DNA from: Stegostoma tigrinum
Lineage: Eukaryota
Length of the DNA stretch: 64,000 nt
Assembly (NCBI RefSeq): GCF_030684315.1
Contig: NC_081358.1
Span: 69,935,817-69,999,816, forward strand
Direction: 5' to 3'
In this document: piece by piece, positions 1-64,000 of the stretch
Layout: every line of letters starts with the position of its first letter
Position numbering within the stretch: the stretch's first letter is position 1
The notes under the pieces: model-generated
What the model saw: only the letters and a program-made list of their open reading frames with translations
What the model was told of the DNA's origin: nothing
The model's database searches: none
Made by a program: the position numbers and the translations under genes

Positions 1-199
1 TGTCCGTTCCTAAGAAAGTGAAAGAGAATGCAGGAGGACCTGAGTTTTTCAAACCCTGACTTAATTTGATGGGGATGAGTAAGATTACATGTTAACAGAT
101 TCTCTGTATGTCCTGGGACACTGTGACAGAACTGTGCTGGATGGTAGGGCAGAACCTGGAAGCTGCAGGAATGAGAGGCCAACCTCTTCCAGTGTCCAT

Positions 200-700
200 G
201 AAAGTGACGTCAGCTTTAAAGTGCAATATGACTGGCCCTGCCTGGGAGTGACGAGTGACCTGTGTAGGATCTCTGAGTTGTGCATTCACAATGTGTCAGG
301 ACAATAACTGATACCAAATGTTTCCAAGATCACACCAGTTCATTTCATTCCTGATGATGGAGTCAATGCAGCAGACTGGATGACAGGATTTGGGAAAAAG
401 CTGCTTCCCCCAGGTACAGGCTGTCATGAATTGTACACATATCTGATGCTTAAAGGGTCTGATCATAACACTGCAGAATGCATCAACAGGAGTGGGCTCC
501 ATTCTGTTAATGTTCAGGCAAACAGTGATTGCTTAACCAGAACCTTGAGATGTGTGTCCTACTACTCTGATAGTTGCCATGACGACTGCGTACTGGAACC
601 TGGCATGATTGAGGGCCCTGTTTGGCCGATAAGGTGAGTTACTCAGGGACAACAGATACCCACTGCAACCATGGCAATGGTTGTGCAACCTGCTGACACT
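200..700 (+). mobile_element. PIF/Harbinger DDE transposase fossil, N-terminal/catalytic part (frameshifted)
   Basis: Pieces translate as TSDLCRISELCIH..CVRTITD, QVQAVMNCTHI, NRSGLHSVNVQANSD...SCHDDCVL and LLRDNRYPLQPW. They occur in the order of Harbinger/HARBI1 motifs (DLCGISQ, GAIDCTH, NRKGFHSLNVQ, GSCHD, LLGDSGYPL). Confidence 0.8.
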
Positions 701-959
701 CAGAACCCCCTCATCTCAGCTTTGCAATCTACCACTATTCAGGTAGTAGTGGAGAATTTAATTTCTGCTCACATTATACTCATTTATCAGGTCTTTATTC
801 ATTCCCTTAACCTAATCCTTCTTATGTTCTCTTCACAGCATACTTTCCTAATAATCATTGTATTTAGCAACTCATTCTTCAGTCTCTTCATCTAAGTTAT
901 TTATATAAATTGGAAAAAGTTGAAGTACTAGCATTGATCCTGGTAACATGTCACTCATT

Positions 960-1750
960 ACATCTTAGAAACCAGAAAATACCTGCTCTCTTGTTTCCTG
1001 TTAGCTAGCCAAACTTCCAACCATATCAGTTTCTAACATCTTTCCCTATTATCTTCGATTTTCTGCAATTATCTTTGACATGGTGCATTATCAAATTTGT
1101 TCTGGAAATCTAAGTAAAATATATCCACCAGTTCCTCCTTAACCACAGCACGTTACTTCCTCAACAAACTCTAACAGTTTGGCTAATCATAATTTTCTTT
1201 CACAAAATCATGTTGGCCTTGGCTGGTTACTTTGAATTTTCCTAAGTGCCCTGTTATAATGTCTTTAATTATAGCATCAAACACTTCTACTATGATATAT
1301 GTTAATCTAACTGGCATGTTCTTTCCTGATTTCTGTCTAACTTACTCTTTTAATTAAGGTATGCTTTTAAAATATAATAAAATCTTCCCTGAATCTGAGG
1401 AAAATTTTGTTAACTTAAAGCCAATGCATCAATTATCTCATTAGGTAATTCTCTTAAGACCTGAGAAAAAAGTCCATTAAGCCCTCTCAGTGTCACTTCT
1501 CTAGTGCAATGCAGTTTCTATTTTGAGTTCCTCCCCCTTTTTAATTTGCTGATTTACACTTTTTTTGGGATGTTACTTGTGGGATGAATAGAAAATACTT
1601 ACTAATTTGCGGTCTCCTTAGTTTTAATAACTAAATCCCCAGACACACTTTCCTTAGGACCGATCTAACTCTGTTGCTTATAAAACTTTAAAAAATGATC
1701 AATAAGAATTTTTACTATTTGTTCTTATGAGCAACATCTTAAGTTATTTT
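960..1750 (-). mobile_element. Old CR1 LINE ORF2 fragment
   Basis: Degenerate similarity to the younger minus-strand CR1 copies in this window (RT N-terminal region). Confidence 0.6.
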
Positions 1751-2304
1751 GTTGAGTTTGTTTGAAGTTTCTTGCCTGATTAACTATCTATGCAGTTCTT
1801 ATCGCACCACTCTTACCTGATTTTAGCTCCATCTTACCACTCACCATTCCTGGAATAATTCACAACTCAGTAGATATCAGTTAAGAGGCTGGCATCCCTG
1901 GCATACATGCCATCTTGGAATGGTGTCTATGCTCGTACACGAGTCTTGGCTGACACTTTCTTGCACTCACAGCCCCTTTCTGTCACCCCAGTCACTGTTT
2001 AACCAACCAGCATTACAGTTTATCTGTCTTTTGATAATCCAGTCTAAGCACCATCTAGAAATCACCACTACACTATTCCCAAAGCCCACTGTCGACCCAC
2101 ATCTGGTCATTGTCCAGGGAGTGAACATCACATACAGGCAAACAATTGGACAATTCAAAACATGATCTTCTAAATAAAGTGTCAGTAAAAGTGAATATAA
2201 CAAACTAAACAGAGGCTAATGTTTGCCTCTGTAATGTAAACTAAATGCTGGCATCGTGACCAATAACTATTTTGCATTCTGTAATGGTCGGTGGCACATA
2301 ACTC

Positions 2305-2545
2305 TCATCTGCTGGAACTGGGTGTCAATTAGGTCTTGTCTGAGCTTCCTCTTCCTCACAGTCCTCATCCTCCTTGGACTGCAGAATACAGCAGGCCAGA
2401 ATAGTGAGGCATGCGCTAGCTGGACTACACTGCAGCACCTCCACTACACCAATCCAAGCAGTGGAACCTTATCTTTAGAAGCTCGATCATCTGCTTCATC
2501 ATGGCCTCGGTCAAAGAATGGGCAACATTGTATCCGCACTCTGTG
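2305..2545 (-). mobile_element. PIF/Harbinger transposase fossil, C-terminal part
   Basis: Minus strand reads TECGYNVAHSLTEAMMKQMIELLKIRFHCLDWCSGG, then after a frameshift LQCSPASACLTILACCILQ, an acidic tract KEDEDCEEEEA and RQDLIDTQF. This matches the Harbinger C-terminus (YNxAHxxTRxxIExxxGxLKxRFRCLD..GG.LQY.P......ACCxLHN). Confidence 0.8.
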
Positions 2546-2865
2546 GGTTGACTTGTGAGGAAAGACTGAACAGCTAGGCTTGGAGTTTAGAAAAGTCAGC
2601 AATGATTGGATTGAAATTTTTGATATCCTGAGGGGTCTTGACAGGGTGAATTTGGAAAAGATGTTTTCTATTGTGGGAAAATCCAAAACAAGGGAGTGGT
2701 TTAAAATTAAAGATTTAAGATGGATATGAGAATGTTTTTTCTCATAATAATGGTGCATGAGTCTTTCCACAAATAGGCAGTGCCAACAAAGTCCCTGAGT
2801 TTTTTTCTGAGCAAGATTTAAATAGATTCTTGTTCAGCAAGGGGTGAAAGTTTATTGAGGTAGGT
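2545..2865 (+). mobile_element. CR1 LINE 3' ORF2 fragment
   Basis: Degenerate YEERL..LEFR..FDILRGLDRVNLEKMF..VGKSKTR motif of the CR1 ORF2 C-terminus. Confidence 0.7.
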
Positions 2866-3712
2866 TCCTTCCAGATGCCAATTCTAATCTGAAATAAAAT
2901 TGGCAAGTACTGGAGAAACTTAGGTTTGATGACATCTAGAAGCTAGTATCTGACAGCATCTGATATGACTCCTTCAGAACAGTTCTGAATTTACTGTTTT
3001 GGAAATTATACTTTAATATATATGAAGTCATTAGCACTCATAGAGCCCAAGTAAAGGGTCAAACCCAGCTGCAACTTTCAGTCGAATTTTCTGTAATGGG
3101 AAACACCCTGCTTTGAGAATGGAAGGTTGTAAAATCAGTCATAACGTTCTAATCTCATACTGGCTTATTTCAAAAGGCGGTTTTAAATAACGAGTAATTA
3201 CATTTTTCTTATGCATTTGACATTACCTTTTAAATTTTTGAAGATAGAAATTTTAAATGCCTTAACACTTTTTACAGTTGCTTTTGACAGTTATTTTTTA
3301 ATCTGTCACAGTTGCTTTTGACAGGATTGTCATTTCCAATGGCATTTCCAATGAACTTGAAAGTTGATCAGTTAGCGTATCTTTTTAGCACATTGATATC
3401 AACTTTTAAGTATTATTATGGCATCTTGCCTCTCTCATAACGTCTTACGTCTCCTAATGATGTCCAGGGTATGTCTTAGCTCTTGAATGGGATATAAAAG
3501 CCTAAGCCTAACTTTTTGACCTTTACAATCAGTTTCAACTTCAGTAACATGCCAACTTAGAGTTCTGTAACAAATATGCTTCCAATTTTGCTACACATGG
3601 CAACAAGAAAACCATTTTTCTCTGCTTTTGTATGTTACCCAAAATTAAGCAGAAGAGTTCATGTGTCATGTGAGACAATGTTCACTGTTCATATCCATAT
3701 GTTTTTTTTAAG

Positions 3713-3882
3713 CCATGAATTACACATGAAAAATGACATTCGTCGGAATTTACTAGATGATGGTACCTTGATGATTCAGAATGCACAGGAATCTGACCAA
3801 GGAACATATCAGTGCATGGCCAAAAATGAATTGGGAGAGGCCACAACTCAAGGCGTTTTACTACGATACTTTGGTAGTCCAA
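3713..3882 (+). CDS. Peroxidasin-family (PXDN/PXDNL) internal coding exon, C-terminal half of the first Ig domain
   Basis: Acceptor tttttttaag at 3703-3712 and donor gtaag at 3883. Encodes [56 protein letters not shown], matching the peroxidasin motif [26 protein letters not shown]...LRYFGSP. 170 bp, phase 2 to phase 1. Paralog not resolved, so no symbol given. Confidence 0.95.
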
Positions 3883-4224
3883 GTAAGAATCAACAACTTT
3901 AGTGTGTTGTTTGTTTCTTTCCTGTTTTATTTATTCATTTTTTTCTTACAGCTGCTTTAACTTGAATTCTAAAAGAGATATTAAGCATTTTTTTGTTATT
4001 TTTCAGGCTTTTTTTTCTTTCTTTGTGGAAAAACTGTGAGATAACGATAGTGTTTTTTTTAAAAATAAAGTCATGGTGCACTGCTCTTAAAATAAACCCA
4101 TAGCAATAGATATTAAAGACTTGTATTAAAACTAGTTTGCAGAATTTCCCAAATCACTACTTACTGTAACTAATATAATATGGGTCACCCACTCATAGTA
4201 AGGCAGAGTGACTACAATACCTCA

Positions 4225-7200
4225 AGAAATAGGAACAGACTATTCAGCCCCTCAAGCCTGTTCTGCCATTAAATAAGATCGTGGCCACATTCCTGCCTCT
4301 TCCTTGTAACCTTTGATTCACCAACTGGATCAAGAATGTACACATCTCAGCCTTAAATATACACAAGAATTCTGCTCCCATCTCTTTGTGTCGCAAAGAT
4401 TTCCAAAGACCCTGTGAGAGAAGGCTTTCTCCTCATCTCAGTCTTAAATTGGTGCCCCTTTATCTAAGTGTATACTTTCTGGTCCCTGACTCTCCTATTA
4501 GGGGAAATATTCTCTCAGCATTTACCCTGCCTGTTTAGCCTTTGTTCATAAGACAATCCCTCTATAGCAGGGATCATCCAAGTGAATCTTCTCTGAACTG
4601 TCTCCAGTGAAAGATAACTTTCCTTAAATAAGGAGACTAAAAGATATTACTGCAGGTATGATCTCATTAGCACCTTATAAAGTTGCAGTAAGACCCCCTA
4701 TTCAGACTCCAGCCCTCTTGAAATAAGGGCCAACATTCCATTAGACTTGTTTACATGCCACACCTGTGTGCCAGGTTTTTGTGTTTCATGCACAGCTATG
4801 CCCTGAGTCCCTTTGTGTTGCAACTTTCTGTAGTTTTTCTCCATTTAATTATTACTCTGATCTTTTGTTCTCCCTTCCAAAGTGAACAGCTTTGCATATT
4901 CCCACATTATACTCCATGTGCCAATTTTTTGCCCAGTTACTTAACCTACCAATAAGTCTGTGTAAACTGTTTGTATGCTTCTCACAACCTGCCTTTCTAC
5001 CTGTTTTTGTGTCGTCTGCAAATTTGGCCACAGTTCTTTCACTTCCTTCCTCCAAATCATTAATATATAGTGTAAATAGTTATGGTCACAGCACATATCC
5101 CTGTGGAATCCCACTGGTCACAGATCACCAACCAGAAAAAGAACTCCTTATCCTCACTTGTCATTCCCTGTTCGAAGCCAATTCTCAATCTATGCCAAAA
5201 CACTACCTCCAACACCATGGAATCTTATCATAAGACCTAACATTTTGTGAATTATCTTGTTGAATGCACTCTGGAAGCTGAAATTAAAAAAAACTACTGG
5301 TTCACCTCAAACCACTTTGGTTGAGACATCATCAAAAAACTCTCATAAATCAGTTAGACATGATTTCCCTTTCCTGAAGCCATGTTAACTCTGTTTGATT
5401 AGATTACGATTTTCCAAATGTTCTGCAATTACTTCCTAAATAATTGATTCCAATACTTTTCCAAAAACAGATGTTAGGCTAATCAGCCCGCTTTTTGCTT
5501 TCCTCTTTTTTTGAATAGGTGTGTCACATTAACAGCTTTTCAATCCTTTCATAATTCTCCAGAATCTAAGGATTTTGGGAAATTATAACCATTACATCTA
5601 CTATGGCATAACATCGAGGGCCGAAGGGCCTGTACTGTGCTGTAATGTTCTATGTTCTACGTCTGTAGCTATCTCCTTTAGGATCCTAGAATGCAAGTCA
5701 TCAGGGCCAGGTGACTTATTTGCCTTTAGCACCATTGGTTTGTCCGGTAATAGTTCTTTAGTAATAGTGATGGTACTTCATCAAATCCCTATAGTGTGTA
5801 AGCAGTCCATTCAGCCCACCAAATCCACAGCAAACCTCCAAAGAGCATCCCTCCCCCTACCCTATCCCTGTAACCCTGCATTTCCTATGGCTAATCCAAC
5901 TAGCCTGCGTATCCCTGGGCGCTATGGGAAATTTAGCACGGCCAATCCATCTACCCTGCACATCATTGTACTGTGGGAGTAAACCGGAGCATCCAGAGGA
6001 AACACACATAGACACAGTGAGAATGTACAAACTCCACACAGATGTTTGCCTGAGCCAAGAATCAGACATGGTTCCCTAGCACTGTGAGGCAGCAATGCTA
6101 ACAGCTGAGCCACTGTGCCACTGTATTTAATGCCTCCTCTGTATTCTTTGGTATTAATAGAATGCTTGAAGCATTTTGCAGTGCAAGGATTGATGCAAAA
6201 TATGTCTTTAACTCTTCTGCCATTTCCTTGTTCCCAAAGCCATCTCCTTATGTATATTTTCTAAGGGGACTATGTTCATTTGAAGAAAATTCAATTGTCA
6301 GATTTTGTATTTGTCATTAGTTAGACTTCATAGTTTATTTTCTCTCTTCATTATCTTTTTAATCTGCTTTTGTTGGAGTCTGAATTTATCCCAGTCTTTG
6401 GAACTGTCACTGATTTTGACCTCCTTATATGGTTTTTCTTTCAACCTAATACTCTCTTTAACCTCCTTGGTTGGCCATGGTTGGTTTATCCCAGTCTTAG
6501 AATATTTCCTATGTACTGGGATGTACTTTTGCTGAGAATCATGAATTACCTTCACAAATGTCAATCACTGCTTGCTTACCATCATTCCTGCCCAGCTCAC
6601 TTTTAGCTAATTTCATTCTCATTTCATTACAATTCCCTTTATTTAAGTTAAACACAGTTGTTTCCGACCAAAGTTCCTCCCTGTCAAACAGAATATTAAA
6701 TTCTATCATGCTATGATCGCTACTTCCTAGAAGATCATTTATTTAGAAGTTATTCATTAAATCTACTTCATAACCCATCACCAAATCCAAGATAGCCTGC
6801 TGCCTGGATGGCTCAATGGAGCTATCATTAATGCTCTTCATGAATTTGTTATTGTTAGCTTTTCCAATTTGAACATTAAAGCTGCTCATATTAATGCTGT
6901 ATTTTTTTTACATATTATTCTGTGTTGATTTATTGCATTTCCCATAGCTGGCTACAGTTTGGGGGTGGGTGGGGGGCGGGTGTGGGTCTGTACACTACTC
7001 CTACCGATGTCTTCTTTTTCTTTCTCCTCCACCAAAAATAGACTCTACATCATCTGAGACTAGATCATCCATCTCAACTATACTAATTTAATTTCTTCTT
7101 AACAGTGATATCCTGTCACCTTTTCTGTCCCTACTGCCTTCTGAGAGATAAAATATCCCTGAATGTTATGTTCCCTGTTTTGATCATCTTGTATCCATGT

Positions 7201-7260
7201 TACTGTAATGGCAATTAGATTGTATTCATTTATCTTGATTTGCATTATCGGATCCTTTTA
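4225..7260 (-). mobile_element. CR1 LINE, 5'-truncated and degenerate, interrupted by a SINE and a tiny CR1 3' end
   Basis: ORF 4852-5055 contains VAKFADDTKTG...LSNWAKNWHMEYNV. CR1 3' UTR near 4225; endonuclease/linker region at 6130-7260. Confidence 0.85.
5783..6121 (-). mobile_element. tRNA-derived V-SINE (HE1-like)
   Basis: Minus strand carries the A-box-like head gtggcacagtggctcag, the V-domain tttcctctggatgctccggttt and a CR1-like tail. Confidence 0.85.
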
Positions 7261-7414
7261 TTCATTTTGAGAATACGTCAGTTGATTTAAAATGAAGTTT
7301 GATTAGATTTGCAATTTAATCAGTAAGTTTACTTCCAGTTAGTAAGCAAAAAAAGTTAGAAATCCTTTCATTCTTCGTTTCAAAACCTGGAGGAACACGT
7401 GTGAGAGTTAGATC

Positions 7415-9705
7415 ATAAGACATAGGAGCAGAATTTAGGTCATTCAGCCCATTGGGTTTGCTCCGTCATTCAATCAAGGCTGATAAGTTTCTCGACTCCA
7501 TTTTCCTGCTTTCTCTCTGTAACCCCTGATCCTCTTGACAGTCAAGAACCTATCTATCTCCTTCTTAAATATACTCAATGAACTGGCCTCCATGGCCATC
7601 GAACTACCACTCTCTGGCTGAAGAAGCTTCCTCTTATCTCCGATGTAAAATGTCTTCCCTTTATTCTAAGGTTGTGCCTTCGGATCCCAGCCTCTCCTAC
7701 CAATGGAAACATCTTCCCAACGTGCACTTGTCTAGGCTATTAGGTATTCTATAAGTTTCAATTAGACCCACTGCATCGTTCTAAACTCCATTAGACCCAG
7801 AGTCCTCAAACGTTCCTCATATGTTAAGCTTTATATTCCTGGGACCATTGTCATGAACATCCTCTGAACCCACTCCAGGGCCAGTACATCGTTCTTGAGA
7901 TATGGGGCCCAAAACTACGCACAATACTCCAAATGTGGACTGAATAGACCCTTATGGAGCTTTAGAAGTATATCCCTGCTTTTATAGTTGAACCTTCTCA
8001 AAATAAGTGCCAAAGTTGCATTTGCCTTCCTAAATACTGACTCAACCTGCAAGTTTACCTTGAGTGAATCCTGGACTAGAACTACCAAGTCTCTTTGCCC
8101 TTCAAACTTCTGAATTTTCTCCCTATTTAGAAAATAATCCATGCTTCTATTTTTCTTACCAAAGCTCATGACCTGACACTTTCCCGTGTTGTACTCCATC
8201 TGCCACTTCTTTGCTCACTCTCCCAATCTGTCCAAATCCTTCTGCAGCCTCCCCGCCTCCTCAATACTACCTGCCCCTCTCCATGTCATTGTATCATCTG
8301 CAAAATTAGCCAGAATTCCCTCAGTTCCTTCATCTAGTTCATTAATGTGTAAAGTGAAAAGTTGTGGTCCTCACACTGACTCGTGCGGAAAATCACTTGT
8401 CCTCAGCTACCATCCTCAGAAAGACCCTTTTAACACCACTCTCTGCCTTCTATCTATGCTAGTATCTTGCCCCTAACATCATGGGTCCTTACCTTACTCA
8501 GCAGCCTCTTGCGCAGCACCTTGTTAAAGGCCTTCTTGAAGTTTAGATAGAGGACATCCATTGGTTCTCCTTGTTCTAACCTGGTCGTTACTTCCTCAAT
8601 GACTTCAGACAGATTTGTCAGGCATGACCTCCTCTTGATGAAGCCATGCCGACTTTGCCCTCTTTTACCATGCATTTCCAAGTATTCAAAAATCTCATCC
8701 TTCACAATGGACTCTAAAATCTTACCCACAACTGAGGTTAGGCAAGTTGGCCTGTAATTTTCAGTCTTTTGCCTTACTCCCTTTTTAAACAGGTCTGTCA
8801 CATTATTGATTTTCCAGTTCTATGGGACCCTCTCTGACTCTAATAATTCCTGAAAGATCACCACTAATTTCTCCACTGTCTCTTCAGCTATCTCCTTAAG
8901 AACTGCAGGGTCTAGCCTATCTGTTTGTGGATTATTTAGCCACTTCTGGCCATGCAATTTTTTGTAGCACTTTCTCCTTGGTGATGGCCGTCATATCCAG
9001 CACTGCCCCTGACTCTCTTGAATTTTTGGGATATTACTTTTGTCTTTCACTGTGAAGACTGACGCAAAGTAATTAATCAGTTCCTCAACCATTTCCTTGT
9101 TCCCCACTATTATCTCTCCAATGTCATTTTCCAGTGGCCCAATGTCCACTTTTGCCTCTCTTTTTCCCATTATGTATCTACAGAAACTATTACGGTTGTC
9201 CTTTATATTACTGGCTAGCTTACCCTCATCTTTAATCTTCTCCTTCCTTTTTCTTTTTTTATTGCTCTCTGTAGATCTTTGTAAACTTCCCAATCCTCTG
9301 GTTTTGCACTGCCCTTCGCCACATTATGTGCTTTCTCTTTTACTTTACGCTATCACTAGTCAGTCATGGTTGTCACATCCTCTCTGTACCATGCTTCTTT
9401 TTCCTATGGATGAATGTTTGCTGCGTCTCCTGAATTACTCCTAGAAACGCCTGCTATTGCTGTTGGCTGGCTTTCCTGCTAAGATCCTCTGCCAGTCAAT
9501 TCTGCCCAGCTCCTCCCTAATGCCTCTGTAGTTGCCTTTATACAGTTGTAATACTATTACCTCTGATCCTATCTTCTCCCTTTCAAATTGCAGAGTAAAT
9601 TCAACCATATTATAATCACTGCCTCCTAAGAGTTCCTTCATCTTAAGTTCCCTTATTAAGTTTGCCTCATTGCACAACACTAAGTCCCGTATTGCTTGTT
9701 TCCTA
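7415..9705 (-). mobile_element. CR1 LINE ORF2 (RT) plus 3' UTR, degenerate
   Basis: ORFs 7915-8199, 8454-8801 (NYRPTCLTSVVGKILE..SCLTNL), 8991-9293 and 9441-9680 are consecutive CR1 ORF2 segments. Confidence 0.92.
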
Positions 9706-10091
9706 GTGGTTGAAAAGGGAGGGGAGTGAATTTTAATTGTGGTTCTGTATGTGATCTGAAATATGCTAATGCAAGTTTCATGGAAATCTCTGAGAATATA
9801 ATTAAGGGTGCAGTTGTGGTAACATCCTTAGATGGTAGAGTAAAAAAAAATTCAGCTGCTCCACAGGTGGATAATAGCACCTCTGGGTAGATTGATTCCA
9901 AAATATCTGTAATTGATTCAGTCATTTTTCTATGTCATGGTGTTTTCAGGTCAAATTAATATAATCTGCATAACTGTTGAAAAAAATGGGTCAAACTTGT
10001 GAAGTTTGAGAGGCAATTCAAAAGTATTCAAATTCAAAACCCTCCAACTCCTTGGATCTCCAATGGGCCTATATTAAAATGAGCAATGAAC

Positions 10092-10926
10092 GATAAGTAT
10101 GGAGCTGAATGAACCATCCACCATCCCAGGCCCCAGGAAGACTTTCCACATCAAGCAGACATTCACCTGCACATCTGCTGATGAGGTATACTGCATCCGC
10201 GGTACCCTTGTGGCACCCTCTACATTGGGGAAACCAAGCAGACGCCTGGGGACTGCTTTGCAGAACACCTACGTTTGGTTCACAATAAACTGCTGCACCT
10301 CCCAGTCGTGAACCATTTCAACTCCCCCTCCCATTCCTTCGATAACATGTCTATCCTGGGCCTCCTGCAGTGCCACAACGTTGCCACCCAAAGGTTGCAG
10401 GAACAGCAACGCATTCCGCCTGGGAACCCCACAGCTCAACGGTATAAATGCGGATTTCACAAGCTTCAAAATCTCCCCTCCCCCTATTGCACCCCAAAAC
10501 CAGCCCAGCTCATCCCCACCTCCCTAACCTGTTCTTCCTCTCACCTATCCCCTCCTCCCACCTCACGCCGCACCCCTATTTCCTACCTACTATCCTCATC
10601 CCGCCCCCTTGACCTGTGCATCCTCATCGGATTGACCTATCCTCTCCCTCCTCCCCACTTACTCTCACCTCTACTGGCTCCATCCCCGCCTCTTTAACTT
10701 GTCTGTCTCCTCTTCACCTATCTGCTCCTTTATCCATCTTCGATCTGCCTCCCCCTCTCTCCCCATTTATTTCAGAACCCTCTCCCCATCCCCCTTTTCT
10801 GATGAAGGGTCTAGGCCCGAACCGTCAGCTTTTGTGCTCCTAAGATGCTGCTTGTCCTGCTGTGGTCATCCAGCTCCACACTTTTGTTATCTCGGATTGT
10901 CCAACATCTGCAGTTCCCATTATCTC
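10092..10926 (+). mobile_element. Penelope-like element 3' end (GIY-YIG endonuclease, pLTR, tail) with a very short inverted 5' arm
   Basis: TFHIKQTFTCTSADEVYCIR...YIGETK-like GIY-YIG sequence. Ends in the same tail (...catctgcagttcccattatct) as the other family-A copies. Hammerhead-like ctgatgaagggtctaggcccgaaccgtc at 10799. Confidence 0.88.
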
Positions 10927-11499
10927 CGAATGATTGGTAAGTCATTGCTGGCTAATCGAATTCTCTGAACCATCACTTGCTTCAATAAATTTTCTTGAAA
11001 CTTTCGTTACTGTTCAGATTTTGAATGGCTTGATCAGTTCTTCATAACCATTTTGACTGTAGTAAAAGACCACATTATTGTATTGTCATGTTCCGATGCG
11101 ATTGATGTTATATTGTTTTTAAACAAATCTGAGAAAATTAGCAACCATCATTTTATAAAGAACATGTATTTTAAAACGTTTCTTATTCCTTTTTTCTGTG
11201 ATGCCATCTGATGCTACTAATTAATATCCCAAAAGCACAGATCTTGCTTATGATAACGTTAACTGACCTTGTGTGATCTAAAAGTAATATACAATGGGGA
11301 CTCTGAAGAGCTGAATTTTTCTCTGCTGCTCCATCCACAATTGACAACCTAGAAATGTGGAAGAATTAGACAAAGCGTTTCTATCTGGATCTCGTTTTTG
11401 TTCCTCCTCCCACTTCTGGATAGCCTATTCCTATTTGTTCTATGTAACTATAAGTGGCTGTTTTTGGTCCCAGATTTCTGTCCGATTTCACTCTTTATT

Positions 11500-13473
11500 A
11501 GAACATAGAACAATACAGCCCAGAACAGGCCCTTTGGCCCTCGATGTTGCACTGACCTGTGAACTAATCCAAGCCCATCTCCCTACACCATCCCATCATC
11601 ATCCATATGCTTATCCAAGGACTGTTTGAATGGCCCTAATGTGGCTGAGTTAACTACATTTGCAGGCAGGGCATTTCATGCCCTAACACCCTCTGAGTAA
11701 AGAACCTGCCTCTGACATCTGTCTTAAATCTGTCACCCCTCAGTTTGCAGCTGTGCCCCCTTGTACAAGCCAACGTCATCATCCTCGGAAAAAGACTCTC
11801 ACTGTCCACCCTATCTAATCCTTTGATCATCTCGTATGTGTCTCTTAAATCCCTTCTTAGCCTTCTTTTCTCCAATGAGAACAGGTCCAAGCCCCTCAGC
11901 CTTTCCTCATAAGACCTTTGCTCCAAACCAGGCAACATCCTGGTAAATCTCCTCTGCACCTTTTCCAATGCTTCCACATCCTTCCTGTAATGGGCCAACC
12001 AGAAATGTACGCAATATTCCAAATGAGGCCACACTAGCATTTTGTACAGTCGCAGCATGACAACATGGCTCCGGAACTCAATCTCTCTACCAATAAGACT
12101 TAACACACCATATGCCTTCTTAACAGCACTACAAACCTGGGTGGCAGCTTTCCGGGATCTATGTATATGGACACCAAGATCCCTCTGCACATCCACAATA
12201 TCAAGAATCTTTCCACTGAAGCAGTATTCTGCCTTCCTAATATTCCTCCCAAAGTGAATCACCTCACATTTATCTGCATTGAACTCCATTTGCCACCTTT
12301 CAGCCCAATTCTGCAGTTTATCCAAGTCTCCCTGCAACCTGTAACATTCTTCCACACTATCCACCACTCCACCGACTTTAATGTCATCTGCAAACTTACT
12401 AACCCATCCACCTATGCCTGTGTCCAAGTCATTTATAAAAATGACAAACAGCAGTGGTCCCAAAACAGATCCTTGTGGCACACCACTAGTAACTGGACTC
12501 TAGGCTGAATATTTTCCATCAGCTACCACTCATTGCCTTCTTCCAGAAAGCCAGTTTCTCATCCAATCTAAATCTCCCTCAATCCCATGCCTCCTCATTT
12601 TCTCCAATAGCCTACCATGTGGAACCTTATCAAAGGCTTTACTGAAGTCCATGTACACCATGTCAACTGCCCTACTCTCATCCACATGCTTGGTCACCTT
12701 CTCAAAAAACTCAATGAGGTTTGTGAGACACGACCTGCCCTTGACGAATCCCTGTTGACTATTTCCAATCAAACTGTTGCTTGCTAGATGATTATAAATC
12801 CTATCTCTTATAATCCTTTCCAAAACATTTCCTACAACAGACATAAGGCTGTCTTGTCTATAATTACCTGGGTCATCTCTACTGCCCTTCTTGAACAATG
12901 GCACAATCCTCCTGTCCTCTGGTACTAAACCTGTAGACAATGATGACTCAAAGATCAAGGTCAAAGGCTCCACCATCTCCTCCCTAGCTTCCCAGAGAAT
13001 CTTCGGAAAAATCTCATCCCGCTCAGGGGATTTATCTACCTTCACACCTTCTAGAATTGATAACACCATCTCCTTACTACCCTCAACCCTTTCAAGTCTA
13101 ATAGCCCGTATCTCAGCCTTCTCTTCTACAATATTCTCCTTTTCCTGAGTGAAAACAGATGAGAAATATTTGTTTAGCACCTCTCCGACCTCCACAGGGT
13201 CCACACACAACTTCCCACTTCTGTCTTTGACTGGCCGTATTCTTACCCTAGTCATCCTTTTATTCCTCACATACCTATAGAAAGCTTTAGGGTTCTCCTT
13301 TATTCTACCTGCTAATGACTGCTTATGTCCCCTCCTTGCTCTTCTTAACTCTCTCTTTAAATCCTTCCTAGCTAATTTGTAACTCTCCATCACCTCATCT
13401 GAACCATCTCATCTCAACGTCACATAAGCCTCTCTCTTCCACTTAACAAGAGATACAATTTCTTTAGTAAACT
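11500..13473 (-). mobile_element. Relatively young CR1 LINE, 5'-truncated (RT domain plus 3' UTR)
   Basis: ORFs 12530-13393 and 11654-12481 carry PQGSVLGPLLF, FADD and SCLTNLIEFFE. 3' ttctatg-type tail at ~11500. Candidate TSD tctttatt at 11492-11499 and 13474-13481. Confidence 0.95.
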
Positions 13474-13880
13474 TCTTTATTGCCTTCTATATCAAATATT
13501 AGCTTTCTATATTAACTTCTAAATTAAATTTATTTATTGCCACTGTCTCTATAAACCCAAGGACACCCAGAGAAAGTTAGAGATATTCTGAGGTAATAGG
13601 GATAAGTTCCCTAATTCGGTTCAAGAAGAGGATTGAATCATAGTCTGTTCCCATGTGACCGTCAGTGTAAATTAGATTATTTTGTTATTAGATCAGACTG
13701 TCAGCGTATTTTAGATACCACTCTTGGTTGGAGTCTAAATGAAGTGTTGTGCTTGTGGAGCTCTTCTTGAAGTTCTATTTGACTCTGCATTCATCTGTTC
13801 TGATGCTATTTAAAATGCTCCCCTCAATCATTTACAGAAGTTCCTATTCCAAATAATTCCAGAATAAAAAAAAGTTATTC

Positions 13881-13881
<1 letters not shown>

Positions 13882-13914
<33 letters not shown>
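13882..13914. repeat. (TG)n microsatellite
   Basis: Directly visible. Confidence 0.98.
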
Positions 13915-13915
<1 letters not shown>

Positions 13916-13990
13916 TACACCAGTAGAGCACAATTGAGAAAGATTAAAATAAACAACCCTGCTGCATTAACCATTTGTACTGAATATTTA

Positions 13991-14182
13991 AGATAACATG
14001 GTAAAGAGCTGGATGAACACAACAGGCCAAGCAGCATCAGAGGAGCAGGAAAGCTGACATTTCGGGTCAAGACCCTTCTTTTTGAAAAGGAAACGTCAAC
14101 TTTGCTGCTCGGCCTGCTGTGTTCATCCTGCTCTTTACCGTGTTATCTCAGATTCTCCAACATTGGCAGTTCCTACTATCTC
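13991..14182 (+). mobile_element. Palindromic mini-PLE (family A)
   Basis: Inverted arms agataac...gttatct plus unpaired tail. TSD tgtactgaatattta (13976-13990) vs tgtactgtattttta (14183-14197), 13/15 identical. Confidence 0.85.
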
Positions 14183-14291
14183 TGTACTGTATTTTTAGCC
14201 CACTTGCCAGTGAAAGAAGATTAATTTTATGAGAAAAAATGTTTGAAATATTTAAAATTACTACTTTAATGCCGCATAATTCTCTCTGTAG

Positions 14292-14564
14292 CGAAGCCCA
14301 GTTTTGTGATTCAGCCACAGAACACTGAAGTCCTGGTTGGATCAAGTATCACTCTGGAATGCAGTGCAATTGGACATCCCCAACCTCGAATTACATGGAC
14401 TAAAGGAAATGGAGAGCTCCTCCCTGCCCACTCCAGGTACACCACAACACCCTCAGGTGGCCTCTTTATTCGGAATGTTACTCTCCAGGACCATGGCCAG
14501 TTCATTTGTCACGCCAGTAATAATCAAGATTCCATCCAATCCTCAGCATCCATCATTGTACAAG
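14292..14564 (+). CDS. Peroxidasin-family (PXDN/PXDNL) internal coding exon, complete second Ig domain
   Basis: Acceptor tctctctgtag ends at 14291 and donor gtaagc starts at 14565. 273 bp, phase 1-1, in frame with the previous exon (..[42 protein letters not shown]...[25 protein letters not shown]). Confidence 0.95.
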
Positions 14565-15599
14565 GTAAGCGTGACTGTGCTGTTGCTGAATAATGATGCT
14601 GGGTTATAAAGGAATGTCAGCATTTGGAAAATATGTTCTGATTTATTTTCATAATATACAAATGTGTATTTACTAAGCTGGGTTTTCCAAAATTGAGCAG
14701 TGAAATGATGAAAAATTAAGACCTATGATAATTTTCCATTCCCATCTGCTTTTTAATGAGTTGAAACGAAAGGTAAGGCTGCCAAAATCTGTTCATTTCC
14801 CTATGTAAATGTTTGCAGTGTGCCTGATGACCGATGCTCCTGGCAGTTGTGCCTGGGGCAGGAAAGAAAGAATCCCACTGGTTCTTCCGTAAATTCTGCC
14901 AAGAATCCACTCTATCTGAGTAATGAGCTCCAAACCAAGAAGATTAATCAGATTCATGGCATGTTTAGGACAGTGGGTAGAATATCCTCTCCAACTGTCT
15001 TCCAATGGAAGGAGTGGTATTAGGTTTATTAGTTCATGTTTCAAAAGGTTTACATTGTTTTATTGCAACTAATATGATAAACTAATGGTATTTCAGAAGT
15101 ATAAAAAGAAGTTTGAAACAATATTAATGCTGTATTCTTATTGACTGAAATTATTTAGGTGCTTGGAGATCAATTCACGTGATGATGGCTCCTCGATGTC
15201 TGCTAATTTAAGCATGTATATTGATGTTTCATTTTAATTCAGTTCAGATCATTCTATGGGATTGCACTGACGAAATTATGATTTTGGATTGTGTCATTCC
15301 TCCTTCAATAGTTATTGCAATATTTTCCTATTGTTAATTTTATCTCCTAGTTTTGCAGATGGTGCATACATAATTTATTCTACAATGTATAGTAGCTAAA
15401 TTTGCCAATGACACCGTGACAGACAGGAAAGTAAGTTGCCAAGAGGAGGTAGAGAGTCTATAGGTTAAGTGAGGAAGGAAGCATTTTGGCAAAATGAATA
15501 TAATATGAAGAATATAAAATAGTCTATTTTAGCAGGAAAAAAATAAAACAGTATGTTACTTAAATGAAGAGAGACTGCAGGACTTGTAGGAACACCTAG

Positions 15600-17900
15600 C
15601 ATCAACTTCCATTTGTAGATGAGAGTTTTAAAATCCACCACCCTTTGCTAGATCAGTTTTAGGTTTAAATCTGAGATTGATAATTTTTTGTTAAGCAAAG
15701 GCACTGAGAGATATGGGCTAAAGGCAAATATGTGGAGTTAGACCACATATCAGCCATTATCTCACTAAATGACAGACAGCTGAATGGCCTTATCCTGTTC
15801 CTATGCTCCAAGATGCATCCTAATATCTCTCCTGAATGGTCTGACCCTAATTTTTAGATTATGCCCTCTGGTTCTAGAATCTGCAATTAATAGTTTATCT
15901 TTATCAGCCTGGGGGCTTTGATCAGATCACCAGTTAAAATTCTACATTCTAAAGAATACAAAGCTAATTTGGATAACCTCTCTGACCAAGGGCAATATAT
16001 CCCTCCTAAGGTGTGGTGCCCAGATCTGTTCACTGTATTCCAAGTGGTGTCTAACCAGGGTTTTGCATGTCTTTATACTCCAGTCTTCTAGATATAAGGC
16101 CAGCATTCCATGAGCTTTCTTGATTCTTTTCTGCATCTGTTTGTGGCATTTCACAGGTCTATGCACCTGAAATTCTAAGTCTGTTTGTATCTATTGTATT
16201 TAACTTCATATCAGGTCGAAGATCCCCTGATATATCTTTTTTTGGTCCAAAAGAGATAAATTCTGACATTGATATCCATCTGCCACAATTTTACCCATTT
16301 CCCTAATCTGTCAATATCCCCTTCTAATTTTATGCTGTCATCTACATTTTCCACAATGCCATCTAACTTTGTATCGTCAGCAATAACTTTCAGTGCCATT
16401 TTCCAAGTTGTCAATAAATAACTTGAAATTTGAGGCCCAAATATAGGTCCACCAAACATCATTAGTCATATCCTGTAACCTTGAGTACCTACCCATTATT
16501 CCTACTTTCTATCAATCAAATTCTTGGCCATGTCACTAATTTACCATTAATTCCTTCGGCCTCTACTTAAGTTAACAGTCTTTTTCATGGAGATAGCAAG
16601 AACTGCAGATGCTGGAATCAGAGACAACACAGTGTGGAACTGGAGGAACACAGTGGGCCAGGCAGCATCGGAGGAACAGGAAAGTTGACATTTCGGGTCT
16701 GGACTCTCCCCCGTCAACTTTCCTGCTGCTCTGATGCTGCCTGGCCTGCCGTGTGGCTCCAGCTCCACACTGTGTCATCTCTTACATGGGATTTTATCAA
16801 ATGTTTTTGAGAAGTCCAGGTAAACAACATTTCCTTACCCAACATCCACTACCTTAGTCATCTCTTTGAGATGTTCAATGAGGTTTATCAGGCATGAGCT
16901 CCCATCACGAATCTATGTTGGCTCTGATTTACAAGGTATTTTCAAGGTATTCACTTACCCTGTCTTTGATTACAGACTCCAACAATTTCCCCACCACAGA
17001 TGTTAGGCTAACTGATCTGTAACTCTCTGGTTTTTCTCTTTCACCCTTCTTAAGAAGCAAAGTGATATGCAATTTTTTGAACCAGAGGAATGACTCCTCA
17101 ATTTAGGGGACTTTTTAAGATTATAGCTTGGGTGTTTGCAACATGCTCCCCTATTTCCTTTGATACCCTTGGATGGAAACCATCCTGTCCTAGGGATTTG
17201 TCTATATTTAATTCCATTGATTTCCTTATTCTCGAAGTTTTACCTGCATTAATGTTATATAACCTCTGTCCCCCTTACACTGTCAATTTTGTCTGGACTC
17301 CAGCAAGCTATCCTTCTCTTCTACTATAAATACTGATGCAAAGTCATTATTGAACAGGTTTGCCATTTCCCCATAGTTGTTCACAATATCTCCACTTTCA
17401 TTCTTTAGTGGTCCTGGCCAGCCTACTTTCCCCTAATGTGACTGTAATATTTCTTGTCCATTTTCATGTCCCTTGCAAGTTTTGTTTCAGAATCACTTTT
17501 ACTAGATCTTGTAATCTGATTTGTGACCCTTCAATAGTCTTTGTATCTTTCCTGTTCAGCATGATATTTGCTGGTTTTTGTGTTTTTGTAGGCCCTTTCT
17601 AGTAGTTTTCTGTTGTCCCTCGTTTCTTTAGTTATCAATGACTTTTTCCCTGTGAAATAGAGCTTTTCCCTCTCAAAGATATAAGCTAGTTCTGAATGTT
17701 GTTAAATGTTTCGTTAAACATCCTCCAGTATTCTTCAGTTGTTTTACTGGCAGATTTACCCGTTCTTTGTGGAAAAGTCTGTCTCATCTCATTAAGGTCA
17801 GCATTACCAAATCTAAACTTCCAGTATGTGCGTTATGCTTTTTGCTTTCAATCACTTCATTGAATTTGATATTTTTATGATCACTGTTTGACAAATGACT
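15600..17900 (-). mobile_element. Old CR1 LINE with nested insertions
   Basis: ORFs 15942-16166 (LVRHHLEYSEQIWAPHLR) and 16211-16462 (IADDTKLDG). Confidence 0.8.
16590..16780 (-). mobile_element. Palindromic mini-PLE (family A), tail on the left
   Basis: Tail agatagcaagaactgcagatgctgg followed by inverted arms; flanks tttcatgg / ttacatgg. Confidence 0.8.
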
Positions 17901-17904
17901 TTGT

Positions 17905-18730
17905 GGTACAAACGGATCTTGGTGTCCAGATACATGAATATCAGAAACCTAGTATGCAGATACAGCAAGTGATGAGGAAGACAACTGCATTGCAGAAGAA
18001 TGGATTATAAAAGTAGGAATTGATGAGATGATGTCTGGATACTATGTACAATTTTGGCTTTTTTTAAAGAAAATCTATATAACTGCTTCAAAATCAGTTC
18101 AATGGAAGTTCGCTTGATTCATTCCTGGGATCAAAAGTTTTATCAAGAGATTTTCTTATGAGGATGAGTTGAACAGGCTAGACCTATATCCTTTAGAGTT
18201 TAAAAGAATAAGATGTGGTCTAACTGATTTTGAGGGAATTAGATACAGCATAGTTTAAGAATAAGGGGTCTTCCTTTTAAGGTGGAGATGAAAAGTATTT
18301 GCTTTCTTCAGATAACAAGGTGTGGAGCTGGATGAACACAACAGGCCAGGCAGCATCCGAGGTGCAGAAAAGCTGATGTTTTGGGTCTGGACCCTTCTTC
18401 ATTTTCTGAAGAAGAGTCCACACCCGAAACATCAGCTTCCTGCTCCTCTGATGCTGCTTGGCCTGCTTTGTTCATCCAGCTCCACATCTTGTTATCTCAG
18501 ATTCTCCAGCATCGGCAGTTCCTACTATCTCTGCTTTATTCATAGAAGTTATTTGAAGCTGTGATTTTGTATTTACACAAGGATTGGTTCAATTTTTGAA
18601 ACAAATACGAGGCATGCGTTATGGGTTGCCGACTAAGTGAAGACCAAATCAGATCAGCCAAGATCTTATTGAATGATGGAGCAGGCTTAAGGCCGAGCAG
18701 CCTACGTACTGCTCCTACATTCCTGTATTG
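17905..18730 (+). mobile_element. Old CR1 LINE 3' fragment, interrupted by a mini-PLE
   Basis: Degenerate similarity to the CR1 ORF2 C-terminus and 3' UTR. Confidence 0.65.
18311..18531 (+). mobile_element. Palindromic mini-PLE (family A) with hammerhead motif
   Basis: Arms of ~90 bp. TSD tgctttcttca (18300-18310) vs tgctttattca (18532-18542). CTGAAGA...GAAACATC at 18406-18433. Confidence 0.88.
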
Positions 18731-19700
18731 TCAGGTGCTAGGTAATTTATCCTGCTCTCTGTTGGAAAGGTTTTCCTGGAATTCAAAACGTGGGCATCCC
18801 TTTTCATATTCTCCTCATGCAAAAACACTTGCACTTCATCAGCCAACAAAGAGGAATTGAATGCTTTGTCATTCCATCAATTGATGTGCATTCCATTTCT
18901 TGCATTCATTTGGGCCTACCAACCCTTAATTTTTCCCTGTCTCCTTGGTAAATTTTGAAGAGACTTCCAGATATTTAAGTCAATTTCAACATTAATAACA
19001 TTCAAGCTTTATCACAGACTCATTGTAGAATCCCAAAAGACTCCCAGACCTCAGGTTTTCTTTTGCTACATTCTAATTCTTTAATGTCAATCGAACAGTA
19101 CCCTTCTTTAGTAAGATATGGATGGATTTTAAAATCAGTTTATTTAATGGGGAGTATTTTGTTGAACATCTTGAATCATTTCTTTAAATTTTTAATACAT
19201 TTTGTCTATTGCTTTCATGGATCTTCTTTTTCCAAAAATACCTTTCCAAATAAAAAATGTTTTCAAGCTGTTCTTTGTCGAATTCTTAGCAGGTTCTCAT
19301 TTTAATATTACTGATCCATGTGAAACATACTATGGAATCATTCATGTCACATTGGAGAGAGGTGTTACCATGGCCTTGTAAAACTGATCATTAATTTACT
19401 TTTTTGACGCACTTACAAAATAATTGGGCTTCTTAAAGGCCAATCTATCATCATCTACCGCTACACTTACAAATATGTATAATTCTTTATTTCAGTGTAA
19501 TTTGCTAAGAGTGATGATTAAAACCAATGCTGAACATTTCAGACAATACGTGCTGAAGGGATCTTGCTCTCAGAAGCACCAGCATGTTCTAAAGCCTGTC
19601 AGTAATGAAAAATAGATGTATGACACGTCAATGCCATTATGAAGAGGTATAAAAAGTGAGAGGACTTGGTGGGTGTGTTTCTTTTATCCCGATGCAAGAC

Positions 19701-19947
19701 CGCAGCACAATGGCTCAGTGATTAGTACAGCTACTTCACATTGTCAGGGATCCAGGTTTGATTCCAGCCTCAGGTAACTGTTTTTATGGAGTTTGCACAT
19801 TTTCCCCATGTCTGTGTGGGTTTCTTCAGGGTGTTCCGTTTTGTCCCACAGTCCAAAGGGATGCAGGCTAGATGAATGAGCCACAGTAAATGCAGTGTTA
19901 CAGGGATGGACCAAATGGCCTGCTCCCACGCTGTAGGGTTTCTATTC
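19701..19947 (+). mobile_element. V-SINE (HE1-like), internally deleted
   Basis: Head tggctcagtgattag, B-box-like ggtttgattcc and the V-domain. Confidence 0.8.
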
Positions 19948-20329
19948 GATCCTAAGGGGCAGTTGTATATTGACGGTGCAGAAATGCAATAACATATTCA
20001 TAAGTTGTTGAAGATTGTTAAAAGAACTGTTTTTTTTAGCTGTGGGTCATTTGATAGCATCCATTCATTTGAATTAGAAAGTTGTCTGTACATGTCCTGC
20101 TCCCAATACTTGGGTAAAAAAATGGAGAATTTATTGAGGAAGTGCTGCGATGTTTCAGGTTTCCTTTTTTTCGCAAAGTTACGTGGAAAGCCTGCCTGGT
20201 CTCTTAGGTAGATTCAAAAAAATGCCAGAATTTATTCCAAAGAGGACGTCAGGAGTCCTTACATTTTTTTTGTGGGATCACGCTTTATGCAACTTGTTAT
20301 ATGTGATTGCTTTAGTGTAACAGTGCCCC

Positions 20330-20970
20330 ATGAATTTGATAACGAGGTAAGACTTGGAATGTTTGAGGTTCACTGATCGTTGAAAGTGATAGGACAGGTA
20401 TTCTCAGCTTTATTAAAAGGGGAAGAAAATATAACAACAAGGAATTCATGTTAAATATTAGATACTTGTGTAAGATACTTATTACACCTCCAATGAATTA
20501 TTGTGCACAATCAGTGGCCGCTATTATAGAAATGATATAAATGCATCAGAGAGAATTCAGAAGCAATTTAGCAGAATGGTTCCCAGTAAGAGAAATTTCA
20601 GTTACGAGGATGGATTGAAGAAGTTGGGACTGTAGTCCTTGGAGAGTAGAAGCATGAGAGGTTTTCAAAATCATTGGAGGTTGGATAGAGTAATCAGGGA
20701 GAAGCTGTCCTACTCGTAAAAGGGCATAGATTTAAAGTAATGTGCAAACAAAGCAAGGGTGATGTGGGAAAAATGGTTTTGCACAATTTGTAGCTAATGC
20801 ATTGATTGAAAATGCAATGGAGGCAGGTTCATTTGAAGCATTCAAGAGGGCATTAGATGATTATTTGGTCAGAAATAGTGTGCGGGGATATGGGGAAAAG
20901 GCAAGAGATTGGCACGAGATCATCAAACCAGTGTAAACATAATGGACTGAATGTTCTCACCGTAACATTT
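20330..20970 (+). mobile_element. Old CR1 LINE 3' fragment
   Basis: Degenerate CR1 ORF2 C-terminal and 3' UTR sequence. Confidence 0.7.
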
Positions 20971-21603
20971 CTGTAATTGTATGTGCACTAGGCCATCTTC
21001 ACAATAGATTTCTATCTCCTTCTCTTTTGATTCCCAGTGGTTAGTGCATGCTTACAATGACAACATGTCTGGTAGTGGCAGACAGATAGTTAAGTTGTTT
21101 AGTGAGCTACTTGGTGGTCTCTTCATGAAAGGTCTACAAACTTAATCCTTCCGTTTGAGCCTCCCATTGTGTCCACACCCCAACAAATCAGACGAGGTAG
21201 CCACACCATAAGAGTTTGATAATGCATTGCTAATGATTGTGATTTAATTGACCCAGCAGAGAATGGCATGGCATCTTTGCATGGCCCAGCCTTGCCGAGT
21301 GTGGAATTTGTGGGTGTGTATTTCTATGAGCTTTGTGATGTATCAACCCCTGCCTTGATACTGATAAAGGATGGTGGATAGTGCTTGGCCATGAGCAGCA
21401 CTTAGTTTAGTCACAGAGTGAGGCTGTTGGTTTCCCTGTGCCCTGTTTGGATGTGCATAGTCATTAATTGACTATTCTCCTTAAATTAAACTGGCAAATA
21501 CCTTCTGAAATGGCTTCTTGTCAGAAATGACCCTGAAAATGGGGTCCCAAAGCCCATGGGAATATTCAATCCTATATTTAAAAAGTAGTCAATTGATTGT
21601 AGG

Positions 21604-21778
21604 CACAAAACCCAAAATTGCTGGAAAAACTCAGCAGGTCAGGCAGCGTCAGTAGAGAGAAATCAGAGCTTATCATTCAGGTTCAGTGACCCTTCTTCAG
21701 AATAATTATGAGTTTTTCTAGAAATTATGTTATTTGTTTCTGATTTCCAGCATCTGCAGTTATTTTAGGTTCTTTTGT
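21604..21778 (+). mobile_element. Mini-PLE derivative (family B), partly palindromic
   Basis: Perfect 11 bp TSD ttgattgtagg (21593-21603 and 21779-21789). Minus strand has a degenerate hammerhead ctgaagaagggtcactgaacctgaa; ends in a ccagcatctgcag tail. Confidence 0.75.
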
Positions 21779-22702
21779 TTGATTGTAGGTGCTTTGCGGT
21801 GACTTGAGTCATGAAAGAAGTCATACCACACAGGTCGCTATTTTTTATGATCTGATATCCAAAACATGTTTCACAAATGTGGCCTTACATATGTTCCTCA
21901 ATGTGCCATATTTAAACTGAATGTGGTTCAGTATCAAAAACAGAGTTATTCTTGTAAGTAAATGGCAGCTGACAACCGTGAAAAGAAAACTGATAACCAG
22001 CTAAAGAAGTACTGAATAACAAGGAAAATTGACTCAAAGTCTTAACAGATTGGCTAGCACTTTGGAGAGGGAAAGGTAGACCTAAAATCTCCTCAGATGC
22101 TACTTGACTTGCTGAGGATATTTTCAGTATTTTCCTTTGCTATCAAAAAGATGGTGAATTACAAAAAAAATCTTAGAACTGTAACTCAGCCTGTAAGTAA
22201 AATTCGAATGCCTTATTGGCATGAGCATTTGCCTCCTCAGTATATAGACTTGGCAAATAGAGACTATAGTGATACAAGTATGCCTGGACAATGCCTTAAC
22301 TGGACCTTTAGCCACTGGACTCTCAGGCAATAGCATATGGGAAGGAAGGGTGAGAAGTTTGCCCAGCAAAAGAATGGAAAATATGAACAAATCTTCCAAG
22401 TATTGATGACTGAGTGAAGAGGAAATATTTGGCAAGTTCAAGTAGTGTGCAGAATAGCGAGTGGCATGTGTCACAGTGAAGGGAGAATGGGGTAAGTTTA
22501 ACTCATGACTGCCTACTTCTTCTTAAGCCTGAGGGAGTAGGGTATTGTTTGGTTTGCAGTTCTCCCTTTTTACTCCCATTCTTAACTGAGGTAGGTCGAG
22601 GGGTTTACCCAAATCCTGGTTTTTGTACACCAATAAACCCATAGCAAAATAATAAAAGATTGGTTTAATAACTAAATATGGAGAATTTCTTAGCTATACC
22701 AT

Positions 22703-22758
<56 letters not shown>
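22703..22758. repeat. (TC)n(AC)n compound microsatellite
   Basis: Directly visible. Confidence 0.98.
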
Positions 22759-22763
<5 letters not shown>

Positions 22764-25255
22764 CATTTAGGAAATTCAGAAAGACAAGACAGGAGAGCTT
22801 ATAAATGAAAAACTCTGGAAAACACAGGGGTATTAAAAATTGGTTATAATTTCCGATGCTCCAGTGAGCTGGGCCCAAGAAAGTGTAAGTATCTTTCCAG
22901 CCAGCAACCTGGAGAGATCAGGGTCCAAGGCAAGCTGACAATTCAGATTGGAGGCTTGCTGTCCCTCTAAAGGAGAAAAAGCAACTGATTTAGAATCCCA
23001 GATTTGTATACTTAAACATTTTAATTGTTTCTGATTTCAGTCATGTGACAATGGCAATCATTTCAAGTGCTAAGAGCCCATCTCATCTAAGAGTCCACCA
23101 AGATCATTTTTTACATAAATTAATTAAAGCACATAAATTGTGAAGAAAATGTAGTTCTGTTTAGGATTTCTCTGCATTCATTCTGTCAGCAAATGTGAGA
23201 ATGGCCCAAGTTAGCAATATAATCTGGAAAACACTGCATGGAATAAAATTAATTTTAAGAAAGTGTGTTGGTTCTCTGTAATTCCATTTCAGTCTTTTGC
23301 CTACCTATTATTCTGTATCACTGAATGGAAAACAGAAGTGAAACAGAAGAGTTTGTGGTAGTGGGAGGGCTGAGAGGGGAAATGGTCTCACTAGATTTTG
23401 AAAGAGAACACATGGTTATTATTGACTTTCTTGTCTTCATAAGTCCCATATGTGTAAATCTTGTTTTAGTTACGCGACTAAACAAAGAGCAAAAGGCAGG
23501 GTAACACAGCAGAAATCTGTCAGCTCATGTAGAGTACAGGGAACAGTAATTATACAAGGAATGGCAATTCATTAGAGACTTTGTATTGTATTCCTCAAAC
23601 TAACTGAGGTAGTTGGCAAACTTAAGCGCTGAAGTCATTTCTTTATGTAGTTAGCAGTTGAATGCCAATGCTAGCTCATTATACTTTGCTTTAATTTAAG
23701 TCACAAACCAGCCAATCATACGAGTGACATTGTTTGATGCCAAGTTCATATTCCATCACACAAAATAGAATTGGCATTACCCAAAGTGAATAGCCACTTT
23801 TTGTTTACATTGTTACCTTCTAAACTTCAAGCACCGTGTTATATGGAAATGTTATTCTGGGATGTTGTTCAAAGTTTTAATTTTTTTTAGCTAATCTTAG
23901 CTGTCACTTTAGTGTCCAGTGTTCAGTCACTCTCTTGAGGGAGACTGGTCCAAGTGTAACATTAATAACATGTATTATTACATCAGCTTTAAAATAGGAA
24001 ATAATTACAAGGGCAAGTGGAGAGGTAGACATTCATCGTCATTATACAGGCATCGGCTGACTTCAGATCCATCGATTATCTTGCTAAAGGGCAACATACA
24101 GATGAGAAATAGGAATGGCTCAAGATAACAATATAAGGGACAAAAAAAGAGAATGCAATCCTGAAGGTGAACTGCCTATAATTGGATGCCTATATCTGGA
24201 ACCAAACAAATGAATCAAACAACATTCAAGACTTTAGAGCTATAATTGACAATGTTGGTGGTTACAGAGAACTGCGTGTAACATAAGATTTGAACATGCA
24301 CAAGGCCCAAAAATCATGAAGTAAGGATTCCTTTTTCTGATTGCATCAGGTCAATATAAACAGGAGGAGAAATATAAATAAAGAAATATTGACACTATAT
24401 ACATGGGTTGATCATTCCATTTATCTGAGGAATTCTTTTTTCTCCCTGCCCTCCCTTCCCATCAGCCCTCTCTCCACCAAAAACACTCTTTTCCAGCAAG
24501 ATTTTGTTTTATCGACCCCAGATGTCTTCCTTCAGCATCAACATCAGTTTATGCCCCAAAGAATTGCTCAGCTCTCCTTGCTCAATGTCTTCCGTCATTG
24601 TCGCTGTCAGCTGCTGGAGGTCCTGTTACTTAAGGGCGACAAAAATGATTGAAGTATCAAGGTGAGGATTACAGATATGATTAATGTTGGCCTAGGATTG
24701 TTAGGTGTTGAGGGAAAGGTGAAAATGAAAGATTCATACAGGATTGTTTTCAGTAAGAGAGTAGAACAAAGATACCTAACGTAACAACATGTTCAAGGAT
24801 TTTGTAATAGATAGAGCCAGAGATGGGGTAGTAGTCAATGAAGCAAATAAGTCATTTTCTTTTTGAGGTTGAGAATTCCACAGGCTCACCATGCTCTGAT
24901 TAAAGAAATTTCCCCTCATCCCAGTCCTAAATGGACTACACATTCTGTTGAGACAATTGGCAGCACTTGTAAACATATAGAGATGGTGCCTTACGCACAG
25001 GAATCATTTATAGTATCACTGGGGGATAGGCATAGATTTGAATATTTGAGGTTGCCACTGATTGCCAACAATATGACTCTGTCATTGTCTCAGTGATTTC
25101 TCCATGTTATCCAAAGATCAGATATAACAGCAGAAAAGAGCTTTTTTTTTCTCTGCCTGGTTCTCTTTAATAGAAATTTGTATTTCACAAAGTAGGTGGT
25201 TTCATTACTTCCTATGCACATCATAAATTGTGCAACCAAACTTCCACTACATGTT

Positions 25256-25450
25256 AATAAAGTGTGAAGCTGGATGAACACAGCAGGCCAAGCAGCATCT
25301 CAGGAGCACAAAAGCTGACATTTCGGGCCTAGACCCTTAGGCCCAAAACGTCAGCTTTTATGCTCCTGAGATGCTGCTTGGCCTGCTGTGTTCATCCAGC
25401 TTCACACTTTATTATCTTGGATTCTCCAGCATCTGCAGTTCCCATTATCT
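25256..25450 (+). mobile_element. Young palindromic mini-PLE (family A)
   Basis: Near-perfect ~75 bp inverted arms. Perfect 15 bp TSD cttccactacatgtt (25241-25255 and 25451-25465). Confidence 0.93.
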
Positions 25451-26229
25451 CTTCCACTACATGTTGCTAGCATGCGAAGATCCCAACTAGAAATATATAG
25501 TTGGAAAATTATTCCAAAAATGTTCTGTCATGTATGAGACATGGTTTCAAAAGCTTTCATTATAAGCTGTGCTTTAGTATGTGTTGAATTGCTAAATACT
25601 TGCAATAATTTATTTTCTGTCTGAGAGAAATTAATTTTGTGAGCAAGCTAAATGAAAAACACTTGAAGAACTACTATAACCTTGGAATGAAATAAACAAT
25701 AGCTTGAGTCCCTGTGATATCAATTTCCATTTTCATTTCTGAGGAGAATTACATGCAACATTTTCACTCATGTATTTAATGTGGTGTTGCCTGTGTTGTT
25801 GGCTGCGACTAGCTGTGATATCCGTTGTCTTCCTTGGACGCAGCAACACCAGATATTGTCCTCAACGGCAAAGCTAATCAGGATTTCTCTTCTGCTCCTT
25901 CAACAAAATGTCTCACCCCAATATGCAAACATAAAATGCTACAAAGACTCAGCATGTCTGGCAACAACTGAAAAAGAATTAGTGTTTTAAGTCCAATAAC
26001 AATGTATCATTCCCTGTCCCTTTATGTGCCTGTTTAACTGGATTTCCTATTTCTCCTTCTCTTCTACTCAGTCCCATTTTTTCTTTACAAACTCAGAGGG
26101 GCAAATCTGGGTTACGATAGTGCAGTTAATGGGAATAAAATACAGAGATTAGAAAATGTATTGCAAAACACTATTGCCTATCACAAAATCACAATCTATT
26201 CCATGTCTTTCTCGCAAACACTGTATATA

Positions 26230-27310
26230 AAGATAGAAAAAAGGAGCAACAGTGGGCCACTCAGCCTAATGAGCCCGTTGCAGCAGTCAGTATGATCATG
26301 GCTGATCCTATATCTCAATACGGTATTCTTGTTCTCTCCCCATACTATTTGAGGCTTTTAGTGCCTATGCATTTCTTTATTAAGTATATTCTATGACTTG
26401 ACCACACAGCCTTGTAAGGTTGAGAATTCCACAGGCTCACCATGCTCTGATTAAAGAAATTTCCCCTCATCCCAGTCCTAAATGGACTACACATTGTGTT
26501 GAGACAATGATCTCCTTCTCAAACATCCCCTCTCTCAAGCAGGGGGAGCATCATCCCTGCATTGTTAGGCCAGCCCTGTCAAAAGTTTATGCATTTCAAT
26601 AAGGTCCTCTCTCATTCTTCTGTGTCCCAATACATGCAAAGTCAGAAGTCATATGACACCTGTTGGACTATAACTTGATGTTGTGTGACTTATAACTTTG
26701 CCTACCCCACTCCAACACTGGCACCTCCACATCATGGCTACCATTAAGTAAAGGCCTCTTCAACTCAGTCCGTCCTCAGAAGTCAATCTTGCCATCTCAG
26801 GAATCAGTATGGTGAACTTTTACAACATTCTGTTTAAGGCAAGCATTTCATTTCCTAGGTAAAGGAATCAAAATAATGCACAATACATCAGGTTTTGTCT
26901 CACCAAAGCCCTATGCAATTACAAATGTCATAAGACACCCTTTCTCCTGTACTCAAATCCTCTTGTGATGAAGGTCAACACACCATTTGCCTGCCTAACT
27001 ACTTACTATACCTATTTACTTCCTTTCGATGATTGATGTAACCAGGACTCATTGCAAATCAACATTTCTCAATCAATCACCGTTTAAAAATACTCTGCCA
27101 TTCTGTTTTACCTACTGAAGTGGATAACTTCACAATTATCCACGTTATACAGTGTCTGCTATGTATTTACCCACTCACTTAACTTGCCTAAATTTGAAGC
27201 CTCTTTACATCCTCCTCACCACTCACAATCCCACCTAGATTTATATTTTCATTACACTTGGGAAAAAATGACATTGGACTTCCTCAATAAAGCATTGATA
27301 TACATTGTGC
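26230..27310 (-). mobile_element. Old CR1 LINE 3' part
   Basis: CR1 3' UTR at ~26230 plus degenerate ORF2; interrupted at ~26641-26742. Confidence 0.75.
26641..26742 (+). mobile_element. Mini-PLE derivative (family C 3' end with short inverted arm)
   Basis: cctgttggactataac...gttgtgtgactt with inverted aagtcatatgacacc; related to 63860-63975. Confidence 0.6.
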
Positions 27311-28889
27311 CAGCTCGTAACACCATGTACCACCTTGTACCACCTTGTACTATCTTCAAATGGGCCTCTGAGGGAACCTACTCTAACTTTTGCTTTTATT
27401 CTTCCTCTCAAGTTCCTCTCTATTCATTTATACAGCAAGAGGACTCCTTTCTTCTCCTTCTCCATCCTAAACAACATCTTTTATTTTCCTAACCCACCCC
27501 ACTCTCTAACCTCTCCTGGGTTATTGGCTGCTGCGCTCCTAAAATTTGAAATATTGAAAGCTTATTCATCAGTGCTTATGTATTGGTTATTGTAGGTTAT
27601 CTGAAATAGAAAGCATGTCACTTCGTAAAGCTATGTTGTAGCTTTTGGCAATCACTGTCTTACAAATGACTGTAGTCAGTTGGTATCTAAATATAAATGA
27701 CATTATTTTGTTTGCTATTATAATGGAGTACATTCATTTTAAGTTGGTAAAATAGGCTAATTTCATTGTTAATGTGGTGGTCAGGGGTCAGTCATATTGG
27801 GTTAATTGAATGATTAATTCAGTTTTTTATGTTTACACAACTATAAGTAACATGTACGTTATCATTTTGTTAGAGATTGGTAGAATTTATTCTTTATTCA
27901 TTCACGGGATGGGGGCATTGCTGGCTAGGCCAGTATTTATTGACCACTCCTAATTGCGCAGAGGGCAGTTATGAGTCAACCACAATGCTGTGTGTCTGGA
28001 GTCACATGTAGGCCAGACCCCCTAGGTGAGGATGGCAGTTTCCTTTCCTAAAGGACATTAGAATCCAAATAGCCTGCATCACAAATAACTGCTATTGCTG
28101 ATACATATTTTGTATACTAATGTTTATTTTCAATGACTGCAAATAATAGTAGTTCTCATAAGATGGTAACAAAACAATTACTGTAAATGTGGTTTTCTAT
28201 TGGAACAAATAGGGGTGATATGTATTATACTTGTACTTTACAGAATATTTTGTTACCAGTGTAAATATAAGGCCCACTAAGGGCAATTTTAATATTATTT
28301 GAACTACATATCAAAACTTATTTTCAAGTTTTTTTCAGTTGTGAATGTCACATTTGTTGATAATGAATACTCATGCATCATATGACACAAACCATTGCAA
28401 TCCTCATCATAAAACGGTTGTTTAGATTTTTTTTAGCAAAGTGTGCAATGAGAGTGAAGTAGACTTTGGTCTTTTTGTGGCATCAGCCTGTAATACACTG
28501 TAACAATATAAAAAGATGTTTGTTTTAAAACAGCTGTGTCCTTCCCTTTTGAGCTTTTCGTACCAGTTGGCCTCATAATTTTCAAAAGGCAATCTGTACT
28601 CCTCCCTGTTCTCTAAAATCAAACACAATTACTTTGAAACTGCCCATGGCAGACTACGGTTTTAAAAATGTGTTTACTATAGTGTAATGGCAGTTTTCAA
28701 TTTACTTAGCTGTGCACCAAACGTACCATAAATCAACGGCTGCACAATATATGTTCATGGGGAGACACAAAGCACATGCTTAAAAAATACAAAATATCAA
28801 GCGTGTAATAAGGATATTTAAATCAGAAGGAAAAATACAAAAATTGAGATAAACACAGAAATCTGTGTACAAAACTAAACAATTGTTGG

Positions 28890-29390
28890 CTGGTTACAAT
28901 ATGTAGAGAGATACCTTGGCCTATTGTGTCCACACTGGCTGTCTATATTCATTACCTTGCTCCACTCCCCCTCCCTGTAGCTTGCTGTTTTTTTTATCTC
29001 TAGTTGCTTATGCAATTCCCTTTTAAAAGTCACAACTGAGTCTATCTCCAGAACCTTCTCAGATAGTGCATTACAGATCATAGCCACTCACTGCACAAAA
29101 ATATGTTTTTTTTCCTTGTCAGCTTTGATACTTCTGTCAATCACCTTAAATCAGCATCCTCCAGTTCTTGACTCCTGCTCTAATGGGAAGAGTTTCTCCC
29201 TATTTAGTCCATCTAGACTTCTCATGATTTTGACCACCTCTATCAAATCTCCTCAAACTTCTGAAAGAGGAACACCAGCAGATTCCCTAGATTGTCTTCT
29301 TAACTGAATTCCCTCATTTCTGGAAAATTGTTAGTATGTCTGCACCCCGTCCAAAAGCTTCATATCTTTACTAAGTGTGGTGTCCAGAAT
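28890..29390 (-). mobile_element. Old CR1 LINE 3' fragment
   Basis: ORF 28875-29087 (ICNALSEKVLEIDSVVTFKRELHK) is the CR1 ORF2 terminal motif. Confidence 0.7.
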
Positions 29391-29772
29391 TTTTATTTTA
29401 CATGTTCTTTCATTAGATATAGGCATTGCTGGCTATGCCAGTATTTGTTGCCCATCCTTAATTGCACTTGAAATGGTAATGGTGGTGAGCTGCCTTCTTG
29501 AACTGCTACATTCCATGTGATGAAATGACTCCCACTGTGGTCATAGAAAGGGAGTTCCCGGGCAATTTTTGTCACTCTCTCAAGCTCTTTTTTGGATTTT
29601 GAGCAGATGGCCCTTATTAGTACCTAGCCACCGCAATGAAAATCCAAAGATTCAGGCAGTTTCTCACAATTTGAGTTTATAGAGTTGAGATTTTTTTTTG
29701 GACATACATTTCCCAACTCAGGATCGAATATTTAGCCTAATACTTCAGTTGATGTTGAGCCAGTGTTACGTA

Positions 29773-31155
29773 GAAACATAAAAAATAAGAGTAGGAGTAA
29801 CTCATTCAGTCCATTGAGCCTGTACTGTAATTCAATATGATCATGGTTAGTTATCCAACCCAGTACCCTGTTCCCATCTTCTTTCTAAACTTTTTGATCC
29901 CTTTAACCATAAGAACTACATATTTTGAAAATATTTAATGTTTTAACCTCAACTTCTTTCTATGACAGAGAATTCCACAGGCTCACCTTCTTTAGGTGAA
30001 GAAATTTCTCCTCATCGCAATCTTACATGTACTACCTCATATCATTAAACTATGATCTATTGCTTTGGTGTCCTCAGTCATGTGGATTATCCATCCTGTG
30101 GTAGACAGGGGTCAGTCATGTAAATTAATTGAGTGAGAATTATTTAAGTTTCTATGAGATTCCCTTCTCATTCTTTGAAATTGCCATGAATATAGTCCTT
30201 ACAGATCCAGTGCCTCCTCTTATATAAATCCTGCCATCACAGGAATCAGTCTGGTAAACCTTCAATGCACTCCTTTCATGGCCAGTATGTCCTTCCTCAG
30301 ATAATGAGACCAAAACTGCATGCACAATTCCAGGTCTCACCAAAGCCATTTACAATTGCAGCAAGATATCCCTGCTCCTGTACTTGAATCCTCTTGCTAT
30401 GTAGACCAATATACCATTGAGATCTTTGCTGCATGCTGCACCTGCATGCTTACTTCCATTGACTGATGTGCAAGGACATCCAGGTATCAGTGCAGCTGCT
30501 CTTTCCAAATCTATAATCTGTGTTTGCTAACAACATAGATAACCTTACATTTATCCAGATTATGTTTAATTTAATATGAATTTGCCACTTACTTGGGGGA
30601 GATGATTACCTGCTGGAATTATTGCTGGACTGTTAGCCCAGAGACCCAGATAATGTTCTGGGGACCCAGGTTCAAATCCCGCCGCAGCAGATGGTGGAAT
30701 TTGAATTCAATAAATATCTGGAATTAAAGAGCCTAATGACAACCACGAATCCATTGTTGATTGTTGGAAAAACCTATCCGATTCACTCATGTCCTTTAGG
30801 GAAGAAAACTCCCACTGTTACCTCGTTTGGCCTACATATGACTCCAAACCCACAGCAACATGTTCGACTGTTATGGGTAATTAGGGATGGGCAATAAATG
30901 CTGCCTGGCCAGCAATGCCCTCACTTTGCGAATGAATAAAAAGAAACTCTACTTGTCTAAATGACACTGAAGCATCTCTACATCCTCCTCCCAGTTCAGC
31001 CTCTCAACCAGCATTGTGTCATCTGCAAACAAAGAGATATTACAATTAGTTCCTCATCTAAATAACTGGTGTCCAAGTACTGACTCCTGCAGTACCCCAT
31101 GAGTCACTGGCTGCCTCTCAGAAAATAATCTGTTTCATCCTACTTTGCTTCCTGT
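29773..31155 (-). mobile_element. Old CR1 LINE with a nested SINE
   Basis: agaaacata tail at 29773; ORF2 C-terminal remnants such as ALVRPG at 30152-30349. Confidence 0.75.
30596..30945 (+). mobile_element. tRNA-derived SINE, second family (LINE-type tail ...gggcaataaatgctg...gaataaaa)
   Basis: B box ggttcaaatcc at ~30669. Related minus-strand copies or tails at ~27891-28060, 29393-29560, 33275-33380, 43325-43672 and 45675-45990. Confidence 0.75.
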
Positions 31156-31499
31156 TTGTGTTTTTTAAAAGTTCATCATAACTTCCAAGATTTTGTACTC
31201 TATGCCTCAATAAGAGAAGTAATGTGCATTAAACACAGGGACTGATTTGCATTTTGAGTAGGCTGAGCAATTATTTCACTTATCCAAAATTCCTAGTGAC
31301 AGGCCAGCAATAATATGACATCCATGCTTTCTTGACATTTTGTGAGTGTGACACAAGTACTGAAGTTGGTCTCGAATGCTACTGACTGGGGATTGGAATG
31401 ATTTGCTGTAAGGTAACTGTAAATCCAAGGACCCTCTTGTGTGAATGGTTTGGTAGCTGTTTGAAGAATTTTTGTACTCTTCCTGGTCAGACAAAAGTC

Positions 31500-32585
31500 A
31501 GTATAAAAATAGAAATTGGGATGGTTTTTGTGAGGACGGTTAGTGAGGCTGCTCTTAATTGAGTATCAAAGCAGAGAGAGTATATGGTGTTTACATTTTC
31601 CATTAGCACCAGAAAATTGTATCAAGGTGCAATGTGCATTTGCTAGATTGCTTTTAAGTGATTAAAAATGAAATGTAATGTTAGAAAGTGAAACAAGTGA
31701 TGTATACTGCGATGGTCTGCATGAACATGGATTGCACAAAATCTTGCTACTTCTTGTGATATAAAAGTTCAAGAAGCTACATTGCTTTGTGAATGCCAAG
31801 ATACTGGTACAGAGCTAACAAAACAGCCTGGATGACCTCCAGTGCTTTTTTGGGTATGGGTCAAGAAGGTAGACAAAATGTATCAATGGAATAAAGGCGA
31901 GATTATCATTGTTAGTGGCAACTGCCACAGGAACCCTGACATCACTGGCCTCGAGAACATCAAGCTGATGTCGTTGCCTCCCAACACCATTGCCAAGTTC
32001 CAGCTTTGTGCTTCCAGGTTTGGAGGTAATTTGGTGACCTTTACTGAAGATAGCTGATCTCTCAAGTTATCAAGACCATCGATGAGCAGCATGAGGAAGG
32101 CATGGAAGATGATGATGGAAGCCATAACTGCCAGTGCTTCTCAACATTGGGTTCAAATGGTTTATGACTGAGTAAGAAACAAGAGCGAGGAAGAGCAAGA
32201 TGAGGTCAATAAACCCAGTGGTGAGGCTTTGTTTCACTTGCTTGTGAAAGGTAAGAATGAAAATGGCAGCAGAAACGGCCGTAGAAAATTATGCTGAGGC
32301 AAAAGAAACCATATACTGCACAAGGATCTGTCGGATGAGTCAATCAATAGATGTTTTGCATTCTTCAAATAAAAAGTTCTAGGACGCCAAATGACCCTGA
32401 AGCATCTGAAAACTTCAAGCCCACTAACCTAGTTGCTTCTGTAGTTGAAATCACAAAGGCTGTAGGGATATTCAGAAATTTCATCCTTAAACTTGAAAGC
32501 ATCAAAACCATGTTTATTGCATTGATGAATCATCTGAAGCCAACACACAAAGCTAAAAAAGATTACTAAGGTTTTTAAATCTAAT
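31500..32585 (+). mobile_element. Tigger/pogo (DDE_1) DNA transposon fossil
   Basis: Pieces read LLVI*KFKKLHCF, YRANKTAWMTSS, WVKKVDK...IIIVSGNCHRNPDITGLENIKLMSLPPNTIAKFQLC, RKAW and KKITK. These match pogo/TIGD motifs (NKKAWMT, DNCPAH, FLPPNTTSKLQP). Confidence 0.82.
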
Positions 32586-33390
32586 TCACAATATTTTCCA
32601 ATGCCTTTTATGGTGCAAAGTCATTCCCTTGAAATGTATGATCAAATTGAAAATAAAGCCATTTTCAGATATTTCTTGGTTTACTTAGTTTTCATGGAGT
32701 TTTAGCAATGATTGTCTTCTAGGGAAGTTGTGTGACAAAGGGGACTCTGAAGCCACTTTGGAGCATTGCATAGCCTAGATTTGGGATTGGGTTCCTTATG
32801 ATTTGACTCACTATGATTTCACTCTATTAGGAGAATTGAATATCCCCATTATTTAACTCTAACATGCTTGCACTCTAATTTATTTGTAAATCCCCTCTAG
32901 TCGGTGCCCTATAGACTTATACTGGGCAAAGTAATGTTGTCTTTATTATTTTTTAACTCAAATCGAATGTTAATGACTACATAGAATTACTGATGTTTAG
33001 TGCGTCTTGTGCATGAGAAGCTTAATTCCAGGACTTCTTGCTGTGGTTGAATCCAAAGAAATGTCTTCCTGGGCCATTTCAGAGTGTGGCTAAAAGCCAA
33101 ACAAGTTGCTGTGGATCTGGAGGCTATATGGTGGTATGCTTTAAATGTGGTTTCTCCCAAAATAGCTGGACCACTAATAGGTCAGAATGTCAAATGTATC
33201 AACAACTGACTGCACCCTGGCTTCTGGGATCACTGAGTGGGGGAGGGTGGGTGAGATCTGTCTTCTCTAATATTCATTAATAGGTTATGGGAATTCCTAG
33301 ATAGGCCAGCATTTGTTGCCCATCCCTAATTGTCCAGAAGGCAGAATAAATCATATTACTCTGAGTCTGGAGTCACACATATCACATATG

Positions 33391-33714
33391 GGGGTGGCAC
33401 AATGGCAGAGTGGTTAACGCTGCTGCCTCACAGCACCAGGGACTTGGGTTCGATTACAGCCTCGGGCGACTGACTGTGTGGAGTTTACACATTCTCACCG
33501 TGTCTGCGTGGGTTTCCTCTGGGTGCTCCAGTTTCCTCCCACAGTGCAAAGATGTGCAGGGTAAGTGGATTGACCATGCAAAATTGCCCATTGTATTCAG
33601 CGAGGTATAGATTAGGTGGGTTATAGGGGGATGGGTCTAGGTGGGATTCTCTGAGGTTCGGTGTGGACTTGTTGGGCCGAAGGGCCTGTTTCCACACTGT
33701 AGGGATTCTATATC
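33391..33714 (+). mobile_element. Full-length V-SINE (HE1-like)
   Basis: A box tggcagagtgg, B box ggttcgatt, V-domain gggtttcctctgggtgctccagtttcctcccaca and tail ...ctgtagggattcta. Confidence 0.9.
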
Positions 33715-33794
33715 ATATAAGTTGAATTACACATGGAATATTTCTGCAGCAACCACAAAAACGGAATAGAGATTCAGGATGGATAATACCCTGG

Positions 33795-33960
33795 TCTATA
33801 ATCTCAGGTGCAAGATCCAAGAGACTCCATTCTTCCCAGGGTCAGCCACTCCAACCAAGGAGGCATGGATGGAAGTGGTTAAGGAATTGTAGTCCCTCCA
33901 GGTTGCAGATGGTGCACAAAGAGAATGTGGTCTGGTGATGGCAGGAAAAGTGAGTTGTAA
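33795..33960 (+). mobile_element. Probable Harbinger accessory Myb/SANT-like gene remnant
   Basis: Reads ETPFFPG..PTKEAWMEVVKEL, similar to the LFP...TKxAWxEVAxEV helix of Harbinger Myb-like proteins; followed by gtgagt. Confidence 0.5.
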
Positions 33961-34018
33961 GTTTTCTAACATTTTCTGCTTCCATGTCCCGCAGTGCAGT
34001 TTTCCCCAAATTCTCATT

Positions 34019-34022
34019 TCTC

Positions 34023-34053
<31 letters not shown>

Positions 34054-34054
34054 T

Positions 34055-34104
<50 letters not shown>
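34019..34104. repeat. (TC/TCTG)n(AC)n compound microsatellite
   Basis: Directly visible. Confidence 0.97.
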
Positions 34105-34109
<5 letters not shown>

Positions 34110-34229
34110 TCGTGCATCTTCACAATAGCCCCTATCACCACCATTTCTGCTTCTCTCAACTCTTTCAAGGGTCATTTGTACTCGTCTGCTAACTACAAGT
34201 AGGAGAACACATTGACTGCGTTTCATAGG

Positions 34230-34587
34230 GTTTCATGGAATCACTACAGAGTGGAAGCAGGCCATTTGGCCCATCAAGTCCACACTGACCCTCTGAAGGA
34301 CATCCCACCTAGACCCATGACCCACCCACATTTTCCCTGTAACGCTGCATTTCCCAAGGTTGACCCATCAACCTGCACATCCCTGGACACTATAGGCAAT
34401 TTACCATGGCCAATCTGACTGACCTGCATAGCTTTGGATCATGGGAGGAAACCGGAGCATCCGGAGGAAATCCAAGCAGACATGGGGAGAATGTATAAAC
34501 TCCACACAGTTACCGGAGGGTGAAATCAAACGTGGGACCCTGGCACTATGAGGCAGCAGTGCCAAACACTGAGCTACTTTGCAGCCC
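34230..34587 (-). mobile_element. V-SINE (HE1-like)
   Basis: Reverse complement of the 33391 family. Confidence 0.85.
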
Positions 34588-35367
34588 TTTCTGCCCTATC
34601 ACTGGGAAACTAATCAATAATATTCAAAATTGCTGAAAAAGTATGGAGGACATTGGGTCTGCGTCCACTTGTGAGCCTGTCACATATGATTATCCATGAG
34701 AGTTACTACTTTCCAGTAGAGCTCCATGCCTGAGAGGTTGTTGCATTTATGACATGGACAAACTCTTCCAGCTTTTGATAAGGCTGTCCCATGCCTCAGA
34801 AAACTCTGGCACCTCTCACTCCTAGTCCATGAATTTTCACTTCATGTATGGCTTCTGAGATTCACTATCAAGTGGAGCCTAGCAGAAGCTATCCACTAAT
34901 GGAGATACTCCATATTTATCATTGCCTCACTCACCTGATGTTGCTCACTAGTGACAAAATGCTGCCCGATAGTTGTGACTATCTCTGTGCTGGTGGACAG
35001 GGTGTGTGACTCAGAAAATAGTGCATCCGTGGAGAAGATCTCAATAATGAAGCACATACTTAGGATTATTTCCAAGACATCAAGCATTTCAGAAGTTGAC
35101 ATGATCATTTATGAATGCAATTGCACAACTGAAGATAGTAATCAGATCCAATTTCATGATTACATGATGTTTCACTCGGTCTTTGTCATACCCTCATCTT
35201 TCCCATTGTAATTTCTTAGTCTGCTACCACTCAGCCAAACTCCACGATTTCCTTCTGCATTGACACTGGAATGTAATGGACGCAGCACACTTCGTTCAAC
35301 ATCTTTCCTGGGAGTTATAACTTCTCATTTCTGGCAATATGTTAAAAAGTTAGAAATAGAAGAGTTG

Positions 35368-35670
35368 AGCGACATGGTGGCTCAGTGGGTGACACTGCTG
35401 CCTCACAGAGCCAGGGACTCGGTTCAATTCCAGTCTCAGGTGACTGTCTGCCTGAAGTTTGCATGTTCTCCCTGTGTCTGCATGGGTTTCCACTGGCTAC
35501 TCTGGTTTACTCCCACAGTCCAAAGATGTACAGATCAGGTGTATTGGCCATGTTAAATGTGGGGTTATGGGGATAAGTTAGGGAGCTGAGTCTGAGTGGG
35601 ATGCTGTTTGGAGGTTTGGTGCAAACTCAAAGGGATGGATGACCTCTTTCCGCACTGTGGGGATTATATG
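35368..35670 (+). mobile_element. V-SINE (HE1-like)
   Basis: Head ggtggctcagtgg, ggttcaattcc and the V-domain. Confidence 0.82.
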
Positions 35671-35859
35671 AAATACATTATGAAATACATGCTCTTCCTT
35701 CAGGAATCAGATGTTCAAGGTCATCACTTTGGCCCTGAGCACAAGTGTTTTCTATGAAGTGACATTTATCTATGTAGCTGTCAGTTCTCTGTCTTTCTGC
35801 GCAGAAGCCTGTTTAGGAGGTGAGAGAATCATTATTGTGAGACTTGCAAGGCCTTTACC

Positions 35860-36090
35860 CTGATCATCATCAAGAGGTACTTGAAGCATCTAGGTCTTGT
35901 TCATGACAATGCAACTGTTGACCTCCTCAGCTACCTCCAGCTATGGCTGATTGCTCATTCTAAGAATAAGAAGACCATGAGAAATAAGACAGTCTAGCTG
36001 GTCTCCTCACCTTTCTGTCCTCCAGAAACGGATCCTGTGTTGTTCCCTCAGTACATCTGAGAATAGTACCCAGGAGATATTTGTTAATAG
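35860..36090 (-). mobile_element. Probable Harbinger accessory Myb/SANT-like gene remnant
   Basis: Minus strand reads ...FLEDRKVRRPARL...P*LEVAEEVNSCIVMNKT*M, matching RRPxRxTKxAWLEVAEEVNSxxxxxRTWxQ. Confidence 0.55.
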
Positions 36091-38028
36091 CCTTGTACAG
36101 CCCTTCCCTGTCTTGCTTGCATTTTCTAGTGAAGCCATTTTCGAATTGAAATAGTAGCAATCTCACTGCAAACATTGTGAACGTTGCTGGCAGGCTTTTA
36201 AAACTTCTGTGTTCATTCACTCTGCTGACTCGCCTCCCTGCTAGCCATCAATGATTCGATAGCAACACCAGAGGCAACTTTCTACCTGAATGCCTTTGGA
36301 AGATTAGTTTGGAAGGGCCCCTACTCTCATATCTAAGACTTCTGATCTAGAAGAAAAAATCCTGTCATGCAATTAACTAGGATGCTATGATTCCACTCTT
36401 TGTTTCCATGTTTCAAAACAGATAAAACATCAGATAAAAATACAGTATAAAACACATAAAATGCCTTTCAGACAGGCTCACATGCAAATGAGCTCTTATT
36501 GCAAGTGTGGATACTGCCAGCAATATATTCATTGACAAAGACACCATTCACAGAGATCTGGCAAGTCAGTGAGGCAAAAATACATCCAAAGGGAGGAGTT
36601 TTGAGAAATTTGTTTTAAATGTAACTTCAATAAAGTACTTTACATTTAATGTTTTCTCATGTGAGTTATTGGTATTTACTAGATGTTTAAATGTAAATAA
36701 TCAAGTTTATGGGGCAAATAAATTAGTTCAATTCTGGAAAATAATGTGATCCTGATTACCCAGAGTACTGATATCCATTTGGTCAAATTGACTTGATGCC
36801 TGCTGCGCAGACATTTAGCAGACTATGGAAAATATTGTCAGTAATTGCCTATTGTGTTGAAGATTCACTCATAAGGTATGTGCTAAGCTTTTTATTGCCA
36901 CAAAGAAATTGAGCTGCTTGTTAAAAAATAAGGCTTAAGTGCCTGAACACAACTGTGACAATAACATTGCTAAGGAATAGGCAGCATAGAAATAAAAACA
37001 GAAAATGCTGGATATCAGTAATCAGATAGCATCCATGGAGGGAAGCAGTTAAAATTTCAGGTCAAGAACCTTTGACCAAACCTCTCCACAATGCCAGAGT
37101 GCGAGCCTGAAGAGAGATGGGAGCCATTCCAGTGTAGTTACACAACTGTAATCTGTTTAGCAATGTGAAAATTTGTGCAAATATGCCTTATCCCTAAAAA
37201 AACAGAACACATCCAATGGCAAATCATAAACAAAATGATGAATGTTAGGCATAGTTGTAGAAGATAATCATTTCAGCTATAACTATATGACTATAGGAGT
37301 TCCTCAGGATAATTTCCTAGGCCTAACCATCTTCTGCTGCATCATCAATGACCTTCCCTCCAACATAAGGTCAGAACATTAAACAGCCCAACTAAGATGC
37401 CTGCTGTAATCTTCTGACTGGATTTAGCAGTCAGGAGCTTCTCAAAAATGAAAATCAGCCAGACTGTCTATGCCTCTTTTAATTCATGAAGGAACTAAAA
37501 TGTTAACTATGTATTATAAATTGTCATAGAGATTACATTTGTCCAAGAAAATGACCCTACACAATTGAATTTTAAGTGCACCTATCCTGCAACAAGTTAT
37601 GTTAATCATCTTCTGTTTAATCCGTAAAATGAGATATAGTCTGTTGCAAACCTTTGTCTAAATGGTAACCATTCCATGCCTCCGTGAAGGCTTGGTCACA
37701 TGATTCAAACAGTTCAGAACTGAACAATCTTTTAACCATACAATGATGAAATTGCAGTCAACAATGTTCTATATAGTATTTATTGATGATGCATTAATGA
37801 CTTTCCATTTAAGCTCTAGATTAGGCCATAGGCACCTGGTTATCTGCAAAGTAAATTTTTATCTGAGTAGTAATTAATTTGCTTTTGCCTAGACCGTGAA
37901 GCAAAGGATGTGTTTCAGCTATTCCTCAGGAAACCTTCAAAGACATTTTTGAATAAGCTAAATTCTGTACAACGCCTGAATTATTGGCTAATCTATCATC
38001 CCTAAAAAAGGTATTCCAGAGCACAGAC

Positions 38029-38161
38029 ATAACAAGGTGTAGAGATGGATATACACAACAGGCCAAGCAACATTGGAGGGCAGGAAAGCTGACGTTTTGG
38101 GTCTGGACCCTACTTCAGAAAAAAATTCTCAGATTCTGTACCATCTGCAGTTCCTATTATC
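38029..38161 (+). mobile_element. Mini-PLE (family A) with inverted arm and tail only
   Basis: TSD tccagagcacagac (38015-38028) vs tccagagtacagac (38162-38175); most of the tail-bearing arm is absent. Confidence 0.8.
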
Positions 38162-39002
38162 TCCAGAGTACAGACTCCAGCTTTCGTGTTTTGGGCTCCT
38201 TCTCAAAAAGAGGAACGTTGATAAACTAGTATTCTTTGGTTGTTAAGTTGTCACTAATTGAATAATCTATTTATTCTTTTCAATATATCTTTCCTGGAAT
38301 GTGGTTGCATGTATGCTAGTAATGCATAGAATCACGCACTCCCCACACCCCCATCCCACTCCTTTAAATCTAAGAGTGTTTGAAATAATCCCTACTTATA
38401 GTTTAACTTTAGAATGGTATTGTTACAGTCAACCCAAAGGTAGAGTGATGAAAATGCAATCTTAATCTGTTTACATGCAGATGTTGAGAATAGGGAGTGA
38501 TATTGATTTTAAATCTCTCAAACCTATTTGTAATAGTTACTTCCCTCCTGCCTCCCCAAAGCTTGTCCGTCTTCTATAAGGCACATATTAGGACTATAAT
38601 ATAATATTCTGCACCCCTTGGATGGATAGAGCTCCAACAACACTTAAGAAGCTGAACATCACCCATGCAAAGCATCTGGCTTGACTAGCACCTCATCCAA
38701 TACCTTCAACATTCACAAATGTTCAGCACTAATCACAGTGCCAGCAGTGTGTATCTTCTATCAGATGCATTGGAACAATTCACCAAGAGTTCTTAGACAT
38801 CCTTCCAATGTGATTGCTGGGTTAGTTGGTAGAGAAAAGTGTAGACCTTGTGTCTAGTATATTTACCATTAAGACAAAGGTTTGCCTTGCGGACAACAGA
38901 AAATTTACTTTGAGGAAATTTCTGCTCATAGATAGATGATTTTGAATTGTAAGAAAAGCAATGAAGAAGTGAATTTAATATTTCAAACCATCTTAAAGAC
39001 AT

Positions 39003-39217
39003 GAACAAAAACACAGGTTGTTGGAAATGTTGAGTAGATCTGGCAGCACCTGTGAAGAAAAATCAGTGTTAATATTTCAAGCCCTTCTGAGGAGGGGGTC
39101 ACCTGACCCGAAACGTTAACTCTGATTTTTCTTCATAGATGCTGCTAGACCTGCTCAGCTTTTCCAACAACCTGTGTTTTTCTTCTTGATTTACAGCATC
39201 TGCAATTCTGCAGTTTT
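39003..39217 (+). mobile_element. Palindromic mini-PLE (family B)
   Basis: Arms aaaaacacaggttgttggaaa...tttccaacaacctgtgttttt. Degenerate TSD catcttaaagacat / catcttatcaacat. Confidence 0.8.
39085..39119 (+). ncRNA. Minimal type I hammerhead ribozyme motif (PLE type)
   Basis: tt-CTGAGGA-gg-gggtca-cc-tgaccc-GAAA-CGTT-aa: catalytic boxes intact, stem II, self-complementary ACGT stem III, 2 bp stem I. Activity unknown. Confidence 0.6.
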
Positions 39218-39638
39218 CATCTTATCAACATTGCATGATACATGAAGGACAGGCAATAAATGCTGATCAGCTAGCGACATCCATGCCCCACAAATGCTTC
39301 AAAACAGTTTGCAACATTGTCGCATTCGTGCATCGGGGAGAGTGATAACTTGTTATTTCTTTCTCAGCAATCTACTCCAAAAAGGCCTGGGCATTGAGAT
39401 TCCTAGATGGAAACCGAAGTAAAAAAAAACCTCTATCATTCTACTGATTTTACCTCATGCCATTGTGATTTAATTCCTGAGCTTTCCTAAAAGTGGTGTA
39501 AATTACCAGATGAAGGTCAGTTCAGATTGCCTATGGCTGATATTACACTGCTCCCATATGGCTTAAAAGAGATGATAGTATACAGACTGTGCTAATAATG
39601 CAGCCATAAACAGATCTGGCCAGTAATATGATTCTAGT

Positions 39639-40310
39639 GATAATGGGAACTGCAGATGCTGGAGAATCCAAGATAACAAAGTGGGAGCTGGATGAACACA
39701 GCAGGACAAGCAGCATCTAAGGAGTACAAAGGATGACATTATGGGCCTACACTCTTCATCAGAAAAGGGGGAGGGGGAAAGGGCTCTGAAATAAATAGGG
39801 AGAGAGGGGGAGGCAGATCAAAGATGGATCAAGGAAAAGATAGGTGGAGATGATTCAGACAAGCTAAAGAGGCGGGGATGGAGCCAGTAGAGACGAATGT
39901 AGGTGGGAGGTAGGGAGGGGATCGGTCAGCCCAAGGAGGACGGACAGGTCAAGGGGGCAGGATGAGGTTAGTGGGCAGGAAAAGGGGTGTGCGACTTGAG
40001 ATGGGAGGAGGGGATAGGTGAGAGGAAGAACAGGTTAGGGAGATGGTGACGAGCTGGGCTGGTTTTGGGATGCAGTGGGGGGAGGGGAGATTTTGAAGCT
40101 TGTGAAATCCACATTGATACCATTGGGCTGCAGGGTTCCCAAGCGGAATATGAGTTGCTGTTCCTGCAATCTTCGGGTGGCATCGTTGTGGCACTGCAGG
40201 AGCCCCAGGATGGACATGTCATCTAAGGAATGGGAGGGGGCGTTGAAATGGTTCGTGACTGGGAGGTGCAGTTGTTTATTGCGAACCGAGCGTACGTGTT
40301 CTGCAAAGTA
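39639..40310 (-). mobile_element. Penelope-like element 3' end (family A)
   Basis: ORF 40035-40217 (MSILGLLQCHNDATRRLQEQQLIFRLGTLQPNGIN) is the GIY-YIG C-terminus. Tail at the left end; flanks atgattctagt / atgattttagt. Confidence 0.9.
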
Positions 40311-40685
40311 GATGATTTTAGTTACAGGTTTTCATGTTATATGTCTACCAAAGCTGCTTTGGTGAAACAAAGCATTCTCCTATAGAACTCCTCACTGAGC
40401 AGTCCATAAGATTCTCTGCTAATTACTTCGGAAAGAAAGTATGTTGGTGGGCTCATCCTCCTTAAATGCTGCCTTACTGTTCTGTTCTCCATCTGTCCTG
40501 CTACTCTGCCACAAAATAAAATGAATCACACTTCCAAATATCTTCTAATGTGCAAGGAATCAATTTAAAGCTTCTCCTGGCTGCAGGAATTAAAGTAAAA
40601 TATTTGTCTGTGTATCAGATAAGTGGTATATTACTCATTTATTTTGGGTCTGAGTTATGAATTTTGGTCATTCAAATACGTTGCT

Positions 40686-40687
<2 letters not shown>

Positions 40688-40751
<64 letters not shown>
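40688..40751. repeat. (CA)n microsatellite
   Basis: Directly visible. Confidence 0.98.
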
Positions 40752-40754
<3 letters not shown>

Positions 40755-41889
40755 AAAGAGAGAGAACTGTGGTCTGAACTGAAATGCCACAATGATCATT
40801 TTCCTTCAATGCTTGCAAAATCATACTTTGCTGGTATTTTGTGTTTACATCCCACTTTGAAAAAGGCTAGTGCAATGGGAATTTTCTACTTTAGTGGACT
40901 TATTTTATTTCAACTATGTTATCTAATCATTAGTTACATCGCTTATTGAAGACTTGATTTTTCACAAACAATTCCATGATGCTGTGAACTGAGGATGTAA
41001 TAGGCTTGCTACATTTCCCTCTGTTCCATAATATTTAAATTAAAGCTTTTAGTATATAGCATAGGTATGCAGTTTCAATAATTGCCAGTAAATGCTTCCT
41101 TGTGTAAGACTTGCAGTAACTTAGATGAACTGAAACTGACAAATAAAACCAAAAGAAAAAGTAATGATAATAAATGTGCCATAGAGTAATAAAACTAAAA
41201 CAGTCTTCAGTGCATAGTTATGATTCCCATAACAGCTTTTAGATGCACTGTTTTCATTATAGAGCTCCAGGTGGGCAGACACAGCTCAAAATACTTCCTG
41301 CAAATATTGCTAGGTCTGGTCTAACATTTATGTTACAAATTGTTGATTTTAGAGCTCCTTACTTAGAGTTTTAAATGTGCGTTTGAAGGCCTTGTCAAAT
41401 TAATTTTTTGGAGGAGATATGATAAACGTGTTTTCATTAAGCACTTTATTAACAGAGGGAAATTTTTAGGCAGAGTTGGAGTTTTGCATGGCAGGCATGC
41501 CATTTGTTTTTTGCCTACCTTCTCATTGCACTGTTTTTTATGGAGAGTCACTGTGCCTGAGAAATATTATACTTTCGATTAGAACAGAATGAAGTGTTAA
41601 GTGCTTTGGCCAATTGTATCATTTGCCAATTGAATGGTTCAACAGCTGCCTTTAGAGAGTCTGCAAGACATCACTCAAAACAGCTGTCAAGAAAACGTGC
41701 AATCATTTCTAAGTGGGTGCAGGATGTAGTTCACCCTGCATTGCCCCAATTAACTAAAACCTGCTTCGGCTTCTCTGCAGCTGATTGCACCCTGGGACAG
41801 GGAAACATTCCAGAAGCTGCAGTGACATTTTAAGGTGTCTTCTCCTAGCTCTGGCCCAGCGACAAGATGGCTTACAATGGCCTGGTACA

Positions 41890-42135
41890 GACCTGGTGTT
41901 CTCCCAGCGTGGCGGTCTTATACAGGAATGGTGGTCTCAGCCTGGAGTGACATTCTTGTCCCGGCATGGATGTCTCATCCCATTCTGGATGTCGTCTTCA
42001 GCAGCTTCTGGGTCTCCCAACAGCCCAGCATGGAGGTTTTTTCCCACTGCAGCAGTCTCATCTTGGCATGGAGGTCTCATCCTTGCTTCAGAGATGGTTT
42101 TTGTGGTTTCCAACAGCCCAGTGTGGAGGTCTAAT
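41890..42135 (+). repeat. Degenerate minisatellite-like region
   Basis: Recurrent cc(a/g)gc(a/g)tggaggtctc and ccaacagcccag motifs. Confidence 0.5.
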
Positions 42136-44227
42136 CACAGCAAGCTACCTAGAATTTGTTCCCCCAAAATTCAGTTATCAGTTAGTCATAAATGGAAGAA
42201 TCATTATTGAGTATCATTTCAAAATTTGTTGCTGTAAGACAATCACTCCTTGTGTCATCTGAGAGTCTTGGTGTCATTACATTTCATTGGCACTGTGAAT
42301 GGTGACTTCAGCTAACCTAACATGTGGAAGTCCTCAACTCAAAGATCAAAGGGTTCACATGTCCCTCAACTATGATTGACAACTCAGTAAGTGGATGCCT
42401 CAATTATTCTCTCAGCAAAGTGGGATTTCTTTTTTAGACGCTGAAGAGGAACTCAATAAAGAAATTTAGAAGTTATATTCACATTTACAACACCAATATG
42501 TCTCCAAGTGTTTCACAGCCAATTTATTTGCTTTTGACATCTAGTAACTGTGGATTCTGTGTTCAGCAGAAGGAGTTCTAATGGTTTAAAAATCTGGGTA
42601 TGAAAGGTTTATCTGCATAAGTAGGCTTGCACAAGATTTACTGTTCTGTAGCTTTATTATTTTCCATAACAGAATAGGAAAAACAAAATTAATTCTGTGA
42701 AAACTATAGACCATTCAAATTTTGTGTTTAACATAAGCAAATTAATTGATGATTTGAGGCATGTTACATCACAGTCTACTTTCCACCAAAAAAAATGGGA
42801 AGGTGACATGGCAGCAAATATGATAACAGTTTTTTTTATAATTTTATGTCAATCTTCTGTTAAAGTGGGCAATTTTACAATGAGATAAGCAATGATCGGC
42901 TTCACTCTTTGTCCTCTCTTCCTTCGCCAGACTTCTGCTTGTGGAAGGATATAATTGCCATTTCAATGAATAGTGAACTCTAAAGATTTACCAGCTGTGG
43001 TCATAAAAGAACCAACAGGACAAATTTCTTGCCAAAGAAACAGCTTGGTTTCTATTTTCCTTAAATCGGTGCAAGTGAAATATTGTTTTCTCATACATGC
43101 TTGTATCCATATATTCACCCAGATGCTGTCCAAGGGGATCTTGTTGTAAACTGACTCTTAGGTTATTTATAAGGCAGTGTACAATCAAGTTAGCAAAAAT
43201 ATCTTTGCTTCTGGAAGCAAACATATTTTAAATATGTTTTGTCCGCTGGTTCTTAAGTAATTAACATGCACACTGCCAATCTGAAAGCTTGTCAAATAGG
43301 ATTTGAGGAGCACATGATTGCCTTTTTTTTTCTTTTTCTTCTTTGGGATGTGAGTATTGCTGTGAGTTTGTTATCTATCCCAAATTGCACTTCAGTTGAG
43401 TGGCTTGCCGGGCCATTTCAGAAAACAATCAAGAATCAAACTCATGGCTGTGAGACTTGGAGTTACATGCAAACCAGATAAAGTTAGTTTAGTATCAAAC
43501 ATTTTCTTCCCTAAGGGAGAATTAGTGAACAAGTTTTGTTTTTACAATTGCCAGTAATTTCACAGAGACTTCTACATTGAATGAAATTAATGGGGTGTGA
43601 TTTGAACATGTCTCCCGTGCACTAACATGGACTTTTTGACTACTGGTCCAGTGGTATTACCACTATGCCACCCTCTTTGTTCCTGGTCTTTGTGTGATTG
43701 AAATATTTTGTTATATTAAATTCAAATTTTGTATTTGCTTACTTGTTGAGGTGATTTCCTGGTGTAAAATGATCCCGGTCAATAGATTTCCAGGAATACA
43801 AGGTACAATGCTGACCGTAGCTTGATCCTAATCTGATTCCTGCACTAATTTGGCAACAACCTTGATATGTTTTGATAATTAAGGTTAAAATATATCTTCA
43901 CAGAAAGTTGCTAACTGTCACCTGTCAATATTTGAACATAAAGGAGCAGAATCCTAATGGGATTCTTTTGATGATCTACTTCATTGAAAATTCGAGGAAG
44001 CACTCAAAAATCTGGATTTGACCATTTATAACATTTCTCCAAGTTACCTGCTGACCTTCCCCATTTGAGAATTGGGGGAGCCTGGAATGATGTGATGTGC
44101 TTTGAATATTACTTTTGATATTTTACAAAAGAGGCTTTCTGCATATTTCTTACTAAAGGAAACTACCAACTGGTCATAAAATCAGCTAGTGTGTTACTTG
44201 AAACCAAATAATAAGTTCAAATGCAAG

Positions 44228-44450
44228 GTTCTGGAGTAGATCTGTAACTCGGGTTGAGGATGCTGTGTTTGGCTCACTCGCTGAGCTGATTCGATAGTTC
44301 GCAGATGTTTCCTTACCCTACTGTGTAACATCAGTGCAGCCTCCAATGAAGTGCTGTTGTGTTTTCCCACCTGGTATTTAAACTCTGGAGCCCATTGGAT
44401 TTGATTACCTCATTTCCAGTGGCGTATATATAAAGTCCAGTTCTATGCGG
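44228..44450 (-). mobile_element. Penelope-like element 3' end (family D), degenerate
   Basis: Reverse-complement similarity to 55750-55862 and 61608-61646; degenerate hammerhead gcactgatg...ggaaacatctgc. Confidence 0.65.
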
Positions 44451-44859
44451 CGACTGAACCAACCGCAGCAAGTTCAAATACAATTATAATGTGTCTCCTT
44501 CAGTCTAAAGAGCATTCCTAAAGAGGCAATAATTGGCTATTTTATTTCATCTTCACAACATGATTAGTTTTCTGGATGAGCACATCACTCCCACACAATG
44601 GAATGAACATTGGGTGGATTTCATGATGGATGATAATTTGTTTTCATGTTTAAATCCCACTTGGTTCTTATTTTTTTTGTCATTGTTCCTGGCTAATGTA
44701 AGCCCTAATAGACGGTGGGTCTCATAATGGGTGAGACAGGGGAACAAGGGATTTCTGTCAGAATGATTTTGACACTCCACCGCAGATCTTATTTTCTTCT
44801 GTATGGGCTACCAGTCCGGATACAGTCTGCTGAACAAGTTTTGCTCTCCATCAGGAGTA

Positions 44860-45175
44860 GGTGATACGGTGGCTCAGTGTTTAGCAATGTTGCCTCACAG
44901 TGCCTGGGTCCTGCCTTCGATGCCACCTTTGGGTGACTGTGTGTATCTTGCACATTCTTCCCTTGTCTGTGTGGATTTTTGCCGGCTGCTCTGGGTTCCT
45001 CGCACAGTCCACAGATATGCAAATCAGGTGGATTGGCCTTGCTAAACTGCCCGCAGGAGGTGGCGGGTTACAGGGATAAGGTAAGGGGAATGGGTCTGGG
45101 TGGGATGCTCTTCTGAGGGCTGGTGTGGACTTCTTGGGCTGAATGACCTGTTTCCACCCTGTATGGATTCTATTC
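44860..45175 (+). mobile_element. V-SINE (HE1-like)
   Basis: Head ggtggctcagtg, V-domain and tail ggattctattct. Confidence 0.82.
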
Positions 45176-48100
45176 TGTGAAGACTTACCATGTAGCACAC
45201 CGCATTAGCAGGTAAGTAACCAGCATTAATGAGATCCTCACTCTTGTGGGTGTCTAGATAAAGCGTTCGGATGGTGAGTTGAAGGGGAAGTCTGAATAGA
45301 TTTATTTCAGAAGAATGGACTGAAGGGTAATGGCAGATCTCTGTATTTGTTACTATTTCTAGTGAAGTTCTACAAGGCTCAGTATTTGGTCTTTTTGGTC
45401 TCTTTCCAATGATTTGGACTCAAATATGATGGTTGTGATTAAGAAATTTACAAAGTGCTCTCGGGGTGCAGTAGTATTTCCTCCAACTCTTGACCAGGAG
45501 CCCAGGTTCAAGTCTCACTTGTCCGAGAGGCGTGTAATAATATTTGTGTGTCACAATAATACAGGTTGGTCAGTAAAATTGATTAGATTTTTAAAAAGGA
45601 AATTTGGAAATGACATAAACTTGTCTGCACAATTGATGATGCAGACAAAAATTGCAGAAAAGTATAAATAGATTTTTGTTCATGAGATGTGTCTATCTCA
45701 GGATAGGCCAGCATCTGTTGCCCATCCCTAATTGCCTAGAACACAGTCAAGCATCAACCATATTACTGTGGATCTGTTCTCATGTCTAGGCCAGACCAAT
45801 TAAGAGTGGCTGATTTGCTTCTCTGAAGGACGTTAGTGAACCAGATGGATTTTTGCAATAATTAGCAGTGTTATATGGTCAACGTTTTAACTCCAGATTT
45901 TAATTAAATTCAAAGTTGAACCCATGTCACCAGAACATCAGCTTGGGCCTCTGGTTTAGCATCACAGTGAAAATATCACAAAGCCAGCACCTTCTGTGAA
46001 TATTTGCCAAGGTTTCTAGCAATCTTCTCTGTCTTAAATTTGTTTAACAGAAGGCTTGTGTTTAACCTCATGGGATTTAATTATACTAATGTAATAGTTC
46101 CATCGGATATGTTATAGTCAAACACTAATGAAGTATCTTGGATAAGTTCAAATTTGTCACTTCTAAAAGAATTTAAAGCTGACAAACTGACAATCTGAAC
46201 TGACATAAAACCAAGAAACAAATGCCGAAAATACTCAGCACATCAGACAGTATCTGCGGAGAAAAATAGAGTTAATGTTTCAGGTCAGCTACATTTAATC
46301 AGAACTGAATTGCAACATGTAGCATTATCAGTCTTTACAATCAAAAGTAGTCTCCCTGCCCATGAGCCAGGAGACCTAGGTTCGAGCTCTAGACATTCGT
46401 AATAACATTACTGAACAGGTTGATTAGAAAATTTTAAAATATCTACATAACTGTGGCCTGGGTCCTTTGCTCATTCTGGGCCTTGGATGTGTACATGGCC
46501 AGCAGCAGCAGTGCCTTTCTGGTAGTACTGCTGAGCCAGTTTAAGTAAGTCAGCAACTATTAAGAAGGTTTCTGCCCCTTTGGATCATTCCACGGGAAAG
46601 TCTGCCACTGGCCAGTTAAGTGCCTGATTGGCAGTTCATGTGGCAGTGCTTCTGCAAAAGCAGCAACTTTGGGCTTTTGGAGACTCTCATTCCAAGGCGT
46701 GCAGGACTTGCTTGATTACAGTATAGTCTTTTCCAATCTTTAGTTTCATGAAGTATACTTAGGATTTTCACCCCTCTTGACTGAAATTGGCACAAGAAAC
46801 TCAGAATTTGTACATCTGAATAAAATTCTTGACTTGAGGGACATGTTAACTATTAACTAATGCCAATACAGTGTTTTACTCAGTTGTTTAAAGTTTCCAC
46901 ATTAACAACAAGAATTGTTTTAAAAGTAAGTAAAATTGTTTGAATTTTCATCAATTTAACCTAAAACTCTCCTGAATTTTACAACAAAGAAAACATTGGT
47001 CGCTTTCTTTCTGGATATTCTCATGAGTTTTGACATGTCAACATGTAGCATTATCAGGAATATTTTAGCGTTTGTTTGGAGTGTTAGCAATGTTTCGCAC
47101 TGTGAGACATGTCATTTAAACCAAGTCTGCATTGACAAAAAGCAATCCTTCCTACTGCCTGCCACGCCTTATCATTTTATAATTCCTGTCTTGCTCCATT
47201 CACAAATAATAGGTAAGCATTTGCTGTCAAGATAAATGTCACTCACCATTATTATTTATGTAACTTCAAACCAGCGGCATAGCCTCCCTATCAAATGTCC
47301 AAATACTGTTGGGAGTTGCAACACTACATTGTTAGCTTCTTAAAAATGACAGGCCACAATAACAACAATTATGAATTTGCAGTACACGTGCAGTTATTAA
47401 ATACACAGGATACAAAATTAAGAATTGTTCCTTTTGAGCCAGCTCCTATTAGTGATGTGACCTGTTAATTACTGTCAATCAACTTCACTTTCACAGAAAA
47501 TAGTAGCTCCAAGTGTAATCCTATTGTTTTCTTTAGTTGGCTTTAGGCATTTTAAAGTTGTGAAATTCTAACTTGAATTTTTTAACTTTTCTGTCTTTTA
47601 ATCCAACCTTTTTGTCTTATCTTTGTCTTTCTCAATCTCATTTGATACTGAATTTGTTCACTTGAATTTACTCATCCTTCTCAGCCTTTTGCACCATTAT
47701 TTTCATAAACCTTCAGTGTCATCAGTTAAAGAGAAACATATCAACTTGGTCTGTTCACTTTTGTACCTGATGCCCTTTTTCTCTTAATGCAAAATTATCA
47801 GCCTGAACTTTCAGCAGCTTGCCATAAAAAGTTAGAAATCTAGGTGTTTTAGGCCAGGTCTAATAGAAGATGCTATTGCATGCACTATCAAAGCAAATTA
47901 TGGCCCAATGAACATGTTTCTCTGTGGAATGTTGCTATTGTCATAGGATATTAATGTCATACGGACTCATGAACAGTGCAGAGGGCAGAGTAAATTCCAT
48001 GTTTTCCTGAAATTTTTATATCACACTATCAGTCCTCTCACCAAAAACAATCAGAATTATCATAATCTGCTCCTGTTAAAATTAACAATGATTACAATGT

Positions 48101-49669
48101 TCCTTTATCTGCTAATCCACAGTGATTTAAGACTTAAAAATAATTGTACTCGTCACCTAATAATGGCAAAATTCATTGCATCAAGATTAATGTGCCAAAA
48201 AGAAAGCTGAAGTCAAACTGTATTCTACATTCTTGTCTATGCTTTACTTTGAAACTTGTTCCTATAAATTATCCAGAGAAATATCCTGAGAAAGTTGTAC
48301 CTGCTTCAAATCAAAACAACTTCTGTTACACTTTAGTTTATTTAGATTTTTTTTAGTTGAGTTAATTATTCTCTTTGAATTGCTTTGGTCAAAGGTATGC
48401 AAATAGTATCACAGATCAGCATTTGACATGAACATTAATTATATATGCAGCTCCTAAACTAATGTTTTTGCAGGATAAGATGGTCGGATCCCTAATATTG
48501 TCATGCCTTTTTTTTTAGTACTAAAAATATGAGAATGAAGAGTATTTCCGAACTTGTTAGACTTGAGTGAGCCCATCAACTAATGCCAGTGCGCTGCTAG
48601 TAGTTGTGTGTGGAATCACAAAACTTGCTTGGACTGTCTGCAGTACCAACTGATGTATTGTTGTCATTGGCACAATACTCCCTCTGAGCCATGCGGCCGC
48701 AATCAGTTCCAGAGAACACTTTCTGAAAAATGTTACTTAAGTTTTTGCCTCCGCTAGTGCTGCCAGACCTAAATTTCCCCAGAACTTTATATTTGTTTCA
48801 GATCTCGAGCATCTACAGTATTTGCTTTTACTAATGAATATTTTACTACCCTACATTTGTACCTGCACTAGAAAATGAATACACAAAGCACAGCCGCATA
48901 GGATAGGACTTCATGAAGTACCTCAAGGAGACAGTTCACTATGAACGTGAAATTGAAAAGATAATTAATGACTAACAAGCATGATATTTTTTCTTTGATT
49001 GCTGCTTATTTGATGTTAAATACATCTCTTACCAGTTGTGCTCCAAACAAGTTTGCTTAATCAAGTCAGACCAATAACCATTTCTGCCAATGGTAATTGT
49101 TTCCTATGCTCCACAGTATATCAAAACGATTGTGTAGCATTTAAACTTGGTTTCTATATTAAGAGAAATCTGCATAGAAATTCTATTGCATATAAAACAT
49201 AAATGTTAATGTATGTTTCACAGAAATAAACATAAATATTTCTGTGCCCTGTAACAAATTTCTGTGTTGGTAACTATTGTTTCCCTATTAATAAAGGCAC
49301 TTGAGCAACTAGAGAATTACAGACTACTGAGGACAATAATAGAATTTAAAACATGACTTCCAAATGTCCATTACAAATGCACAAAATATTCTTTCAGATG
49401 CAGCCACCAAATAATAAGTACAACACTTACCATGCATAATTATTCTTGTACTAAACCTCACAGGTGACATATGATTAACTGACTTTGACAGTAAGGCTGT
49501 ATTTGACAGAATGCAGTGGCAAGGAACCTAAAATTGAAGTGAGTGGCATTCTGGGAAAGGAAATAATTGCTACTTCCAATCGTAACTACACAAAGGAAGA
49601 TGGTTGAAGTTATCAAAGGCCAATTATCTCAGCCCTAAGACATCATTGCTAGATTTTTTTCAGTGCAGT

Positions 49670-51820
49670 AGGGGAAGGCAAGGTACATCAATATTAGGCA
49701 GAAACTGGAGAACTTTGATTGGAGGCGACTGTTTGAGTGTAAATATCCATTAAACAGTGTGGGAGCATTTCAAACAGCAGTTGATGAGAATATGTTCCTG
49801 TAAGAATGAATGCCAGGTATAACAATTATGTGAACCTTGGACGACCAAAGGTGTTATGGTCTTCTGTCAAAAAGTAAAAGGAAGCATACGTCAAATCCAG
49901 AAGGAGGGAGCTGACAAAGCCCGTGAAGTAGAAAAGCAAAGTAGGAATGATCTTAAACAAGGAATTAGAAGGGCTAAAAGGGGTCATGAAAAGTTGTTAG
50001 CACATAGAATTGAATTAAGGAGAATCTCAAGGCTTTTTATACATATGTAAAATGCACGTGGTTAGCCAGGGAAAGGGTTGGCCCGTGGAAGTACAAAGGA
50101 GGAGTTCTATGTGTGGTGCCAGAAGAGGTAGGTGAGGCCCTAAATAAAAACAAAAAGTGTTGATATTCGCCAAAGAGAAGGAATAGGTGGAGGATGATCA
50201 CAGGAAAGTGAGTTGTCGAATTTCTAATCCAAGTCCTATTTAAAGGGAAGATGTGCTGTGCATCTTAAAAAAAATTAACGTAGTTAGGTCTGGGGTCCTG
50301 AAGGGATCTATGCCAGAATACTGAGGGAGGCAAGAGAACAAATTGTTGGAGCATTGATTGACATCTTTGTATCCTCTTTGGCAAAGGTGAGGCCCCATAG
50401 GATTGGGAAATAGCCATTGTGGTCCCATTGCTTAAAAAGGATATCAGGGTTAATCCGAGAAATACCAGGCCTGTGAGCATCACATTGGTGGGAGGTAAAT
50501 TGTTGGAAAAGTTTCACAGGAATGAGATTTGTACACATTTAGATGCAAATGTACTTATTAGCAATAGACAGCATGGTTTTGTATGGGGAAGGTTGTGCCT
50601 CACTAACCTAATTCAGTGTTTTCAGGAGTTGATGGCGATGATTGATAAGGGAAATGTGATTGATGTTGTCGATGTGGACTTCGGTAAAGTTGTTGACAAG
50701 GTCCCTCATGGTACTGAAGGTGAAGTCACATCGTATCGGGGTGAGCTGGCAAGATGGATACAGATCTAGCTTAGTCATACGAGACAGAGGGTAGCAGTGG
50801 AAGGATGTGTGTTGGAGTGGAGGATTGTGACTAGTAGTGTTCCACAGAGATCAGTGCTGGGACATCCACTGTTCATAGCCTACATAAATGATTTGGAGGA
50901 AATCATGGTTGGTCTAATTAGTAAGTTTGCAAATGATACAAAGATTGATGGGGTTGCAGATAGTGAGGAGAATTGTCAGAGGATAAAGCAGGATTTAGAT
51001 CAGTTGGAGGCATGGCCAGAAAAATGGCAGATAGAGTTTAATCTGGACAAATGTGAAATGATGCATTTTGGAAGGTCAAACACAGCTGGAAATTATACAG
51101 TGAATGGCAGAACAGTTAGGAGAATTGATATGCAGAGGGATCTGGGTGTACAGGTCCACAGATCACTGAAGAGGGCAGTGCAGGTAGATAAGGTAGTAAA
51201 AAAGGCCAATGGCATGCTTGCCTTCATTAGAAAGGGGCATTGAGTATAAGGATAGGCAAGTTATGCTGCAGCTTTATAGAACTTTAGTTAAGCCACATTT
51301 GGAATATTGAGTCCAGTTCTGGTCACCACACCAACAGAAGATTGTGAATGCTTTGGATAGGGTATAGAAAAGGTTTGCCAAGGATCTTACCTGGTATAAG
51401 CGTCATTAGCTACAAAGAAAGTTTGGATAGATTAGTTTTGTTTTCACTAGAACGCAGGAGGCTGAGAAGGGAACTTGACAGATGTTTATAAGATTGTGAA
51501 TGGCATGGATACAATGGAAAGTAGGAGGAATTTTTCCAGGGTGGAGCGATCAATTACCAGGATACACTGGCTCATCGTGCATTGGGGGATATTTAAAAGA
51601 GATATGTGATGTATTTCTTTCATACAAATGACAGTGAGAACCTGGAATGCACTGCAAGAAGACGTGGTGGAAGTAGAAATAATTGCAGCATTCAAGAAGC
51701 ACCTGGACGAATGCATGAATAGAGGAATATAAATCCTATAAGTAAAAACAGTTTGGTATGGAAGAGCAACATGTGTCACAGCAGACTTGGATGGCAATGT
51801 TGCTCTTTGGTCTTTGTTCT
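49670..51820 (+). mobile_element. CR1 LINE ORF2, degenerate
   Basis: ORFs 50419-50769 (LCLTNLI, DFGKVVDKVPHG) and 50797-51243 (VPQRSVLG, KFANDTKI). Confidence 0.92.
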
Positions 51821-52389
51821 TGAGTTACCACCGACCATAAACTGAACTAGACCAGCCCCATAAATACTGTGGCTGGACTAGCAGTCAGAGGTATGGAATT
51901 CCACAGCAAATAACTTATCCCTTGATGTCTCAAGGATTGTTCACTTTCCATTCAGTAGACTGGACATGAACTGCATTAGAAATAGGAGCAGATTTAGGCC
52001 ATTCAGCCCTTCAAGCCTGCTCCACCATTCAATAATGGACTGCAGAATTTTAGGGATGGGCAAAAAGTGACAGTCTTACCAGGCATGATCACATCCTTCA
52101 AATGAATGAAAAAAAAACTTCAGTAATTAAATTTATAGTAAAGGCAGTGTTTTTCTTCATCATAAATTGTCTCAAACAGAGCAGGCAAACAAACCTAGAA
52201 TGAACTTTAATGACCATGAAGCTAGTAAAGTCCAGAGCTCATTCTATTTATTTCAATCAAATTTCCTCTTATTCTACCATAAATTATTAGGGGAAAATAT
52301 TTCACTTAGTGCTGACCAGTAATGATTCTCTGGTACAGACATTGTCCTGTCCAGGCAATGAACTATGTGGCATGCATAGAGTCCTTCGG

Positions 52390-52598
52390 AGGGTTTCCTC
52401 CAGGTGCTCCGGTTTCCTCCCACAGTCCAAAGATGTGCAGGCTAGGTGGATTGGCCATGCTAAATTGCCCATAGTGTTCCGGGATGTGTAGATTAGTGGG
52501 GGTTTTAGGGAGAACGGTCTGGGTGGGATGCTCCGAAGGTTGGTGTGGACCAGTTGGACTGAAGGGCCTATTTCCACACTATAGGGATTCTATGATTC
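52390..52598 (+). mobile_element. 5'-truncated V-SINE
   Basis: V-domain and tail only; duplicated at 59610-59818. Confidence 0.85.
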
Positions 52599-52739
52599 TT
52601 TGATGATTATGATCCATGGTGCTGTCGGGTCCCAGGGAATCAACAAATAATGCAAGAAGCAGTGCAACCCAAACATATGTTTTATTTATTCTGATAAAGC
52701 TGACAACTAGCATTTAGTTCCATTCTTATCAATCTAATA

Positions 52740-54030
52740 TTTGTCTGTGAATGAAATGCAAGCGCATCTCTTCCTGCTCCAACACAGTTACCTCAGCAAT
52801 CTTTTAAAGATATTCCTGGGCCTCCTTTCCTCATCTACAGGAGCAGCATCATCCAACTTGAAGGCATAACATCAATGTTTCACACAAATGCTGACAACCC
52901 TGGTTCTACCTCTTCACCACCTCTCTTGATTCATCATGACTATTAAATCTTCATCCTAGTTCTCTGTCGTCCAGTACTGGATGAGCAGAAATGTTCTTCA
53001 ATTGCGTATTTTGAAGTTCGAAATCATTGTTTTTGCTTTACATTCCAAACCTCATTCTCTTGCTACTGACTGTATCTGTCTTCCTGGTAATGCCTGAGAC
53101 CAAACCAGATTGTTCACAATTTTGGTATTACATTTGGCACTGACATAAATCTCTGACAACATATTTGCACAATCTGTAAGACCAGATTTTTTTTTTATTT
53201 CTGTAATATTGCCTGACTTCACTTCTGCCTCAACTCATCTGTTGCCGAAATACTTATTTATGCCCTTGCTAGGCTTCATTAATACAGTACAAGATTAGGG
53301 AGATGAACTTATACAGGCACTGGTTAGACTTCATTTGGCGTATTGTATATAGTTTTGGGTGCCACACTGTAGGAATGATGTGAATGCATTGGGAGAATGC
53401 AGAAGATATTTCCTGTAATGGTACCAAGGTCCAGAAAATTCAGTCATGAGGAAAAGTTGAAGAAGTTGGGATTGTTTTCCTTGGATGGGATTGGAATTGG
53501 AGGGGATTAATAGAAGTTTTCAAAAACTTGAGGGATCTGACAGAGTAGGTAGAGAGAAGCTGTTGCCATTCATTAAGAATTGGGAATCCAGATTCACAGT
53601 GTTAAAGTGTTTTGCAGAAGATGCTAGTCTTCCACATTCCACCCTTTGTGCACCATATGTCATCAAACATTTTGCTGCTCCTGACCTAACTTACAATGCC
53701 ATTCAGCCATCATTCCTACATTAGCTCCCAATCAAACCAGGTTTTGGAACTCCCATTCTTACTTGCAAATCCCTCTGCAGCCTACCTACCACTTATCTTT
53801 GTAACATTCTCCAATTTTACAACCCACTTCATTAATCTAATCTGCGCTGCTTGAGCATCCTTGATTTTAATTCCTCCACTTTTGCTGCCTTTAGCTGGAA
53901 ACATTCTAGGCTCTGTAATTTCCTCCCCAAATCCCTTTGACTCTCGATACCTCTTCTTTCAAGACACTTGTCACTCTTCTATCTCTGACCAAGTTTTATA
54001 ATGTGATACTCCTGTAAAGTGCCTATGTAT
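52740..54030 (+). mobile_element. Old L2 LINE RT/3' part with a nested CR1 fragment (~53290-53620)
   Basis: FHTNADN..YL and WMSRNVLQL..FEIIVF motifs typical of the L2 RT C-terminus; L2-type 3' end tcctgtaaagtgcc. Confidence 0.72.
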
Positions 54031-54955
54031 GCAAAGTAAGTCATTGGTAGAGTATCATTTTTATTTCTTTCGTTGAGATTTGTCAGAAAGAAGTTTAAAA
54101 TTTCTCTTTTTCATATTTGATAGATTTCATTTTAAAATAATTGGACAAATTGTTCATATTCTTTGTTCACTCTTTTGTCACTTGAGAAGGTCATTTATCT
54201 CAGATTAGACTTCATTGATGTAATTAGGGTCTGTCACTGACCTACCTATGACTAGAGCCCATGAGAGTTGTGGTGAGGAATGTTAGCAGGGAAAAATGGA
54301 CAAAGGTAGCTCTTAAAGGGGTGGGAAGATAGAGCTGTTGAAACTGCTGCTGGTTGAATTGCTGTCTCGAAGGACTTTCCGAGAATGTCAAGAGACCCAC
54401 GTAAACTGATATAATAAAAGCTGGTGAACACAGCAGGCCGAGCACGAAAGCTGACATTTTGTGTCTAGACCTTTCTTCTAACCCTACTGTGAAGCCTCTT
54501 CTAAGAATTAACCCCATCACATAAACTGATTCTGGGTTTTATCAAAGGGGACTCAAGGCTAAAATAGCTGCAGCAGTGTATAAAGGTGGAGGAGTAATTT
54601 GCTTAGCTAAAGATAATATGACAAGAACCTGGAAAGGGAGAGTAGGAACCAAGAGGGACTATGAGAAAAAGAAATGAATATAGAAATAATGGACTTGATT
54701 TTGCAATGGCAGCTAAAACATACATGCAAATAGACAAAGAGGGAACTGGGTTGCAAATGCACATTAGGGTTTAGAAAAGAAAGAAGTTTCTAACTTTGGT
54801 CATACACTCATTATTTGAATGTTACCACAAAAAGTTATAATATCAAATTATCCAATCAATATCAAACTACCAACACATGGGTGTAAAATTTCACCAGTTC
54901 TGTAATCTCACCAAATATTAAAGCAGTGCCGAAAACAAGGCCTATAAACCTAAGA

Positions 54956-55062
54956 CAACAAAGTATGGAGCTGGATGAACACAGCAGGGCAAATGCTGCT
55001 TGGCCTGCTGTGTTCATCCAGCTCCACACTTTGTTATCTCGGATTCTCCAGCATCAGCAGCT
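54956..55062 (+). mobile_element. Very short palindromic mini-PLE (family A)
   Basis: Perfect 15 bp direct repeat cctataaacctaaga (54941-54955 and 55063-55077) around ~35 bp inverted arms and the tail. Confidence 0.88.
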
Positions 55063-55317
55063 CCTATAAACCTAAGATTGTTTTATGATTTTTCCCCTGA
55101 ATCTCTCCTTTTGTATTTTATGGGTTTTCAACGTCAATTAGTGGTCTTTTTTCCAATTGTCAAGTCGTTTATTAGGTAAGTGTCATAACCCTCCATTTAT
55201 GATGAGTTCCTAATGTTTTATTGGTGAAGCCATTGAGCCTGATCTCTGGTTTGTATGGACTCTGAGAGACAGCAGTAGATCAAATGTAAGCAAAATACTG
55301 TAGGTAACCCATGACAT

Positions 55318-55862
55318 CATGTCGTTTTGTGGCTAGTTGATGTTCATGTATCCTGGTGGCTGGCTTTCTGCCTGTTTGTTCAATGTAGTGTTTTGGAGCC
55401 AATCTACCATCCTCTGAGAAAAAGAACAAAAACACTACATTGGACAAACAGGCAGAAAGCTAGCTACCAGGATACATGAACATCAACTAGCCACAAAATG
55501 ACATGACCCACTATCACTAGTATCTTTACATACAGATGAGGGAGGACACTACTTTGATTGGGACAACACATCCATCCTAGGACAAGCCAAACAGAGACAC
55601 GCACGAGAATTCCTAGAAGCATGGCATTCCAACCGGAACGCCATCAACAAACACATTGATTTGAAGCCAATCTGCCATCCTCTGAGAAAAAGAACAGAAA
55701 ATGACATCATCAACGCAAGGAAACCTAAACAGATAAATAGAAAGCAGGACATAAAACCAGCGCTTCATCGGAGGCTCATTGATGATATTACCTAGAATGG
55801 TGACGAAAAGTCTGAAAACTAACCTTCTAGCTCAGCGAGCCAACTCACATCCAGAAACTCAA
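55318..55862 (+). mobile_element. Penelope-like element (family D, Poseidon-like GIY-YIG 3' end); continues at 61608-61646
   Basis: Reads HYIGQTGRKLATRIHEHQLATK..HYFDWDNTSILGQAKQRHAREFLEAWHSNRNAINKHIDL. Hammerhead-like tca-TTGATGA-t-attacc-tagaat-ggtgac-GAAA-agtc-tga at 55776-55815. Confidence 0.87.
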
Positions 55863-58158
55863 GATAACAAAGTGTGGAGCTGGATGAACACAGCAGGCCA
55901 AGCAGCATCTCAGGAGCACAAAAGCTGAAGTTTCGGGCCTAGACCCTTCATCAGAGAGGGGGATGGGATGAGGGTTCTGGAATAAATAGGGAGAGAGGGG
56001 GAGACGGACCGAAGATGGAGAGAAAAGAAGATAGGTGGAGAGGAGAGTATAGGTGGGGAGGTAGGTAGGGGATAGGTCAGTCCAGGGAAGACGGACAGGT
56101 CAAGGCGGTGGGATGAGGTTAGTAGGTAGGAAATGGAGGTGCGGCTTGACGTGGGAGGAAGGGATGGGTGAGAGGAAGAACAGGTTAGGGAGGCAGAGAC
56201 AGACTGGGCTGGTTGTGTGATGCAGTGGGGGGAGGAGGTCAACTGGGTTGGTTTTGGGATGCGGTGGAGGAATGGGAGATTTTGAAGCTGGTGAAGTCCA
56301 CATTGATACCATTGGGCTGCAGGGTTCCCAAGCGGAATATGAGTTGCTGTTCCTGCAACCTTCAGGTGGCATCCTTGTGGCACTGCAGGAGGCCCATGAT
56401 GGACATGTTGTCTGAAGAATGGGAGAGGGAGTTAAAGTGGTTCGCGACTGGGAAGTGCAGTTGTTTATTGCGAACCGAGCGAAGGTGTTCTGCAAAGCGG
56501 TCCCCAAGCCTCCGCTTGGTTTCCCCAATGTAGAGGAAGCCACACCGGGTACAATGGATACAGTATACCACATTGGCAGATGTGCAGGTGAACCTCTGCT
56601 GAATGTGGAAAGTCATCTTGGGGCCTGGGATGGGGGTGAGGGAGGAGGTGTGGGGGCAAGTGTAGCACTTCCTGCTGTTGCAGGGGAAGGTGCCGGGTGT
56701 GGTGGGGTTGGAGGGCAGTGTGGAGTGAACAAGGGAGTCACGGAACAGTGGTGTCTCCGGAAGACAGACAAGAGTGGGGATTGAAAATGTCTTGGGTGGT
56801 GGGGTTGGATTGTAGATGGCGGAAGTGTCGGATGATGATGCGTTGTATCAGGAGGTTGGTGGGGTGGTGTGTGAGAACGAGGGGGATCCTCTTAGGGCTG
56901 TTGTGGCGGGGGCGGGGTGTGAGGGATGTGTTGAGGGAAATGCGGGAGATGTGGTCAAGGGCGTTCTCGACCACTGCGGGGGAAAAGTTGCAGTCCTTGA
57001 AGAACTTGGACATCTGGGATGTGCGGGAGTGGAATGCCTCATCCTGGGAGCAGATGCGGCGGAGGTGGAGGAATTGGGAATAGGGGATGGAATTTTTGCA
57101 GGAGGGTGGGTGGGAAGAGGTGTAATCTAGATAGCTGTGGGAGTCAGTTTGCTTGAAATGGACATCAGTTACTAGCTGGTTGCCTGAGATGGGGACTAAG
57201 AGGTCCAGGAAGGTGAGGGATGTGTTGGAGATGGTCCAGGTGAACTTGAGGTTGGGGTGGAAGGTGTTGGTGAAGTGGATGAACTGTTCGAGCTCCTCTG
57301 GGGAGCAAGAGGCGGCGCCGATACAGTCATCAATGTAACGGAGGAAGAGGTGCGGTTTGGGGCCTGTGTAGGTGCGGAAGAGGGACTGTTCCACGTAACC
57401 TACAAAGAGGCAGGCATAGCTGGGGCCCATGCGGGTGCCCATGGCCACCCCCTTGGTCTGTAGGAAGTGGGAGGAATCGAAACAGAAGTTGTTGAGGGTG
57501 AGGACGAGTTCGGCAGGGCGTATGTGGGTGTCAGAGGAGGGGGACTGGTCGGGCCTGCGGGACAGGAAGAAGCAGAGGGCCTTGAGGCCATGTGCATGAT
57601 GAATACAGGTGTACAGGGACTGGACGTCCATGGGGAAAATGAGGTGTTGGAGGCAAGGGAATTGGAAGTCCTGGAGGAGGCGGAGGGCGTGGGTGGTGCC
57701 ATGGATGTAGGTAGGGAGTTCCTGGACCAAAGGGGAGAAAATGGAGTCCAGATAGGTGGAGATGAGTTCGGTGGATCAGGAACAGGCTGAGACAATTGGT
57801 CGACCAGGGCAGGTAGGTTTGTGGATTTTGGGAAGGAGGTAGAAATGGGCCATGTGGGGTTGGGGAACAATGAGGTTGGAGGCTGTGGGTGGGAGGTCCC
57901 CTGAGGTGATGAGGTCATGGATGGTGTTGGAAATGATGGTTTGGTGCTCGGGGGTGGGGTCATGATCGAGGGGCGGTAGGAGGAGGTGTCGGAGAGTTGG
58001 CGTTTGGCCTCAGCGATGTAGAGGTCAGTGCATCATACTATCACTGTGCCACCCTTGCCTGCGGGCTTGATGGTGAGGTCGGGGTTGGAGCAGAGGCGGC
58101 AGAGGGAGCAGAGGGCTGCCCATTCTGCGGGAGAGAGGTTGGAGTAGGTGAGAGGGGT
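55863..58158 (-). mobile_element. Penelope-like element (family A), inverted arm: RT plus GIY-YIG, frameshifted
   Basis: ORF 56738-57730 (MDVQSLYT, QTKGVAMGTRMGPSYA, RYIDD, FLDL) and ORF 56362-56616 (VVYCIHC..YIGETKR..RFAEH). Confidence 0.95.
55925..55956 (-). ncRNA. Minimal hammerhead ribozyme motif in the pLTR
   Basis: ct-CTGATGA-a-gggtctaggccc-GAAA-cttc-ag: core boxes intact, stem III palindrome mutated (ACGT to ACTT). Confidence 0.55.
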
Positions 58159-59201
58159 ACCCGCATGGGCCCCAGCTATGCCTGCCTCTTTGTAGGTTAC
58201 GTGGAACAGTCCCTTTTCCGCACCTACACAGGCCCCAAACCGCACATCTTCCTCCGCTACATTGATGACTGTATCGGCGCCGCCTCTTGCTCCCCAGAGG
58301 AGCTCGAACAGTTCATCCACTTCACCAACACCTTCCACCCCAACCTCAAGTTCACCTGGACCATCTCCAACACATCCCTCACCTTCCTGGACCTCTCAGT
58401 CCCCATCTCAGGCAACCAGCTAGTAACTGATGTCCATTTCAAGCCCACTGACTCCCACAGCTATCTGAAAACACCTCCTCCCACCCACCCTCCTGCAAAA
58501 ATTCCATCCCCTATTCCCAATTCCTCTGCCTCCGCCGCATCTGCTCCCAGGATGAGGCATTCCACTCCCGCACATCCCAGATGTCCAAGTTCTTCAAGGA
58601 CCGCAACTTTCCCCCCGCAGCGGTCGAGAACGCCCTTGACCACATCTCCCGCATTTCCCTCAACAAATCCCTCACACCCCGCCCCCGCCATAACCGCCCT
58701 AAGAGGATCCCCCTCGTTCTCACACACCACCCCACCAACCTCCTGATACAACGCATCATCATCCGACACTTCCGCCATCTACAATCCGACCCCACCACCC
58801 AAGACATTTTTCCATCTCCACCCTTGTCTGCCTTCCGGAGAGACCACTGTTCCGTGGCTCCCTTGTTCACTCCACACTGCCCTCCAACCCCACCACACCC
58901 GGCACCTTCCCCTGCAACAGCAGGAAGTGCTACACTTGCCCCCACACCTCCTCCCTCACCCCCATCCCAGGCCCCAAGATGACTTTCCACATTCAGCAGA
59001 GGTTCACCTGCACATCTGCCAATGTGGTATACTGTATCCATTGTACCCGGTGTGGCTTCCTCTACATTGGGGACCGCTTTGCAGAACACCTCTGCTTGGT
59101 TCGCAATAAACAACTGCACCTCCCAAATGCGAACCCCTCCCATTCTTTAGATGACATGTCCATCATGGGCCTCCTGCAGTGTCACAAGGATGCCACCCGA
59201 A
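58155..59201 (+). mobile_element. Penelope-like element (family A), direct arm part 1
   Basis: Starts at GTRMGPSYA and runs through RYIDD and the thumb into the GIY-YIG region; stops at the junction with duplicated host DNA. Confidence 0.93.
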
Positions 59202-60343
59202 ATAGGAGCAGATTTAGGCCATTCAGCCCTTCAAGCCTGCTCCACCATTCAATAATGGACTGCAGAATTTTAGGGATGGGCAAAAAGTGACAGTCTTACC
59301 AGGCATGATCACATCCTTCAAATGAATGAAAAAAAAACTTCAGTAATTAAATTTATAGTAAAGGCAGTGTTTTTCTTCATCATAAATTGTCTCAAACAGA
59401 GCAGGCAAACAAACCTAGAATGAACTTTAATGACCATGAAGCTAGTAAAGTCCAGAGCTCATTCTATTTATTTCAATCAAATTTCCTCTTATTCTACCAT
59501 AAATTATTAGGGGAAAATATTTCACTTAGTGCTGACCAGTAATGATTCTCTGGTACAGACATTGTCCTGTCCAGGCAATGAACTATGTGGCATGCATAGA
59601 GTCCTTCGGAGGGTTTCCTCCAGGTGCTCCGGTTTCCTCCCACAGTCCAAAGATGTGCAGGCTAGGTGGATTGGCCATGCTAAATTGCCCATAGTGTTCC
59701 GGGATGTGTAGATTAGTGGGGGTTTTAGGGAGAACGGTCTGGGTGGGATGCTCCGAAGGTTGGTGTGGACCAGTTGGACTGAAGGGCCTATTTCCACACT
59801 ATAGGGATTCTATGATTCTTTGATGATTATGATCCATGGTGCTGTCGGGTCCCAGGGAATCAACAAATAATGCAAGAAGCAGTGCAACCCAAACATATGT
59901 TTTATTTATTCTGATAAAGCTGACAACTAGCATTTAGTTCCATTCTTATCAATCTAATATTTGTCTGTGAATGAAATGCAAGCGCATCTCTTCCTGCTCC
60001 AACACAGTTACCTCAGCAATCTTTTAAAGATATTCCTGGGCCTCCTTTCCTCATCTACAGGAGCAGCATCATCCAACTTGAAGGCATAACATCAATGTTT
60101 CACACAAATGCTGACAACCCTGGTTCTACCTCTTCACCACCTCTCTTGATTCATCATGACTATTAAATCTTCATCCTAGTTCTCTGTCGTCCAGTACTGG
60201 ATGAGCAGAAATGTTCTTCAATTGCGTATTTTGAAGTTCGAAATCATTGTTTTTGCTTTACATTCCAAACCTCATTCTCTTGCTACTGACTGTATCTGTC
60301 TTCCTGGTAATGCCTGAGACCAAACCAGATTGTTCACAATTTT
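59199..60343 (+). repeat. Direct duplicate of host sequence 51979-53123
   Basis: Offset 7220; no differences seen by eye. Identical ORFs at 52302/59522 and 52309/59529. Confidence 0.95.
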
Positions 60344-60347
60344 CCCA

Positions 60348-61606
60348 ATTCCCAATTCCTCTGCCTCCGCCGCATCTGCTCCCAGGATGAGGCATTCCAC
60401 TCCCGCACATCCCAGATGTCCAAGTTCTTCAAGGACCGCAACTTTCCCCCCGCAGCGGTCGAGAACGCCCTTGACCACATCTCCCGCATTTCCCTCAACA
60501 AATCCCTCACACCCCGCCCCCGCCATAACCGCCCTAAGAGGATCCCCCTCGTTCTCACACACCACCCCACCAACCTCCTGATACAACGCATCATCATCCG
60601 ACACTTCCGCCATCTACAATCCGACCCCACCACCCAAGACATTTTTCCATCTCCACCCTTGTCTGCCTTCCGGAGAGACCACTGTTCCGTGGCTCCCTTG
60701 TTCACTCCACACTGCCCTCCAACCCCACCACACCCGGCACCTTCCCCTGCAACAGCAGGAAGTGCTACACTTGCCCCCACACCTCCTCCCTCACCCCCAT
60801 CCCAGGCCCCAAGATGACTTTCCACATTCAGCAGAGGTTCACCTGCACATCTGCCAATGTGGTATACTGTATCCATTGTACCCGGTGTGGCTTCCTCTAC
60901 ATTGGGGACCGCTTTGCAGAACACCTCTGCTTGGTTCGCAATAAACAACTGCACCTCCCAAATGCGAACCCCTCCCATTCTTTAGATGACATGTCCATCA
61001 TGGGCCTCCTGCAGTGTCACAAGGATGCCACCCGAAGGTTGCAGGAACAGCAACTCATATTCCGCTTGGGAACCCTGCAGCCCAATGGTATCAATGTGGA
61101 CTTCACCAGCTTCAAAATCTCCCCTTCCCCCACTGCATCCCAAAACCAGCCCAGTTCGTCCCCTCCCCCCACCGCATCACACTACCAGCCCAGCTCATCC
61201 CCTACCCCCACTGCATCCCAAAACCAGCCCAGCCTGTCTCTGCCTCCCTAACCTGTTCTTCCTCTCACCCATCCCTTCCTCCCACCTCAAGCCACACCTC
61301 CATTTCCTACCTACTAACCTCATCCCACCTCCTTGACCTGTCCGTCTTCCCTGGACTGACCTATCCCCTCTCTACCTTCCCACCTATACTCTCCTCTCCA
61401 CCTATCTTCTTTTCTCTCCATCTTCGGTCCGCCTTCCCCTCTCTCCCTATTTATTCCAGAACCCTCTCCCCATCCCCCTCTCTGATGAAGGGTCTAGGCC
61501 CAAAACGTCAGCTTTTGTGCTCCTAAGATGCTGCTTGGCCTGCTGTGTTCATCCAGCTCCACACTTTGTTATCTTGGATTCTCCGGCATCTGCAGTTCCC
61601 ATTATC
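60348..61606 (+). mobile_element. Penelope-like element (family A), direct arm part 2 with pLTR and tail
   Basis: 60348-61036 repeats 58513-59201 (offset 1835). Continues through the GIY-YIG end, a hammerhead-like motif at 61482 and the tail ...cagttcccattatc. Confidence 0.93.
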
Positions 61607-61649
61607 TCCAGAAACTCAACCTGAGCTGCAAATCTTCTCAAATCTCATT

Positions 61650-63130
61650 GTATTCTTCCAGTTTCTCCATTTCCGTTGCATCTGTTCTGATGCTGCCATC
61701 TCCTACTGGGCTGACTCTGACATGACCTATTGTAAGGTTGAACTTTAAACTTATTTTTTCATTTTTCTATTTTGTACCTCGGCATCTTTGCATCTGAGAT
61801 AGTGTAAGAAATGGTAATATTATACACTTTTCACTGTGCTCTTGTACTTTTGTACTTGACTACACGTGACACTAAAACCTAATTCCACACTATTTCTATT
61901 CTAATTCCACTGTTACCTCTTCACAATATTCCCTTCTATTGTGATCGACAGGCCCTCAGCCAAGCCCGACCTATCTCCTGGCCTCACCCATTCGTCTCCT
62001 TCCCTGACAATGATAGGGTTCCTCTTGTCCTCATTTCTTACTACACTGGTCTGTGCATTTAAAGGAACATCCTTTGCTGAATCTGCTACATGCAGCACGA
62101 TGGCACCATCAAACACATCTTCCCTTGTCCTTCATTGTCACCTTTCTGTAGGGACCATTCCTTCCATGACATCTTGGACCACTCCTCCATCATATCTCCT
62201 TGCTTTCCCATGGCACCTTCAATTGCAATCGCAGAGGCTGTATTATTTTACAATTCATCTCCCGTCTCCTAACTGTTCAAGGCCCCAAAAACATCTTGCA
62301 GGTGAAACAGCATTTCACTTGTAGTTTTTTTCATTCTAGTCTGCTGATTCTCTGCTCACTAATGTGGTCTCCTTTGTATTGATAAGACAAAACGTTTGGG
62401 GAATGCCTCTGCTCAGACTGCAGCAATGACCTTCCAGTTTCTTGACATTTCAATAAACCACCTTAATCTCATGTTAACATTTCTGTAATGGGCCTGCTGC
62501 AGTGTTCCAATGAAGCACAACACAAGCTCAAAGAACAACAGATAACAAAGTGTGGGGCTGGATGAACACAGCAGGCCAAGCAGCATTTTAGGAGCAGAAA
62601 AGCTGATGCTTCGGGCCTAGACCCTTCATCAGAAAAAAAGAGTTTAGGCCCGAAGCATCAGCTTTTGTGCTCCTAAGATGCTGCTTGGCCTGCTGTGTTC
62701 ATCCAGCCCCACACTTTGTTATCTTGGATTCTCAAGCATCTGCATCCCATTATCTCAAAGAACAACACCTTATTTTTCACACAGGAACATTACAGCCTCA
62801 ACACTGAATTCCACAATGATGTTTGTGCTCCATTTTCCTACATTCCTTACATCCACTTCCTAACAGCCTGTGTTGTTTATTTTGTTCTCAGTTAGGAGAC
62901 CCATTCTTGTCCTTTCCATGTTAATTTTCAACCACTTTATTTGTTTTCTTTCTCTTTCATTTCCATTAACAACCATTTCGTCTTTTGCACTGGACAATAT
63001 CTGTCCCCTCCACCTCTCCTACACCTGTGTTGTAAATATTAAAAGATCATTTTCCAATCTCTTTTCTATTCTGATAAAGAGTAATTTTCAACTCAAAATG
63101 TTCACTCTGTTTCTCTATGTACACATGCTG
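61650..63130 (+). mobile_element. Old, diverged Penelope-like element with nested insertions
   Basis: SQFLHFRCICSD, HGTFNCNRRGC..VQGPKNILQVKQHFTC and GLLQCSNEAQHKLKEQ resemble family A but are diverged. A probable LINE 3' UTR fragment sits at ~61731-61890. Confidence 0.75.
62541..62753 (+). mobile_element. Young palindromic mini-PLE (family A)
   Basis: 14 bp direct repeat ctcaaagaacaaca (62527-62540 and 62754-62767); near-perfect ~80 bp arms. Confidence 0.92.
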
Positions 63131-63859
63131 AGTGTCCTTAGTAATCTTTGTGTTTCTTTTAGGTCAAATGTGATTGTTTGTTATATTGAGGATTCTCTTC
63201 AATTGGCCATTCTTTCCCCTTTGAGGTCAAAGATTCCAAATGAGCACAAAGAACTGAGGATGCTGAAGATATGAAAGTAAAACTGAAATTGCTGGTGAGA
63301 CTGAATAGGTTAAGCAGCATCTGTAGAAGGAGTGAAGAAGAGTTTACATTTAGAGTCTCATGACTCTTCAATAGTTAACTCAGCTTTCTCCTCATAGATG
63401 TTGTTCTGCCAGAAACTTCTGTTTTTGTTTCATAATTTCCAACTTTATTTTCTACTTAATTGGTGCCTTAACTGTATTTCCCTGAATATTCCTATATCTT
63501 GGAACCAAGTTGACATGAGACATATTTTTGAAAAGATGGAAGGACTTGTAAATCTTTAAGAATAGTATGCTGGATCTTCATAGCTGGAACCTCCTATTCC
63601 ATTTCTGACATATCCGTTTGGGCCGTTAGGGGAAAGAGGAAGGACCTGATTCACTCAGGAGAGAAACCTAAAGTTAGCAGGCCGATTTGAACTGTATTTT
63701 GATGTCAAACAGAGCCAATTTTAGCCACAGGTGTGAAGTTATGCAGTGGAAGGAGACAGACTTAAAAGTTGAATTGGGTCTGAATAACAGTCTGATCTGT
63801 ATTTTTGTTTTAATCATCTGCTATTTAAACCTAAAGAAAAAGCTACAACAAGGGTTTAA

Positions 63860-63975
63860 AATGATGTGGATGTACTGGTGTTGACCAGGCCAGAAATCAA
63901 ACAACACTAGGTTATAGTCCAACAGGTTTATTTGAAAATACAAGCTTTTGGAGCCTTATACCTTCAGGTGTTAGT
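63860..63975 (-). mobile_element. Penelope-like element 3' end (family C), degenerate
   Basis: ggttatagtccaacaggtttattt...agcttttggagc...ccttcaggtg, the reverse complement of a hammerhead-type pLTR end. Confidence 0.55.
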
Positions 63976-64000
63976 GAGAGAGGTAAGTATTGGAGTATTA

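Follow-up and report, generated by a model that had tools for sequence, protein, structure and literature searches.

The short palindromic inserts in the 64-kb window (the whole stretch of DNA analyzed, 64,000 nucleotides) are stumps of endonuclease-bearing (EN+) Penelope-like retrotransposons (PLEs). We think it fairly probable that each stump was made anew, by nicking of both target strands combined with priming at two internal sites. This model builds on the PLE identity, fixed outer ends 33–34 nt apart, target site duplications (TSDs), variable centers and a preferred arm end.

Short inserts, their TSDs and the long PLE copy

All nine elements of 100–220 bp that an initial annotation had listed were found in place, with sizes of 107–221 bp (Table 1). 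Two arms are present in seven of them (13991, 16590, 18311, 25256, 39003, 54956 and 62541), 40–87 nt long and 84–95% complementary. The head-to-head two-arm design ascribed to all nine holds for these seven, but 38029 and 21604 have a single long inverted arm with little beyond the tail on the opposite side (37 nt at 38029). The extra sequence on one arm, put at ~35 nt before, is a tail measured at 33–34 nt, and its inner and outer ends each follow a TTATCT hexamer. The tail ends ~7 nt short in 54956, and 16590 is reversed relative to the others. Besides these nine, the window contains one further copy built in this way but 5.7 kb long, two truncated copies of 810 and 670 bp, three decayed short ones and a central hammerhead motif. 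Ig I-set exons of a host gene, possibly peroxidasin, lie at 3561–3899 and 14270–14590; a PDB search with this gene gave no gene name.

Table 1 Positions of inserts, copies and motifs in the window
Feature	Position	Strand	Details
5′-truncated family A copy, 810 bp	10092–10927	+	Tail; ~25 nt inverted stub at left; no TSD found
Short hairpin insert, family A′	13991–14182	+	Inverted arm, internally deleted forward arm, tail; TSD 15 bp, 2 mismatches (13976–13990 / 14183–14197)
Short hairpin insert, family A′ (16590)	16591–16781	−	Left-hand tail; weak TSD 12 bp, 2 mismatches
Short hairpin insert, family A′	18311–18531	+	Hammerhead core reached by both arms; TSD 11 bp, 1 mismatch
Short insert, family B	21604–21778	+	Long inverted arm, forward side about the tail; perfect TSD 11 bp
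Short hairpin insert, family A	25256–25450	+	Perfect TSD 15 bp (25241–25255 / 25451–25465)
Short insert, family A′	38029–38161	+	Inverted arm to hammerhead edge; forward arm is tail only; TSD 14 bp, 1 mismatch
Short hairpin insert, family B	39003–39217	+	Hammerhead motif at 39087 is near-complete; no flush TSD (best 7 bp)
5′-truncated family A copy, 670 bp	39639–40308	−	Tail, no inverted arm; candidate TSD 11 bp, 1 mismatch
Decayed solo arm, family B	46204–46296	−	Ends at hammerhead edge; candidate TSD 12 bp, 1 mismatch, overlapping arm end
Decayed solo arm, family A/A′	54412–54478	−	Ends at hammerhead edge; no TSD
Shortest hairpin insert, family A	54956–55062	+	Arms stop before hammerhead; perfect TSD 15 bp
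Long head-to-head PLE copy, family A	55863–61606	+	5.7 kb; 5′-truncated, frameshifted; perfect TSD 13 bp (55850–55862 / 61607–61619)
Cys-x4-Cys-x2-Cys linker motif and GIY-YIG endonuclease frame	56365–56847	−	
PLE reverse-transcriptase frame	56741–57775	−	345 aa stop to stop
Type I hammerhead-like motif in pLTR	61482–61509	+	Predicted cleavage after 61509
33–34 nt tail	61575–61608	+	Between inner end 61574 and outer end
Short hairpin insert, family A	62541–62753	+	Perfect TSD 14 bp; nested in older PLE endonuclease fragment
Decayed hairpin insert, family B	63270–63445	+	No TSD

TSDs are perfect in four of the nine short inserts (11–15 bp; 21604, 25256, 54956 and 62541, the same four as claimed before), imperfect in four and absent in one. 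When the long copy is counted, five are perfect. To gauge chance matches, each class was given 150 random position pairs, searched with equal slack. Perfect 9 bp matches occurred in 0 of 150 pairs, 11 bp matches with one mismatch in 1 of 150, and 12 bp matches with two mismatches in 3 of 150. Because random pairs sometimes match at such lengths and mismatch levels, the TSDs of 16590 and 18311 are weak. Thus, 8 of 9 inserts carry a TSD, much as the annotation had it, but two of these are weak and 39003 has none that is flush.

Paralogous empty sites were searched for at 10 junctions. The 62541 junction is bridged by four paralogues and eight junctions by none, and a single weak paralogue match at 16590 (58% identity) was set aside. 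When 62541 is removed with one TSD copy, the frame of the older host PLE continues ungapped; when both copies are kept, the frame shifts. An empty site with a single TSD copy was thus obtained in paralogous form, but no orthologous one was seen; for the long copy, no bridging contig was present among the second-species contigs listed. Judged from these sequences, the TSD appears to be produced upon insertion.

The short inserts are tied to a PLE because a copy with reverse transcriptase (RT) and GIY-YIG has the same inverted arm, the same 33–34 nt tail and a perfect TSD. In this long copy, a 2.3-kb inverted arm (55863–58188) is joined to a forward arm starting from ~58155, which leads to the tail. 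The RT frame matches RVT_1 with E of 6e-4 (Pfam), under the curated cut-off, and its best named match, from Chiloscyllium punctatum, is 72% identical. The endonuclease frame matches GIY-YIG with E of 2e-4 (Pfam), slightly under the cut-off, and 294 homologues show RT/GIY-YIG-type architecture. Both PLE traits are therefore present, namely RT followed by C-terminal GIY-YIG in a TSD-bounded copy with ends of the short-insert type, and an inverted 5′-truncated copy with a one-sided tail. A Zn-finger-like motif between RT and EN is a Neptune feature (PMC8557442), and the family looks Neptune-type with C-x4-C-x2-C ahead of the GIY-YIG motif, which is also common to Nematis. An ATG that may be the ORF start within the pLTR lies 81 nt ahead of the end and opens 27 codons in three of the five copies running through the tail; by eye, this frame matches none of the homologue N-termini, and the window has no sequence beyond the tail.

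Arm ends at the hammerhead motif

The hammerhead-like motif consists of a CUGAUGA core, a 4 bp helix II and GAAAC-GUC, with one core change in the copy next to the tail of the long element. Two near-intact copies were recognized in the window by a pattern of core and helix II. An Rfam search gave 13 matches, all under the gathering score and with no hammerhead among them; these sub-threshold matches are miRNA hairpins.

As read by eye, 11 of the 12 short inserts have a longer arm that ends −7 to +8 nt from hammerhead C3. This clustering has a P of ~6e-11 against a null of uniform ends over 30–200 nt, with the −7 to +8 interval picked after the fact. The end point is the same in families A, A′ and B despite different upstream letters. 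For A′ and B, the window has no sequence upstream of the hammerhead, so the ends of solo arms are possibly under-read.

Contigs from four runs (X2, X5, X10 and X17) and two species were surveyed. At least 622 contigs of X2 begin at 61481, and what lies upstream is unrelated among them (flank agreement of 0.38); among the joints listed, tandem joints return to 61478–61483 in 17, 14, 8, 6 and 5 contigs. A smaller class of tandem joints lands on 61510, immediately 3′ of the predicted cleavage site. Contig depth climbs downstream of the hammerhead edge in 4 of 4 runs, but it is unable to rank parts and was set aside; RNA ends are not readable from contigs.

Because arms and tandem joints both end at the hammerhead edge, the truncation is likely run-off at the RNA 5′ end after internal priming. 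The ‘extreme truncation’ described before is real in that the copies are short, but it is not random, with a preferred end point at the hammerhead 5′ edge. This arm stop is likely to mark the start of the element RNA. It would be no class rule, because the start in D. virilis lies ~120 nt upstream of the hammerhead, the helix I of which begins at the intron end.

A cap-like extra base at arm ends was not evident by eye in the window. An extra G precedes 61478/61480 in two joint rows, but other letters stand in other rows, and the cap signature was set aside. Folding of six ends gave no z-score below −1.2. Of nine copies with a tail, five preserve a 7 bp stem that pairs GATGCTG with the tail, but no compensatory change occurs, and the stem was not taken as evidence.

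With the same PLE origin and independent assembly, the arm end could instead be a site within a long RNA where RT stalls or jumps between templates, the cause being folding of the hammerhead, microhomology with the tail end or the point where the pyrimidine tract begins. The arm end does fall where the hammerhead meets a long pyrimidine-rich tract, and the letters read after the tail end (TGA, TGATA) make the tail end resemble the hammerhead edge, a likeness that could steer jumps. However, four long arms in the window traverse the end point unhindered, and its constancy among the three families also argues against stalling or jumping, which we regard as unlikely.

Center junctions and other possible origins

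The center junctions of the nine inserts in the window are all different (9/9), as was claimed. Contigs carrying the inserts’ ends amount to tens of thousands per run, and loose ends behind the inner end 61574 were found in at least 3092 (X2), 970 (X5), 831 (X10) and 42 (X17) contigs, with flank agreement of 0.38–0.41 across runs, so that the inner end is fixed in both species. Six opposite-strand center joints were listed, each in at most nine contigs per run; as identical copies collapse in contigs, an amplified center could hide. The best-supported joint, 61573/61606, runs end to end and was found in X2 only, in at least 44 contigs with a depth of 2199 versus ~16 for single-copy sequence. 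The low counts of the center joints listed speak against a shared center, but the end-to-end joint is not predicted by the two-priming model.

Six of the seven elements have their own inverted arm as the top match among full-length-aligned arms (first or second of 16), any arm placed above the own partner being a 30–47 nt piece; the own arm of 54956 ranked 9. The distinct centers, the likeness of partner arms and the low-count, varied joints listed support the earlier view of independent products over an amplified MITE.

Partner likeness would also follow from fold-back self-priming, already proposed in print (PMC3846280), in which one cDNA or an antisense template copies itself into the inverted arm; private variants are common to both arms in 62541, 25256 and 13991. 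But one source locus would also give shared variants. Fold-back from a tail-bearing cDNA predicts that this arm is always longer. By eye, among 10 two-sided copies (the nine short inserts and the long copy), it is longer in five and shorter in five, being tail only in 38029 and 21604. This even split is what two separate cDNAs would give. Fold-back also leaves the fixed stop 33–34 nt short of the outer end unexplained, and we consider it improbable.

Slightly more improbable still is an amplified non-autonomous family. This would be a MITE, or a master RNA of SINE or retrozyme type that derives from the hairpin itself or from a solo pLTR. A short master RNA of pLTR only would produce the same arm end, and non-autonomous pLTR derivatives are known (10.64898/2026.07.22.740005). 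Some center joints recur in two species (61481/61518 in 5, 9 and 4 contigs), the end-to-end joint occurs in at least 44 contigs, and short tandem units are present in contigs. On the other hand, the centers are distinct with asymmetric ends and TSDs varying over 11–15 bp, a coding copy is flanked by the same arrangement, the window has no tandem array of such units, and the center joints listed are rare against thousands of ends.

Non-LTR retrozymes, which also have self-cleaving, circular RNAs, do not fit the window, where head-to-tail tandem hammerhead units are absent; some tandem joints occur in contigs from the rest of the genome. MITEs share the short inverted-repeat look, but the inserts lack symmetric terminal inverted repeats (the tail is one-sided and the two ends have just a 6 bp motif in common), a fixed short TSD and a shared interior. 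In L1 twin priming, both target strands prime as well. There, the inverted part carries other sequence than the direct part, whereas in the inserts one repeats the other.

Proposed two-strand priming and known systems

In the preferred model, the element protein would nick both target strands 11–15 bases apart, and two cDNAs would be primed at two internal sites on the element RNA. For the anole element, in vitro work has mapped two RT start sites (PMC11167929), to which the inner and outer ends may correspond; the anole protein extends both strands in vitro and yields a shorter product upon RNA 5′ truncation. Priming at the outer site would give the tail-bearing arm, and the other strand would give the tail-less inverted arm. 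When priming occurs in the front pLTR, RT would run off the RNA 5′ end after ~95–130 nt, setting the size of short inserts; priming in the downstream pLTR would give long, randomly truncated copies. Both cDNA 3′ ends would be trimmed and then end-joined, so the center would differ at each insertion. The stumps would likely be dead on arrival, because the RNA required for activity of the anole element reaches past the tail.

The design is less novel than first thought. Complex EN+ PLE insertions have an inverted pLTR, a 30–40 bp tail and a TSD (PMC3846280, PMC8557442, PMC8969392), and a case with a 31 bp tail, 8–10 bp TSD and empty site has been published (PMC3846280). They share the head-to-head inverted truncated copy, one-sided tail, single TSD copy at the empty site, RT followed by GIY-YIG, and pLTR hammerhead motif. 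They differ in that those described are kilobase copies with 8–10 bp TSDs, whereas the inserts here are mostly 107–221 bp and non-coding, with 11–15 bp TSDs and a preferred arm 5′ end. The only fresh detail is where the arms stop, namely at the hammerhead motif’s 5′ edge.

In PAc (Poseidon, Anolis carolinensis; PMC11167929), two fixed ends likewise bracket the tail just downstream of the hammerhead; PAc is a Poseidon element shown in vitro, whereas the family here has the Neptune/Nematis Cys linker. The portion of that paper at hand describes neither genomic hairpin stumps nor a run-off boundary. Minimal metazoan PLE hammerheads (PMC4209133) share the pLTR motif, the unpaired base before helix II and the palindromic helix III region, but helix I here is merely 2 bp in family A and 4 bp in B. 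Opposite-strand motif pairs 100–700 bp apart and many solo copies are reported there, the available text giving no hairpin, tail and TSD anatomy for the pairs. Non-LTR retrozymes (10.64898/2026.07.22.740005) are also short, non-coding, hammerhead-bearing pLTR derivatives, yet they form head-to-tail tandem arrays and the inserts are head-to-head singles with TSDs. Palindromic PLE inserts do not appear in the accessible parts of PMC5753468 and PMC9004415.

Repeat tools and miRNA scans will mislabel such inserts as MITEs or pre-miRNAs. The integration mechanism of PLEs is still open (PMC8557442, PMC11167929), and countable arm ends, centers and TSDs could decide between two-strand priming and fold-back. 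The same counts could show where the RNA begins and whether hammerhead cleavage takes place in vivo. Tentatively, the stumps may be a huge in vivo fossil record, in which a dimer primes both strands at two TTATCT-marked sites, run-off at the hammerhead edge yields an integrating product of strong-stop type, and the 61510 tandem joints record a hammerhead-cleaved RNA template. If so, a genome alone would reveal, for any PLE family, its ribozyme activity and nick stagger as well as where its RNA and its reverse transcription start.

The short inserts and their source

All nine inserts of the initial annotation are present at their positions, measure 107-221 bp and together take up 2.6% of the window, in non-coding DNA near Ig-domain exons. 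Seven are hairpins of the claimed head-to-head design, whereas 21604 and 38029 have one long inverted arm and, opposite it, barely more than the tail. The copies show three end types (A, A′, and B).

Additional copies were located by BLAST with the arms as query. In one long copy of a Penelope-like element (PLE), a 2.3 kb inverted arm begins at the same agataac end as the short inserts, the forward arm terminates in the same tail, and the target-site duplication (TSD) is a perfect 13 bp. It contains frames for RT and for GIY-YIG, each scoring slightly below the Pfam cut-off, and its protein has 294 longer homologues, the best named being from Chiloscyllium punctatum (72%), which points to a shark as the probable host. 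A C-x4-C-x2-C motif precedes the endonuclease, as in Neptune and Nematis, for which PMC8557442 gives such a Cys linker as a feature. From the shared ends, the TSD and the two frames, the short inserts are therefore almost certainly the last 40-135 nt of PLEs, bearing out the proposed Penelope origin.

Within the long copy, a 693 bp segment is repeated with 1 mismatch, and between the repeats lies an 1145 bp copy of a nearby segment with 0 mismatches, each joint showing microhomology of a few bases. This duplication is much more recent than the arms, which are 90-95% alike, and reflects either recent template switching next to a long inverted repeat or a misassembly. A second PLE type, set apart by its GIY-YIG and a differing hammerhead-like end, carries the long PLE copy inserted into its end, and the joint of its internal inversion contains 44 bp copied from further downstream. 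The insertions at 62541 and 55863, among the youngest, both lie inside older PLEs, one of them in a terminal repeat (pLTR). The tail is on the right (+), the strand of the Ig exons, in 11 of 13 tail-bearing copies (two-sided P 0.02, post hoc).

Features of the window
Feature	Position	Strand	Remark
Nine short inserts	13991, 16590, 18311, 21604, 25256, 38029, 39003, 54956, 62541		16590 oriented opposite to the other eight
Long PLE copy	55863-61606	+	family A
693 bp repeats	58509-59201, 60344-61036		duplication spans 58509-61036
Source of 1145 bp copy	51979-53123		
Second PLE type	55306-55862 / 61620-61646		presumably Poseidon-type
78 bp inversion in second PLE type	55317-55394 / 55429-55506		
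39 bp tandem repeat, 2.9 copies	61120-61233		just beyond endonuclease end of forward arm
Decayed LINE RT fragments	8454-9827, 11654-13408, 50401-51243		RVT_1 at 11657-12499; presumably CR1-like
Ig I-set exons	3561-3899, 14270-14590	+	host gene possibly peroxidasin

Target-site duplications

Perfect TSDs, claimed for four of the nine inserts, were found in four (11, 15, 15, and 14 bp), but two others carry one mismatch, two carry two mismatches and 39003 has none. Among 150 random position pairs per class, chance gave no perfect match reaching 9 bp, a single match at 11 bp (one mismatch) and three at 12 bp (two mismatches). Thus, the four perfect TSDs and those of 38029 and 13991 exceed chance, and those of 18311 and 16590 are weak.

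The expectation that empty sites carry a single TSD copy held at one paralogous site. The 62541 element interrupts the endonuclease fragment of an older PLE; once this element and a single TSD copy are deleted in silico, the fragment aligns unbroken across the site both to PLE proteins and to four paralogues in the window, and retaining both TSD copies shifts the frame. This was the one bridged junction among 10 (eight without paralogue, one with only a weak paralogue); no orthologous empty site was seen for the long copy among the listed contigs of organism B.

Arm ends, hammerhead and centre joints

Most short inserts carry at their centre a partial type I hammerhead motif, which an Rfam search of the window did not detect. 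In the long copy its core position C3 is 61482, with cleavage predicted after 61509. Among 12 short inserts (46204, 54412, and 63270 in addition to the nine; centres read by eye), 11 have a longer arm that ends -7 to +8 nt from C3, 54956 being the exception; in the three remaining copies, arm length is 670 bp to 2.3 kb. With the -7 to +8 window picked post hoc, a uniform null over 30-200 nt gives a P of about 6e-11; a log-uniform null with all 15 copies gives 8e-15, or 3e-13 allowing for 40 windows (post hoc). The arm end is non-random: the "extreme truncation" stops at a favoured position.

Contigs of sequencing runs X2 and X17 (organism A) and X5 and X10 (organism B) were aligned to 61240-62140 at 85% likeness, yielding 239,229, 2,462, 28,744, and 23,732 matches, respectively. 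Behind 61574, at least 3092, 42, 970, and 831 contigs end loosely with unrelated flanks, and further loose ends occur at 61571-61575; this inner end is fixed. A TTATCT hexamer precedes both fixed ends, 33 nt apart. At least 622 X2 contigs start at 61481, their upstream flanks being unrelated, and the head-to-tail joints listed run from the inner end back to 61478-61483.

Three of the joints listed run from the tail end (61608) to 61510/61511, directly after the predicted cut, at depths of 187, 125, and 112 versus about 16. They may record cleaved RNA, and may be one family. A jump to 61482 followed by helix II loss fits as well, as the intervening letters TGA and TGATA also match the hammerhead start.

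The centre joints of all nine inserts differ, as initially described. The six opposite-strand centre joints listed among contigs (one side at 61480-61491, the other at 61518-61530) have at most 9 contigs each per run. In six of seven elements, no full-length arm matches better than the element's own inverted arm, so the two arms of an element share a source. We consider it very probable that the inserts are assembled independently at each insertion, in keeping with the earlier reading against an amplified MITE. The alternative of an amplified family draws on one centre joint found in both species' contigs and on the merging of identical copies in contigs, by which a repeated centre may be under-counted; the counts cover the listed joints, those of X2 being lower bounds. 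The nine different centres and the rarity of listed centre joints speak against an amplified family. The best-supported joint listed, 61573/61606 on opposite strands (at least 44 contigs, depth 2199), also counts against independent assembly: it fuses an inner end directly to a tail end, leaving out any target DNA. Among the joints listed it occurs in X2 alone, being absent from those of X5 and X10, and may be a tandem array, a self-end insertion or a small amplified unit.

Proposed integration model and precedents

In PMC11167929, the PLE protein of an anole nicks both strands in vitro and extends them, reverse transcription starts at two internal sites bracketing the tail, and RNA shortened from the 5′ side gives shorter products. 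By analogy, staggered nicks would leave the 11-15 bp TSD, one target strand would be primed at the outer site and the other at the inner site, and priming in the pLTR at the transcript front would run off after about 95-130 nt. Both cDNA ends would then be trimmed and joined, which would explain why the centres vary. Run-off at the RNA 5′ end is somewhat favoured as the cause of the arm end, and is the weak link: RNA of the D. virilis PLE starts about 120 nt 5′ of the hammerhead (PMC4209133 and PMC2377424). A simple fold-back of one cDNA would also make an inverted arm, but is disfavoured: of 10 two-sided copies, the tail-bearing arm is the longer one in 5 and the shorter one in the other 5.

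PMC3846280 already describes an inverted pLTR with a 31 bp tail, TSDs of 8-10 bp and an empty site, PMC8557442 and PMC8969392 the class-wide picture of PLE insertion, and PMC4209133 hammerhead pairs on opposite strands 100-700 bp apart. Units of non-LTR retrozymes are tandem (10.64898/2026.07.22.740005), whereas the short inserts are head-to-head. No description of stump-sized hairpin inserts in sharks was found in the open literature, including the accessible parts of PMC2377424, PMC5753468, and PMC9004415, with Repbase, Dfam, Arkhipova 2006, and Evgen'ev and Arkhipova 2005 outside this scope. Nor was any report of arms preferentially ending at the hammerhead found within the same scope plus the supplementary text files of PMC11167929, its supplementary figures (S2 being a map of genomic ends) lying outside. 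The short inserts are real; what merits follow-up is the run-off boundary, together with the possible cleavage-site joints.
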